A stretch of DNA of 64,000 nt. Origin: Schizochytrium sp. TIO01. Taxonomy: Eukaryota > Protista > Bigyra: Labyrinthulomycetes. How positions within the stretch are numbered: the stretch's first letter is position 1; every line of letters starts with the position of its first letter. The stretch lies in contig SMSO01000033.1 in assembly GCA_004764695.1 (NCBI GenBank), positions 1,612,001 to 1,676,000 of the forward strand, in the 5' to 3' direction. The notes below the pieces were generated by a model. The model searched no databases. It saw nothing but the letters and a program-made list of their open reading frames with translations, and was not told the origin of the DNA. Below are positions 1-64,000 of the stretch, in pieces. A program made the position numbers and the translations under genes.

Positions 1-1644
1 GCAGCAATTCCATGCGTATGGCGAAGTTGCTTGAGAGAATTGAGCAGTACAGAGAACTGACACAAGACATTCCGCCGCAGAGTTGGGTCTGTAAGCTGAA
101 GGCGCAAAAGGCGACTACTGCTGAGGTACTTTGTGGGAAAGAACGATCCACTCGTGGTGTTTGTAGAATCAAGGTCTTCCATCTCTGTATCCATCGCATC
201 ACTTGTTTTCCGCCGTTTGCTTGCGCGTGCAGCCATGGATTCTCGATCGAGGTCTGCCTGAGAAAAAGGATTTGATTCGAAGGCAGTAAGTACTACATTT
301 GCAACTTCAGTAAATTGAGTCCAGGTTTTCACATCGCTGGCGCAGCCTCCCACTCTATCGACTCGAGACATGAAGAATCGCTGAAGTTCCCAGAAGCGGC
401 TATACAACGTGTAATTGACCGCGTGTCGATCTGTGCTGGACGCAGCAACGGGGTCACTACTAGTTGTGCGCATGGTGTCATCGAAGGTGGACTCATCTTC
501 GAAATCCGTCGAGTTACCCTCGTTATATGATCCAAGAAGATTCACACCGCTACGTTCTGACAAAGGAAATGCATAAGCAAGAAACATCATGACACGGCCA
601 CAGAGAACAGTGTGATGGGACGCAGAAAGGCGACGTAGGAGGTAGTTTGCAATACGAAGCATGGCCATCTTTGATTTGGTAACCTTTTCAAAGGGCATGA
701 GGTGCTTTGACGTAAGCACGCGGGTTCTGGATTCCACCATCACCCATGCAGGCTCCATGGCCTCGACTGTAATCGTTTGAAAGAGATCTTCGAACATAAG
801 GAAGGCAAGTTCCTGACGCGCAAAGTTTGATTCTAGTGATAACATCAAACCAATGCTAATTAGACTATCTGCTCCCTCCAGACCTTTCTTCTGCAACAAT
901 CTGTATTTTAAAAGGCCCAAGACCAAATAGAATTGACACATTCATTCCATGCATATTAGTTTTAAAAAATCGAATCATTCAAAATCAAACATCAGTCAGT
1001 TTCCAACATTGCCCCGGAACTTTGTAATCTGCCCTCGCTGACCCTACCTGTAGCAAAAACTAAAGACACCCTTCATCCATCTGCTGAGCGCAGCCGCAGG
1101 AGTACAAATGGATATTTATAGTGCTCTTGGATGGGTCTCTGCGATGAGCCATGCATGACGAGTAAGCATCCAAACCACAGGACGCAAGACACTTCATAGT
1201 TCAATCTCTCGGTACTATGTTTTCTATTTCAATAGCAGCAACGCCATGCAAGACAATTGTTTAAATGGTGGCTCATTTTCAAAAGCTTGTTCTTCGTTCA
1301 ACAGCCCTCATGATTATATAAAAGTGTCACAGTCCCGACTCGAAACTCTGATCATCTTGCGTATCAACGTACCTTCTTAGCGCAATGTTCACCGCAGAGC
1401 CAACTTCGTCTTGGGCTTCTGTGTCTGATACTCCTGAAGTGTTCACCAGAGCAGCTTTTGTCTCATGGCACTTTTCCATGAAAGTTTTGAGCGGAGCAAA
1501 GGTCGGGGCGCTAGCGGGATCTGATGCAGACGCAAGAGAAAGCTCGGCAGCGTGAGCAGCATCTATATCTGCCGCAACGGCGGAGCAGCATTCAGAGGCC
1601 GCTGCCTCAAGCGCTTGGACGCTCGCATCGAAGACAGCCGCCAT
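1..1644 (-). CDS. THOC1: THO complex subunit 1 (Hpr1 homolog); two exons in window (1644-1373, 900-<1), 3' end beyond left edge
   Basis: Manual translation of 900->1 gives an open frame with MLRIANYLLRRLSASHHTVLCGRVMMFLAYAFPLSERSGVNL and FFPTKYLSSSRLLRLQLTDPTLRRNVLCQ, matching THOC1 motifs (LLRMCNDLLRRLSK..TVFCGRI.LFLA..FPLSEKSGLN; KFLTS..L..LQL.D..FRR). It joins in phase to ORF 1327-1644 through a GT-AG intron. Confidence 0.92.
901..1372 (-). other. Spliceosomal intron of THOC1 (472 nt, phase 2)
   Basis: Donor AG|GTACGT at 1372, branch-like ACTAAT near 960, acceptor TACAG| at 901; splicing restores the frame (...IALRR|LLQKKG...). Confidence 0.8.
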
Positions 1645-2321
1645 GACAGCGTTCAGGAAGCCAACGAATCAGGCTCTCTGCTGGGGCTTTTCAGCGTTTC
1701 AAAGACAGGCCAATATTGCGGAGCTGACCAGACACCAAGAGATGTCTTCGCAGCGTATACCGCGACGACGGCAGCAAGATCGTGGAATGCTAACGATTGA
1801 AACTTGAAGGCTCTCGAATCAAAGCCCCAAGTAAATCTAATTGCCATATAAACATATAAACGCCAACTACTAGTAGGTACGTAAATATTCCTATACCATA
1901 CTGTTAGCATGAGGAGATAGTCTTGCTAAATTATTTATATGTGCGGGACTAGTTTCTGACATCCTGTAGTGCATTTCTTATAACGAGTTCGTCCGTCTGT
2001 ATAAGATTAATTTCGCTGATGTAATGACATCTATAATTTTCTATCTGGACATTATCTTGTGATTGGTAAATTTTGTTGTGACTGCTTAAGGACTTTGAGA
2101 AGAAAACTGAAGCTTATTATTTACAAAAGGGGTGAATTAAATCAGAATGGAACAATCTATCAGGTGCAATAACGTTGGAGGATATGGTGATGGAACAAAT
2201 TAATAAAAGAGAGCTCCAGGATATAAAAAATTGTAGCTGCTTACTTGTTGGATGCTGCGTATATCTTTCCACATATCTACATAAAGAGCTTTAATATTGT
2301 ATCATTATATGGAGTTTTAAC

Positions 2322-2348
2322 AATAATAATAATAATAATAATAATAAT
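2322..2348. repeat. (AAT)9 microsatellite
   Basis: Direct inspection. Confidence 0.95.
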
Positions 2349-2549
2349 GATTCACGAAAAATGGCAATGAATAAAATAATCAAGGGTCAAAAGGCTATAG
2401 TGATAGTGTAGGGCAGAGTAGTTGAACCCCAGCTTGAAAGAGCAAAGGGCTGAATAGGAAAGTGTAAGGTGTGGAATTACGAAAGTAAGAATGAATATTC
2501 CCTTGCACAGTAGGACACAAGAATGCAAATATGAACACAGATAGCAGTT

Positions 2550-3794
2550 TTAGGTGTCCGACATGGACAGATTTTTGCGTTTGGATTGCAACATGAGAAC
2601 AAAATCATCAATAACCAAGGGCCAAGCGCCAGTCTCAGAATCAAAGGCCTCAAAAAAGGCGTCACCTGTTTGCATACGCATCTTAATTAGATGTAAAGTT
2701 TGAACCCACAGGTCTCGCGAGATTCCCCTAACAGAATCCAACGAGCCTATGTACGCAAGAAAGTCACCAAGTAGGTCACATCTAGCGCGTTGCAAAATGA
2801 TTGGCCAAAGACTAAGTGCAACATCTTTATGAAGACACCGTTGACCTGGATCGCAGGCCCACCCATATGCAAACCTGTATACACTTGGGAATTCTGGATG
2901 GTCAATCTCCAACAGTGCTCTCAACTCCTCAAGTCTACCCGAAGTCCTAATCTCCTCCACGGTGCGCACCTGAAGAACCTCGAGCCCGGCAAGAAACTCT
3001 GTCCTCGTATAAACGCCAAGTTCGCGTGCCTTGAGTGCCCAAGAGAGCACAATCATGACAGGATCTTCGGGATGAACCCCAAGATCGTTACACAGGCGCA
3101 GCATTCCATCAGTCCCAATGCTCCCTGAGCCTCCATGATCCTTGTACAAATCAAAACTTGCCTCGCGGACCTCCTCTGCGCTACGAGGCACCATCGCTTG
3201 GCGACGGCGTTTCCTGAAACTCATAGTCTGACCAGATCCATCCGCACAACAGCCGCTCTCAAATCGGTACTGCGTCTGGTGCTGTAAATGGTTGTGGCCC
3301 TGGTCCATATCTTGTTGAAGATGATCCTGATGCTGCTGAAGTTGCAATTGATTTTGATTTTGGCTTCGCTGGGATAGATTTTGTTGTTGGTTTTGATGAA
3401 CGTGCTGTTGATTGCTGTGAAAGTGGCTCGGGAGATGATCAGAGTCCTGAGACTTGCCCTGAAGCTCGCGTTGGTGCTGCTGGAGGATTTGGTGAGCGTT
3501 CTGTGTCCTGGATAGCGGCGAGAGGGGCATGGCTTCGGAGTGGCCGCTTGCATCTCGAGAGCGCTTGGTAGAGACGAATGCACCGGACGCCATTTTGCGT
3601 TCGCGGGGCGATACCTCCCGAGCAGCTAAAGCCAGAGCAGATAGTTGTTCGTGTGTAAGAGAGGCAGGATCGCCAGACTCGCACTGCGCAAGAAAACGCC
3701 GGATGAGAGCACCTTGCTGGGGTGTCGGCGCGGAGGAGATGCCCAGTTTGAGCAGCGCCTCTCGAAGGTCAGCAACGCCGCCCTCACGAGACAT
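2550..3794 (-). CDS. DCN1: DCN1-like protein (cullin neddylation co-E3, PONY domain) with Q/H-rich N-terminal region
   Basis: IGTDGMLRLCNDLGVHPEDPVMIVLSWAL, YRFAYGWACDPGQRCL, ISRDLW and GAWPLVIDDFV; the DAD patch is intact. Confidence 0.92.
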   Translation of the reverse strand: MSREGGVADLREALLKLGISSAPTPQQGALIRRFLAQCESGDPASLTHEQLSALALAAREVSPRERKMASGAFVSTKRSRDASGHSEAMPLSPLSRTQNAHQILQQHQRELQGKSQDSDHLPSHFHSNQQHVHQNQQQNLSQRSQNQNQLQLQQHQDHLQQDMDQGHNHLQHQTQYRFESGCCADGSGQTMSFRKRRRQAMVPRSAEEVREASFDLYKDHGGSGSIGTDGMLRLCNDLGVHPEDPVMIVLSWALKARELGVYTRTEFLAGLEVLQVRTVEEIRTSGRLEELRALLEIDHPEFPSVYRFAYGWACDPGQRCLHKDVALSLWPIILQRARCDLLGDFLAYIGSLDSVRGISRDLWVQTLHLIKMRMQTGDAFFEAFDSETGAWPLVIDDFVLMLQSKRKNLSMSDT

Positions 3795-5160
3795 ACCCGC
3801 CGCGGCTCAACGGCGAAGACAATCAGTAGGTGCTGAGGATGTGGTCTTCGCCCAAAGGAGGCGTGGAGGATCTACAGGAGTCACAGACGCTGCGATCGAA
3901 GTTGACTAGTAATCTGCTTTTGACTACTCGAGATGTTTCCATTGTTTACTTGCTTCTTCTTCTTTTAATATAAAAGTTTTTTAAAATGTGTTTGGCTCAT
4001 GGCCTCAGTTATACAGATAGGCAGGTAGGTATCTAGTATTTATAAACAAAAGTAAACAAAAAGAATACCTACGATGGTCATGATAGTAGGTAGGTATGAA
4101 TTCAGATTTCGACTGACTATTTGATCATATTGCAAAGTAAATGCTCATTATGTCTCAAAGCCTGGGATCTTTTGGTCCCTAAACCCCTTTCAGTTTGGTT
4201 TGCCCTTGCTCATGGTGGTGAATGAGGGGATTGATTCAAGCCGGTGTAGTTTGCGGATTTTTTTTGCAAAGAACCAAATATATTTTGCTATACTTGGAGA
4301 ATCCATCACATCACCAGCAAAAAAGGAATCCGAATTAAACAGTAGAATAGAAATTCAAATAGGACCCTTTTATTTATTTTCATCTGACTGGAGGTGCTTC
4401 TTCATATAGGAAAAAAAAACTCAAGATCTAACATTTAGCATATATGAAACATGACAGACTCGCAGTTTCGAAATTATAGTATTGCACATGCTTAGTAGTA
4501 TGCCAAACCAGAAGATTGGCCTTAAATTACTTGTCAGTACACCCTTTACTTCAGGCTTCACAAGATCAGAGCAGCACAGGTCTAGACTACAGTCGAGAGC
4601 AATCATTTGTGTGAGAAACAGTATATCTACAACGTTAATGAAGTTACAAAAATGTCTGCAAAAAATCCAAGCTCCTATAGAATTTCAGATATACAATTAG
4701 CTCTGAGCAATTGAACCCAGCCTTTCAAATTGAACTAACAAGCATAAAACCAGACGAAACGATGAAGAAATGCAAAAAAAAATCTAATATATAGAGAAAA
4801 ACATGTTTCCGTTTTAAAGAGGCGTGGTAAGTGAGTTTGATTGATCGGACTAGACTCGCACAAGGAAATCTAACCGTTTAATCCAAAGTTCTCCTCAGTA
4901 CCTTTCATAGTTCAGATCTTTTTATATCAAATGTGAAGTTTGCTTTTGCTCATGCCACCACATACATACCGCACTCTCAGTCGGAATACGCAAGGGCTGG
5001 AAATCTTAGAATAGCAAAGTTTCTTGAATTTCTTTTGTCAGGATCATAGTAGTGAATTAACATGAACGTGAGCATTGCAGTACATTCAGTATCATGCAAA
5101 GGAAATCGATGTTTCGCACAACGAGCCTACGCGCACGAACCCAGGTTTCCAACGATGTGC

Positions 5161-5460
5161 TCATGAACTAGCAGAAGCGGCAGCCTTACCCTTGCTGACT
5201 CCCATGATTAATGTAACATTGTCGCCTTTGAGCATGATACGTCCTAGAGGACGCCGAGTCTTGGTCTTACTGTTAACTTCCTCCGCCTCATCTAGTACAA
5301 GGTTAAAGTACTCATCAAGACCGACAATGCGAGCTGCTTCAATACGCATACTATCCTGGCCAAAAAGCCAAATCTGCACACGGGCACGGTTTTGTAGCAG
5401 CCGAAAAATGACATTAATCGGCTGGGTCATAACCTTTTGCGCTCTGGTACCGCCCGCCAT
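5161..5460 (-). CDS. SNRPE: Small nuclear ribonucleoprotein E (SmE), divergent Sm1 motif
   Basis: [16 protein letters not shown]...[13 protein letters not shown]...[14 protein letters not shown] is a clear SmE signature. Confidence 0.93.
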
Positions 5461-5980
5461 GGTGCTTGGTGCAAATTGCAGAGCCTAAACTTTTCAGAAC
5501 AACTTAGATAATATTGACCAGTCTTGTGGTCTGCAAGCTATTTATTGTTGAAGCTAATCCGCTCACACCTTTAATGAAGGGAAAGAAACGTTGGTAAACT
5601 ACAGGACACTACCAAGTGATACGCCCTTTATAAGCTGCCCAGGCTCGATAACTCTAGCTTCGCGCGTCGAAACTTATCAACGAACGAGTTTGGTTTGAAG
5701 ATGGAGAAATTGAACGCACGAATGAACCACAGCGAAAGAGAGAGAGAGACAGAGAGAGTAGCAGAAGCAAAGGCACTACACTAGGCGGCGTAGTGAAAAA
5801 GCAGAAGGCTCGCGCGAGATCAACTGTGGCCTTTGAAAGGTTACAAACGGCACAAACGACGGGATTTGAAGATAGCTTGAGTCCAGAAAGGACGAGTAAA
5901 CCTCATCGCCATACAACAGAGAAACAGCAACTTGTATTATATAGGGTATAGTAAATATAAGCCCATTATTTTAAGTCTAC

Positions 5981-6040
5981 TAGTAGTAGGTAGTAGTAGT
6001 AGTAGTAGTAGTGGTATTAGTAGTAATAGTACGTACGTAC
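5981..6040. repeat. Imperfect (TAG)n / (GTAC)n microsatellite
   Basis: Direct inspection. Confidence 0.85.
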
Positions 6041-6072
6041 AGACGTACTAGCAATCTGATTAACAAAGTCGG

Positions 6073-6090
6073 TAGGTAGGCACCTACCTA
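6073..6090. promoter_or_regulatory. TAGGTAGG-CA-CCTACCTA inverted repeat (one of several upstream TAGGT/ACCTA elements)
   Basis: Perfect 8-bp inverted repeat; related elements at 4025-4097, 54449-54467 and 62976-63007. Function not shown. Confidence 0.3.
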
Positions 6091-6638
6091 ATGGTACCTA
6101 TGCTGATAAAGTACCAAGAAAGATGATACACTCTCTTTTGATATATCTATACTTCAAATCTTTTAGCAAAACTCAAGCCAAAACAATCACTCATGATGCG
6201 AACGCACCTTGCACAGGAGAGAAATTGGGTGAATCGCTATATAAATTTGATGCTGCCCAAATAATTAGTGAATTTGCACCTTCATAAACGAATCACTTAC
6301 TGGACGTAGTAAAAGCTCATGAAGAATTGCTTTGGTTTGTGAAGTAGATGAAGCTCCCTTCGATAGCATCGAACTTATATACTTGCATAAAATCTGCAAC
6401 GGTGCTATACTAGGCTTCGTCAAATTTTACCTTTTAAAAAAAAAAACTCCCTTTTCACAAAGATACTCATTACTCTAAACTTTTGATATGCAACACGGTA
6501 CTTCGCAAGTACAACTGTACGATACATCAACGGTTGTGTATGTGTATATTTGTATATATATATATATTTATTGATTTATTTACATTCACATTCTTCATTA
6601 AGTTATGTCATCTACCGTGGAATGTTTTAGAATTAATT

Positions 6639-9600
6639 TTAAAAGCCGAAAATGTTTTTGGCTTTTGCTTTCTTTTTACGCTTCTTCACTAGCGTCGCAG
6701 AATTTGGACCTCTTCCATCAGCTGCCATCCGCTCTCTTCCTAATATTAGCCATCTGCGCATGATTGCTACAGATGCAGGAGATAAATTAAGACGATGACC
6801 TGCAAATGCCGACGCATTATCGAATTTGTCATCATCATCATCATCATCACTTATGTCAGCAGCACGAATACCAAGGATTACACCGCGCTTACGCGCAGAC
6901 TCCTGTGCACGGTGCAACCAGTGGAGCATAATCGCCTTAGATGCTGCACTGAGCACAACAGGCCCGAATATTGTTGGTCGGTCGGGAGCAGCTCCTGGGC
7001 CGCCCTCATAATCACCAGGACCACCTACTCCACGGCGCCCGCCGGGAGCTCCACGTGCTGCAAAGTCGGAACCTCCAACCTTTTGTTCATCACGATGCTT
7101 TTGCACGCACGGCAAGCAAAGGGTGCGGAGAACAGCATGTTTTTGGAAATAGTTCTTCCATGCTACCTGATCAAATTCTTCACTGGGGTGTTCCTGCTCA
7201 AAAGCGTCACCCAGTTTATCAATAGGGGTAAGTAACTCAACTTGAAGTTGTTTGCGGCTTAAGCACTGTTCACACTCAACTTTACGAGCTCTATTGATGA
7301 GCGGCTGTACCGCAGCTCGAAGGGTACGTCGCCGCCGTGCTTGTGCAAGCCAGAGTCGAATGATATTACGAGATGCATTGGTCAGAGTGACTGGCCCAAA
7401 CTTTGGGCGGCTATCGTCTTCCTCATCATCTGAAGATACATCAGGATTAACGCTTCCAAGAATTTTAGTGAGTTGCGCAGTGAGATAAGGACGTGATCGT
7501 CGTAGTGTGCGTGGTGTGAGGATGTTAGGGAGTTGTGCAACAAGCCATGGACGGTTGTAGTCGAGAAACTTGTGACGAAAGGTTTCACTGGTGATCTTTT
7601 GATTCATCAAATAAGCTTCATGAGAAGCACCCTTGATCTTGTCAAGTTCGTCCCAGCGAGGCGCGCCCATATCATCATCATCCATAGTTTGATGCCATGC
7701 AGTATCCTCATGTCGGAGACGCCAGAGACCAACTTTATTGGCAATTCTGACAGATACACGCCGGGTGAGTATACACGAAATCAACACATAGGGAAAGATG
7801 ATGAGTAGGGCAGGATCTCCAAATGCATTGTAATCCATTCGCAACATGATTTCGATTCCCAGAACAAACATCATAATGCCCATAGAGTATAGACAGCATA
7901 TTAAGTAATACTGGCTACTAAAGCAGAATTGATCGATGGTACGCAAAGTCTCCTCAATGCACTCGTCAAGATTATCTTCAAACCCTTTCCAGCGATGTTC
8001 GCGCTGGATGAAGCGATAACGAGTGTAAGTCAAGTAATCATAGATCTTCCACCCATGGAAAAGCTCCTGGGCTTGAAGAATGAAGACATCGGCCAGAGTC
8101 TGAAAAAGAATCAGAATAATAGAAAACCACAAATAGTACTCCATATCCTGGTTTCGGATGCCGTAAAGATCTGGGAGACCAATCTGGTCCCGAAAGACCA
8201 TCAAAATCAAAATAATAAAGGGTTGCATGTACAGAGACATTAATTCCGTAGAATACCCAGAGTAAGCATTGAGAATTGGTTCAACTGTCTCCGACCCCTC
8301 AAACTGTTGCTCAACCTCGCGTTTGGTACCTGGTTTTGGAGTAGCACTGGGTCCGAGAGCTTTTTCCATATCACCCTCGAGCTTTTTCTTAGCAGCTAAA
8401 GCATCCAGTTCAGCTAGTTGATCATCCAAAGTGCGCCCTATATGAAACTTTGCACGTACGAAATCCTTCAACCGTAGCATCCCTTGTCGCATAATGGAAA
8501 AGAATTCATCTTTACCAGGATTCCAGAATACACGTGAAATGATCATGAGACCATTATTAATCACATATGCAACCACCATGTCGAGGAAGTTATTCGCACC
8601 AAATGTAACCAGCCCAAAAACGAGACCAAATGAAACATCATGTGGACATATCAAAAGTTTCTCCGCAAGCATGTACTCCATAGCGAAATCATAGATGATG
8701 TTCACGATTTTCATAAGTAAGATAAAGTACCATAGCACCGTACCATATGAATCCCAATAAGAGAATTCAATGAGAAAGATCAAAAAGACAGAAAGAAATA
8801 ACGACGTGACAACCATCGTACTGCGTTTCCACATCGTTGGCTTCCATGTACTCCTTTCCTTAGTGTGGTGGTCATGCGTGTCTTCGTATAACTGTTCCTC
8901 AATCGAAACCTTGCGGGGAATAAATGCCTGAACACTTACCAGGAGTAGGTAGAGCGCAAGACAAACAAAAGCCAAGCCCATGCGGCCATACCTTGTATCA
9001 TCTACCTCCTCAGGTAAAACAGAAGAGTCCATGTAATGTTTGGGCCATGTCTCTAAGAAGTATGACTCGTCCATGTATGATTCTTCCGCCTCTGAAGTAG
9101 CCTCTGCAAGCTGAACCGCAGTCATATTGTCCGAACCATCAATGCTGAGCGGAGATATCATAAGAATAATCGTTCTCACGAAAGTTTTGCCTTCAAGCAA
9201 AATCCAACATAAAGCTAGCACGCTTCCAAGAGGTAGGACTGCTAAGCTCACTCCGATGAGAGGACCAGGTGTGATGAGTACAAGATACGAGAAGAACCGA
9301 AACTTTGGGGGTTGTTGCAAATGAGTTGTGACCCGATTGATGAACCAGAACATTGCTGAAATGAGAACCGTGAAGATTCCAATAGCGACAAAAAGGTTGA
9401 TAAAAACGACGCGCTTAAAAGCAAAGTTTACGATCAAGTCATAGTACCCTAGCGCACGGAACTCAATATTAAAGTCATAAGCTGTATTGGTCTCATCAAA
9501 GTCAAAGTCATCAAGTACTAACTCGATGTAGATAAGTCGCTTCAGATTAAGATCCACCTGATAGTAGTGCATTTGTAGTGTGATTGACCGAGGAAAGCAT

Positions 9601-11120
9601 TGCCGGCCACACTCATCAGACATTGCATCAGCAGCGTCACGATTCACCTCCATAGGAATAAGCCAATCTGAGGAGCCAGCTGCAACAAAATCATCCACAT
9701 ACAGTCCTCCACGCAGAAACTGTTCTACAGTAATCGGCTCCCACATAAACTCCATCAATGTGGTTCCTGAAGAAACTTCAAACCATCTCGGAGTTAGATC
9801 TCTAGTTGTCAGATCCTCTTCATACGCGCATTGCAACGTCCGAGTACAGTAGTCTGCTATGGGATCCGGCTCCAAAAATGTATAAGGTTCAACTACACGA
9901 ATGTTGTCATAGTCAGGGAGAGCAGCATAATTATAGCGCTCCCAATCTAGAGGAATACGATCGCCATTCTCATCGAAAAGTGGAAGCTCGCACTCTGACG
10001 ATTCGAGCAGATCCCAGATCGTCACGTATGAGTCAAATTGCTTGCAATTAGAAAAAAATGGAAGATAAGGAAGAACGATCTTGTCCAAATTAAAAGACAG
10101 GTCTTCATCAGCAACATCAATGTCCATTTCATGAAAAATCTCGCGGTATTTCACGATCATATCCTTCACCACTATTGGATCGGAGTCTGGTGCATTCCAC
10201 CATTGCTGATCTGTTGTCAGATCATCATAGTCATCAAGAACTGTTGTCGCATCGTCCGTACCGTTATAGCTCACTAAAACACGGCCTTTCTCAGTATCTT
10301 CGTAGCGAGCAGGAAGATTGAGTGGAGGTGATACACTTGTGAGTGTATCTCGACGGAAAATTGCTGCAAACACGTAGTCTTGAACCACTTCTGACTCGGC
10401 AGCGCTAACAATTGGGCTTAGTTTTCGGCGTCCAAATGAATCAGATGGTATATGGCGAGTTGAGTTTGCCCGCTCTGGTCGTGAGATAGTCACCACCGCA
10501 GAATCTTCGAACTGTGGAGTCAGCGAACTAAAGAGACCATGCAAAATATGAACCTCTACGCGGAAAATAACATCTTCAATAGAAACCAGGGAAATAGAAA
10601 ATGTTGAGGTCTTGACAATGTCGTCGCTCAGAAACCAGGTGCTAAGGTCAATAGGTTGATGGCATGGATATACTTCAAGTTCATCTCCAATATTGCAACT
10701 CGAGTCTTCGGCGCACTCTTCCTGCGAAGAAACGGTATATCGCTCGCGATCTGAGTCACATCGCTGCTCTTCACATGTAGAATTAGCTACAAAAATTGCA
10801 ATTCGGTAATGTTCACCATACACGAGATCATCTGGGAGATGTGAGAAATCAAAATCAATCGAAGCTTTGTGAAGGGTTTGCAGTTTGAACCAGGAGCGCT
10901 CATTGTCACGAACACCTTCCTCAAGCTCTTGTCGGTTTATTCTAGTAACAAAGTCATCCCAGCTAACAAGCTCGTCTGTATGATCCGTCCACCATGATGC
11001 TTCCATCTCAGATTTTATACTTTCATATTCAGCTCTTGTCTTGGGAATGGCTTGTGTTGTGGTGTTGAAAATCGTCAAATTTCGAACGGTTTGCGGATAT
11101 GCAGTGGAAAAACCCGGCAT
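6639..11120 (-). CDS. Giant protein segment 6: membrane-proximal ectodomain, ~9-11 TM helices, cytoplasmic tail
   Basis: Hydrophobic segments between ~9420 and ~7740. It has no signal peptide of its own, and a TGA immediately precedes its ATG in frame. Confidence 0.85.
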   Translation of the reverse strand: MPGFSTAYPQTVRNLTIFNTTTQAIPKTRAEYESIKSEMEASWWTDHTDELVSWDDFVTRINRQELEEGVRDNERSWFKLQTLHKASIDFDFSHLPDDLVYGEHYRIAIFVANSTCEEQRCDSDRERYTVSSQEECAEDSSCNIGDELEVYPCHQPIDLSTWFLSDDIVKTSTFSISLVSIEDVIFRVEVHILHGLFSSLTPQFEDSAVVTISRPERANSTRHIPSDSFGRRKLSPIVSAAESEVVQDYVFAAIFRRDTLTSVSPPLNLPARYEDTEKGRVLVSYNGTDDATTVLDDYDDLTTDQQWWNAPDSDPIVVKDMIVKYREIFHEMDIDVADEDLSFNLDKIVLPYLPFFSNCKQFDSYVTIWDLLESSECELPLFDENGDRIPLDWERYNYAALPDYDNIRVVEPYTFLEPDPIADYCTRTLQCAYEEDLTTRDLTPRWFEVSSGTTLMEFMWEPITVEQFLRGGLYVDDFVAAGSSDWLIPMEVNRDAADAMSDECGRQCFPRSITLQMHYYQVDLNLKRLIYIELVLDDFDFDETNTAYDFNIEFRALGYYDLIVNFAFKRVVFINLFVAIGIFTVLISAMFWFINRVTTHLQQPPKFRFFSYLVLITPGPLIGVSLAVLPLGSVLALCWILLEGKTFVRTIILMISPLSIDGSDNMTAVQLAEATSEAEESYMDESYFLETWPKHYMDSSVLPEEVDDTRYGRMGLAFVCLALYLLLVSVQAFIPRKVSIEEQLYEDTHDHHTKERSTWKPTMWKRSTMVVTSLFLSVFLIFLIEFSYWDSYGTVLWYFILLMKIVNIIYDFAMEYMLAEKLLICPHDVSFGLVFGLVTFGANNFLDMVVAYVINNGLMIISRVFWNPGKDEFFSIMRQGMLRLKDFVRAKFHIGRTLDDQLAELDALAAKKKLEGDMEKALGPSATPKPGTKREVEQQFEGSETVEPILNAYSGYSTELMSLYMQPFIILILMVFRDQIGLPDLYGIRNQDMEYYLWFSIILILFQTLADVFILQAQELFHGWKIYDYLTYTRYRFIQREHRWKGFEDNLDECIEETLRTIDQFCFSSQYYLICCLYSMGIMMFVLGIEIMLRMDYNAFGDPALLIIFPYVLISCILTRRVSVRIANKVGLWRLRHEDTAWHQTMDDDDMGAPRWDELDKIKGASHEAYLMNQKITSETFRHKFLDYNRPWLVAQLPNILTPRTLRRSRPYLTAQLTKILGSVNPDVSSDDEEDDSRPKFGPVTLTNASRNIIRLWLAQARRRRTLRAAVQPLINRARKVECEQCLSRKQLQVELLTPIDKLGDAFEQEHPSEEFDQVAWKNYFQKHAVLRTLCLPCVQKHRDEQKVGGSDFAARGAPGGRRGVGGPGDYEGGPGAAPDRPTIFGPVVLSAASKAIMLHWLHRAQESARKRGVILGIRAADISDDDDDDDKFDNASAFAGHRLNLSPASVAIMRRWLILGRERMAADGRGPNSATLVKKRKKKAKAKNIFGF

Positions 11121-14100
11121 TCAGAGGATGCAAACTAATAGCTTCACCTGTGCAGTCGCTATGTTCTGCTCCAATGCGGTCCAAATCTAGACTTGTGATT
11201 TCTCCACTGGAAAGGTCAGTAGATCCTTCTACGTAAGCGATACTTGCACTTGTATCTCCGAAGTAGAACCCATCGTTCGAAACAGAGACACTCAGGTATT
11301 TAACTGTTTCTACAGCATTGGCGCCGTCTGCAGCAAAAGATGCTCGGCTTGGTAGACGGCAGCGGATACGAGTGCGACTCTCGAAAACAGCTGGGACAGT
11401 CAAAATGTTAGCGGTCGAACTGAGAGGAGGATTGATGCTCGGCAAACCATACTCTAGGACAAAAGCATCACTTTCATGATCAATAACTGTAAAGCGGCAC
11501 ACTGTTGTGGCAATGTTGAAAAAGTTGCGTCCGATCACAGTCAAAAAGGTCCCCCCGAAAGCTGGCACTTGAACTGGACAAACGCGTTCTACATGCACAG
11601 TATCGTTCGACCAGATAGGTGACGAAGCATCTTCATCGACAACTAGAATTCGTTGCACGACCTCAACCTCGGCTTCGATATATCCAGACGTTGACGATCC
11701 CGATGCAGAGTCGAAAGCGCGCTCTGTACCATCCATGGTTGTGTATGTTAATGTTGGTAAGTAAATTTTTTCCTGAATATACCATCCCCAGGTACCATGC
11801 GAACGTGTTCCATATTCCTTATCGCAAACATCGACTCCTGCGATTTCACAATCTGTGAGGTCTGAAGATCCAGAATCTGAACTGGTACTACGTGGACAAC
11901 GATTGCGCATCGTTTCTGCAGCTGCAGATGCTGGTGGACAATAATATCCAGCGACACACTTATTGCGCTCTCGAAGATAACCCTTAGTACCACGTTCACA
12001 AAAATTGCCTTCGGGGCACTTCAAAGAAAAAATATCATCCGGAGTAGTAGAATCGTATGCAAAGTATCCAGCAGGCACTTGATAGCTAAACTGTGCTGAC
12101 GAGTCCGTTCCCTGAGGACAAACATGGCCTGAGGGACAAGCTGTACTCTGAGTAAGGTTAGACATTGCCTCCACGCCACAAACACGAGAACTTGGGCAGG
12201 GCTCGCACAATGAAATGTCCGTCGCACCACGAAACTGATTCCATGTTCCCACAGGACAGAGTTTGCACGTTACATCGTCGGCCAGGGATCGATAAGTTCC
12301 TGCAGAGCAGATTGTTGGTTCGTAAGTACCATAGCCTTGGCATGTGAATCCTGCGGGGCAGACTCGACACTCCGTGCTTGAGTTCTGTGGTGCATAGGTT
12401 CCAGGGAAGCAAAGGGTTGGTACGATTGAACCTGTAAGCGAGGCAAATGTACCAATAGGCGCGTGGATAGGGTAGGCCGAGCCTGGAGGACAGTAGTGTC
12501 CACGGTGACATGCGCCAGTTCCACCCGGCGTAGAGCTTGCCCATTCGCAATATGCACCTTCAGTACAGGTTTGCGGCGCTTCTGCTCCTTCTGGAGTATC
12601 AGGAACCCAGTCAATGGTGGTGTTATGTGCTACACCACCCAGACAAAATGTTCCAGGAGCACATGGCAGTGGTCTCAGTGAAGCATTTACAACCTGCAAG
12701 TATGTTGGAGATAGCGTACTTGCAAGCATATCTAAGAGCTCCTCACGCACTACAGTGATATTGTGCTCTAGACACGAGGTACCAACTTGCGGATAAATTG
12801 GGACTCCATCAGTTGTGCGAGGTTCAGGCATACATGCCACATCGGAGGAGTCCACATGATCCGGACGAATCAGGGTCAATGTTCCCTCGCTGCAGTAGTA
12901 ACCTGCAGGACAAAGAATAATAGGTGCGGACAAAGCCTCTGTATAACATACAAACCCTGCTGGGCAAATCACAGGCTCGGTACGTTGCCATCCTGGACAA
13001 ATATGTCCAACAGGACATACAGTACAGTTGGCCTGGCCTTCAAAACGATTATAGGTTCCAGGAAAACAGTCCACTGGTTTAAGATTACCAACGCCAGGAC
13101 AATGCGTGCCTGGCGGGCACGGAATTGCCTCAAGCGCACCATCACTAGTTGGACAATAGTGCCCAGATGGACATGCACCAGAACCCTCAGGCATTGAAGA
13201 ACCTGGAGGGCAGAAAAACCCATCATGGCATCTCTGCGGCGTTGAAAAGTTTGAAAGTTGGGGAGTTATATTGGAAACTCCACTTCGACAGAATGTTCCA
13301 GCAGGACAAGGGCGGGGAATCTCAGCGAATGGAGCCGTCTCGATTTCAACAGAGTTGTCTTTAGCATTGTACTTCTGATCAAAGCTATATCCAGGACTGT
13401 CACTATGTCCAAGTGAGGAATAGCCTGTTGCAGATCCAGCTCGCCGAGACAAAACCCAATCAGAGCCCGAAGATGCCCACATGAATTGAAGAAACCCAGT
13501 CAGTGCACTGCGTGACCATAAGTCATCTGTCAAGCCAACAAAATAAGGCTTCGTTGGAGTTTCCCCTTTCATTTGACCAGAATGCTGAAACGCAGTTAGA
13601 TTCGCAGTTTTAGTTCCTGGTGCACAAAAATGACCAGCAGGACACGCAGTGCGAGGTTCGCGAAGTCCCAAAACATCACAAACAAATCCAGGCAGGCACA
13701 AGATAGGCTTGCTTAGCCCATGATCCGGACAGAAGTATCCAACCGGGCACTCAAGACACGTACTTTGACCTGCGCGAGGCTGAAATGTACCGGGAGAGCA
13801 CAATGTAAAATTTGTCATGTATGGCTTCGACACAACTGTTCCATTCGGAGACTCCAGCAAAGAACCCATGGCGACATAATTACCAGGCTGGGAACCCTTT
13901 TCGATTGTAGCAAACACCTTTGTGGTGGTAAGATCGTGACCGTTGTTGGAAACACGAACCAGCATATCCGATGGATCAGATGCTTTTAGAGTTGGAATTG
14001 TACATGAAACGAGACTCGGTGAAATGAACAAAGCGGAAACCATGTAAGACTCCCCAAACCAACATGATAATTCCGTGGTGTTCTTGAAATGACTGCCCTT

Positions 14101-17100
14101 GACGAACAGTGGAATTCCTCCAAAACCAACGATCCGCGACGGGATAACTGCATGAACGCTTGGGTCAGGATAATACACAAACTTAAACCCAGCATAGACA
14201 AAGTCGACGCCGTTGTTTGATATTTCTACCGATACACCATCAACGAGACCTGATTTGGAAAAAGCGGGAGGCGTTTGGCAAAGAATTTCTGATGAGCTAA
14301 CGAATCTTGCCAGGCGCGAAACTGAACCATCAAATCGGCAAGTAAGGCTTTGTGAAGACATAAAACCAGTACCATGTATGGTGAGAACTGTTCCTCCAGC
14401 TTGAGCAGGCCCAGATAGGGGAAATATACTTTCAATGGACGGAACTTCATCCTGATAATTGAATTCAACAGTAGACGCCGTGGTGAAATCAGCGCCACTA
14501 TTCTGTGATATTTGCACGAAAACTTTTTCACTCCGTGAACTTCCTTCCGAACGCGCAGGGGTCTTGCAAGCTACGAGACTAATGCGATTAGATACGCCTA
14601 AATCAATTCGGGTCTTGTAGCTCAAAGCTAGCGAACCTGGAGTCAATGCTGAGTCCCCAAATTTACATAGTAAAGCACCACTTTGATTTGCACTGTCAAC
14701 ATGAAGGTTCTCCACTGCGATGAGGGTCTCTGTTCCACCAATATAGGAACCAGATGAAGGGTACACACGTAAAACTTTTGGCCTACGAAGGTAGGTGAAG
14801 CGCATAGTCGATTTTGAGAGTGCACCCTTGCCATCCGCATCAATAAGGCTCACTTCAAAGGCTACCGATGCTATGGATGCCCGACCTAAATATGGAGGCG
14901 CAAGGCACCTCAGCGTAGTTGAGTTAACTACCTCAGCAATATTAGTCTCGGTATCACCAAAGCGGCAGCGCGCTGGAAATTTACCTGAAGAAGGTAAAAA
15001 ACCCATACCATGAACACTCACCCAGGTACCACCATCAGTAGGGCCATTGTCAGGAGAGAGCGAAAATATCTGAGGCCCATTCACGTATTGTAAAACCTGG
15101 GCTCCATCAGAAAAGTCCACTCCATTATGCGTTACTTCTACAATAACAGGGCCAACTGCATGGGCAGGCGCAGTGCAGCGAATCTCTTTGCTACTTATAT
15201 AAAAAGCAGGTACCAGAGCCTCGCTGCCTCCAAATTTGCATGCAAGAGCATCTGTATTCACAAAATAGTGTCCAAGAACCACAATTTCGAAGTTGCCCTC
15301 TGTGTATCCGATCTCAGGAGAAAGTCTAGTGACTTCTGGACGACCAACATTCCGAAGGCGGTAAACCGGTGTGTACAGAACCTCTCCAGAGTCACCCTTT
15401 GACTGCAGCTGCAAAATCATCTCATTTCCAGGTTGATTAGATAGAGATGGATTAATTTCACATGACAAAACTTTGGAGGCCGCATTTGAAGACAGCTCCA
15501 CACAAGATTCACTTGCAGCGCCTTCTAAGTCTAGTAGACTATGGGAAGTGAAAATAGGGGAAACCTCAGCAAGCTCAATTTGAACAACCGTACCATCAAC
15601 AAGGTCACTAAGTTCTGGGGTGACCTTGACCACTTTGGGGGCGCGAACATATGAGAAATCAAATCCAGTCTCCACATAATGCTGACCACCATCAAACGAT
15701 ACCTGAACTTTTGTAGTTTGTACAGAGTGACCAGGGCTGGGTGGAACAATACAGGCTACTGTTCTAGAAACTTTGTCGAGCACAGCACGAGATGCAGAAT
15801 CCCCAATCGAACACATAACTGAAGCTTTTTGTAATGTTGATGCAGAGGCCTCGGAGAGGGTCATATATGTGATAATGCCGCCCTCTACACTTCCTCCTGC
15901 TGGTGAAAGGCTACCAATGAATTCAGCTCGCCACCAGCGCAGAAGATTCAAAGAATTGGATAGTTCTTGGCCATTCAATGTCAACTGAACAACCGAATTT
16001 TCGACAGTGACGCTCGATGCAAGGGGTACAGTGCACTCGGCTTCTTCACTGCTTATCATGACTGCCTGTGTAATTGCTGTGCTTCCATCCGGGTCTGTAA
16101 AAACGCATCGCATTGTTTCCATCTCCTGTCTGAAGTGATTACCAAAAAGCTTGATTGTCACTCCACCATCAACGTGAACTATACTCGGAGACGAATTATG
16201 TAAGATAGGATCGCGAATGTAATCAAAACGAGCAATTTCCGTTGTCGTTGCCCCAACAAGAGTGATGTAAGCATAATGAACCCTGTCGTCAGGACGCGCC
16301 GGGACAATGCATTCAAGACGAGTCTCAGTCACCGAAATCGCTTGCACACGTATGGCATCGCTTGCATCACCGCGCATGCGAAACTCGCAAAATTCTGTTT
16401 TGAGAAAGTTTTCTCCAGAGATTGCGAGGACAGTTCCACCCAGAAAGCTGCCAAAAGTAGGAGAGATATTAGATAGAGTTGGCGCTGCTACAACAGTCAG
16501 CTTTAGGGTCTCTGTATTTAATTTGGGTTTGTGGTACTCCACTCCATTTCCTCCACTGAGCTCAATTGCAAGTTCAAATGAATTCTCTTGTGGTCCAAGC
16601 TCACCAAGAGTTGACGGTGTCCGGCAAAGAGCTTCCGTTTCGCTCAGAATTGTTGCAGGGGTCATGACTAAACCACCAAAACGACACCAAATCTCACTAC
16701 CGTTCTCGAAATCCTTCAATGGAAAGAGACTTCCAAATAAAGTAATAGTTTCACCACCAAGGTTCCGCACAATACTGGGGCTCATCTGAATAATTCTCGG
16801 TAAAGGCACATAACGAAAGATAAGGGGTCCATTTACTTCAAGACCAACAAAGTCTTTCTTTCCATTCAAAAGAACGCTTACGATGACATTCTGGGGACTG
16901 TGCTTCGAAAAGTCTGGAGATAAACATTCTAGCAGTGTACTGCTTCTCCGCCTAGCATTCACCAAGTAACTCAAAGTTCCTTGGTTGAATTGGCAATGCA
17001 ACTGTCCAGATGCAGGAAAGCCAGAGCCTCTAATGAGCACAACTGTACCACCATACATCGACCCTGATGTTGGTTGAATTGAACGAATAACTGCCTGCGG

Positions 17101-20100
17101 TACTGAGGTGAATATCTGTTCGCTGATAGTCCAAGGACGACCATCCTCAATGCTTGCAAGCCCTACCCAGATTGTTCGATTTGTTAAAAACCGATGATGA
17201 TTTTCATCATCTTCGGCAAAGTCAGGTGTTGAGCAATGTCCTTCACTACCATGGAAATTGAAACTTTGCTGCAGTGTAAAGTGTTTGGCCTCCGACGCGA
17301 CGATGCTGAGCTGGGTTATCACCTGCAATCCAAGAGAAGCTACACACCAGCATGTCATGAAGAAGTCTAGGCACAGGATTATCCAGGGTTAAATTTAATT
17401 CTGTGCCGCCCCTCAACTGTCCAAAAGATGGACTTATGCTGATAAGATCCAATGGCGGGAAAGCCGTAAAGCTAATCTCTTGAGGTGCGTGAGATATATG
17501 AACACCGGCAATGAGAGATGATCGCAATGATACTGATACTTTACGATGCGACGTTGCTTTTTGAAGTGGTATGAATGAAAGAGGACAAATAACTTTGTCT
17601 AAAGTTTCATCCAGTGCTGCTGGAGTTTCTGCCCTAAAGTCATTATCAGCTGTAAATGAGCACATCAAAGCATATCGATGATCTGATGCATATAAAAGTT
17701 CAGAATGAACAATAGAAAGCTCAACAGAGCTCGGTTTCGTAGCATGTGTCGTTATATATCTCGGCTCGACCTCTCGGAGTTCTACCAGGGGCAGAACTTG
17801 AAGCTCTGCATAGTCAAGAACAGAGACGGCATTTGGAGTATTCGAAACTCGAACCAGGTAGACGCGCTCTGATTCGAGCGTTTCGGGTACAGAACAACGG
17901 ACTCTGTGTCTCGAGACAAAACTTGCTTCGGTTGACATAAAAGAGTCGCTATGCTCAGACAAAGGGTCCTCGAAAACGCAAAGCAGAGCTTGGTTGCTAG
18001 TAGAGCTAACAGAAAAGCCATCTCCTATTACATCAATGGTTGTTCTTCTGTTTGCAAACGTGCTCGATGGTTCAACAGCACGGACTACAGGAACAGAGTA
18101 AAACGTATAGGGTGCACCTCTGGACGTCGATGACCATTGAGCTCCATTGTTATAAGAAACAATAATACTCGTTGAAAGATGTACGTCTCCACTTTTGAGC
18201 TCCACAGCTGGAGCTTCGCAATAGAATCCAAAATCATCTGGCCTTTTCGCTGCAATTTGCGCAAATGGCAATTTCTCGCCAATTTTAACAAATCCACAGT
18301 GAGTAACCTTCTCATGATCAAGAACTCCTGTCATGTATATATGCTCTCCACCTTCGGTAGTCCCTAAGGTGGGATTTGCATTTGCATGAGCTTCGCTTAG
18401 GTCGTCAAAGTAAGTAAAAATCGAACCACTCTGCATTTCACTGTAGACTTTTCCATTCCATGATATTGAGAATTTGACCTCGTCTGACCCTTGCTCAGTG
18501 TTGGCAGAAGCTGGTGTGATACATGCGAGCCGACGGTACGATGGTGTACCTGAAAGCTCTGTTGCTTCAACCAAAGTGTTTCCAAACCTGCATGTGAAAC
18601 CTTGGGGACCATAGTATGCATCCAATATGCCTCCCCACAAGAATTTTACTTCGACCAATGTGCCGCCCGATCGGGGACCTCGCAAAGGCTCCGCGCTCAA
18701 GACACTAAGAGGTTCTGCGATAGAGATTGTATCACAAGCGACATCAGCACCGCCGTTTCCCGAAATGCATACCTCCAAGCTAGCAAGAGAACTCCACAAC
18801 ATCTCTGTGATAGAACCCATCTCACAGCTTGCGACATTATCTGTCTCAAGATATGAGATTGACTCGGTTATCGTATCATGTGTTTCAGGATCACGAAATA
18901 CACATGCCAATGTGTCCATTATTGGGAAGCCCTCTCCTCTTATATGGAATAAGGTGGACTCAGAAAATCGAATCACGTTAAAAGGCTCTATTCCCTCTGG
19001 AGCAATGAGTAGAACAGATTGGTATTGAAAAGATCCTCGGTATAACACATGGCGAGAAATCGTTTCTAGCAAAGTTACGATGACACTCTCACCATCATTT
19101 CCTTCTGGAGTTTGGCATGAAAGCGTAGAACTATCTAATTGGTAAGCGGGGACTTCACTTGCATCGGACCCAAATGTGCACGACCACATTGCAGCCCCGG
19201 CTGACAAAGCAATTCGCATATTCTGAAACTGCAAGACAGTTCCTCCACTGGCAGGTCCAAACTGTGGCTTCATTGTCCCATCAAAAGAATGAGCAACAAA
19301 TGTGAACTTCTGGTCTGGAAAGGTGTAAAAATCCTCCCCATTAAGAGTCACGCCAACAGAAACAGTCTCTTCCTCTTTTGTTGGCCACCCAGGGGATAGA
19401 CACTCTACTTCGACACGACGCAGATCTGAAATTTTTGCTGAAGAACTGAGTATTCGGCCAGGGACAGATGCAGAAGTACCAAATCTACACCTAATCAGCT
19501 CAACAGACTCTTCAGTGTGTTTCAGGTCTGTGTAGAACTCAACACGAACCTTGATTCCACCAAGGGCGCTACCTCGAGATGGTGTTACAGTCTTTGTTCC
19601 AAGTACTCGATAGGGCAGGAAGACAAGGTCTTTGGATTCGCACAATGCTGGTAAAGGTTGTCCTCTAGAGGTGACACCAACTTGAACCGGTGACCCACTA
19701 TTCCCGAATGGTGGAGACAAACACCACAGTTCAGTCGGTGATACATAGTGTGCTTCGGTACTTAAAGGAATTGCGGTAGCTGATCTTGAAAGAGTAAACG
19801 TGCACATCAAGGAATAACTAGGCTTAAAGTCGAAACCCTTAATACGAATGCGCGTTCCACCTTCCCAGGGACCTTTCGGAGTTTGAAGACCTAATAAGTA
19901 AGGTGGTGCAGAGTATGTGAACGAAAGTTCGTTTGAAGAATAATCGACACCTCCATTAGTCGAAATCCTCACTTTCACCTCCGCGGGAGAAAGATCAAAC
20001 GCAGGAGGACTGACGCACGATACCAAAGAGGAAGAAACTGCATTCCCTTTGACAACAATATCACCAAATTTACAGGTAATATTTTCTCCAAAAGGTTGCT

Positions 20101-23100
20101 TCCAGATACAAGAGCTTGTACTCCTCCCGTAGCAGGCGCTTCAAATGGAACAATAGACTCGAGCTCCGGGACGTGTCGATACGTGAATTCCCCAACATTG
20201 ACATAGCTCTCTTTGTCCAAAGATACCTTAAGATCAATAACAAATTCTGATTGCTCTTGCGTTGCCCATTTTAAAGCTGGTGCTATGCAAAGAAGTATAC
20301 CATTATCCACCAGCGTTGCCTTCACAAGACCAGCAGAACCGAATTGGCAAACTGCATCCCCAAGCTCTACTCCACTTAGCATACTTCCATAGAGATATAC
20401 TGGGGAGCCACCAAACAAAGGCCCCGACTTCGGTTCAAAGTTATCAATTCCGATACCATCGAGAACTTGGAAGGCAAGTGTTTTAGACGACTGCCGTTGT
20501 GGCACCTCCATGCCCTCTAGAACTAAAGAAAATGAATAAATACCTTGGCTCAAACTTTCTGGAACCTTGCACGAAAGAAGACTGGACGAGTGACGGCGAG
20601 CATCTGAGAAATAATCTGCGATTCCACTCTTAACAAATTTGCATTGAAACATATGATCATTTGAAAGGTCCGTGATATTGGGAAACCCTTCTCCTATAAT
20701 ATGCATAGTACTAGCCCCTGCTTGACTGTTATAAGAGAGAGGCCAAATGTTATGAACGAGAACCTTCTGATGATAAGAGAAGTGAAACTCCGATAGAGTT
20801 TGGTCTTCGTGTAGTAAAAGGCGGACAACTATGTCATCTGCGTAGCTCATTTTTGATCTCGACGGAGTGGTGCACATCCACACATTTGTTTCATTGGTGC
20901 TAGCCTTGGATACAGCTCCGTAGGACTTTACGTTTGCATGAAGGGCTTGAAACTCACATTTAAGAGTTTTTAATTCATCTTCCAAAGACTCTAAATCAAG
21001 TGTATTATCCCAGAGGAGTGAAAATCGAATGGAAGTTCCACCGCGAGCAGGACCTGCCCTGGGAATAATATTCTGAACCTCTATTGGTGGCACGTACGTA
21101 AACTCTCCAACACCGATGGCGTCCACTCCGTTTGTTGACAAGCGTATGTTGACTTTACCAGTACTAACAGCAGCTGGAGTTAAACATGTAACAGAATTGG
21201 GACTAAGCCAAGTCGCAGGAACTGCAATGTAACCGAACTCACAACGCAAGAGAGGTGAACGAGGGATGTTTGTACCAAAAATAGAAACTGCAGTACTGCC
21301 AGATTTCCACCCAAAAGATGGCGCAAAGCCTGCAATGGTCGTGACAGGATGAAACACAAAAGGCCATGGAAGAGATCCCGAGAAGTCAACTCCATTGCGA
21401 GAAATACTGATCAGAGCTGAGCCAGGCTGACTTACTCTGGGAGACTCACAGTGAATCTGAGACTCACTTACAAAATTTCCCTGAACAGAGTAACGGTCTC
21501 CACCTGGAAATTCAAAACGACAGACCAGTAGATCTCTAGAGCTGAAATGGTAACCTGAAACCACAATTGGTGTTCCACCAAATGTAGACCCTGAATTAGG
21601 CGTCAGAGAATCGAGTATGAGATCGTCCTGATAAGTAAAAGGTATATATCCGGACGCGGAGGATGGTTGGTCGCCGTATACAATTTGAATGCCTACCTCG
21701 GTAGTTTCCAAAACTTGAGAATCTGTAATACGAAGTTGCTCCAAGGGTGGTGCTATACATATAATCTCTCGCGAGGAAATTACTGTTGCGGGTTCCCGGA
21801 CTCTCAATTCGCCAAAAATGCACGCGGCATTTAAAGGAGAAGTTTCGGTGTCACTAAGAGAATTGAACGTACCTAGAATTCGAATTGGCGTTCCTCCTGA
21901 TTTGGGGCCTATTGTTGGTTCAGCGCGAGATACCACTACAGGGGCTAATAACTGGAAAGGAAAGCTCTCCGCACTGACCCCAAAGTTACCCTGAAGTCTA
22001 ACCTTCACCATGCGTGAAGTGCCAGGTGGCAGCTCAGATGGCCAAAGTGGGCTCTCACACTCTGCCGTACCATGACTTAGAACAGATGCACTTGTATGAA
22101 CCTGCAACTGCTGATCCTGACTTGACCAAACACACAAAAGTTCATCATCGGTGGCAAACCCGGCACCATAGACTGTTACAGAGGCGCCGCCGAGACTTAG
22201 AGCGATGCTAGGAGACACTCCCAATAGTCGAGGAGCAGGAAGAACCTCTAGAACCAGCGTAGTTGTCCCATCCATGGATGAAATAAGTCTATGTTCAAGA
22301 CCTTCCAGAACCACTTCTACTGATACAATGCCCGGTGTCGTCAAGTTGATTGTGTCGCAAACGATTAGCTCTGACGACTTTACAATGGCTCTCGACTGCC
22401 ATTTCTTTCGCATGCTAGCCTCGTCAAGCACTGTAAAAAGGCAATTGTACGTAGAATTGAATCGGAAACCTTGGCCTTCAAATTTGAGAGAATTCTGCAA
22501 TCCAGGTTGGATGAAACGTTTATCCATGGTGCTTGTGAGAATCGGAGCCAGAAATACGGCAGTGTTAGCCGAAACTTCTGTAAGCGCATGCCCAGGGAAA
22601 TTTGGGGAAAACGAAAGTGTTGCATGCATAGAATGATGAAAGTCTATTCGATTCCTCATTATTGAACCGCTGCAACGAACTACGTGTGGCTGTGAGAGAG
22701 AAACATTAAGTAGAATGGGTACTTGACCACTACTTCCAAAAGTGATTGCGCAGACTGGAGCTACCATTCGTAGGGCTTGACTCTTTTTCAAGACAATATT
22801 GAAGTCAAAGAGACCCGTTTTTGGATCTACTATTATGTTGCTAGGTTTAATGCTATCAACGGCAAATCTCTCAACAACAGTGAGATTGGTTGAAGTATAA
22901 ACGTAGTTTTCACCATTGATTGCAATTCCCACAGGAAATGTGTCTCCAGGGCGCGCCTCTAGCAGAGCGGGAAGGTGGCATTTGATAGCTGTAGCCGAGA
23001 GAAATGATGCGGCAATGTTGTAGCCTTGGACACGGCACATTAGAGTCGTGGCTGGCAGAAATCCTGAGCCGTGCACAACTATGTCTTCGACTAAAACTCC

Positions 23101-26100
23101 AGAAATCTGCGACGGAATCAAAGCTCCTAGCCGAGGTTCGGCATACACATCAAGGTGCCCAACCTCAATGCGGTAGAGAGGAGAATCATGTTGCAGTGTT
23201 ACGCTCAGACGCTGAGCTTGGAATTCTTGTTCAGATACAGCCTTTGGAACAGCGCATTTGATTTCACTTTCTGACACAACGACTGCTGCACTCTTTTGTT
23301 TTCGGTCACTAAAGATGCATGTATAAGATTTTGAAAGCATAAATCCTTGACCAACGATTCGTAGTACCGCTTCGCCATCTTGCGGAACCATTGTAGGTTC
23401 AAAGTATTCAGTGACGCCGAATGATGACCATGCTTCTACAGGAACTTGTACGTCAATCCATTGTAAGCCATCGTTGAGGGAAATCCGAATGTATTCAGAA
23501 GGAATCTCGGGAAGGGCGCACACAAGCAGATTTCCAAAGTCCAGATTTACCACAGCAAGATGATTTTCTCGGCTGTCTTTACATCGGATGGAGTAAGATG
23601 TCAAGTCATCAGCAAGTTCAGTGTTAATTATAAACACACCGCAACGCCCATGAAGAACGCAGTCCGAGACCTCTTGAAAAGAGATCGTAGGAGCTCTCTC
23701 TAGCACAAAATAAAGCTCGGAGTTAGAAATTTGGCTTTCACCTGGCCGATCCGTTACCCTTATCGACACAGTTTTATGTCCCGCTCCCGAAGAAAATAAA
23801 CCCGACGATAGTGGGCATAAAAGTGTACTGTTGTTAACAAAAGAGGCATTTTGCACTTGTTCGATATCGTTGTCATAAAGACAAAAAAGTTGTAAGTTTG
23901 CAGGAAAGTTTTTGCCGTATATTTTCAAAAATGAAAGAGGGGCGCCTAATCCTGCAAAAATCATTGCAGATTCTACTTCAACTATTTCCCAGTAAGGGAC
24001 AAGTTCAATTGAAACAGAGCTTTGTGAAAAGCTCTGACCCTCATCGATCGAGACGCAAATTTTTACATTGCTCCATGCACCAAAATAGTCATGAATACCC
24101 TCCGGTAACCAGCATATTGCCTGAGAAGCACTCAGAGTGTGCCCAGGTGAAACCAAAGCATATGTTGCATTCTCATGACACGAAAAGCAGTCTCTCAAAA
24201 ACTTGCATTGCAAAGAACCAGAGCTAAAACCAGACCCCGACAGTTCGATTACGTTTGAAGATACCGTAGGGGAATAAGGCAGCACTGAAGTTGTCGACTG
24301 TTCCACAAAAGGTGCTTGCCGAAAGGTGAAAGTTCCAAGAGCAACTACATCTACCCCATGTTGCAGAACACGAAGAGTTGATATTGTAGGTCCTTTTTGC
24401 TGGGGTGTGATACATGTGAGTCGCATTCCATCTTCAGAAAGTGTGTGCACAATTCCAAATTTAGTTTGACCTTGTGAGTTTATAAATTGGCATTCGATGG
24501 TGGACTTCGAAGATTTGATGGGCGAAGCAAGTGTCACTGTAACCAGCGTGCCTCCAAGGATAGGACCCGATTTCGGAATGAGCTCAGTAGTGTTAGCGTT
24601 TGAATGACTGTAGTCACTCAGGCTTCGACGCCTAAATCGAAGATGAAATGGGAGGGATTCAACTTGTACATCTGCACGAGAACCAAACAGCAGATGTAAT
24701 GTCACATTTTCATTCCGGAAGTCCATCTCTAGTGCAGATGGGACCACACAAGCAACTATGTGTTTGTCAATAACCATGGCCGAAGTTTGTACCATACCAA
24801 AGTCACAGTTAACCGGAATCTTAAGAGGCAGCATAGATACATGAAGGTTAACCAATTGACCAGGTTCAGGTATTTCAGGATCAGTACGCAAGATTGAGAC
24901 ATCTCCAATCGCTTGAATACTGACGAAGGCGATCTCGTTTTGATCGCCATATTTCTGAGAGATTATAACATCTTGTAGATTGTCATCGGGCCACTGGTTA
25001 ATGTCGTTTCGTACATAAAGGCGTGCAAGGTTGATCTCAGCCTCTTGATAGCCCAAGAATGGGATAAACCCAGGGATTTCACATGACACCATAGAATTAG
25101 AATGGTACAATACACGCCTTGATTTTATACACGATGAAAGCTTAGCATCGCAAATTGCACACCCCAAATCTATGGTGGAAGAAAACCCTGCACCCGATAC
25201 TCGCACAAGAGTTGCTCTAGTCGCTGAGATAGTCTTTGTTTGTGGGTTTGCGACAATAGCTTGGGGGGCCCTGTAGACTTGCAATTCCTGCCCATGGTCC
25301 CAAAATACTGTTGCACTATCCCGTTCAGTCTCGCCGATCTGTAGAGATACTGCATTGAGATCACTGCACTTAGCTGAGCTACACATGGGGACTTCACAAA
25401 CAATGTCCCATGTTTTATTCACCAAACCCTCTTTAGAGGATTTTGCGCAAACTCCTTTACCTTCTCCAACTTTTGCAAAAAAGGGCGTTTCCAGGGAAAT
25501 TAGTTTGTCGAACTGTGTTACACATGCCTCTACGAGTTTCAGTCGTAGTGTGAAAGGTGAGTAGGGGTCTGCCCATGCTGGAGCTGCGTCGACAACGACT
25601 GGATTACTAACAGCCTCAAAGAAGAGTGGACCTTCCGAACGAACCCATGATGACTCTCCTGATGGTGATTCACTGCGGACACGGATGTAGAATGCACCAA
25701 GTGAGTGAAACGCCGGGGATCTGCATTCTAAATGATGAGAATCTTGCCAGAATGCAGATGTGCTTGCAACTCGGTTCTGCCCTTCAACCGAATAAAAATC
25801 ACAGGTGTACAGAAACTCCACGAATAGGTTACGACCACTGATGAGAATGTGAGTCCCCCCACTTTGAAATCCAATAGATGGTTCATTGGAAACAATGGCC
25901 AACTCTGGAATAACACTAACTATTGCAAACGACTCGGTGAGATCAGCAAAGTTCGACGTCACGCGAACTTCAAACATTGTCTCATTTTCGTAAAGAAGAA
26001 GATCAGATGGCACTGGACAGTGCAAAACACTAGAAGAGATGACCACGGCTTGTGATGGGATCCCATCTACCAAGTTATTGTGCTCTTCAGATGCTTTAAA

Positions 26101-29100
26101 CCACATGCAATGCGTATGATCAACACCATCAACAAGAAAGTCTGCTCCGTTCATCGTGATTGTCGCCGCATTCTCTTTTTCAGAGGACATAACTTGCACA
26201 ATAGATGGCTCCACAGAGAAGATTTGCGGTTGTGCAACAAAATGAAATACTGCAATGCTCGATGAAGGTGTTTGTACAAGAAGATCATGCGCAGAGTTTT
26301 CGCGAAGTAAACGAATACTCAGGTAAACATCTTGTTCTTGATCAACTGTGGGTGTTTGACATACTATGCCATTATCAAGTACGTCGGTAGCTTCCACGTG
26401 AACTTCATCTGAATTTTCAAAGGTATAGATACAAGCAAAATTAGATGGGCTTGGAAAGGACCTTACGAGCTCTGAAGATGCAAGGAAAAGATTGACCAAG
26501 GTTCCACCAGACAACGAACCTGATGCTGGGTCGATTCCGGTAATTTGAAATGGGTGTGCAGCTGGCCTGACAACGACATTAAGATCCACAAAGGATTCCG
26601 GCGTTGTAAACGTGGAGAGTTCAACTTTCATTTCAGTTGAAGAGTCAACAAGCAAAGGAAGTGGGCATAATACAACACCCTCGCTTTGGTCAATATTAGC
26701 TGAACTCACCTCTTGTCCATTAAACCTGCAACGGAGGGCTATCGGAACTTGTAAGTCAACAAGAGTCTCTACAAGAGCCAAAGATGCATCAGTCAGAGTG
26801 AGGATGAGCTCTGAACTGGAGCTATAATCACTCCATGCCGTTTGCGTGGATACCAAACCTTGTTCCACCACTGAAAGTACAGACTCTGGCAGCATAGCAA
26901 TACGTACAGACTTTGTTGAATAATCCACACCGTTGTAGGATACGTCAAGATATACAAAGTCTTCACTAGCAGACCAGGTAGTACTATCGAGGGCAGCTTG
27001 AATTGATGCGACTCCAGGAAATGGGCAAGTAATCATTCCTGGAGCTGGACCAAAAAATCCTGTTTCAACCTGAAGAAAGTCGACTGGAGCACCTATGCTC
27101 TCATCCTCAAAGATGACCCTCTTGTAGAATCTATAACGACAATGTGGAACAATTGGTATATTCCAAGCTCCTCTATTTAATCTCAACTCTGTCTCGAGCA
27201 TTACTTGAATTGATTGTGATATGTCGGACGACATGCTTACAATATGAGTTACTTCTGTCCCAGTCTCATCTCGACTAACAACTTGAGGGGGCTTTGCGAA
27301 TGAGACAGGAAAGCCCTGTCGCTCGTCAAGCAACTTGCCAAGTTCTCCAGAAGAAACTTCATGCTGTGTAGCGAGATATAATGCGCATCCAGTTTTGAGG
27401 GCACCAGATTCTCGAAACTTCAAAGGTAAACTAGGGGACATACATTTACCAGTGTAAGATAAATTTGAAGCACCAAGGGTGAGTTCATCGCACTTGAAGA
27501 CACACTGCCAAGACAAAGTCTCCGTGTCCGGTAAAACTGTCGAAAATCCTACTGTTAATTCTGTACCTTCCTCTGAGAGGCATGAGGATGGGACTGATTC
27601 AACAATAGCAGGAAGTTCAGAAATTGATATGTCAATCGATGGGAAGTTTTCGAGTGGCTCCAAGTCATTAGCGCAGATGCGTAACCTAGCTACATTACCT
27701 AAATCGCCAATGACCTGCCATGACTCAGGCATTTCACACAGAACTGTTGTTTCGTTTATAAAAAAAGCTTCCGTAAATGCAGGCGTAGCACCGGTCAAAT
27801 AGCAGTATTGCGCACTTGCAGAAGTAAACTTATCTCCCTGCAATACCAACGTTTGTGGAGAAAGAACTTTTCCTGTGTGATCTACAATAATTTGCGGAGG
27901 CATTGTGGTAGACAAATTTGCTGATTCAATAGTCTGCATTCCGGTAAGGATCGGGAGAGAAAAATCAGCGCCGTTATTAGTACTAACTTCAACTGTGAGA
28001 CCAGCAAGGACTTCCGAGAAAAAGTTGGCAAGATCTGGTGTGATACAAACGAGCCTACGACGACCATCGATGTGAGCTATATATCCCAGGGTGTTGCCTA
28101 AGATAGTATTTTGATCACTAGCAAAACGACAAATGGGTGACGCATCAAGGGCTTCGAATCCATATCCATCCAGTATTACTGGCGCACCACCATAAGAGGA
28201 GATAAAGCTGGGTGCACTTGCTGTAACAAGCCTCAAAGGAGTGACAAAAGAGAATTGCGAGGCGATGACGACTTCTCCTGTTACCTTATCTTGTACTTGT
28301 ACTACGGCTTGTTGGGGATAAGTTTGGTTCAGGTATACGCTTTCTACATTGGGAGTGAGGCAGGCAACACTTGAGTTTTCAACCCACGCCAGAGCTTGAA
28401 TAGGAGACTCTCCAGGATTTGTGAATTCGAACGAACATACTAATGATCGGTCTGGATCGACGTCGTTAGAAATCGGAATGTTCAGCTTAGTTCCTCCTGA
28501 CAAAGGACCTGAGAGAGGAGTTCCAATTGGTAACGCATTTGAAGGCGCTGGCACTACCACGAGTTTGAAAGAAGAGTCAATACTAGTGCTGCTAGCATGA
28601 AAAGAAAGAGAAATACTATATTGCCCTGGCGTAAAAAGATATGCTGGTACTTCACACGAAAGTTCTTCTTCTGAAATGAATTTCGCACGTGTATAAAGCA
28701 AGTTAGGTCCAAAGACGCAAGACATTTCCACTGCAGGTACAAAGCCAAAACCAAAAAGTCGAAGATCGTTGCTTTCTCCAGCACGAATGTTCAACGGCTT
28801 CACACTAGTCAGAGTCATTGGGGCATGGATATACACAGGCGTTAAAGAGGGTGAAGAAACCTCATCCGCACTGTTACTGACCATTACTTCAAGACTATCG
28901 TACTTCTTCTCATCCGAAAGGGGCGCAATTGAAATCGGCTCGCAGAGTACCGATCTACCATCAGATGAGATGATACCAACTACCTTTCCTGCCACATCTC
29001 CAAAATGACAAGATAAGGAAGGCGAGCTAACTAAACCATTCGCATGAATGCGAAAACTAATTGCTGAAGTGCCAGCTGGTATGGCGGAAGGTGTGACCCT

Positions 29101-32100
29101 GAAGATCTCCGGTCGGGGTGCATAATTAAATTTGACTGTGCCGTACTGTCCTTGGTCTTGCTCCCAAAATGCAACGCGAAGTATTGCCACACCCTGAACA
29201 CCATGATTAGGAGTTACACAAGTCAGGTGGGTGCCATTAAGAACCTGTGCAGGCCTCGACACTTCAGAAAAACTAGCATGAGATGCGGTGCTTTGGAAAA
29301 TACATCTGGGAGCAAACACTTGCAGAGTTGACAAGTACAGGTCAAAGCCTTTGCCATCAATCGTAATTACAGTTCCTCCATAGATATCGCCAAAACGAGG
29401 CACCACATGAAGAAGACGAACATCGGAGATACCCTCTGCAGCAGCTGATGTTCCACTTGCTTTTACAACTCGAACAAATGGGGCTGTTTCTAAGGGACTA
29501 AAGTCAACACCATTGAGAGAAATTCTCACGGCAGTTTCCTCAACAACATTACCAGTGCTTATGAGTCTGTTATATATATGTCTAGGCATGTTGCACTCCA
29601 ATGTCTGTGCCTGTTCGTCAACAGTAGCTTCACTTGTTGCTATAATTGGATCTCCAAAACCGCACTGCATTGTTTCAGAAAACAGAAGATTGGAACCACG
29701 CACAAGCAGAGATGTACCTTCCGTTACGATCGAGGGCTCGACAGATTCTGCTCGGGGCGAACGTTCTAAAATCTGAATCGGTAGCCCTGTTGAAAGGGCT
29801 TCCTCTGTGTGAACAGTAAGCAGAATTGATCTCCACCATCCAGACATATTCTCCGAGATGCTGGACTCAAATTGAGTAAGTGAACACCCAATCACATCTA
29901 CACCTGGTTGAATATGAACCGGGACGTCTACAACTCTAGATCCTTCGTTTTGAAAGAACCTGCAAAAAATAGAATCAGAGCCAGACTCTGCAAAAACTTT
30001 CCACAGTGCCATCGATGAGGATGATGTAATAAATGTAATGAACTTTGTCATACCCAACACCACAGTTGATGGTTTGGCGCTCTCCAATACAAGCGTAGGA
30101 ATATAACGAAAGAATGGAGTTGCAGAAAGAAAATCCCGGCCATTCAACGAGACCTCAATCGGTATGAGCTCAACGCCTTCCGTATCTTGCGGCAACAAAG
30201 CTAATGATGGCATTTCACAAGCAAGAACATTTTGCTCGACAAGAGTTACTTTGACTCTTACACCACTCACGGAGCATGCAAGATGGTCGGCAAACTGATA
30301 GAGATTTGCTGATGACTCCAAATACACCAAAGATCCACCTAAAGATGGCCCAAAGGAAGGCTCAATAAGAGAAAATAATGACAAGGGAAGAATTCTCACA
30401 TTGTGCGACGTACTATTAACAGCTCCCTGTACGAGACGGCCAGATTCTGTCCAAAGACCGACTTCCAACTCCAAAACCTCAAGGTCTTGAATCGCTGAAA
30501 GAGGAGAGTTGTGATTCGGAACGGAGCATGTCAACTCGTTATTGCTAATGATGGTTGCACGAGAAGTGATGTGGGATGTCCAAGACTGTCCTACAAAACG
30601 AAAAACGCAGGCTTCAACATTCCCGTCAAGGAATCCGTGTCCGTTGACCGAAAGTTGATACCCGGGCCACAAAATTCGAGGATTTACTGAACTCAGCTCA
30701 AGAACAGCTTCAACGTACGTAAATAAACAAACAGTAGCATCCTTGGTGTTACAAGTCCATTGTTTGCCATTATTAAACGAAACGAGGACTGGGACAGCAA
30801 TATTTTGATCATACGCAGGAGAAACGCACTCCAAGGTATGATCTGAAATTAAACGAGCTTGGACAATTTTCTGACCAAATGCACACAAGAGATTGGTACT
30901 GGAAAAGTGTGCACCATTCAAGTGGAATCCCTGAAGTAAGACTTTCTCTCCACCTTCTTGTGTCCCCTTTATATGACTTAAACGTACAATGTGCGGGCGC
31001 TCGATCACACGAAAGAAGGGTCTTTGACCTGCCAGAAGCGAAACCTCATCTCCATTGTTCGAAACATACTGAAGGTCAATAGAACCCGAAGACTTTGTAG
31101 GCAATTGCTCGAATGGTAGACAAACAACTGTGGTTTCAAGGTTCTCTCCTATGTGCACACTTGCTGTACTTATTCCAAGTACTTGGCCTTGAAGATCTAA
31201 GAACTTACATGCAAGCTTTGCCTGAACAGATGGATCGAGTGCACCAATGCTTTCTACTCCTTCCCATGTAATTTTTAAAGAACCACTTTCATCATCTACC
31301 CACCATATGTTAGGCGAAAAATGAGCTGAATCCAAAGAGCGTGTAATCCGTGGGCCTAGGTGAATAGGAGAAAATGTTTCACCTTCGTCAATAGACAGTC
31401 TTAAGCAGAGACGGTCGCTGCCAAGGGTTGCATTATCCAATTTGCCATATAATGATTGTGGAACGTGGCAGTTGATCTGATTTGAGCTAGAGATTTTCCG
31501 CGTAAACTGATGCAGTGATGCTGGTTTTCTCCGTAGAAATCTCACATAAAATCCTTGAGGCATTGCTTGTTAAGAGTAGGGGGGGACTAAGCTCTACATG
31601 AAGAACAGAAAGTTTCGTATTTTCTCCCGTTTCAGCAAACATAATTATATCCGGCTGCACGTCTGAAATCAATGGTTGTGCAACAAAGTCAATCGTACAA
31701 TGACCTACGCACTGATCATTTGGAAGGTCTGAAATATCTTCATTTCGATGTAACACGTAGACATGCATTGTTGACATCGCAGTTCTGATGACAGGTGTAA
31801 CACACTCAACGAGAGAATGGCCAACTAAGTAAGCATCCTCGAGAAATGTCAATTGCGAGTCAGAATCAAAGAAGACACAAGAAAGAGAGACGCTATCCAC
31901 AGCGTTTTCGACATTCACCCTGATCAGGCTCCCTCCATTAACGAGCACGACACTAGGACTTACATCAAAAACACGGAGAGGAAAATGCAAGCTGAACAAT
32001 AATCCAGTGTCGACAAAGTCAATCTCATTCACTGCCACATAAATTGGAAGTGTTCCAGGGAAGAAACTTTGGGCTGGGTACCCACAAAGGAGTTCTGAGG

Positions 32101-35100
32101 TGGTCTCGTTGAAACCAAGTGTGGGTACAATATTCTCGGGCTGGGAAGGACTTCCGAAGCTACATCGAGCATTTGCCCAATCCTGCGTTACACCACTTAC
32201 AACAAGCCGTATGGCATGACTGCTTTCTTCTCCGATAAATCCATGATGAGGATTCACAGCATAAAAGTAAGGATTCGTCTCCCCAATTTCAACTTGAAAG
32301 CCAGAATCAACCCAGTGCTCCTGATCCACTGAGAGGAAAATGCCCAGTGACGAAAATTCCAGGAAGGAAGTCACAAGTGGAACACTGCATGCAATGCGAT
32401 CGCTGTCAAGCGGCATTGCAGTTTCATATACAAAACTACTATTGTTGCCGAATCCACATGACAAGGCTCTCACGTTGCCTAAGGCAGGACCAAAAATCTC
32501 AACAATAGATTTACCCAGCTGAACCACTGCCGGTGAAACAGCTGTTACGCTAGGTTCTCTAACGAACGTGACAGATAGAGGTTCCAATGTAGCCGAATCG
32601 GAGATAGAGACGAGAACGGATTGCTCGTACACGAGCTCTTCAACGATAGACCATGCTGGAACTACACATTGAACGGCATGCTCGCTGAGCCATGTAAACT
32701 GCGTCGCTACGACCTGCTTACCCTTGGTAAATGTACAAGTAATATTGCTAAAGTTTTCCTTTGTCTGAAGGTGCCTATTGAAGTTGACTCCGTGAAGTGT
32801 GATATGTCTTTCGTCTGCGATGGTGCTTTTCGAAGCATAGATCACATTTGGTTCAGCATATAAGAGTAGCGGAGCAGCACGGAAGAAAACGCTGGACGTT
32901 GAGGTAGAACCAAGAATGTTTTCCTCCCCATTCAAAGAAACTGTGACTGTAGCAGTTGCTTCGTACGATCTAGTTGGGGAAGGGCAGATCACCCATACTT
33001 CTGTCAGATCATCTGAGACAGACAAAGTGCCTATCATTCGTACAGTTTCCCTTTCGAAATGAAATGAGCACCACGAAGAATCAGCCAGAAGCAGAGAAAT
33101 TTCATCCACTGTAAAAGCGTTGGAAGAATAATCACCTTCCTTTGAGATGCTGATGTTGATAGGTATTGATGCGTCAATAGTAACTTGAGCTGGCGTTACG
33201 TCCAGAATGTGTAAGCTTGATGTGTAAACGAAGTCGTAGGTTGCAACCGTATGGTTGCGATACAGAATATTTAGTTCGACAACACCTTCATAATCCACAG
33301 ATGGTACCAGACAAGATGCGAGCGACGGCGATTCAACGAACATGGTCATGTGGGTTCGTTCGGCACCAAAAGAGCACACAAGGTCATTTTTAGCAGTGAG
33401 CAAATTAGATCCCGTAAGAAATATCGTGTATCCACCAGTTGCGGAGCCCCACAATCCTTTTGAAGGTTGGTTGAAAACAGGATCTTCCTCAACAATTAGG
33501 TTATGTACCTCAGGAAAGGATTGCGTTCGGCCTACAGTGAGAGTGACACTGATCTCACCAGGCCCTGAAAGCACACCAGCTGGTGTTGGGCATGTTGCTA
33601 ATGTAGATGATCTTGCAAGCGCTGAAGTATACGTCTGCGTACCGCTTACGTTGAAGAAACACTCCATATCATTGGCGTTGAGTAGGAAATTCTCGCCATG
33701 TAGGTAAAGTAGATCATTGCCGTCTAGACCGATATGGGTTGGGTGGACCCCTTGAACTTTGATTGCTGCATATGTAATCAGAGGAATTGCATTTGTCCAA
33801 CGATTTAAATTGTTGGTAAGACGAAGCAGGACAGCACCTTCTCGAGACATTCCGGGACTAGTTAGCGTATCGCACAAGAGCTCGTCGCTTTCAGGCGAAA
33901 AGCGAAGATCTGAAAGAAAGAGATTTTGACCAAACTGGCAGAACCAGCCAGTTTCTCTAACCATATCGCCATTTTGCAAACTTTGTGCATGCTGCTCTCG
34001 AAGAGTTACAAGCAAAAGGGGGGCATGTATACTAAGGACAGAGGGTGTAGATATCTCAAAACAGACTTTGCGTGGTGTCACGTGCTCCAGCGTGGGCGCG
34101 TCAACACTGTCACTATCAAACATAATATCCAGATAGCGGGTTGAGGCATAGTCGTCAGCGATGTCGCCATCTATTGAAAGCTTAACATCATCCCCACCTT
34201 GAAAGGAGTTTGTACGACTGTAGACTAGATCTGATAGGCCTGCGTTAATATCACGCAATGATCCTGTAAAGGTCATATTAGATTCATTTTCACCTGATCC
34301 ATTGATGAATGTTAAGCCAATAGCGCTGCCTAAGGAAAGTGTTGCTTGACCACTCGAAACGAGAAGATTGACAGTATAAATTTGCGTATCATCCTGTGTA
34401 GAACTGCTCAGGTCCATATCTGAAATTGCATATCCACGCAGCCGAAGGGCCGATGCTTCTGGAAGTACTACTGTTGGGGCATCATTGACAGGGAGCACAT
34501 CAATAGGAATTATAACACGATCTGTAAGGTTTGTTTGCGGGGAGGCCTCAGTATTTGCAGAACCTAGGCCTAAATCATTAACTAGTATGACCAGATTTTC
34601 TTCTGAGATTCTACCGTTAGAGTTTTCGTCACCAAGATAGATAATCCTTCGTACTGCATGATTAAGGGCACCAAGAGTGCCAAGTACAGTAATCGTGCGG
34701 TCATTTAATCCTGACCCAGTGATAAACTGCAAATCATTTGTGCTAGCAAGACTTATAGTACCTGCGGAAACAGAGAGGGAAACCTGGTATAGGGGTTCTT
34801 GACCATTGCTATGAATTGATCTCCAATGGTCCATGTCTACGTCATGTATAGTGACACCATAAATTGCAACAGCCTCGTCTTCGTCTGTGACTTGATCGTT
34901 TGGCATGGACAGGGATGGGGGATCATTCACAGGGTTGACATAAAGATTGATAGTCCTTGAGGCAACCTTAGGACCGTCGACACTAAGTCCTGCATTGCCT
35001 TGATCATTGACTGTGACTGTAATGTTATCATAGCCATTCCAGTTGAGAAGTCCAATGTACGAGAAACTTGAAAGAGCATCATTCACAGATTCAAGATCAC

Positions 35101-37226
35101 CTGAAAAAGTGACAATCTCATCTCTGTCTCCTGTACCCATGGCAAACGCAAGTTTGTTGCGCACATCTTCATCTAAGGTAATCATACCATTGAACGTTTC
35201 GACGGTAACCGAGAAAATTGAATCAGGGCTAAGTTCCACATCTTTGTCGGCGATTCGAAATCCAGTAATTCGACGTGCCCCATCTTCCTGCAGCTGTAAT
35301 GTAACGTTGTCTCCTTGCTCGACAAGAAGGATCTGAGTTTCTTGATCTGCAGGTTCATAGTATACCTCTGGAGCCTGATTGAAGGCATGGTAAATAGTGA
35401 TAAGAGCAGGTCCTCCACCGAAGCCGTTAAGCAGTTCCTGAGCAGTTTGCCATGCAATATTGTCGCCCCCTTCTTGTCTCCACTGAAGCTTTATGACATG
35501 GGTTCCTGGTGAAAGATTAAGCATTACAGAGCCACGCATAGTTTCAGTAGTGCGAACAAGTGTATCCATAGATGAGCCTTTACCATAAATAACTTGACCA
35601 TTTACCACTAGACGCAATGATAATGCGCTCCAGCGCTCCCAGGTCCAATAGTCCATGTCAGGACGGCCCAATTGAGAAGTAGTCAACGCAAAGCTCACGT
35701 GAACAGTATTAGTATTTGCTACAAGGTTTAAAACATTCACCGCGTTAGGAATATCGAACCATCCGTCTGCGTTAGTGGATGCAGATTGAAGAGCAATTTT
35801 AGTTTTGTCAAGCGTGGCTTTGGAGTTTGTTCTGCTCATAATTACGGCTGTGTGCTCGCCTTCGATGATGAGACTGCGCCCTGAGATGAACCCTCCAAAC
35901 ATTGATGGTTGGGAGAACCAAACAGGTACAGTTGTTCCCCATTTACGCCACTGCAAAGTTACGGTGTGCTTTCCAGCAGCTAATGGTAATAAGAGATCCC
36001 CCGTTAGTACTGAGGAACGATATGTGCGTGACACTGTTCTAAAGACAGAGCCAGATTCACGATATGGAACCCCATCAATAACAAGACGAGTTCCAAGAAT
36101 ATCTGCCTTGCTCAAGACATCTGCATTTGGTGCAGATTGAGGACGGACTTGGAATGGAGTATAGTAAGTGCATCGTCCATTGCCGTGGAAGCGCAAAACT
36201 AAGAGTGCAGTCAGGAACATCAACCCAATCTGCGCTGGAGCTGGAAATTCGAGCTCCGGTTAATGGTTGAGCAGTATAGAAATACTTGTGACGTGCTTTT
36301 ACCATGATACTTCGTGTGCCACCCTGGCCAAGAAGGAGTTGAGGCCGAATAGACCAACTTCGTACGCGATTTCCCCAGCGCCGCCATTGCAAGGTAGCCG
36401 TGTGGTTCCCTGCAGGTAAGCTGGCAATGGCATGGCCGAGAAGGTTTGTTCGTCCTTGTTCAAATGAACTAAGTGGACCTGTATGCGAGCCTGATTGTCT
36501 AAAGGGGACACCATCAATGACAAGACGCATTCCAAGCAAGTCGTCTCCCTCCGACCACCCCAAAGGGTCTGCTCCTGGTTCATAAGCTTTGTCTGCTAGC
36601 ACTGTTGCGGTGTATGTTACTCGAACAGTATATCCCTTATCGAGGACAAAGGTGACGCTTGTATTCGCAACGTCGAACCATGTACCCCCGTCTTCTGCAT
36701 TCAGGATAGCGCTGCTTGTAGGCTCCACGCTCCACAGCAGACCATTATCAAGACTTCCAGCTCCTCGAGCCAAAACAATAAGATACGCTAGGAGAAGGAC
36801 AACCATAGACCCAAATGACTGCCCCCACGAGTCCATATTTGCACGTGCTCGAGTTCTCTGCTGGCGTCTACACAGGGTAGCTCCTGTAGTAAGCCCTGTC
36901 TTGACATTTTTGTATCTTTGGTGGTGTTTTTGGCATTCTCTGATGTGTTTTGAGGCCTCTAATTTGTTCTTGAGTCCTAGTTCTTCAGATGCATAAGTGG
37001 CACTTAATGAGATACCAGCAATACATTGCCTCAGACCTCTTCGGCCGGTATTGGGGTCGTCTCTACGCGTGACCTCAGAGGCAAGTGTTGGTCTAGCCAC
37101 TTCCATTGCCACAGTCTTCATTTTATTGCATTTATGTGTCATCTTCTCTGCCTCGGACCACCTTGAGCTCCGACCGGTGGCGTTCCCGTTTCCTAATTCC
37201 ACATGCGCATTCGACTGTTGGAGCAT
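6639..37226 (-). CDS. Giant (~10,060-10,190 aa) multi-pass cell-surface protein: head repeats, cadherin-like, ~60 IPT/TIG, GCC2/GCC3 Cys repeats, ~10 TM; reconstructed across five 1-nt frameshifts; start at 36836 or 37226
   Basis: Six overlapping same-strand ORFs whose domains continue across each junction. The frame changes +1,+1,-1,+1,+1 sum to +3. A signal peptide occurs only in the first ORF and TMs only in the last. Confidence 0.8.
11029..17358 (-). CDS. Giant protein segment 5: IPT/TIG domains, then GCC2/GCC3 (ephrin-receptor-like) Cys-rich repeats and a final IPT
   Basis: Many CPxGxYC/CxxGTY motifs at ~11810-13810. Confidence 0.85.
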   Translation of the reverse strand: MTCWCVASLGLQVITQLSIVASEAKHFTLQQSFNFHGSEGHCSTPDFAEDDENHHRFLTNRTIWVGLASIEDGRPWTISEQIFTSVPQAVIRSIQPTSGSMYGGTVVLIRGSGFPASGQLHCQFNQGTLSYLVNARRRSSTLLECLSPDFSKHSPQNVIVSVLLNGKKDFVGLEVNGPLIFRYVPLPRIIQMSPSIVRNLGGETITLFGSLFPLKDFENGSEIWCRFGGLVMTPATILSETEALCRTPSTLGELGPQENSFELAIELSGGNGVEYHKPKLNTETLKLTVVAAPTLSNISPTFGSFLGGTVLAISGENFLKTEFCEFRMRGDASDAIRVQAISVTETRLECIVPARPDDRVHYAYITLVGATTTEIARFDYIRDPILHNSSPSIVHVDGGVTIKLFGNHFRQEMETMRCVFTDPDGSTAITQAVMISSEEAECTVPLASSVTVENSVVQLTLNGQELSNSLNLLRWWRAEFIGSLSPAGGSVEGGIITYMTLSEASASTLQKASVMCSIGDSASRAVLDKVSRTVACIVPPSPGHSVQTTKVQVSFDGGQHYVETGFDFSYVRAPKVVKVTPELSDLVDGTVVQIELAEVSPIFTSHSLLDLEGAASESCVELSSNAASKVLSCEINPSLSNQPGNEMILQLQSKGDSGEVLYTPVYRLRNVGRPEVTRLSPEIGYTEGNFEIVVLGHYFVNTDALACKFGGSEALVPAFYISSKEIRCTAPAHAVGPVIVEVTHNGVDFSDGAQVLQYVNGPQIFSLSPDNGPTDGGTWVSVHGMGFLPSSGKFPARCRFGDTETNIAEVVNSTTLRCLAPPYLGRASIASVAFEVSLIDADGKGALSKSTMRFTYLRRPKVLRVYPSSGSYIGGTETLIAVENLHVDSANQSGALLCKFGDSALTPGSLALSYKTRIDLGVSNRISLVACKTPARSEGSSRSEKVFVQISQNSGADFTTASTVEFNYQDEVPSIESIFPLSGPAQAGGTVLTIHGTGFMSSQSLTCRFDGSVSRLARFVSSSEILCQTPPAFSKSGLVDGVSVEISNNGVDFVYAGFKFVYYPDPSVHAVIPSRIVGFGGIPLFVKGSHFKNTTELSCWFGESYMVSALFISPSLVSCTIPTLKASDPSDMLVRVSNNGHDLTTTKVFATIEKGSQPGNYVAMGSLLESPNGTVVSKPYMTNFTLCSPGTFQPRAGQSTCLECPVGYFCPDHGLSKPILCLPGFVCDVLGLREPRTACPAGHFCAPGTKTANLTAFQHSGQMKGETPTKPYFVGLTDDLWSRSALTGFLQFMWASSGSDWVLSRRAGSATGYSSLGHSDSPGYSFDQKYNAKDNSVEIETAPFAEIPRPCPAGTFCRSGVSNITPQLSNFSTPQRCHDGFFCPPGSSMPEGSGACPSGHYCPTSDGALEAIPCPPGTHCPGVGNLKPVDCFPGTYNRFEGQANCTVCPVGHICPGWQRTEPVICPAGFVCYTEALSAPIILCPAGYYCSEGTLTLIRPDHVDSSDVACMPEPRTTDGVPIYPQVGTSCLEHNITVVREELLDMLASTLSPTYLQVVNASLRPLPCAPGTFCLGGVAHNTTIDWVPDTPEGAEAPQTCTEGAYCEWASSTPGGTGACHRGHYCPPGSAYPIHAPIGTFASLTGSIVPTLCFPGTYAPQNSSTECRVCPAGFTCQGYGTYEPTICSAGTYRSLADDVTCKLCPVGTWNQFRGATDISLCEPCPSSRVCGVEAMSNLTQSTACPSGHVCPQGTDSSAQFSYQVPAGYFAYDSTTPDDIFSLKCPEGNFCERGTKGYLRERNKCVAGYYCPPASAAAETMRNRCPRSTSSDSGSSDLTDCEIAGVDVCDKEYGTRSHGTWGWYIQEKIYLPTLTYTTMDGTERAFDSASGSSTSGYIEAEVEVVQRILVVDEDASSPIWSNDTVHVERVCPVQVPAFGGTFLTVIGRNFFNIATTVCRFTVIDHESDAFVLEYGLPSINPPLSSTANILTVPAVFESRTRIRCRLPSRASFAADGANAVETVKYLSVSVSNDGFYFGDTSASIAYVEGSTDLSSGEITSLDLDRIGAEHSDCTGEAISLHPLNAGFFHCISANRSKFDDFQHHNTSHSQDKS
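17246..20026 (-). CDS. Giant protein segment 4: tandem IPT/TIG domains
   Basis: Same IPT motif; the ORF begins mid-domain (SCVSPP). Confidence 0.85.
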   Translation of the reverse strand: MVSCVSPPAFDLSPAEVKVRISTNGGVDYSSNELSFTYSAPPYLLGLQTPKGPWEGGTRIRIKGFDFKPSYSLMCTFTLSRSATAIPLSTEAHYVSPTELWCLSPPFGNSGSPVQVGVTSRGQPLPALCESKDLVFLPYRVLGTKTVTPSRGSALGGIKVRVEFYTDLKHTEESVELIRCRFGTSASVPGRILSSSAKISDLRRVEVECLSPGWPTKEEETVSVGVTLNGEDFYTFPDQKFTFVAHSFDGTMKPQFGPASGGTVLQFQNMRIALSAGAAMWSCTFGSDASEVPAYQLDSSTLSCQTPEGNDGESVIVTLLETISRHVLYRGSFQYQSVLLIAPEGIEPFNVIRFSESTLFHIRGEGFPIMDTLACVFRDPETHDTITESISYLETDNVASCEMGSITEMLWSSLASLEVCISGNGGADVACDTISIAEPLSVLSAEPLRGPRSGGTLVEVKFLWGGILDAYYGPQGFTCRFGNTLVEATELSGTPSYRRLACITPASANTEQGSDEVKFSISWNGKVYSEMQSGSIFTYFDDLSEAHANANPTLGTTEGGEHIYMTGVLDHEKVTHCGFVKIGEKLPFAQIAAKRPDDFGFYCEAPAVELKSGDVHLSTSIIVSYNNGAQWSSTSRGAPYTFYSVPVVRAVEPSSTFANRRTTIDVIGDGFSVSSTSNQALLCVFEDPLSEHSDSFMSTEASFVSRHRVRCSVPETLESERVYLVRVSNTPNAVSVLDYAELQVLPLVELREVEPRYITTHATKPSSVELSIVHSELLYASDHRYALMCSFTADNDFRAETPAALDETLDKVICPLSFIPLQKATSHRKVSVSLRSSLIAGVHISHAPQEISFTAFPPLDLISISPSFGQLRGGTELNLTLDNPVPRLLHDMLVCSFSWIAGDNPAQHRRVGGQTLYTAAKFQFPW
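19975..31563 (-). CDS. Giant protein segment 3: tandem IPT/TIG domains (3862-aa ORF)
   Basis: Recurrent PxxGxxxGGTxxxxxGxxF...CxF...CxxP...SxNG motif about every 100 aa. Confidence 0.85.
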   Translation of the reverse strand: MPQGFYVRFLRRKPASLHQFTRKISSSNQINCHVPQSLYGKLDNATLGSDRLCLRLSIDEGETFSPIHLGPRITRSLDSAHFSPNIWWVDDESGSLKITWEGVESIGALDPSVQAKLACKFLDLQGQVLGISTASVHIGENLETTVVCLPFEQLPTKSSGSIDLQYVSNNGDEVSLLAGQRPFFRVIERPHIVRLSHIKGTQEGGEKVLLQGFHLNGAHFSSTNLLCAFGQKIVQARLISDHTLECVSPAYDQNIAVPVLVSFNNGKQWTCNTKDATVCLFTYVEAVLELSSVNPRILWPGYQLSVNGHGFLDGNVEACVFRFVGQSWTSHITSRATIISNNELTCSVPNHNSPLSAIQDLEVLELEVGLWTESGRLVQGAVNSTSHNVRILPLSLFSLIEPSFGPSLGGSLVYLESSANLYQFADHLACSVSGVRVKVTLVEQNVLACEMPSLALLPQDTEGVELIPIEVSLNGRDFLSATPFFRYIPTLVLESAKPSTVVLGMTKFITFITSSSSMALWKVFAESGSDSIFCRFFQNEGSRVVDVPVHIQPGVDVIGCSLTQFESSISENMSGWWRSILLTVHTEEALSTGLPIQILERSPRAESVEPSIVTEGTSLLVRGSNLLFSETMQCGFGDPIIATSEATVDEQAQTLECNMPRHIYNRLISTGNVVEETAVRISLNGVDFSPLETAPFVRVVKASGTSAAAEGISDVRLLHVVPRFGDIYGGTVITIDGKGFDLYLSTLQVFAPRCIFQSTASHASFSEVSRPAQVLNGTHLTCVTPNHGVQGVAILRVAFWEQDQGQYGTVKFNYAPRPEIFRVTPSAIPAGTSAISFRIHANGLVSSPSLSCHFGDVAGKVVGIISSDGRSVLCEPISIAPLSDEKKYDSLEVMVSNSADEVSSPSLTPVYIHAPMTLTSVKPLNIRAGESNDLRLFGFGFVPAVEMSCVFGPNLLYTRAKFISEEELSCEVPAYLFTPGQYSISLSFHASSTSIDSSFKLVVVPAPSNALPIGTPLSGPLSGGTKLNIPISNDVDPDRSLVCSFEFTNPGESPIQALAWVENSSVACLTPNVESVYLNQTYPQQAVVQVQDKVTGEVVIASQFSFVTPLRLVTASAPSFISSYGGAPVILDGYGFEALDASPICRFASDQNTILGNTLGYIAHIDGRRRLVCITPDLANFFSEVLAGLTVEVSTNNGADFSLPILTGMQTIESANLSTTMPPQIIVDHTGKVLSPQTLVLQGDKFTSASAQYCYLTGATPAFTEAFFINETTVLCEMPESWQVIGDLGNVARLRICANDLEPLENFPSIDISISELPAIVESVPSSCLSEEGTELTVGFSTVLPDTETLSWQCVFKCDELTLGASNLSYTGKCMSPSLPLKFRESGALKTGCALYLATQHEVSSGELGKLLDERQGFPVSFAKPPQVVSRDETGTEVTHIVSMSSDISQSIQVMLETELRLNRGAWNIPIVPHCRYRFYKRVIFEDESIGAPVDFLQVETGFFGPAPGMITCPFPGVASIQAALDSTTWSASEDFVYLDVSYNGVDYSTKSVRIAMLPESVLSVVEQGLVSTQTAWSDYSSSSELILTLTDASLALVETLVDLQVPIALRCRFNGQEVSSANIDQSEGVVLCPLPLLVDSSTEMKVELSTFTTPESFVDLNVVVRPAAHPFQITGIDPASGSLSGGTLVNLFLASSELVRSFPSPSNFACIYTFENSDEVHVEATDVLDNGIVCQTPTVDQEQDVYLSIRLLRENSAHDLLVQTPSSSIAVFHFVAQPQIFSVEPSIVQVMSSEKENAATITMNGADFLVDGVDHTHCMWFKASEEHNNLVDGIPSQAVVISSSVLHCPVPSDLLLYENETMFEVRVTSNFADLTESFAIVSVIPELAIVSNEPSIGFQSGGTHILISGRNLFVEFLYTCDFYSVEGQNRVASTSAFWQDSHHLECRSPAFHSLGAFYIRVRSESPSGESSWVRSEGPLFFEAVSNPVVVDAAPAWADPYSPFTLRLKLVEACVTQFDKLISLETPFFAKVGEGKGVCAKSSKEGLVNKTWDIVCEVPMCSSAKCSDLNAVSLQIGETERDSATVFWDHGQELQVYRAPQAIVANPQTKTISATRATLVRVSGAGFSSTIDLGCAICDAKLSSCIKSRRVLYHSNSMVSCEIPGFIPFLGYQEAEINLARLYVRNDINQWPDDNLQDVIISQKYGDQNEIAFVSIQAIGDVSILRTDPEIPEPGQLVNLHVSMLPLKIPVNCDFGMVQTSAMVIDKHIVACVVPSALEMDFRNENVTLHLLFGSRADVQVESLPFHLRFRRRSLSDYSHSNANTTELIPKSGPILGGTLVTVTLASPIKSSKSTIECQFINSQGQTKFGIVHTLSEDGMRLTCITPQQKGPTISTLRVLQHGVDVVALGTFTFRQAPFVEQSTTSVLPYSPTVSSNVIELSGSGFSSGSLQCKFLRDCFSCHENATYALVSPGHTLSASQAICWLPEGIHDYFGAWSNVKICVSIDEGQSFSQSSVSIELVPYWEIVEVESAMIFAGLGAPLSFLKIYGKNFPANLQLFCLYDNDIEQVQNASFVNNSTLLCPLSSGLFSSGAGHKTVSIRVTDRPGESQISNSELYFVLERAPTISFQEVSDCVLHGRCGVFIINTELADDLTSYSIRCKDSRENHLAVVNLDFGNLLVCALPEIPSEYIRISLNDGLQWIDVQVPVEAWSSFGVTEYFEPTMVPQDGEAVLRIVGQGFMLSKSYTCIFSDRKQKSAAVVVSESEIKCAVPKAVSEQEFQAQRLSVTLQHDSPLYRIEVGHLDVYAEPRLGALIPSQISGVLVEDIVVHGSGFLPATTLMCRVQGYNIAASFLSATAIKCHLPALLEARPGDTFPVGIAINGENYVYTSTNLTVVERFAVDSIKPSNIIVDPKTGLFDFNIVLKKSQALRMVAPVCAITFGSSGQVPILLNVSLSQPHVVRCSGSIMRNRIDFHHSMHATLSFSPNFPGHALTEVSANTAVFLAPILTSTMDKRFIQPGLQNSLKFEGQGFRFNSTYNCLFTVLDEASMRKKWQSRAIVKSSELIVCDTINLTTPGIVSVEVVLEGLEHRLISSMDGTTTLVLEVLPAPRLLGVSPSIALSLGGASVTVYGAGFATDDELLCVWSSQDQQLQVHTSASVLSHGTAECESPLWPSELPPGTSRMVKVRLQGNFGVSAESFPFQLLAPVVVSRAEPTIGPKSGGTPIRILGTFNSLSDTETSPLNAACIFGELRVREPATVISSREIICIAPPLEQLRITDSQVLETTEVGIQIVYGDQPSSASGYIPFTYQDDLILDSLTPNSGSTFGGTPIVVSGYHFSSRDLLVCRFEFPGGDRYSVQGNFVSESQIHCESPRVSQPGSALISISRNGVDFSGSLPWPFVFHPVTTIAGFAPSFGWKSGSTAVSIFGTNIPRSPLLRCEFGYIAVPATWLSPNSVTCLTPAAVSTGKVNIRLSTNGVDAIGVGEFTYVPPIEVQNIIPRAGPARGGTSIRFSLLWDNTLDLESLEDELKTLKCEFQALHANVKSYGAVSKASTNETNVWMCTTPSRSKMSYADDIVVRLLLHEDQTLSEFHFSYHQKVLVHNIWPLSYNSQAGASTMHIIGEGFPNITDLSNDHMFQCKFVKSGIADYFSDARRHSSSLLSCKVPESLSQGIYSFSLVLEGMEVPQRQSSKTLAFQVLDGIGIDNFEPKSGPLFGGSPVYLYGSMLSGVELGDAVCQFGSAGLVKATLVDNGILLCIAPALKWATQEQSEFVIDLKVSLDKESYVNVGEFTYRHVPELESIVPFEAPATGGVQALVSGSNLLEKILPVNLVILLSKGMQFLPLWYRASVLLRLIFLPRR
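31487..36223 (-). CDS. Giant protein segment 2: head repeats 2-3, cadherin-like repeats, first IPT/TIG domains
   Basis: VNPVNDPP, LPVNDAP and TFSGDLESVNDAL motifs, then P..G...GG..I.L.G.N....C.F....C..P IPT patterns. Confidence 0.8.
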   Translation of the reverse strand: MMFLTALLVLRFHGNGRCTYYTPFQVRPQSAPNADVLSKADILGTRLVIDGVPYRESGSVFRTVSRTYRSSVLTGDLLLPLAAGKHTVTLQWRKWGTTVPVWFSQPSMFGGFISGRSLIIEGEHTAVIMSRTNSKATLDKTKIALQSASTNADGWFDIPNAVNVLNLVANTNTVHVSFALTTSQLGRPDMDYWTWERWSALSLRLVVNGQVIYGKGSSMDTLVRTTETMRGSVMLNLSPGTHVIKLQWRQEGGDNIAWQTAQELLNGFGGGPALITIYHAFNQAPEVYYEPADQETQILLVEQGDNVTLQLQEDGARRITGFRIADKDVELSPDSIFSVTVETFNGMITLDEDVRNKLAFAMGTGDRDEIVTFSGDLESVNDALSSFSYIGLLNWNGYDNITVTVNDQGNAGLSVDGPKVASRTINLYVNPVNDPPSLSMPNDQVTDEDEAVAIYGVTIHDVDMDHWRSIHSNGQEPLYQVSLSVSAGTISLASTNDLQFITGSGLNDRTITVLGTLGALNHAVRRIIYLGDENSNGRISEENLVILVNDLGLGSANTEASPQTNLTDRVIIPIDVLPVNDAPTVVLPEASALRLRGYAISDMDLSSSTQDDTQIYTVNLLVSSGQATLSLGSAIGLTFINGSGENESNMTFTGSLRDINAGLSDLVYSRTNSFQGGDDVKLSIDGDIADDYASTRYLDIMFDSDSVDAPTLEHVTPRKVCFEISTPSVLSIHAPLLLVTLREQHAQSLQNGDMVRETGWFCQFGQNLFLSDLRFSPESDELLCDTLTSPGMSREGAVLLRLTNNLNRWTNAIPLITYAAIKVQGVHPTHIGLDGNDLLYLHGENFLLNANDMECFFNVSGTQTYTSALARSSTLATCPTPAGVLSGPGEISVTLTVGRTQSFPEVHNLIVEEDPVFNQPSKGLWGSATGGYTIFLTGSNLLTAKNDLVCSFGAERTHMTMFVESPSLASCLVPSVDYEGVVELNILYRNHTVATYDFVYTSSLHILDVTPAQVTIDASIPINISISKEGDYSSNAFTVDEISLLLADSSWCSFHFERETVRMIGTLSVSDDLTEVWVICPSPTRSYEATATVTVSLNGEENILGSTSTSSVFFRAAPLLLYAEPNVIYASKSTIADERHITLHGVNFNRHLQTKENFSNITCTFTKGKQVVATQFTWLSEHAVQCVVPAWSIVEELVYEQSVLVSISDSATLEPLSVTFVREPSVTAVSPAVVQLGKSIVEIFGPALGNVRALSCGFGNNSSFVYETAMPLDSDRIACSVPLVTSFLEFSSLGIFLSVDQEHWVDSGFQVEIGETNPYFYAVNPHHGFIGEESSHAIRLVVSGVTQDWANARCSFGSPSQPENIVPTLGFNETTSELLCGYPAQSFFPGTLPIYVAVNEIDFVDTGLLFSLHFPLRVFDVSPSVVLVNGGSLIRVNVENAVDSVSLSCVFFDSDSQLTFLEDAYLVGHSLVECVTPVIRTAMSTMHVYVLHRNEDISDLPNDQCVGHCTIDFVAQPLISDVQPDIIMFAETGENTKLSVLHVELSPPLLLTSNASRILCEISTEKTSITASVYAENL
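36075..37226 (-). CDS. Giant protein segment 1: signal peptide (MDSWGQSFGSMVVLLLAYLIVLARG, ATG 36836) plus head repeat 1 and the start of repeat 2
   Basis: Hydrophobic signal; the motif LGMRLVIDGVP..SGS...AGNHTATLQWR recurs in the next ORF. Confidence 0.75.
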   Translation of the reverse strand: MLQQSNAHVELGNGNATGRSSRWSEAEKMTHKCNKMKTVAMEVARPTLASEVTRRDDPNTGRRGLRQCIAGISLSATYASEELGLKNKLEASKHIRECQKHHQRYKNVKTGLTTGATLCRRQQRTRARANMDSWGQSFGSMVVLLLAYLIVLARGAGSLDNGLLWSVEPTSSAILNAEDGGTWFDVANTSVTFVLDKGYTVRVTYTATVLADKAYEPGADPLGWSEGDDLLGMRLVIDGVPFRQSGSHTGPLSSFEQGRTNLLGHAIASLPAGNHTATLQWRRWGNRVRSWSIRPQLLLGQGGTRSIMVKARHKYFYTAQPLTGARISSSSADWVDVPDCTLSFALPRQWTMHLLYSIPSPSSICTKCRCLEQGRYSWNSSCY

Positions 37227-38035
37227 TGCAAGTACCCAAGTCCTGCAGATCGAAGGTGCTCGAGACTCCGCTGAGAAATCCAGCGAGCGTAGGCGTTCTT
37301 CAGACGCTCTTGGCGTCTCTGCCTCTTGTCAATCAAGACGCGAGTTTCAAATTTCAACCAAAAACGTTGATTGACTGATGATTTTCTGATGTCTCGCTTT
37401 GGAAATGGAAAAGAAAAAAAAAAGAATGAAAGAAAACACTTGTCTTTCAATACCATGTTCCCCGTATTACCTCTCACTACCTCCCTTTAAATTATTTTTC
37501 CCCGTGTTCCCCATATCGTCCCAGTGAACGCAGCCTAACGGAAGCGCTGGCTTATTTTTGGGGGCAATCTGGCGCCGTACTTAATTTGGACTCTTTGTTT
37601 ATTTTCAGACGGGAAGTATTTTATTTGCGGCGAGTAAAAGAAAGCGAAAGATACATTGAATCGTTTAATTCTATGTTGGACATGGAGAAGGGAAAACAAA
37701 GCTCGAACCGAGTGGAGGTCGCTGCGCTGCTTGGACTGGCCTAGCTCGCTCTCCACGGCGCACTAGCTATTAGAGTGTTTCCTCAGCTAGCGAAACGACT
37801 GGGTTCTTGTAGCGTCTCGGTCCCACCGTTGGGGAGTTCGTTGAGGTTTGCCTCTTCGCACTTGCAAAGACGGGAGCGAGCGACTAAGACAAACAAACGA
37901 GAACCTTTAACAATAAAGGGGCCATCTCCAGGAGAGTTCGAATTGTGAACCCACCTCGAGGGTACCTGCTGTGCTAAAGCGGCTAGCCAGACACTCATTG
38001 AACCACGTATACGGTGAAGGCGAAATTCATAGAGG

Positions 38036-41000
38036 ATGAGCGTTGAGGTCGCAAAAGAAATCGCAGGACCGGGTTCTGGACGGGGATGGCTAGAGCTGTC
38101 TAAAAGAGCAATCAATGTTGATTTTTCAGGGCATAAAGTTTGGTATGACAATGCCAATGAACAGCTTGTTTTGATGAAGAAAAACGTGTATTATACTTTG
38201 CCTCTCAACTATGGCGCCAGACTTTCGCCTCCTCTCAACTTTGTTCATGCTGGACCCGTTCTCGATGTTAAATTCTCACTTTGCAAACGATTTATGGCTA
38301 TTCAACGGAATGATACAACTATAGAGGTTGTAGATCTCCTACTTGCTACAGAAACTCGCATCACATGTCGCCCTAAGCGAGGTAATCTCGTGCTTCGTGG
38401 TGGGGTGTTCTGGTTGCAACGAGACTCTCAGGGTAACAATACTGGGTCAAGCAGCATGTCTCTTGGTAGTGGAGGTTCCACAGGCGGAACTAAGTTCTTC
38501 GACTCGGAAGACCTACCGACATTGTGCATTGTTGCACGTTGTGGATTAGAGGTCCATAGACTGCCAAACACTGAACGCGGAGAGGAAACATGTAAACTGG
38601 TTGGCACAATCAAGCATGCAGTTCACTGCTTTTGGTATATAGCAGACCAACAGTTGGTTCTGCTTGCAACTGGGACTGGTACTGAGTTGAGACCTTATCA
38701 GTTCCAAAACGGACATTTGCCCATAAAACTTGCCAAGTTTAGCGTGGCAAAGGTTCTTTCACATCGAGATATGCTCGTGACGAAGCTGTATGGGAGCATA
38801 TATGCGATCGAGGTAGTGCAGTCCACACGGAAATTGCAGTTGTATAGACTCGGCAGAGAGACTTCTGCATTAGTTCGTGAGCTGGACCTTACATTAAGAG
38901 GAAGCGTGTACTTGAGTATTGTCGATAATTTAATTTGTGTCCATAACATGGAGGGAAAGTTTACTTGCATATATGATATACAAGCGGACACTAATCTCCC
39001 TTGTATTGTCCCTAAGAGCTTGCATTGCGCCTGGCAAGACCCTGCGAAGGAGTTGAGTCGTGCAAGTGCCACAAAACCGACATCTTTTGACATCGTTTTG
39101 CACGAGGGCGAGTCGATTGGCTTGGAGCCGATTGATCCACACAGTGCGCAAAATTCACATGAAAGAGAGAGTCTACACCAGAAAGATCAGCAGCAGGGTC
39201 AAGACGAGTTAACGGAGAACAAATTATGTCAACCAAAGGATGAGCTGAAATCCAAACCGTTTTGGTCTGCACGCCTTACCCAAATGTCTCTCTATGACAC
39301 ATATGAGAGCGAGGTCTTGGTTGGTAGTGCTCTGACACATCTCAATGACATGCCTCTTGATGGGAAAGCTTTTGAATACGTGCTAGATAGTATCGATGAG
39401 GCTGACCGTCCTGTGCGATTGCGTTTCGCCAGTACAACATCTTCAGCATCTTCGGGGGGTGCTTCACAAGAGAAAGGGGAATCAGAAGAAGAATCGGCCC
39501 CTCCTACCATTGCGCCACCTACTGATGATAACTTTCTGTATAGTACAAGTTGGGTTTTCTTGGCACCGCATTGGGTCCTAGACTCCAAGCTAGGGCATGT
39601 CTGGCGGTTGGAGCTCAATCTGGACTTTGTTCCACGGGAGGTTTTGCGCATTGCGCGCAAAGATATATCTTCGGTGAATGCAAACACAACAACAGAGATC
39701 GCTGAACCATCTTTTATTTTACAAGACCCTCGACGTCTTGTGAATTTTTTGGTTCACCGTGCTTGCCCCCCGCCAGTGAGTTCAGTTACTGAGTTTACGT
39801 TTGGGAATGCTCGGCGAGATTCGCATGCCTACTGTAAGGCTGTCCTGTTGCATTGTCTACGATCACTACTTGCTTCAAAGAACACTACCCCAGATGTGCT
39901 ACTGATGATCTTCAATCATATTAACGCAGTGTATTTACGAGCCTTGCGTGAACGCGCTGCAACATCCTCGCATGCTTCGCCAACGAGCTCAAGTAGCTTT
40001 AAAATGCGAGGAAGCGCTGCTTCAGCAGCGGCCGCGGCAGCAGCAGCAGCAGCGGCAGCAGTCTCCATAGGATCATCATCTTCACTAGCCTCGACTTCAA
40101 TCTCATCTACAGGCCGCACGCTTCGCTCGAGCTCCCTAAATGCAGGAACGCAAAGCCAGCAAGGTTCAGACTCATATAACGATTCCTTCCGTAGATCTTC
40201 ATCCAGCTCGAGCCTTACAAACATTTTTTCTTCAAACAAATCATCATCGTCATTCAGTGCTGCAGCTGCAACCCAAAATCGCAGAGGAGAAATTTATCTT
40301 CCTGCTTTCTCCGTGCCTGATGGACTTATTAGTGGAGCGTTAGGCGGGTCTAATGCGCAAGGCTCAAGTGAAAGTTGCGCAAATGACAGTAGGTCGTTTC
40401 GGCTTTCCAAGGCATCAACATCCATGCGAACTCGGTTCACCTCCAGCATTAAGTCCAAGCACAAAAGAACTGGCATTGTTGATACAGTAGCCCGGCTAGC
40501 AAGGTCTTCTAGTGGTGCAGATCTTGTTCAGGCGCCTAGCGCTTCGGCGCGTGACGAGCTTGAGGAAGGCCGCAACGTACTTTCATCGCCTCGTACCGAG
40601 GACCTCCACGGCCAAACAAGTCCAGGCTCGCCATGTCAAAATCTTCCAGAGAGTCCAAGTCGGCGCCGTCGTCTCCAGCAGCAAAAACAGCAAGACCAAG
40701 AAGATAGACTAAGCTACCAAAACTTGAACGAGAGCGCTTTGAGTGGTGACGAAGAAGATTCTCAGGATACAAAGAATTTAGTAGGTGGAAGTCAGCTGTC
40801 GCCAGTTTCTGTGTCTTCGTCTGAGTCTCAGCGTGTACTAATGCAACTCATGTCTGACTTTCGCGCTGCCGGGCGGGTGGCCCTGAAGGATATCAGATGT
40901 TATAATGGTGCGACCGTTATTTTACAGATTGACATCTTCACATGGGTTTTCATGCCATTAATGCCTGATACTGCCGATAACGAGGAAGGTTTTGATGCAT

Positions 41001-41635
41001 GCACAAAGATTTCTATGTTTTTGTTGTCTTACATTCAAAGTCTTCAATCATATGAAATTCCTACAGAGAAATACATCCATGAGTTGATGGCTTGGCTTCT
41101 TATTGTTGGTCGTCGTGAGCATGTTCTTCGGCAATTACTGCAACACCACCTTCCAACTGATTCGCGGAGACTTGCACGAGCTCTCATAGAGGCAAGCAAT
41201 CAATATCCTCCCTTCTGGGAACTTGCTCTTGATATGATGCATCGCCTAGGTCATCACGATTTGATTATTCAAGCGCTGCTTGATCGCCAAGAGCTCTTGG
41301 CTGCTCTTCATGTTATTCACCATCACCCCCAGTACTTTTTATCTGATACAGGTGTTGTACGCTCTGAGGCAGGGCTTCATGACGAATCTATCCTTGTAAC
41401 AGGCCAAGATCTCTTTGACTGTGCTCTTGAAGAATCCTACGCTAGAGCAGGATCCCCGGAGCCATTCTTTGCTCTCCATAGTTTCTTTATGAGTATATCC
41501 CCACGTACAATCACTGCGATTGGTAGCAAGCCTTCTCCTTTAGCACTGGAGATTGCTGACCTTGAGGAAAGGCTACGTGATGTTGTCGGGTCAGAGCAGT
41601 CTCAAGTTTTGGCTCGAGCTTTAGGTGTGTGTTAG
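38036..41635 (+). CDS. RMC1: Regulator of MON1-CCZ1 complex (RMC1/C18orf8/Mic1 family) with PDZ-like and Ser-rich insertions
   Basis: N-terminal WLELS..V...VWYDNANEQL..VKFS....MAIQR; C-terminal Mic1 domain YIQSLQSYEI...LRQLLQHHLPTDSRRLA..L...YPP..ELALDM..RL. Confidence 0.88.
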   Translation: MSVEVAKEIAGPGSGRGWLELSKRAINVDFSGHKVWYDNANEQLVLMKKNVYYTLPLNYGARLSPPLNFVHAGPVLDVKFSLCKRFMAIQRNDTTIEVVDLLLATETRITCRPKRGNLVLRGGVFWLQRDSQGNNTGSSSMSLGSGGSTGGTKFFDSEDLPTLCIVARCGLEVHRLPNTERGEETCKLVGTIKHAVHCFWYIADQQLVLLATGTGTELRPYQFQNGHLPIKLAKFSVAKVLSHRDMLVTKLYGSIYAIEVVQSTRKLQLYRLGRETSALVRELDLTLRGSVYLSIVDNLICVHNMEGKFTCIYDIQADTNLPCIVPKSLHCAWQDPAKELSRASATKPTSFDIVLHEGESIGLEPIDPHSAQNSHERESLHQKDQQQGQDELTENKLCQPKDELKSKPFWSARLTQMSLYDTYESEVLVGSALTHLNDMPLDGKAFEYVLDSIDEADRPVRLRFASTTSSASSGGASQEKGESEEESAPPTIAPPTDDNFLYSTSWVFLAPHWVLDSKLGHVWRLELNLDFVPREVLRIARKDISSVNANTTTEIAEPSFILQDPRRLVNFLVHRACPPPVSSVTEFTFGNARRDSHAYCKAVLLHCLRSLLASKNTTPDVLLMIFNHINAVYLRALRERAATSSHASPTSSSSFKMRGSAASAAAAAAAAAAAAVSIGSSSSLASTSISSTGRTLRSSSLNAGTQSQQGSDSYNDSFRRSSSSSSLTNIFSSNKSSSSFSAAAATQNRRGEIYLPAFSVPDGLISGALGGSNAQGSSESCANDSRSFRLSKASTSMRTRFTSSIKSKHKRTGIVDTVARLARSSSGADLVQAPSASARDELEEGRNVLSSPRTEDLHGQTSPGSPCQNLPESPSRRRRLQQQKQQDQEDRLSYQNLNESALSGDEEDSQDTKNLVGGSQLSPVSVSSSESQRVLMQLMSDFRAAGRVALKDIRCYNGATVILQIDIFTWVFMPLMPDTADNEEGFDACTKISMFLLSYIQSLQSYEIPTEKYIHELMAWLLIVGRREHVLRQLLQHHLPTDSRRLARALIEASNQYPPFWELALDMMHRLGHHDLIIQALLDRQELLAALHVIHHHPQYFLSDTGVVRSEAGLHDESILVTGQDLFDCALEESYARAGSPEPFFALHSFFMSISPRTITAIGSKPSPLALEIADLEERLRDVVGSEQSQVLARALGVC

Positions 41636-42008
41636 ACAATGTCATACTTAATTTTTGTTTGTGTAATCGATATGATCTTCAACTCTTTTAGAACGACTTG
41701 AAAGGAACGATTTCTTTGTATTGCAACCTGTATTTCGGATTCTAGATTTTGCTCTAGAGATAATAAGACTAAGAAGATGTCTTTCCAAAGAAGTGATCAT
41801 GGGAATATTTCATGAAAGGGTGCTGATAGAATAATCTAAAACAAGTATGGCTTTTACAAGCACGATTCTCTAATTGTGAAATACCATCTATATATTTTTA
41901 TACGGGTAGTCAAATACTTGCTTGTTGTTTAATTTTGCTATGTGGGAAAGTTGTATAGAGGGATAAAGGAGACAGAACCTTTGTGTGTTTGTGACAAGAA
42001 TCGAGAAA

Positions 42009-44951
42009 TTAAAACAATTTTTCGAACTGGGAATGACTATCCAACACACGCACTGAGCCAGCACAGGTTCCCTCGGCGACCTTTAAAATCCACTCCCCAT
42101 TATCGAATTCCTCGATCTTGGCAATTTCACTGGTCTCCTTAATGCGGACGCGGTCACCCTTGCTGAGGCCAAGGTGTTGTGGTCCAACGGGTCCATTGTC
42201 ATCATCATCATCGTGCATCATGCCGGGCGCAGCAGGCGTCTTGGGTACGGCTGGGGTTGCCGGAGTTTGGGGCACAGCAGCGGGTGTGGCGATGCTGCCA
42301 TAACTGGAGTTGGCGTAGGCTTCAAAACCAGGTGCAGGTGTTTTGGGCGGATTATAACTTGGCGCCGGAACAGCGGGGCCGTTGTTCCGGTTGGGGTTCC
42401 AGGCTGCATCATCGTCGTCACCAGGAGTTCCGGGACCTCCAGGTGTACCTGGACCGGGAGTACCCGGTCCTGGGGTACCGCCACCGCCTTGTTCCCTTCC
42501 TCCAGTAACCTCCGGGTTCCAAGCAGCTGCGTTGTCGTGGCTCTCGCTAGGGTGCAATGGCGTCGCTCCATAAGCGCCGCCAATTGCTGATGTGAAGGCA
42601 CCGCCTGCCCCACCCATGGGGTGCATTGAGGGAGCCCGCGCACCATTCTCATCGCCAACCACATTCACATGCTCTCGAGGAATTTCAATCATGAGTTTCT
42701 TAGAGTGAATCTCAACCTTGGCCTTACCCTCTGTAGCACTAACAACAATACCAATATAACCCTTGTGGCGACCACGTTTAATCTGTACGCTCTTGCCAAC
42801 AAGGCCATCATCGCGAGCAGCGTACGTTCCGACACCACGTCCACGTCCACGCCCGCGTCCGGCCGAGAAACCACTTCCGCCACCACGTCCACGGCCTGCC
42901 GTGTTGACACCAAACCCAGCCTCGTTACGAAGTTTGACACCAGCCAGCTGTACATTGCGAGCACGCTCAACAAATACACCTGCGTTAGCAAGGCGCATCC
43001 GAGATTGCAAGAATAGAAAGGACCGATGAACATGCTTCACAGTCGCCTCGAGACCAGCATTTTCGCCTGACACGACCTTGACTGCGCTATTCTGGCCAAT
43101 GGAATTACGTTCCTTATCCATTGCAGTTGTGGAACGACTTTTATGGTTGAGCTTGCCACGAATCTCGTGCACACCACAAGTGCGTACAGAGCCTGTCTGT
43201 AGTAAAACATCGACTGACTCACTTCCAATCTTGACAATCACACCAACCTGAGTACCGAGTGAGACGAGGTCCATAAGCTCAAAGCCAGAGAGTTTCTCCG
43301 TGATCTGAGCAATTTCAGCAGAAATGTGCAAGTCATCGGTAAAGACAACAATTTCCCTAGATGCAGAGTCTGTAAACACGATTGCCTTAACCTTGTCCGT
43401 ATCCTCAACGATCTTGACCACAGTACCAGTCTCACCTGCGTACCGACCATTAAGTACCTTCACATGGTCACCAACTTGGAATACTTTCATGAGATCAGAA
43501 GCTGGGAATTCAAGATAACTTCCACGAACGGCTTCATCGAGGGGGTTGATTGTGATTTCTCCGGTTGTTCCGTTCACAGCAGTGACTTCACCCTTCAGGT
43601 GGTGCAACTCACCCTCGCGAACCATAACCACATCGCCCTTTTGAAACTTAGGTCCGGTTGTGCCTTCGTCCTTGTTGCCTTCAGTATAGCCAATAGTCTC
43701 AAGCAGGTCACCGTCTTCAAGTGCATCGTTTGCGTCTTCCTCGTCGTCGGCATCAAGAGCCTTACCGTGACGGAATACCTGAAGTTCCTCCAGAGTGGGC
43801 TTGACGTTCTTGAGTTGCAAAGCCTTTTCGTTCACCTCCTTGAACATGTAACCATCCTCAAAGTAGTCCTTGCCAAGGCGGTCCATGACTCGGTCTAGTG
43901 CATCAAAGCGGTCACGCATTGGCATCTCACCTGCAGCAGCAAGGGAGTCAGCGTTGAAGAAACGTTTGGGCGGGATGACCTTCTTGGCTCGGTGAGCCTT
44001 GAGCTCATCACCTTCGAGCAATGACGCACCGACATCAATACGGGGGACGCATTTGATAATAACTTTATCCGTATCGCCAACGCGGACCACACGGCCAAGG
44101 TCACCCTTGTAAGGGAAACGACGAAGGCGAACGAAGTCGCCTTCCTTAATCATACGCTTCTTGGTAACAATACGCAGGACCGTTGGCATTTCATTCTGTG
44201 GCACAAGGGTCCACTTGGTACGGTATACGCCGCGGAGGCCATTGAGGGCTTCGAGAGCATGCTCCTTGGTGCGGGCCTCAATGTAGAGAAACTCGGGAGT
44301 TCCGGCTGTAAGGACAGAGTAAATCTTGGGTGCCATCTTAGTGCCCCGGTGGGCATCCCTTTCAGCCTCGAATATGTACTTATTCATAAGCTGCACACAA
44401 AGCATCTGCTCATCACCCTTTTTACATTTGACGCAGAACAGCTTGGGGTCCGTTGCCGTGGGTAGGAAGGCGTTTCGAGAGACTATTGCCTCGTCAGCGT
44501 CCATATCATCATGCTTGCGAGCGTCTTGACGGTGACGCTGTTCGAATTCACGAGCAAGCTCCTCAGCACTCTTCATTTGGAAGGCATCTCTCTCTCGTTG
44601 GCGGCGTTCAAGACGCTCCTTAGTCTCGGGATCGTACTCGTCATCTTCTTCTTCGTGTCCAACAGCTTCATCCTCATCCTCATCATCGTCATCAAGAGCC
44701 TCCTCCTCAAACATAGACGTCAGTGCACGTCTCTTGGTGTTATTCTTGCGTCGGCCCTGTTGCTTCTTTCGCTTTGACCCACGGTTGTCATCGTCGTCAT
44801 CATCGTCATCATCGTCCTCGTCTTCATCTTCATCGTCATCATCATTCTCAGAGTCCTCCGATCCAGAAGAGTCGTCTGAGTCCAAATTGCGCTTCGATTC
44901 GCGGCGTTCCTCCTCGCCGTCCGAAGAATCTTGGTCTTCATCGGAGCTCAT
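42009..44951 (-). CDS. SPT5: Transcription elongation factor SPT5
   Basis: Acidic N-terminus, LPTATDPKLFCVKC (NGN domain), multiple KOW motifs (YKGDLG; GDHVKVLNGRYAGETG; GRHKGYIG), TP-rich CTR. Confidence 0.97.
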   Translation of the reverse strand: MSSDEDQDSSDGEEERRESKRNLDSDDSSGSEDSENDDDDEDEDEDDDDDDDDDDNRGSKRKKQQGRRKNNTKRRALTSMFEEEALDDDDEDEDEAVGHEEEDDEYDPETKERLERRQRERDAFQMKSAEELAREFEQRHRQDARKHDDMDADEAIVSRNAFLPTATDPKLFCVKCKKGDEQMLCVQLMNKYIFEAERDAHRGTKMAPKIYSVLTAGTPEFLYIEARTKEHALEALNGLRGVYRTKWTLVPQNEMPTVLRIVTKKRMIKEGDFVRLRRFPYKGDLGRVVRVGDTDKVIIKCVPRIDVGASLLEGDELKAHRAKKVIPPKRFFNADSLAAAGEMPMRDRFDALDRVMDRLGKDYFEDGYMFKEVNEKALQLKNVKPTLEELQVFRHGKALDADDEEDANDALEDGDLLETIGYTEGNKDEGTTGPKFQKGDVVMVREGELHHLKGEVTAVNGTTGEITINPLDEAVRGSYLEFPASDLMKVFQVGDHVKVLNGRYAGETGTVVKIVEDTDKVKAIVFTDSASREIVVFTDDLHISAEIAQITEKLSGFELMDLVSLGTQVGVIVKIGSESVDVLLQTGSVRTCGVHEIRGKLNHKSRSTTAMDKERNSIGQNSAVKVVSGENAGLEATVKHVHRSFLFLQSRMRLANAGVFVERARNVQLAGVKLRNEAGFGVNTAGRGRGGGSGFSAGRGRGRGRGVGTYAARDDGLVGKSVQIKRGRHKGYIGIVVSATEGKAKVEIHSKKLMIEIPREHVNVVGDENGARAPSMHPMGGAGGAFTSAIGGAYGATPLHPSESHDNAAAWNPEVTGGREQGGGGTPGPGTPGPGTPGGPGTPGDDDDAAWNPNRNNGPAVPAPSYNPPKTPAPGFEAYANSSYGSIATPAAVPQTPATPAVPKTPAAPGMMHDDDDDNGPVGPQHLGLSKGDRVRIKETSEIAKIEEFDNGEWILKVAEGTCAGSVRVLDSHSQFEKLF

Positions 44952-47900
44952 TTTGATCTAGACTTTATTAATGTGGAGCGCGGCGAAGATATAAACGAAA
45001 ATGACTTCTTGATATCAACGAAGAATGTTTCGAGGTGTTGATCTGCGCTGCGATGCTCTCCGCAGCCGCCAGACCGGACTACTTGCGAGAGATTCGCGAC
45101 GAACCAGGGTCCACAAGCAGAACGGAGCCCGCTCTGTATTCACTTCACCGTGCCTGCGCCGCCACTTGCGACCGCCAACAGTCGGCTCTGCTGTTTTGCT
45201 GCGCGCTCTTCGCGCTTCGCTCTTCGCCAAGATATACTACATAACACCGTATAAATCAGTGAGCCGAGCTCTATAACCCACTTCTTCTCCCATTCTACAT
45301 TGTATAATTTTCCATAGCCTACTGTAAACCTCTTGCACAAGTGCGTTAAAGCAGAAACAGTGCAACATTTAACAGATAAGGAAGGAGGGAGGGGCAAGCC
45401 CTATCCAGCACTATCTGACTACTAACAAATGGTGAAAAGTAGGGTCACGATATATCTACTAGGAGTTGCTTTGTTATGGTATCGAGGTGTTGTGCGGTTT
45501 GATATCCTAACGATAGGAAAGGGTCTAAGAGCGCGGACGTGTCGCATCGTGCAGCATCGTTAGACCTTTTTGTTCTTTGTTTAGTAGGACGTGTCAGCTG
45601 CTTTTTACTACGAGATACCAACCAATAGTGAATGAAATGTCTAATTGTAGTAGGCCTATCAACTTTTCGTCGTGTTATGGAGCGCCGAGAGATGTTATTG
45701 CGTGAGTTGAAGAAGCACTGCAAAAGCGTGTTTCCTGGGCAACAAAGGGAGACGGAGTGACCATAGATGGTGGGTATTTTGGTGGTCCAATGAAACATAA
45801 TTTTGAAGATGAAGGCAAGATAGCTCAAGTCATTTTATGAACTTATGTTGAACGGTTTATGCGAGCGTGGCTCTCAGAATCTGCTCACGTGGGTAAAAAA
45901 TAGTGCATCTAATCGTTAGTTAAGTCATGTGTCGATTGCAATAACTAGTAAAATTGAGGAGTCCTTCGCCTTTCTAAGTAGGGTGTTGGAATAGAGACAT
46001 TTCCAGCTAACTTCGCTTTTACACCGGAATTCCAGGTGTTCTTGCACGCTAAGGATAGGTCTAATTCTAGCTTGACGCTAGTTGTATCAGTGCAATGTGA
46101 TAAGTGTGTCACATAGTGCAGGTTTTGTCAACAACGCATCTTGCTAAAGAAACAAAACTTACAGAGAAGAGTTCAACTAGAAATGCATAAATAATAGTTT
46201 GGAATGCTCTGATTGACTTCTTGCCTTGTCTCAAGAAATTATTCTCTAAGTCTTCTTCCACATGCTGAGCAGCTCGGCGCATATTTTATCCTACAATCGG
46301 TTCTTTCATATTTGGATGCAAAGTACCTAATAAACTTTTGAAAAAGGCTAGTTTTTAGCTAGTTGATCGGCACATTTCTTCTTCCTCTTTAACTGGATAA
46401 CTTCTTGTACGTGCTTGATTATTTCTTCTTTTGCCTTTCAACGCAAAAAGTTCACCTGAGCTATATATTAGCAAATTCAAATTTTCTATACATTTATAGT
46501 GCGTCAGCAAAACAGCCACGTGATTTCCAGCTAGCTCATTTCAAAGACTTCCAGAATTAATGCATCAAATGGGGCTTAGGAGATTCGATCGTGACAGGAG
46601 TATTCACAGCGCAACTGTACATGCTGAAGATGCAAATGTATTTTCCAGGTTTACAGATACAAATATATTCTTCAGGCACAAAGCCCTGTACAAATGAATC
46701 TCTCGAATCCCTTGAATCTCTGCCGTTGGTTCCTATAAGTACTCGCTGCGTAAGAGAGCTCATCTGTCTTTCTAACTAAGACTTATAAAATAATTGGAAT
46801 TAACGGACGGCAGTTGATAGTTCAATATTACATTTTTGTGCGAGATTGAAGGGCTGACAGCGCTCCAGATGCTTTTTTTCTCATGATAGTGCTTAAAATG
46901 GGAGATTCCAAGTAAATTTGTGTTTTCCTATTTTCATGGTTATTCTCATAGCCTCGATACTTAAACAATTTTTATTTTCTTCTGGTAAAATATGACATTT
47001 ACAAATAGGTAGAGGCTCTGGCTTCCAAGGAGTTTCGTGTGAGAAGTTGAGCCAGAGGGAAATTCCTCATTTTGTCGCCTTCGTTGGTCAGTTGCTTAGT
47101 TAGTACTGCAAATAGAAAGAGAGAGAAAGAGGGACTCTGCCAGCTGTCCTATCATGTTTCAAAGACTCTTTCCTGCCAAGGTGTGTCAAAGAATCTCTCA
47201 AGTGGTGAGGCATAGCTGAGGGTGGCTATTATTAAAAGTTTGTTACAGCTAAAAGAATGAGATCGGATGCTGACTGTTTTGTATCAGGGAGGGTATGCTT
47301 AGGCACATACCCAGCCATCAATTCGGCTCCCGATCGAGCCATCCAATCATCTTCGGCCAGTAAGTCGTTGTTTTGCAGGTGTGCTAAATCACTTAACGAC
47401 CAGAGTTGTACTAAGCATCATGACTTACAGCAAATAATAATTCCAGGCTGAGATTCCCAGCACTGGCAATAACCATGAGATCGATAGATTCGAAAAAATA
47501 ACGAGCGGCAAGAACTTCAGCTAGCATTATCGTCCACCAAGTTTATTTAAGAGTTGGAGGTTCGAGCCGATAGCTGTCAGCTTGTGAACTTGAGTTTCCT
47601 TTGTCCCCAGTGTTATCCCCAGCAAATCTGTGGCTCCGGCAACTTATCGAGCCTTGCGCGTTGTGCACGTTGAGACCCGCGAGCTACTAGTACGTCGAAG
47701 ACATACTTGATGACCGGCGCAGTGTGATGTCAGTTTGGCCTTGGGTATGGTAGGCATAGTTAGTATTACGGCCTTCCTGGTGTTTGCTGTCCCCTGAGCG
47801 AGGGAGTGTGCATCTGTGTTTTCCTGATACACCACCAGAATTTTTTTGGCATCAGACAGATTCAGAAAATGAAAGACCCCGTCCTTCCGAGGAAGAGAAT

Positions 47901-48581
47901 GGCGATGGTGGTGGCAAGGCATTTACAAAATGAACCAAAGAGAAACTAAAGCCCAGGTTTCGCTTTTGGGAGGAAATTAGACACTAAGTCATGCAGACGG
48001 GCCCTGCCTGGCACAAAGACTTGCATCTTTTTCGCATCTCTCGGTTGGGCTTTCTTGTTCTTCTCTTTCTGTTTATTTTAAAAAATTAAAAATTAAATAA
48101 ATTATTTTTTCCTATGACTTCTCATATTACAACACATGTTTTTTCACAAGGTAGGTGGTATCTAGGTATACTCAGTACCATTAGTTTTATGAATGCGTGG
48201 ACGGCCGCAAATTCAAGCGGAAGCCCAGTTATGATTTCCCCGCCGATCCCAGAAGAGATCAAAGTCTCAGCACGCTTTCACACGTGGAGCTTGTAAGGAA
48301 TAGATCCTCTTGAAATAAAAGAGTTGCTCTTGTCCCCTTCCAGTTGCTTCAAGTCTTTAAAAAATGTTCTTTTAATATTATTGAGAAAATGATCAGCAGA
48401 AGCTCCTTGTTATGTTGTTCCTCAGTTTTGGTGGATGGCTAAAAGCCTTCCGCTAAGCTGGGAGAATGTTTGAACGGAACTGTCTATTGGACTTCTCACT
48501 GCCAAGTCCTTGGAAAACTTGCCGTTTGGCACCCACGGAAGGTCCATTACGGGCTCACAAGCTACGGTTGTACGTACTTGA

Positions 48582-48826
48582 CTGGCTGGCTGGCTGGCGA
48601 ATATCTTGAGTGCTTGGTTGGTTGGTTGGTTGGTTGCTTAGCCGTCTGAATGGCTGGCTTGGCTTTCGCATGACCTGAATTGCCGCCAATTCCACGGCTG
48701 CCAAGGAGAAGAACTGCAAGATAACTAACTAACTAACTAACTAACCAACTACATTGCATCGAATGCATCGATTGCAATGCAATGCAATGCAATGCAATGC
48801 AATGCAATGCAATGCATTGCAATGCA
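48582..48826. repeat. Compound microsatellite cluster: (TGGC)n, (TTGG)n, (TAAC)n, (TGCAA)n
   Basis: Direct inspection at ~48582, ~48614, ~48722 and ~48772. Confidence 0.9.
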
Positions 48827-50889
48827 TAGTGCCACGCATTCCATTTATTTCATTTCTCCGTGGTGGTTTCACGTGGTTTCATCGCGAGGGCCGGCAGCAA
48901 GACCGACCCACCTCGTCTTATCCAGCTATCCATCTGGCCACTACCACCGCCTCAGAGTCTCTTATTTCTTCCCAGCTCCGAGTTCTTCGACTCACGAGTG
49001 CACAAATCGTGCTGCTAAGCAAGCCAAGCCACCCGTTCAGGGTCCGCATAGTCAGTCATGGTCATCGGCATCAAGGCTTCTGAGGGCTAGCCAGCTAGCT
49101 AGCTGGCTGGCTGCCGTTGGCTCTCGCCGCCTCTCCAGAGTCGAGTCCCGGCTCCCGAGGGCCTATCGCGCTCCATCCATTTGCAAGCAGGCCTGCGAGA
49201 GCGAGCTAGACCGACTGATTCCATTGCAAGCAAGCAAGCCTAAGTGTATGTATGTAGTACGGTCGAACCTCAGGTGCCCAGCTCTGTAGTTCCTTTTAAC
49301 TGGATTAAAAACTGTAGGCCTAGCTAGGAACTGCCTATGCACGTGGTACTTCTTCGCGCCATTGTTTTGGTAACTACAGTGTTTTGGTCTTCAACTTACT
49401 GTGGGCGGGTTCTTGGAGTTCTCGAGGGAGAGATCCTCGGCACGCCCTCCCGGCTTACCGTACGCTTTGAGAAAGAAAGCTGCAACGCACACGCCCTCGC
49501 TGCGAATCTTGCGAGGCTGCAGGGAGGCTGGCTGGGCCAGGCACTTGCTTCCGTCAAAGCGTGCAGGCAGACAGACCCGGTGGCAAGCAGCAGCGTGGTG
49601 ACAACGTGTAAATCCTGCTCTGCACAAGGCTCTCCTTTTGACGGGTGCAGGGGGGGCTGGGCTTGAGAAGCTCCGCGTGGGGCTCATAGCTCCAGACAGA
49701 ATTTGAGGTTGAAGCTTGAAGGTGAAAGAAGAAGATTTCGATAGCAGGTATGTGCAATCATGGCATGGTATGCAAACCTTTTGCAGGTGGCCGAAGCCCC
49801 CTCCACATTAAAGGTTCATGAAGAGAAGAGATAAATTCATTCATTCTCTATTTCTGATTGCTTAAAAGCGAGCGACCTTTTCATATCGCTTTGCTAGCGA
49901 TGAAGTTGAGGAGTGCGAAGCCAGCTACGGGTTAAGAATGCGCCGCGACTGTTGCCAGCAAGATCTTTTGTGGCGAATCTTGCAGGTATCGTCGAAGCGA
50001 GGTTGGCAGCAAAACCTGCAAAGTACTTTCAAGTACTATGACGCACGGGGGAAGAACCCATAAAGAAGTATCTACCTACCTTCACAAAAGTTGGGATTCT
50101 GGCTCTCCTCGAGCCAAGGGAAACTTCAAGCTGTCAAGTTTGTGTATCCTTCTAGGATCTAGTAGAAGAACATACCCGCAAAGTTCTGCATCTTTGGAGA
50201 GAAGACTTGCAATATTAGAATGTTGCCCAGAACTTCAAAAGGGTGGAGGAAAAAGAAAGATTGGGCGGAAGATCGATTAATAAGCATTTGTGTCTTTTCC
50301 TGTTTTCTTTTCCCTTTTTTTTTTTTCAATTTTCTTTGTCCTTTTCTTTAATTTGAACTAAACAGTAGGTAGTAAATTGTAGAGGAAACCAGAAAATAAA
50401 ATACAAAACGAAAAGGAATGGAAATTAAGAGGCGCAAGGTTCGGGGAACACGAGACGGGTGGTCAAGTAAGCAGGTAAGTTACTGGCATGTTGAATATTG
50501 TGGTGGGTCTTACGATGGAAGCTTCGGGAAAGTTTCCATAAAGGACGAAGGAGGTGTTAATAACTGGGCATAGACAGCCAGCCCTTCATGAGATTTGTGC
50601 TGCATCCTAAGTCATGGGAACATCCTGGGTGTCAAAGTAGTTTAGGATAGATAACAATAGGACTTTACTAACGATGAGTCAGTTCTGAAGCCAGATGCAA
50701 TGTAAAAGACCAAAACAAAAGCAAAGCAAACCCGAAACTTCAATAGCAGCAAGAAAGTAACCGTGACAACGAGAACACGAATAAAGAAGAAGAATACAGC
50801 AAACTCGTATCTATCTTTGAAGGTTCTCTTGATCTTACGGCATAGCACGTGCAGTGAAGAGCTCTCCATATACATTTCTAATTAATACA

Positions 50890-51402
50890 ATGGCAATCCA
50901 AACTCTGTACCAGCGCTTTGTGCAGGGCAACCGCCGCCGTAGTGTAAATGTGAACCACGTGCACCCTGGTGAACTTATTGAGGAGCCCGCTTTGGCTTCT
51001 TCTAATGTGAACGATCGTCCTGAGGTTTCAAGTGAAGTGAAGAAGAGGTCCATCTCTAAGAAGGCTTCCTCAACGTCGCGCGCTACCACAACCAAGGCCC
51101 CAGTTCGTGGAACTGCTCAACGTCCTATGCCGCAAAAGCTCACCTTGTACTGCTGGCAGGAGGGCTTTGGAGGCCACAAGCTTCCTGCGGCCACGATGGA
51201 TAGCGAGACAGTTTATGACTATGTAGCATCTAAGTGCAAGGTTCGCCCAACATTTGATGCTAGTGAGAGTGATTCTGATGCTGAATCTGTTACATCAGAA
51301 GAGGGGTATGCTAGCTTTGATTCGGACATGGAAGAAGACTCTGCGACTCTCCGTGCCCAGTCTTCTGCTTCATCGAAGCCTATCACGTGGAGAATGCCCT
51401 GA
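50890..51402 (+). CDS. Hypothetical 170-aa Ser/acidic-rich protein
   Basis: ATG in ACAATGG context after an A-rich leader; coding-like composition; AT-rich 3' flank. No family recognised. Confidence 0.65.
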   Translation: MAIQTLYQRFVQGNRRRSVNVNHVHPGELIEEPALASSNVNDRPEVSSEVKKRSISKKASSTSRATTTKAPVRGTAQRPMPQKLTLYCWQEGFGGHKLPAATMDSETVYDYVASKCKVRPTFDASESDSDAESVTSEEGYASFDSDMEEDSATLRAQSSASSKPITWRMP

Positions 51403-51960
51403 ACGTTTTCTCATTTAATGCGCTCACGCTTGGACCTAAATTATTGTTGTCTGAACACCCCCTCTGATCAGTAATCTATCTTCGAATTTATCTACAATTA
51501 ATAGCTTTTATAAAATATTTCCTTTTCCAATCATTCCACATTTTTTGAACTCCAAGCTTGAAATCTATCGGATGCAAAGGGCTTATTTTTCACCAGAATT
51601 GTTCCTTTGCGGACTTTGCTTTTCTTATTTCCCTTCGGATTCAGACAGAAGCTCGAGGTTTGTTCCCTTTGGAGCTTTTCTTTGTAGAGGTCAACAGTAT
51701 GTGCAGATTTCATAATAGAAATTCGGCTCTGCTCAATTGTAAGATGGGAAGAGCCATCAGCAAGCTAAAGCGTGGTGTATGAATTATTTATTATGTGTAT
51801 TTTTTGCTTCTAAAAAGTGTTTGCATGCGCGGTTAGCGTGGCACGCTAGTCGCGCAATGGAGGGTGATATGTAACTAGATGAAGAGGAGCAGAAATGATC
51901 CAAATTGCATGCTGATCTTCTTGTTGCTGTCGCAAACCTGTTTCACGGCAAGTGCATGCA

Positions 51961-53019
51961 TTAGAGCATTTCGCTCTCCTCAGGAAACGATAAGTGTGTT
52001 TCTGAAGCGCTCGTCGCACTACTTCCATCCTCTTCTTTGTCATTTTCGTAGTGATGTGGCTGATGGCGTGATCCAGCATCTCGGTGATGACTTTTGGCAT
52101 GAGAAACACTGTGCGCATGATTGTGCATGCCTTCTGCTCCCTGTGACATTAAGAGGTGATCCAAGGCCTCCTGGAATTTGTCCAGATGCATCGCTTCAAT
52201 CGCCACATCCCGATCTTCATCTGAAATGGTAAGAGAATCCTCCAAGATTGCACGGGTCGTTTGCATAGCGCCAACCATGGCCTCAATAACCGCTGTCAAA
52301 TTTTCGTTAGCTGTTTTCAGGTCCAGAAGCGCATCTTCCGGTGAGTTGAAAATAGTGGTACCAGCATCATCTTCGTGGTCCTGCACATGGTCATGGTTAT
52401 GGTCATCGTCTTCATCATCATCATCTTCCTCTGGGGCACCTTCCTTAGTCAATTTGCGAAGATTTTCTACAGCAGCATCATTCATGTAAATGCTAGCAGC
52501 CAGCCGTGAAGCCTCAGAGGTAAGCTGCTCTTGTACCTTTTCTAGTGCCTGCCATTGCTCTGCACTCTTGCTTTGTTCCTCTCCTACATGATAAGAGCTC
52601 CCACTAAAGTTTGTGGATGGGTTCGCTTGAGTCTCGTTGATAGGTTGTGCAAGGTTACGTGGACTGTTCGGGTTAGGGTCTGCCACGATATTGAATACAA
52701 ATGCGTAATTTTTACGGTCAACGTCTTCGCAAGGGAGGACAACCTCGCTGCCATGGACTAGGCACACAGGCACACCGCGCTCTAGTCGCACACCATCAAC
52801 CCATGTGCCGTTCGACGAGGAGTCTTCGACCATGACCTCACGCAAGCCCTCAGGAGAGACCTTTTGTGAGATGGAAATATGTTTAGAGGAAATGTGCATA
52901 TCCGAGAGCACCAGCGAACATGATGGGTGACGGCCGAGCGTGAAGCTCGATCTTCGACCACTATCGAAGTGCAAAACCCAGTCGGGGTTACCCTCGCTCT
53001 GGAATTTTGCCCAAATCAT
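51961..53019 (-). CDS. FHA-domain protein with helical/acidic C-terminus
   Basis: FHA signature LGRHPSC...ISSKH...EDSSSNGTWVDG. Confidence 0.88.
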   Translation of the reverse strand: MIWAKFQSEGNPDWVLHFDSGRRSSFTLGRHPSCSLVLSDMHISSKHISISQKVSPEGLREVMVEDSSSNGTWVDGVRLERGVPVCLVHGSEVVLPCEDVDRKNYAFVFNIVADPNPNSPRNLAQPINETQANPSTNFSGSSYHVGEEQSKSAEQWQALEKVQEQLTSEASRLAASIYMNDAAVENLRKLTKEGAPEEDDDDEDDDHNHDHVQDHEDDAGTTIFNSPEDALLDLKTANENLTAVIEAMVGAMQTTRAILEDSLTISDEDRDVAIEAMHLDKFQEALDHLLMSQGAEGMHNHAHSVSHAKSHHRDAGSRHQPHHYENDKEEDGSSATSASETHLSFPEESEML

Positions 53020-53309
53020 CCTGCCTGGACCGCTTCAGCCTTTTCAAGCAAACAGCTCAGCTAGATCACGGTGTCCCACCTAATATCTCAACAACGCCGG
53101 CCCCTACAGAACTGAGGCCGACAGTCGTTGTCGCGAAAAATATTGCGCTCAGTTCTTTTTGTGTCTATTCCTATATTCCTCAAGATAGAGCTGGAGATAC
53201 GTCGAATTTGCCACAGCTGACCCAGTCTCAACGAGGATACAAGGTAAAGTTGGTCTCGATATAAATCTTCGAGATGGATTTAAAGGCAAGCTTGAAGAAG
53301 AAATCAAAT

Positions 53310-53650
53310 ATCTCAAGCTCTAGTTCGATCCCAGAACTCCCAAGATAATAGCACCTTGTAGTTGTTCACAGCAGCAGGGTTCCTTCCTTTCTTGAGCCTT
53401 CTTGAGTAAGTCCAAAAGTTCTGCAGCAACTGTTGTTGCTATTCCCCGTGATATTCGCAGCCCTCTCCCCAAGCCTGTACAAGCAAGAAACCCTTCTTGC
53501 CCCAGCTCAAGCGCGCGATTCGCTGCCTCAACTGTGTCAAATCTGCCAATTCGAGACCTGCTCGAAGGTGAGCAGAGCAACAGCTCCGACACCGAGCACA
53601 ATCTTGGTATCCGCTGCCACAGGTCTCCGGGCAGGCTTGCTCGCAGAACC
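53310..53650 (-). pseudogene. Possible degenerate F-box + Sel1-like repeat gene fragment
   Basis: Fragments in shifting frames: LPGDLWQRI..., LLTFEQVSNW, LDLLKKAQE, NPAAV, RCYYLGSSGIELELE. Several frameshifts and stops are required. Confidence 0.3.
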
Positions 53651-56360
53651 TACGACGCAGTTCCGGGAGTCAGGTTGCGCAGAGGCTGCGGCGCTGCGGC
53701 GTAAGGCGAGTCTGGCCACGTCGCAGGCGTGGAAATGAAGTTGGAGCAGCAGAAGAAGCGACCTCCTGAAGAAAGAAGGAAACGAAGAAATTCGTCTTCT
53801 CTATTAAAAAGTTCCCTATTGATCCAATTGATCACTTCATAATGATTAATTTATTTTCGCTGCTATAGTTGTTATGGCAAAATAACGATGATGGCAATTT
53901 ATTTTCTTCAAAATAAGAGAATTAATTTATTCAAGTTATTCTTTCTTTCTTTCTCTTCAATCTTTTCTCGCCAGAACAAAAACTCGAAACAAAGGCAGCG
54001 AACTCAACCCTTTCGATCCCCTTAGCTTCTTGACGGTGGATGGATGGATGGATGAATGAGTCAATTGACCAGAGTAGAATGTCAATTATAAATGTGCCGC
54101 CCCGACCAACTCACCGGATACCGCGCGGAGCCGGCCTGAGAAAGATATGTGATAGAATGATGTAATGGGCGCTGCGATAGTCCGCCTCGCCTTATATATT
54201 GTATTATAACTAGGCGCTCAACTAGGTACCTTTTAAACTTATGTTTTGCCTCTGGAAAAAACGTTTTTATTTTAATTTCGTTTTAATTTCGTTTAATTTC
54301 AACTAATAATCTTAGTCAATTGATTAAGGGTGCCTTTTCCTCTTTGCTTTATTCAATATGCGATTGCCCCTTCTTTCCAATGAATCAAACCTAATAAATA
54401 TAATGTTTTACTGTTGCTTCTCCATAGCAACATAGGTCTCTCCATAAGAGTAGGTAAAATACCTACTTAGAGGAGTTATGGCTTGGGTCAGTCAATAGGA
54501 CCATCCCTCACACGCAGTTGGAGATGATAGCAACGAGGAGTTTTGGGCCAGAGCCGACGGCGCAAGGGTCAATGCACATAGTGCTCTCAGAAATGGCTGC
54601 CGTGCCTCGAGTATTCTGCACCCAATCGTCAGCTATAAGTTGACGTTTGGCATGCTTTGGTTTCTTTTCTTTTTTCTCAATCGTGCTGTTTTTACCTTAT
54701 GGTGAATTTCTTTCATTTCGATTTGGCCGATTCTTTTGCAGTTTTCCATCTAAATTTATCTAACTCTTTTTCTTTTCTTTTTTTCTTGTTTTTTCTTTTG
54801 CGTTGGTCGCCCCGGTGGAATGAATCCATGCCCTCATTTGACGCTGCCAGCGGCCAAAACTCGCGCCCAGGGAAGCGTAGGGCGCGCGGATTTCGAGAGA
54901 ATGTAGCGAGCCCATGGCACATACCTGGACCCGAAAAACACGGCCTCGTCGGCGCGATGGAGGCCCTGGAAAGACCGAGTTTCGGAATTTCGACCTGCAT
55001 TTTGGCTGGCCAGATTTGCCTCACTATGGTCGAGCGATTCCCGAAACCTGACAACTTGGCCGCCCCAGAGAATCCATGGAGACCTCAGCACCAACTGCAT
55101 GCCGACAAGACTCTGCGGAAAGACCAAGGAGCTCGAAACCTTCCCGTCCTCAATGCCTGAGATAGTTTGTGATGACTTGAGGCTGGTGCATCCGGTGCTT
55201 CGTTGATTGCCCATCGTCACATCGTCCAATCGTCACTCAGTCATCTATTCCCCAGATATCTCTTCAAGTTGAGCGCGGAGTTCTTGGGGCTGCCAGACCT
55301 GCTACCCCAGAGTCCTTGAGCAGGGCAGTTCTCGTTGTTATTTCGCTATCTCAGTCTCATACAATTAGAGACCAGCTTTTCACGAAATGGCAGTGGATTG
55401 ACGCAGGATGTCGAAGCTAGCGATAGACATCCTGCAGTTTGCTGGTATTGAATCACTATTTAGATGAACGTCGAACGAATGAATATGGGCAAAGAGGTTG
55501 GTTCTCCAGGGGAGTAGAGTATCAAATAGAAGCAGCGCTTGCGATGAATACGGTCATTCTGAGTCCACCTCTCATGTAACAGATATGTGATGCCTAGGCA
55601 AGGCCTATGCACTTCGCCGATGCTATTAAATGACAGTAAATGGATACGAGACACGGACTTACTTCCGACATCAAAGCGGCCAATTCCAAAACCATTGTGT
55701 TCCAACATCATAAACTTTGGACCTTACTTTTCCTCTCCATAATTCAATTCACGAAACTTTTGATGTTTGCTCTATTGCACCATGGTAACTTCACTATCTC
55801 CGAACTCTCGGCGTGCCGTCATCTTTTTCGAGGTCACTCGAAATTCACTTCTTCTACCGGTCAATCGTCAGGTAACATTGAGAGACATGCCGTAAAGGAA
55901 AAGGTCTATTTATCTCCGACCCGTTAGACCACTTTAGGGGCGCGGGATTATCAAGGGAACCCATTTTGTGTGCACTCCGCGGAGAGGCGGGAACTCCATT
56001 CTCATGTGGGTATGATATGATCATCGATAGTACTGAAGTTCTGCTTGCCAGATGGCCAGCGAATCCATCAGCGCGTGCAAGCGATTGTAGCAACTAGTGG
56101 AGAATAGAGTTTTTTGCCGGACCTGTACACAGCAAGTTTGTACAGGAATTGTTCTTCTCTGGTGTCAGAAACAAGGGAGAGGCGAAAAAAGACAGGTTAA
56201 GACGGAGGAACAAACCAACTCAGTAGCAGCAGCAGTAAAAAGGATAAGCAGCATAGGGTCGAGGAAGAGCAGTAGTAGGCACACATTTTCTGTTCTGTGA
56301 ATCCTTGAGACAAATTATTTGGCGAGAAAAAGTCGCAAAACGTAGAATCGAGAGTTTGCC

Positions 56361-57722
56361 ATGGAGCCTACGCTTGAGGAGAAAGATGATTCGTACGGGA
56401 TCTCAGTCCCTGCAACAACGCAAACTCGCGTCGGGGAAGATTTCGAAGAAGCTAACCTCAATACCAGCACGATGAACATGCCAAAGTCTGCTCGGAACGC
56501 GGCCTTTACAGAATTTGGCTACGGCTTGTCTACACCCTCACTCGTTGCTCTTCTTGAACCAGATGCATCCCTTCCTAAGGGGGCACTTCCACAACTTGAC
56601 TTGCCGCAGCGAGTTGGACACCCAACAACAATAAAGGCCCCTCCCCGAGACGCCATGTCTAGCCGAGATGCCCGCATTTTGCAGGTTTTTGGTGCAAGTG
56701 CTGTTGAACAGCAACGCAACTCGACGAAGGACTCTCGACACGCAAAGACGTCAGGCTCTTCAGCTCGGAAGGCAGTTCAACAAAATAATAACACTGCAGT
56801 CTCACGGCTTCGAGACCTTGAAATGCTAGCCAAGTCAAGTCGCCGTGCAGGGAAATTAGTGCAAGAAGCTCATGCAGTTTACTCTCGTGCAGTTCTTTTC
56901 GATAATTTAGAGCGTTGGACCAAAGCTATTGCATCTTATGAACACTTTCTTGATCTTTCTGAGCGTCTTAGAGATGCAGAAGGGGCTGCAGTTGCATATA
57001 ACTGCCTTGGTGTCGCCTATTTTCATGCCGCTGTTGGAGGCGCGGAAGCTTCTTCAAGAGCTGTGGGCCTTGCAGAAGACACAGAAGGCCAGGAAGAGGC
57101 GGAAAACAACAAAGGAGAGAAAGTTTCATATCAAAAGTCTGGCGAAGTTGAGAGTAAGACTACCGATCTTAAAACGCATTTATCATCTGAGCAATTACGC
57201 TTGTTGGAATCTTCCCTCTCCTTTCACCAAAGCCACCTTGACTCTGCTGATGAGGCAGGACAATTTGTTGCATTGTGTAATTTAGGCTTAGTATATTCCA
57301 GGCTGAGGGAATTTGAGCGTGCAATAGATGCCCATCAACGGGCCCTCCGACTCGCAATTGATTTACGGAGCCCACATGGACAGAGCCTTGCCGTGGGGAA
57401 TCTTGCTCTATGCAGTGCTGAGATGGGAGATTTCGATACGGCTCGCGCTTGCATGGATAAACATCTCCAACTAGTTCGCGACCTGCACAACCCAGAAGCT
57501 GAGACCCTTGCATGCCAACAACTTGGCCAATTAGCCAACCGAGCGGGTCACTTCGAAGAAGCAGCAGAATACTTTGAAATGGCGCGCAGGATTGCAACAG
57601 AGTCAGGGGACCGAGGAATGCTAAAACTCATCAACTGTAGTATTGGGGTTTCCCACGGTAATGTTCGAATGCAAGAGTATCTTCAGAAGCTAGCCCAAGA
57701 TTTCAAAGGATCCAATGAATAA
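56361..57722 (+). CDS. Tetratricopeptide repeat protein
   Basis: TPR helices AYNCLGVAY, ALCNLGLVY...AIDAHQRAL, AVGNLALC, ACQQLGQL; GCCATGG start context. Confidence 0.9.
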   Translation: MEPTLEEKDDSYGISVPATTQTRVGEDFEEANLNTSTMNMPKSARNAAFTEFGYGLSTPSLVALLEPDASLPKGALPQLDLPQRVGHPTTIKAPPRDAMSSRDARILQVFGASAVEQQRNSTKDSRHAKTSGSSARKAVQQNNNTAVSRLRDLEMLAKSSRRAGKLVQEAHAVYSRAVLFDNLERWTKAIASYEHFLDLSERLRDAEGAAVAYNCLGVAYFHAAVGGAEASSRAVGLAEDTEGQEEAENNKGEKVSYQKSGEVESKTTDLKTHLSSEQLRLLESSLSFHQSHLDSADEAGQFVALCNLGLVYSRLREFERAIDAHQRALRLAIDLRSPHGQSLAVGNLALCSAEMGDFDTARACMDKHLQLVRDLHNPEAETLACQQLGQLANRAGHFEEAAEYFEMARRIATESGDRGMLKLINCSIGVSHGNVRMQEYLQKLAQDFKGSNE

Positions 57723-58080
57723 TTATGAAACCAAATATTATTGTAAAACAGCTTCGTTGGATGTATAGTATCTTAGTACGACCAAAATAAGCTATGAAGG
57801 GTAGGGAATGAACGTGTCCACTTTTAAAATGTTTCACTTTCCCTGCTTTATAACAGTAACAAGATTATGTCTCACTCAGAGGGTTGGGAATCTCGGAAAT
57901 GCCGGAAATGCTTTCTACGCATATGAAAACTAAAAACTAAAAACTATAAAAATCAGATTCTATCTTTAAATTCTCTAATTCTTCGTAGAATTGTCTGAGC
58001 AAAACATAATATAGTCACAGAACGACACATGGGTCTGGCGAATAGCATACCGTATGGCTACAAGCTACATATAGATCAAG

Positions 58081-61000
58081 CTACTTCTTTTCATCAGCGT
58101 CTGCTCCGACTGCCTCAGTCACGGAAATAGGCTTATTGTTTTTATCTGCAAGATAGCTGACCATGTTCCACAGATTTTCATCGTCTGCAAGGCGCGGCTT
58201 CTGAGAGCGACGACGTCGGATGAATAGAGCAGTACCTACAAACAAAGCCGCGATACCAACGCCTCCACCCACAGCAATACCAATAATCATTCCCGTAGAT
58301 GCTCCCTCATCTTCATCATACGAAGGCATTGCAGCTGATAAAACCTGAACATAATCAATATCAGAAGCTGCAAGCTGGGCTTTCAGGACGTTCTGACCCT
58401 TGTTTGTGTTGAGCATCTTCTGAATAACACCCTGTTTTACGTTCAGCATTCGAAAAGCCACAACGAGATCCCCGTTTGAATCTTCTACAGCTCGGAAGTC
58501 TAACAGCTTTGTACCGCAGTTCACGTTGCTTAAGCTAGTGAGTTTAGAAATTGTTTTGGCCAAAGCCTTACAAACTGCACTGAGGAATGTATTCGTACTT
58601 TGTTTGGAAGAGTCGTATGCGATTGGGAAACTAAGCCCACCATACTTGTATGTCGGACTTAACCCAATGTATCCTACATCAACATTTGCAAACCCACTCT
58701 TAGCGTTTAACTCGGTTGCAATACTGCTTGTGAAGTCACTGCTGCTTGATGCTACTTCGCTAGATATGGACTCTTCATCGCTATTATCTTCAAACAATGC
58801 ATAGAAGATTACACGTACTTCATTGTACGGACGTGTGGTGTCCAGCTTTCGACGGTTTGAGTTACCTGATCGAAGCTCTAAGCTATTACCGATTAGAGTT
58901 CGAGGTCTAGCTGGAATGTTTACAAGTAGACTAGGATTTACTGCTTCATATTGAAATCGTTTCTGGTATAGCTGGCGGCGACGTCGTCCACCTGAGTTTG
59001 GTGCACTTGTTCGTTGTGAGAGAATGCTGTATCCATAACCTTCGTCTTCAGTATACTGCCATTCGCTTTCCTCAGTTGTCGGGCTTGGTGTATGGGAATC
59101 GTACGCTTCTTCATTTGCAGTATAATCATCTGATTCGGTAGGGCTGCGAGTCTCGCCTTCCACAGTTGGGCTTAGCGTGGTAGGTCTCTTGTCGGGCTAC
59201 GAGTTTCACCTTCTACAGTTGGGCTGTATGTCTGGGAGTCATAAGGGCTTTCACCATAATCATCGGTTGTAGGGCTACGAGTCTCGCCTTCCACAGTTGG
59301 GCTGTATGTCTGGGAGTCATAAGGGCTTTCACCATAATCATCGGTTGTAGGGCTGCGAGTCTCGCCTTCCACAGTTGGGCTGAGCGTGGTAGGTCTCTTG
59401 GTCGGACTACGAGTTTCACCTTCTACAGTTGGGCTGTACGTCTGGGAGTCGTAAGGGCTTTCACCATAATCATCGGTTGTAGGGCTACGAGTCTCGCCTT
59501 CCACAGTTGGGCTGAGCGTGGTAGGTCTCTTGGTCGGGCTACGAGTTTCACCTTCTACAGTTGGGCTGTACGTCTGGGAGTCGTAAGGGCTTTCACCATA
59601 ATCATCGGTTGTAGGGCTACGAGTCTCGCCCTCTACAGTTGGGCTTAGCGTGGTAGGTCTCTTGGTCGGACTACGAGTTTCACCTTCTACAGTTGGGCTG
59701 TATGTCTGGGAGTCGTAAGGGCTTTCACCATAATCATCGGTTGTAGGGCTGCGAGTCTCGCCTTCCACAGTTGGGCTTAGCGTGGTAGGTCTCTTGGTCG
59801 GGCTACGAGTTTCACCTTCTACAGTTGGGCTGTATGTCTGGGAGTCGTAAGGGCTTTCACCATAATCATCGGTTGTAGGGCTACGAGTCTCGCCCTCTAC
59901 AGTTGGGCTTAGCGTGGTAGGTCTCTTGGTCGGACTACGAGTCTCGCCTTCCATGGTTGGGCTTCTGGTTCCCTCACTGCTGTCGTACGGGTTCTCTTCA
60001 TCGCCACTATCATAAGTATCCCCGGTAGGACTCGCTGTAGGAGCTTGGGAGCTACTTGTGCTGGAGTCACTAGGACTTGGGGTGAGGTTCCTCGAGTCAC
60101 TGGGACTTGGAGTAGGGCTTGGTGTTGTTGGAGATGTTGGACCACTTGGGTGGAAAGTTGGCTCATTTGTCTTACCGCGAGTAGTTGGCTGCGCTGTTGG
60201 CGCTTTGGTTGGACTTGTTGGACTCGGTGTTGTAGGTGAGCGAGTTGGAGAAGGCGTCACGCCTGGAGTAGTAACTGGTGCGGTAGTAGAACCACGAATT
60301 GTTGGTGAAGGAGTTGGATTAATGTTCGTTGGCGCAGGAGTTCCAACCACTGGAGCTGCAGTAGGCAACAAATAGTCAACTTCGAAATGAAAACGTGCAT
60401 CAACACCTGAAATTGCGTTACATTGTGTGGTAGTTCCGCATGAACCGTCGTTTGAGCATTGAACAATACGGATTGCACTGGTGAAGAGGAGAGGATGCGA
60501 AATTGCCGAGATCGAAAGCTGGCCATTACATAGAGGATATGATTCAGGGATGGCCAGATAGTCAGTCCAAGTACCGTCTTCGTCTTCATATTGCAAAGTA
60601 ACACCAGACTGGCAGTCGTTTAGACTCGTTGGAAGTTCCTCAGTCGAGTTAGCACATGTCCCATTAGAGCTTGTGCTGGCAGTAGAGAGGTAGTCCGTAA
60701 TGATATCCTCATATCCAAAATCATTGATATTGTTGACGCACTTGCTTCGCGCACTTTCAAGAGAGCTTGTTACTGAGCAAAATCCCTCTGCAAGCTCTCG
60801 GTTGGCAAAGAGAGTAATGCAATCCTCGGCGTCAACGTTCGGAAAACTGTAGGCGTTGCAGAATGCAACGAAGCAATCATCCAGAGAGTTTGCGGTATAT
60901 CCAGCACCACAGAGCAGACTTGTGTAGTTAAGGGCTAGTTCCTCGCTCCAAGCAGGTTGGATGGTTGCACAAACAGCCTCGATTGCAAGGTGCTCAGTGT

Positions 61001-62480
61001 ATGACTCAAGTGCATATTTATCAGACGAGTCAACCAACACGTCATTGTAACAAAACCCACCAAGATTTGTACGTTCCGTAAATTCATCCGGTTCAATGAG
61101 TGATTCAACATTGATACGGTAATTGCCATACTTGTTACTCTTTTTGGGATTGCGTGTGCCGGTGCAGCGGATGACGGCCATAATTCCTGTGTTACCGTCT
61201 GCAATGTACCATAAAACATCAAAACTACTAGTCGTTGTGACGCGCGACCAGGATGAAGTCCACGAGGGAGCGTCACTCATGTCGCCATCGCTCCATACCC
61301 ATGAGTCAAGGTCAGTGCCAGAAATGCATGCAGAGGCAGATAGATAAAAGGTTCCATTTGCAGTCGTCATATTAACTGAACGGATAACACCACGTTCACG
61401 CTGGGTGATGCTGAAGCCAAAAGTATCAGCCTCGTACATTGTAATACTTGATACGTCAGAATTTGTGTCTACTTGACAGGGAGACCCATCGTGCCAGTTT
61501 GAGCTCCAATCCTGCTTCCACTTGCAAGCTTTGCCGGTATGGTCAACGCGGTCCTTGCATGCGAACTTTGTGATGGAGCACTCTTTTTCTGTCCGTGTAT
61601 CACGCCCATCACAAAGACGCCAGGAGGTCTCTGTGCCATTAAAAGAGACACAATGAGGATCACCATAACATGTGCATTGCTTGCAGCAAGTTGATTCAGT
61701 ACCAGCTTCGACGAACCCTACAATCAAATTAAGTGTAGCATTGTATGCCTCTGGCTCGCGAAGGGCCGCACATCGTTCACTGTCTCCATTTTCAACATCC
61801 TCACAAAATGCTTCGACGAGGCCAACCGAACGACATGCTCCTGTTGAAAGATCAATAGTCTGGCAGTCATCTGTTGTGACAGTGTCTTCAAGTGGACAGC
61901 ATTGGCTAAGCTCAGGCAAGATGACAGGTGCAGACCAATTACTTACAGACGAGATCATAACGGGATCATCACCACAAAGGGGTGCCTCGCCACAGGAGCT
62001 GTCACTTTCAATGGAGTATAAATACACAGCATTGGCACCGAGACTTTCCACAATGGCATCTTCTATGGAAGTCTGCATGCTCGATGAAATTGATGATGCT
62101 CGGTCCATATTAAACACCATAAGGCCCTCAGATGCTACGTATGGCGCTGTTGTTTCCAGAGGGCTCAGGGTAGGCGCAGGCGTGGGTGGTTCTGGACCAC
62201 AATATTCAGTATCTGCGTCATAGTATGCACAATTTTCCAAGCATCGAGCCTCGCTCGTAGCAAGACTGTCACAGCTGGTACAACTCGATATGTAAGTGTC
62301 TGTCTCCAGTGTCACAATCCAAGCACAATATTCATCTGCAAGGCACGTGGATGAGCTTGTTAGGCCCGAACAATCGTCTGTGGAGGCTTGCACAATTGCG
62401 GCCAGAACAGCCACGACGCATGCCGCAACAGGTGCCACCCGTCTTGGCATCGAAGCAGACGCAAGCTTTGGCTGGCCCAT
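58081..62480 (-). CDS. Type I membrane glycoprotein (~1466 aa): signal peptide, Cys-rich/VWD-like domain, mucin-like repeats, TM; split by a 1-nt deletion at ~59191
   Basis: Signal VAACVVAVLAAIVQA; CTCYGDPHCVSFNG (VWD-like); SPT repeats; TM IIGIAVGGGVGIAALFVGTALFI followed by RRRR. ORFs 59172-62480 and 58081-59163 join if the last repeat copy is restored. Confidence 0.85.
59100..59965 (-). repeat. Coding tandem array of 54-nt (A) and 78-nt (B) units, order ABABABABABBA, 132-nt period
   Basis: The anchor CTACGAGT recurs at 59407, 59539, 59671, 59803 and 59935 (+132 each) and at 59197 (-210). Confidence 0.95.
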
Positions 62481-64000
62481 CGTGGCCAGAATCGGGCAGC
62501 GTGGCGGAAGCTTTCACGCCAGCACTAATCAAGGTTTGCTTTCCCGCAAGACTTGGAATGCGGCACTCACATTCGTTCTGCTTATTGTTGTACTTCAGTC
62601 CATTCCATACCCCATAAAGGCGGCACGTGCGATCTGCAAGCAATCAATCGTAGTAGCAGCAGTCAATTTTTTCTTTGTAGTGATTTTTTTTTTAATTAAA
62701 AAAATTGGACAAAAGATAAAAAGGATTTAGCACTAGCAATGGATATCAAGTATTAGTACTGCTCTTTTGTGCAAAAGAGCTTGAAATAAAAAATAGTTTG
62801 CGGTATGAAAAACACACATCAAGGAAAAGGACTACACGTTGATAGTATGGGAGGACTAAGTTCATACATCAAACTTTTCATTAAAACTTAGAATTATATT
62901 CAGATTTCAGTTGTAGGTAATATTTACGTTTACAACTTGGAAAGTTAAAGAAATTAGAGATTAACGGCGCGGCACTTAGGTAGATAGGTACATAACCTAC
63001 TACCTAACAGTCAGTCATTTTGCTTGATTAATGTTTCCTTTTCATGGTTGAAGTTGCTTGAACTCAAGCATGCACGTGCTCAAGTTTGATGAAGTTACGT
63101 ATTTGAAAGTCTGCATTTTAGTGAGAATGTGCTGCTTGCCACGCGGCATGACTGTCAAAGCATTGCCAGGAAGGCTGAAAGCTGCAAGCGTGACTGACCA
63201 CGATGTATTGCTTAGCTTGCACACAGATAGATATGGAAACAAGCAGAAAGCCTCATTACTACCACCACACCAATCTCACATGAACATTTTCTTCTCCAAC
63301 CATTTTAAAAGTTAAAAAATTATAATTATATATTTAAATTTATTTCAAGATTAAAATGTTTCTGGTCTCCTGATCAGTAAGGAGGCTAGGTTTGTCACAG
63401 GACCCTCGATGCTCATTTTGGAGATATACACCCGTGCGAACAAATCTGCCTCTGCATCTTCTTTGCAATTGCAGCTACTGCATATGGCCGCAATGCTTTC
63501 TCCGCCCAGCTTTTCCAAGCTGTGTTTTTGCGCGTCGTTGTGGCTGTGCACGTGCTCAAATTGAAAATGAGAAGAATCATTCGGTCCTATTGGTAGATAG
63601 ATAGTCATCTTTCTCCTTTGAGCGGTATCTCCGCAAAATAAAACAAGGCAAAACTTGAAAGTAAATTTGTAGAAAATGCAGAACAAACCTGCGAATGAAC
63701 AATCCTTACCCTATGCTGATTCCATTTTGATATAATATCTACTTGCCGCATTGCCCAAAGTAGCTCTGGAATGTGCTTGCAAGTATACTTGCTGACGTGC
63801 CGCGCCTGAGGCAGTCCAAGCGCGGCCACGAATCCGGAGAACATTTACCACGGAATGCTCTCTTTTTTTTTCTTCTTTTTTTTCCCGCTTTTTTTCTTTT
63901 TCTTCTTTTTTCAAAATATTTATAATTATAATTAAAATTAAAACGTGAAGGACATTGAAAAATAGACTACAGTTGAATAAATCGACCTTCACACCGCTGA

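What the first reader, a model, noticed from the sequence alone, without database searches (positions are those of the whole stretch)
6639..37226. One hidden ~10,000-aa intronless giant receptor/adhesin rather than six genes
Seen in sequence: six overlapping minus-strand ORFs. Domains are cut mid-motif at each junction and resume in the next frame (for example GSNL|FGENITCKFG and LYS|QVRPQ..LGTRLVIDG). There is one signal peptide at the 5' end and a single TM block at the 3' end. Joined length is about 10,064 aa from ATG 36836. Order: 3 head repeats, 3-4 cadherin-like repeats, ~55-65 IPT/TIG (estimated from ~6,700 aa at ~105 aa each), GCC2/GCC3 Cys repeats, IPT, ~550-aa juxtamembrane domain, ~10 TM, signalling-like tail. 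Inference: a rod potentially hundreds of nm long, with a ligand-binding tip coupled to a multipass sensor. It is conceptually similar to fibrocystin (IPT arrays), polycystin-1 and alveolate CRMPs, but I do not recognise this combination as a described protein. Candidate roles are zoospore/flagellar surface sensing or ectoplasmic-net adhesion.
Basis: partly seen in the sequence, partly recalled or inferred. Interest (0 to 1): 0.88.

Follow-up and report, generated by a model that had tools for sequence, protein, structure and literature searches.

The report
Giant IPT-rod membrane protein gene
Six overlapping reading frames are pieces of one roughly 10,000-residue surface protein gene of a thraustochytrid-like protist, a long rod of Ig-like domains ending in a multi-pass membrane module of an uncharacterised family; the five breaks look like single-base assembly errors.

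Summary
Six overlapping minus-strand ORFs (6639-37226) tile 30 kb with no in-frame stop, joined by five one-base frame changes (+1, +1, -1, +1, +1).

They are one gene. Relatives from oomycetes, ochrophytes, Bigelowiella and dinoflagellates carry the same IPT array and C-terminal module in single ORFs of up to 7,926 aa. Three of these also carry the triple head repeat.

The domain order is confirmed:
- signal peptide
- 3 head repeats
- about 3 cadherin-like units
- 57 IPT/TIG domains
- a Cys-rich Ephrin-receptor-like region
- one more IPT
- a juxtamembrane domain
- a 10-11-helix membrane module
- a tail with a CxxC...CxxC domain

The breaks are most likely consensus indel errors. Eight of 18 dynein heavy-chain genes in this assembly carry the same kind of lesion, including one-base homopolymer deficits inside invariant motifs. 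No nonsense codon appears in any of these genes. A shift-at-stop-codon model is rejected.

The scan had already noted parts of this gene on this window (s1-828508, s1-828543), and other giant IPT proteins elsewhere in the genome.

The parts
6639..36836 (-). The whole gene as read here: ATG at 36836 (M131 of the first ORF), stop at 6641-6639; about 10,064 codons once the five one-base frame changes are allowed for
   Evidence: ORF tiling. Length arithmetic: 30,198 nt, minus 4, plus 1. Single copy in the assembly.
36750..36836 (-). Predicted signal peptide (MDSWGQSFGSMVVLLLAYLIVLARGAGSL). The 130 codons upstream, up to ATG 37226, are open but basic and match no relative.
   Evidence: Hydropathy scan and translation. 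The choice of start codon is inferred.
35354..36746 (-). Three tandem head repeats of about 150 aa (motifs W[FV]D[VI], RLV[IV][DN]G, TLQWR.WG). Repeat 2 is cut by junction J1.
   Evidence: A profile built from repeats 1 and 3 finds repeat 2 at 1.2e-19. It also finds three copies at the N-end of P0023, P0026 and P0133. No Pfam family. Atlas lead only: Bc2l-C_N lectin, score 0.90.
36078..36259 (-). Junction J1, +1: the interval where both frames are open. The shift lies near 36143-36161 (LLYSI|QVRPQ), about 25 codons before the upstream frame's stop.
   Evidence: Gap-free alignment to repeat 1. The P0133 alignments switch frame at 36150/36103.
34124..35341 (-). About three cadherin-like units bounded by VNDPP/VNDAP-type linkers
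   Evidence: Pfam Cadherin_4, E 5.1e-6, at residues 424-497 of piece 2. Linker motifs.
13894..34024 (-). IPT/TIG array: 56 of the 57 detected Ig-like domains, with several gaps of 90-270 aa that may hold diverged domains
   Evidence: Pfam TIG, E 1e-82 and 9e-82, plus TIG_plexin and Anth_Ig. Own-profile count.
31490..31569 (-). Junction J2, +1, inside an IPT domain. The site is not resolved; candidates are an A4 run at 31497 and the CTC-TAG stop.
19978..20140 (-). Junction J3, -1. An IPT domain is split at GSNL|FGENITCKFG. The T4 run at 20090-20093 is one T short of keeping the frame.
   Evidence: Upstream frame covers profile positions 2-26 and downstream frame covers 28-88. Sequence.
17249..17388 (-). 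Junction J4, +1. An IPT domain is split between profile positions 37 and 47. There is no homopolymer of 4 or more in the interval.
11809..13806 (-). Cysteine-rich region: 52 Cys in 780 aa and about 20 C-x2-G-x-[FYH]-C units (Ephrin-receptor-like / GCC2_GCC3 type)
   Evidence: Pfam Ephrin_rec_like, E 4.7e-9, two stretches. Motif counts.
11218..11592 (-). Last IPT domain, conserved in all relatives just before the linker
11032..11120 (-). Junction J5, +1, in a linker that is 50-90 aa longer here than in five relatives. The site is unresolved (T5 run at 11112, T4 at 11071, or AGC-TGA). A GTGAAG...AG intron starting at 11147 cannot be excluded, but it lacks the GTAAGT and ACTAAC signals of a verified intron in this genome.
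9426..10988 (-). Juxtamembrane domain of about 520 aa. Its last 220 aa are modelled as a beta-rich domain with pLDDT 75-97.
   Evidence: 41-44% identity to oomycete and metagenome relatives. Model. Its fold was not searched on its own.
7692..9434 (-). Membrane module: 10 hydrophobic segments, one of which is 30 aa long and may form a hairpin. Eleven helices would give N-terminus outside and C-terminus inside. A helical insert, inferred cytosolic from that count, follows the sixth or seventh helix.
   Evidence: Hydropathy. AlphaFold model: pLDDT 89, pTM 0.90. VIA-align hits to TMEM16 and OSCA.
7905..8066 (-). Most conserved stretch of the family (ELFHGWK.YDYL.Y.RYRF..RE.RWKG...LDECI....RT.DQ.CFSSQYY), between the third-last and second-last membrane helices
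   Evidence: Invariant and near-invariant columns of alignments A1 and A2. Coordinates.
6642..7721 (-). Tail, inferred cytosolic. It holds a CxxC...CxxC domain (7107-7274) and three copies of a basic amphipathic motif (7326-7406, 6885-6977, 6726-6791).

Best explanation
The six ORFs are one gene for a giant type-I-like multi-pass surface protein of about 10,064 aa. It belongs to an uncharacterised family found across stramenopiles, Rhizaria and dinoflagellates.

Shown:
- An N-terminal signal peptide, three head repeats and about three cadherin-like units.
- A rod of at least 57 IPT/TIG domains and a Cys-rich Ephrin-receptor-like region.
- A conserved C-terminal cassette: last IPT, juxtamembrane domain, 10-11 membrane helices, and a tail with a four-cysteine domain. 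The cassette is 38-44% identical to oomycete and metagenome proteins of 4,284-7,926 aa.

Inferred:
- The five one-base frame changes are consensus indel errors of a long-read assembly, and the gene is intact in the organism.
- The head binds a ligand or surface at the end of a rod about 200 nm long.
- The membrane module, whose confident model most resembles TMEM16 and OSCA/TMEM63 channel-scramblases, turns binding or pulling on the rod into ion or lipid movement.
- The conserved tail acts as an intracellular regulatory or docking part.
For: One gene:
- The ORFs tile 30 kb with no in-frame stop.
- IPT domains are split exactly at J3 and J4, and head repeat 2 at J1.
- The C-terminal 1,200 aa find 1,256 representative proteins, many of 6,000-7,926 aa with the module at their C-end.
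- Named examples include Aphanomyces invadans XP_008870714.1 (7,478 aa), Albugo CCA22724.1 (7,926 aa) and Saprolegnia XP_012207173.1 (6,655 aa). Transcript-derived ORFs come from Cantina and Gymnodinium, the latter labelled complete.
- P0001, P0151 and P0014 align on both sides of J5.
- P0023, P0026 and P0133 carry three head repeats, IPT arrays and the C-terminal module in one ORF.
- A paralogue of about 12,300 aa at C30:431232-468059 has the same cassette.

Breaks as errors:
- Of 18 dynein heavy-chain genes in the same assembly, 10 are single ORFs and 8 carry one-base frame changes of both signs.
- Four well-placed -1 breaks are homopolymer deficits inside conserved dynein sequence: C7 to C6 in GIKLTKEPPQGLRANL, A4 to A3 in the GVGGSGKQS P-loop, and T4 to T3 and A6 to A5 at two further sites. 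J3 is of the same type.
- More than 25 frame changes were seen in these genes, and not one nonsense codon.
- The most conserved part of the gene lies downstream of all five breaks and is open for 1,493 codons.

Membrane module:
- Model with pLDDT 89 and pTM 0.90.
- OSCA alignments begin at the first helix. TMEM16 alignments begin after it. This fits OSCA's extra TM0 (PMC6235563).
Against: - No reads, cDNA or independent assembly of this species could be consulted. The breaks may therefore be real.
- Break density here (5 in 30 kb) is about twice that of the dynein genes (about 1 in 14 kb).
- Ten dynein genes have no break at all, so errors are unevenly spread.
- J1 and J4 are not in homopolymers of 4 or more.
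- Foldseek finds nothing.
- Pfam finds no Anoctamin, RSN1 or TMC signal in 55 family members.
- hhalign against this genome's own OSCA and anoctamin genes gives probabilities of 1% and 0.07%.
- Function, ligand and location are wholly inferred.
Confidence: 0.7

Rival explanations
1. The five frame changes are real mutations. The locus is a recently inactivated pseudogene, or a gene decaying in a cultured strain, of the same family.
For: As assembled, no protein longer than 3,862 aa can be made. Break density is about twice that of the dynein control. J1 and J4 are outside long homopolymers. The paralogue also has two breaks. One dynein gene (C35, near 2.21-2.23 Mb) has six or more breaks, so some loci might truly be decaying.
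Against: There is no nonsense codon in 30 kb here, in 37 kb of the paralogue, or in the broken dynein genes, against more than 25 indels. Decay by mutation should give both kinds of lesion. All 57 IPT domains and the 1,493-codon C-terminal piece downstream of every break are still open and 38-44% identical to distant relatives. Identical homopolymer deficits hit invariant dynein motifs.
Confidence: 0.17
2. The frame changes are real and are bypassed during expression, by programmed ribosomal frameshifting (Euplotes-like +1 at shifty stops) or by insertion/deletion RNA editing. Several first-stage notes raise this for the genome.
For: Four of the five shifts here are +1. J2, J4 and J5 could lie at CTC-TAG, TGG-TAG and AGC-TGA. 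The paralogue's +1 break is at CCA-AAA-TGA. Other readers listed +1 breaks at stops elsewhere.
Against: J1 lies about 25 codons before the stop, and J3 is a -1 in a T run. In pooled data from 16 +1 breaks, ORF overlaps average 135 nt. A shift-at-stop model predicts 66 nt (P = 0.0007). A random-indel model predicts 104 nt (P = 0.07). The -1 breaks fit the random-indel model too. Both signs occur (about 16 to 9). The dynein +1 site at NPK|CITMGELYG is not at a stop.
Confidence: 0.04
3. J5 is not a frame error but a short spliced intron (about 113-185 nt, GTGAAG...AG) in the linker before the juxtamembrane domain, so the gene is not strictly intronless.
For: This gene has 50-90 aa more than five relatives exactly here. 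Their alignments stop at 11152-11230 and resume at 10991-10922. A GT at 11147 and several in-phase AG sites exist. The genome does have introns.
Against: The one verified intron (dynein gene on C4) has GTAAGT, ACTAAC and a YAG end, and none of these is present here. Both frames stay open across the interval. Every other break is a plain one-base shift.
Confidence: 0.12
4. These are six independent genes that happen to abut.
For: Only the mechanical ORF list. Three pieces start with ATG.
Against: Domains are split at the junctions. Only the first piece has a signal peptide and only the last has membrane helices. Relatives hold everything in one ORF.
Confidence: 0.01

Closest known systems
Uncharacterised giant 'IPT/TIG domain-containing' proteins of oomycetes and other SAR protists (Aphanomyces invadans XP_008870714.1, Albugo laibachii CCA22724.1, Saprolegnia parasitica XP_012207173.1, Bigelowiella natans Bigna1 127040, and Gymnodinium and Symbiodinium transcripts)
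   Same: Homologous C-terminal cassette (last IPT, juxtamembrane domain, membrane module, tail) at 38-44% identity over 1,300-1,460 aa. Long IPT arrays of 39-52 domains in the oomycete proteins. An Ephrin-receptor-like Cys region.
   Different: This gene is longer (about 10,064 aa). It adds a triple head repeat and cadherin-like units, which are absent from the oomycete proteins but present in three metagenome or run-assembly relatives (P0023, P0026, P0133). As assembled it is interrupted five times.
TMEM16 / OSCA-TMEM63 / TMC channel-scramblase (TCS) superfamily
   Different: No sequence relationship is detectable. The large helical insert sits after the sixth or seventh helix, not between TM2 and TM3 as in OSCA. 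No member of that superfamily is known to me with a giant ectodomain (own knowledge).
Alveolate cysteine repeat modular proteins (CRMPs) of Toxoplasma, Plasmodium and Tetrahymena
   Same: Cys-rich EGF or Ephrin-receptor-like modules, followed by a C-terminal multi-pass block and a proposed contact-sensing role (PMC9670195, PMC9815656). The present family does reach alveolates, in dinoflagellates.
   Different: CRMPs have 9 predicted helices (5 in Tetrahymena) and no IPT rod. No CRMP was retrieved by any search, including one seeded with the dinoflagellate member. Homology remains untested.
Fibrocystin (PKHD1) and plexin-type IPT proteins
   Same: Extracellular arrays of IPT/TIG domains; TIG_plexin hits.
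   Different: Those are single-pass proteins. No G8, PbH1, Sema or PSI domain was found. The array here is several-fold longer.
Polycystin-1
   Same: A large modular ectodomain on an 11-helix membrane part.
   Different: No PKD repeat, REJ, GPS, PLAT or PKD_channel hit. The membrane model does not retrieve TRP or polycystin channels.

Membership tests
SAR giant IPT-rod proteins with the conserved C-terminal multi-pass cassette (database entries only, no published name found) | Homologous juxtamembrane, membrane-module and tail cassette at the C-terminus | tested here: met
   phmmer E = 0, 41-51% identity, module at the C-end of proteins of 4,963-7,926 aa. blastp 38-44% identity over 1,306-1,459 aa.
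SAR giant IPT-rod proteins with the conserved C-terminal multi-pass cassette (database entries only, no published name found) | Long IPT/TIG array followed by an Ephrin-receptor-like Cys region and a last IPT | tested here: met
   57 IPT domains here against 39-52 in oomycete members with the same profile. PF07699 is present here and in relatives.
SAR giant IPT-rod proteins with the conserved C-terminal multi-pass cassette (database entries only, no published name found) | Encoded as one uninterrupted ORF | tested here: inconclusive
   Five one-base frame changes in the assembly. Controls point to consensus errors, but no reads were available.
TMEM16 / OSCA-TMEM63 / TMC (TCS) superfamily | Ten-helix fold, plus TM0 in OSCA | tested here: inconclusive
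   [not shown]
TMEM16 / OSCA-TMEM63 / TMC (TCS) superfamily | Sequence signature (Pfam Anoctamin, RSN1_7TM, TMC) or profile-profile similarity | tested here: not met
   No such Pfam hit in 55 members at E up to 10. hhalign probability 1.0% against this genome's OSCA genes and 0.07% against its anoctamins.
TMEM16 / OSCA-TMEM63 / TMC (TCS) superfamily | Ion conduction or lipid scrambling through a subunit groove; dimer | not testable with these tools
   Needs reconstitution or electrophysiology. Two copies of the module exceed the size limit of the complex predictor.
Cysteine repeat modular proteins (CRMP) | Cys-rich EGF or Ephrin-receptor-like modules before a C-terminal multi-pass block | tested here: met
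   Ephrin_rec_like, E 4.7e-9. 10-11 helices. CRMP features as given in PMC9815656.
Cysteine repeat modular proteins (CRMP) | Homology of the conserved core (two EGF-like domains plus nine helices) to Plasmodium or Toxoplasma CRMPs | not testable with these tools
   No CRMP sequence could be obtained by reference. Searches seeded with this gene and with a dinoflagellate member returned none.
Fibrocystin / PKHD1 | IPT array with G8 and PbH1 domains and a single membrane helix | tested here: not met
   IPT present, but no G8 or PbH1, and the membrane part is multi-pass.
Polycystin-1 | PKD repeats, REJ, GAIN/GPS, PLAT and a PKD_channel domain | tested here: not met
   None found by Pfam at E up to 0.01. 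The fold of the juxtamembrane domain was not searched on its own.
Programmed +1 frameshifting at shifty stop codons (Euplotes type) | The frame change lies exactly at the stop codon of the upstream frame | tested here: not met
   J1 lies about 25 codons before its stop and J3 is a -1 in a T run. The pooled overlap lengths reject the model, P = 0.0007.

The most novel reading that the evidence does not exclude
This family is a single-chain 'tether plus channel' mechanosensor. A head-tipped IPT rod about 200 nm long is covalently fused to a membrane module of the TMEM16/OSCA/TMC fold. Pulling or binding at the tip would gate ion flux or lipid scrambling directly. This would be a protist counterpart of the hair-cell tip-link-TMC apparatus. 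It would be conserved across stramenopiles, Rhizaria and dinoflagellates, and possibly be the stock from which alveolate CRMPs derive.
Probability: 0.2. Interest if true: 0.85.

Novelty: new member of a known kind. Interest (0 to 1): 0.55.

Why it matters
If the gene is intact, it encodes one of the largest single-ORF proteins of this genome. It is also a well-preserved member of a family that is widespread in SAR protists, including oomycete pathogens and diatoms, and that I found in no paper.

The family joins an extreme extracellular rod to a conserved membrane module. The only structural neighbours of that module are the channel-scramblases that underlie osmosensing, touch and hearing. That gives a concrete, testable idea of how flagellates, zoospores or net-forming cells might sense contact.

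Practically, the result warns that this assembly carries one-base indels about once per 6-14 kb of coding sequence. These indels fragment long genes and mimic programmed frameshifts.

Tried and rejected
- Independent copy of the species: the search for homologous proteins with the N-terminal 400 aa of the last piece gave 36% identity at best. The representative search gave 51% at best.
- An exact-pattern scan of metagenome contigs for J3, with four or five T, found nothing.
- There is no second copy in the assembly.
- Euplotes-like +1 frameshifting: considered because of other readers' notes, and rejected by site mapping and the overlap-length test.
- Pseudogene: disfavoured by the lack of any nonsense codon.
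- Membrane module: no hit in Pfam, in PDB sequences by profile, in Foldseek against PDB or in the ESM Atlas.
- hhalign against this genome's OSCA and anoctamin genes gave nothing.
- CRMP link: the profile search and the search seeded with the dinoflagellate member returned no apicomplexan or ciliate protein. Both are word-limited, so this is weak evidence.
- Head repeats: no Pfam hit even at E up to 10. The Atlas lead to the Bc2l-C_N lectin (0.90) is untested.
- Literature: searches for IPT/TIG giants in oomycetes, diatoms or thraustochytrids, and for CRMP together with TMEM16/OSCA, found no description of this family.
- Genome identity: I could not identify the genome or its sequencing platform from papers.
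The head and the first 290 aa of the juxtamembrane domain were therefore not modelled.
Full report

Yes. The ORF listing gives six minus-strand ORFs at exactly the stated coordinates. Measured stop to stop, adjacent frames overlap by 182, 80, 163, 140 and 89 nt. The window holds no N. The frames (end coordinate mod 3) run 2,1,0,1,0,2, so the five junctions are +1, +1, -1, +1 and +1 shifts.

From ATG 36836 to the stop at 6639 is 30,198 nt.

Hydropathy shows a signal-like segment right after M131 of the first ORF. The only strong membrane block lies at residues 571-1118 of the last ORF.

**2. Domains**

- Pfam finds TIG (E 1e-82 and 9e-82 in the two largest pieces), TIG_plexin, Anth_Ig, a weak Cadherin_4 and two Ephrin_rec_like stretches. 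It finds nothing in the first or last piece.
- A profile iterated on the gene's own repeats detects 57 IPT domains. Several gaps of 90-270 aa may hold diverged copies.
- A profile built from head repeats 1 and 3 finds repeat 2 at 1.2e-19.
- The cadherin-like part has about three units with VNDPP/VNDAP linkers.
- The Cys-rich part has 52 Cys in 780 aa and about 20 C-x2-G-x-aromatic-C units.

**3. One gene or six?**

The C-terminal 1,200 aa were scored against 1.84 billion representative proteins. This gave 1,256 hits at E <= 0.001. Many are proteins of 6,000-7,926 aa with the match at their C-end.

Named members:
- Aphanomyces invadans XP_008870714.1 (7,478 aa)
- Albugo laibachii CCA22724.1 (7,926 aa)
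- Saprolegnia parasitica XP_012207173.1 (6,655 aa)
- Pythium, Thraustotheca, Skeletonema, Phaeothamnion and Chrysophaeum proteins
- Cantina (transcript ORF of 5,327 aa)
- Bigelowiella natans (4,732 aa)
- dinoflagellates: Gymnodinium smaydae (a transcript ORF of 4,837 aa labelled complete) and Symbiodinium

Further points:
- P0001, P0151, P0014 and others align to piece 5 and piece 6 consecutively, so they span J5.
- P0023, P0026 and P0133 carry three head repeats at their N-end, IPT arrays and the C-terminal module in one ORF.
- J3 splits an IPT domain between profile positions 26 and 28. J4 splits one between 37 and 47.
- J1 splits head repeat 2 with no residue missing relative to repeat 1.

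The six-gene reading is excluded.

**4. What are the frame changes?**

*Introns.* They are not introns at J1-J4, because the protein continues without a gap. J5 lies in a linker that is 50-90 aa longer here than in five relatives. A GTGAAG...AG intron is conceivable there. However, it lacks the GTAAGT, ACTAAC and YAG signals of a verified intron in a dynein gene of this genome.

*Programmed frameshifting.* Other first-stage notes propose genome-wide +1 ribosomal frameshifting at stops. I tested this in three ways.
- The shift at J1 lies about 25 codons before the upstream stop, and J3 is a -1 in a T4 run.
- As a control I took the 18 dynein heavy-chain genes of the assembly. Ten are single ORFs of 4,172-5,003 aa. 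Eight are broken by one-base shifts of both signs.
- From 147 kb of coding sequence I computed how far off-frames stay open. A shift at the stop predicts ORF overlaps averaging 66 nt, and a random indel predicts 104 nt. The 16 pooled +1 breaks average 135 nt. The stop model is rejected (P = 0.0007) and the random-indel model is not (P = 0.07). The nine -1 breaks fit the indel model as well.

*Real lesions or assembly errors?* The well-placed dynein breaks are telling:
- GIKLTKEPPQGLRANL needs C7 where the assembly has C6.
- The P-loop GVGGSGKQS needs A4 where it has A3.
- Two more breaks are T4 to T3 and A6 to A5.

J3 is of the same kind (T4 where T5 keeps GSNLFGENITCKFG). Across this gene, its paralogue and the broken dynein genes I counted more than 25 frame changes and no nonsense codon. 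The one apparent in-frame stop is flanked by two compensating shifts. Mutational decay should produce both kinds of lesion, whereas long-read consensus error produces indels only. The best-conserved part of the gene also lies downstream of all five breaks and is still open for 1,493 codons.

I therefore put about 0.75-0.8 on assembly error, about 0.17 on real recent lesions, and a few per cent on a bypass mechanism.

Caveats:
- Break density here (1 per 6 kb) is about twice the dynein average (1 per 14 kb).
- Errors are unevenly spread. Ten dynein genes are clean, and one has six or more breaks.
- J1 and J4 are not in long homopolymers.

**5. How it probably works**

The ectodomain is a head of three repeats with no recognisable family. 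It sits on cadherin-like units and at least 57 Ig-like domains. At 3.5-4 nm per domain (own knowledge) that is 200 nm or more. The five ectodomain pieces carry 63 N-glycosylation sequons.

The conserved cassette starts after the last IPT.

*Models.* A model of the last 1,200 aa, built with 39 relatives, has mean pLDDT 75. A model of the membrane core alone (window 7692-9434, 55 sequences) has pLDDT 89 and pTM 0.90.

*Searches that found nothing.* Foldseek against PDB, a PDB sequence profile search, and Pfam on 55 family members.

*VIA-align over 48,161 representative chains.*
- Eleven of the top 22 rows belong to this one superfamily. The other rows are designed helical proteins and other helical or repeat proteins, most of them matching only part of the model around the helical insert.

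*Second look.*
- The next family scores 4.8.
- OSCA alignments start at the first helix (model residues 9-11 to chain residues 3-4). TMEM16 alignments start after it (model residues 34-37).
- This matches the published relation in which OSCA has an extra TM0 before a TMEM16-like ten-helix core (PMC6235563).
- Eleven helices would also put the giant N-terminus outside and the tail inside.

I rate a true fold relationship at about even odds.

The mechanism I commit to: the rod presents a binding head far from the cell. Load or binding is passed through the juxtamembrane domain to a channel- or scramblase-like module. The tail docks cytosolic partners. Only the anatomy is shown; the rest is inference.

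**6. Comparison with known systems**

- The gene is a member of the unnamed SAR family above.
- It is not a fibrocystin (no G8 or PbH1, and multi-pass).
- It is not a polycystin-1 (no PKD, REJ, GPS, PLAT or PKD_channel).
- CRMPs share the Cys-rich-plus-multi-pass logic (PMC9670195, PMC9815656). The family does reach alveolates. No CRMP was retrieved, however, and I could not bring a CRMP sequence into the session, so homology is untested.
- I found no paper on this family.

**7. Verdict**

The single-gene reading is supported. The claim that the combination is undescribed is true for the literature I could search, but not for sequence databases. The interruptions are most likely artefacts.

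Novelty: a new member of a kind known only as database entries. Interest is moderate (0.55). It rests on the size and reach of an unstudied family and on the unexpected channel-scramblase-like membrane module.

The scan had already noted parts of this same gene on this window (s1-828508, s1-828543). It had also noted other giant IPT proteins elsewhere in the genome (s1-833163, s1-833260).

Noticed in passing
G000:C30:431232-468059 (+); loci L008, L009, L004-L007: A paralogue of about 12,300 aa with the same C-terminal cassette (34% identity). It lies in three overlapping ORFs (1,299, 4,929 and 6,079 aa) joined by a -1 break at 435077-435128 and a +1 break at 449823-449863 (CCA-AAA-TGA-A). It lacks the head repeats. 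Only 11 IPT domains were detected in its last 6,079 aa, so it holds other domain arrays.
   Followed up: partly
G000 dynein heavy-chain genes; loci L010-L025 (e.g. C24:4603001-4620000, C30:7418001-7435000, C34:2184001-2201000): Eight of 18 dynein heavy-chain genes carry one-base frame changes of both signs. Several are homopolymer deficits inside invariant motifs (C7 to C6, A4 to A3, T4 to T3, A6 to A5). None has a nonsense codon. This bears on every 'programmed frameshift' note made for this genome.
   Followed up: yes
G000:C35:2211001-2228000 (loci L014, L015): One dynein gene has six or more frame changes, including two compensating shifts around an apparent in-frame stop. This is either a locally poor stretch of assembly or a truly decaying copy.
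   Followed up: partly
G000:C4:1212001-1229000 (loci L020, L021), minus strand, gene-oriented 7451-7645: A verified spliceosomal intron in the dynein AAA1 P-loop region: GTAAGT ... ACTAAC ... ACAG, about 125 nt. It is a useful reference for splice signals in this genome.
   Followed up: partly
window 58081-59163 and 59172-62480, minus strand: Two adjacent ORFs (360 and 1,102 aa, neither with a Pfam family) lie 8 nt apart in frames that differ by -1. This is possibly another long gene split by a one-base error.
   Followed up: no
[not shown]
   Followed up: partly
window 2553-3794 (-), 38036-41632 (+), 42012-44951 (-), 51964-53019 (-), 56361-57719 (+): The flanking genes are ordinary eukaryotic housekeeping genes, each in a single ORF: a Cullin-binding (DCN1-like) protein, RMC1, SPT5, an FHA protein and a TPR protein.
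   Followed up: partly
window 35354-36746, minus strand: The ESM Atlas places a head repeat nearest to unnamed bacterial clusters. At 0.90 it also points to the Bc2l-C N-terminal lectin domain, a TNF-like trimer. It is untested.
   Followed up: no
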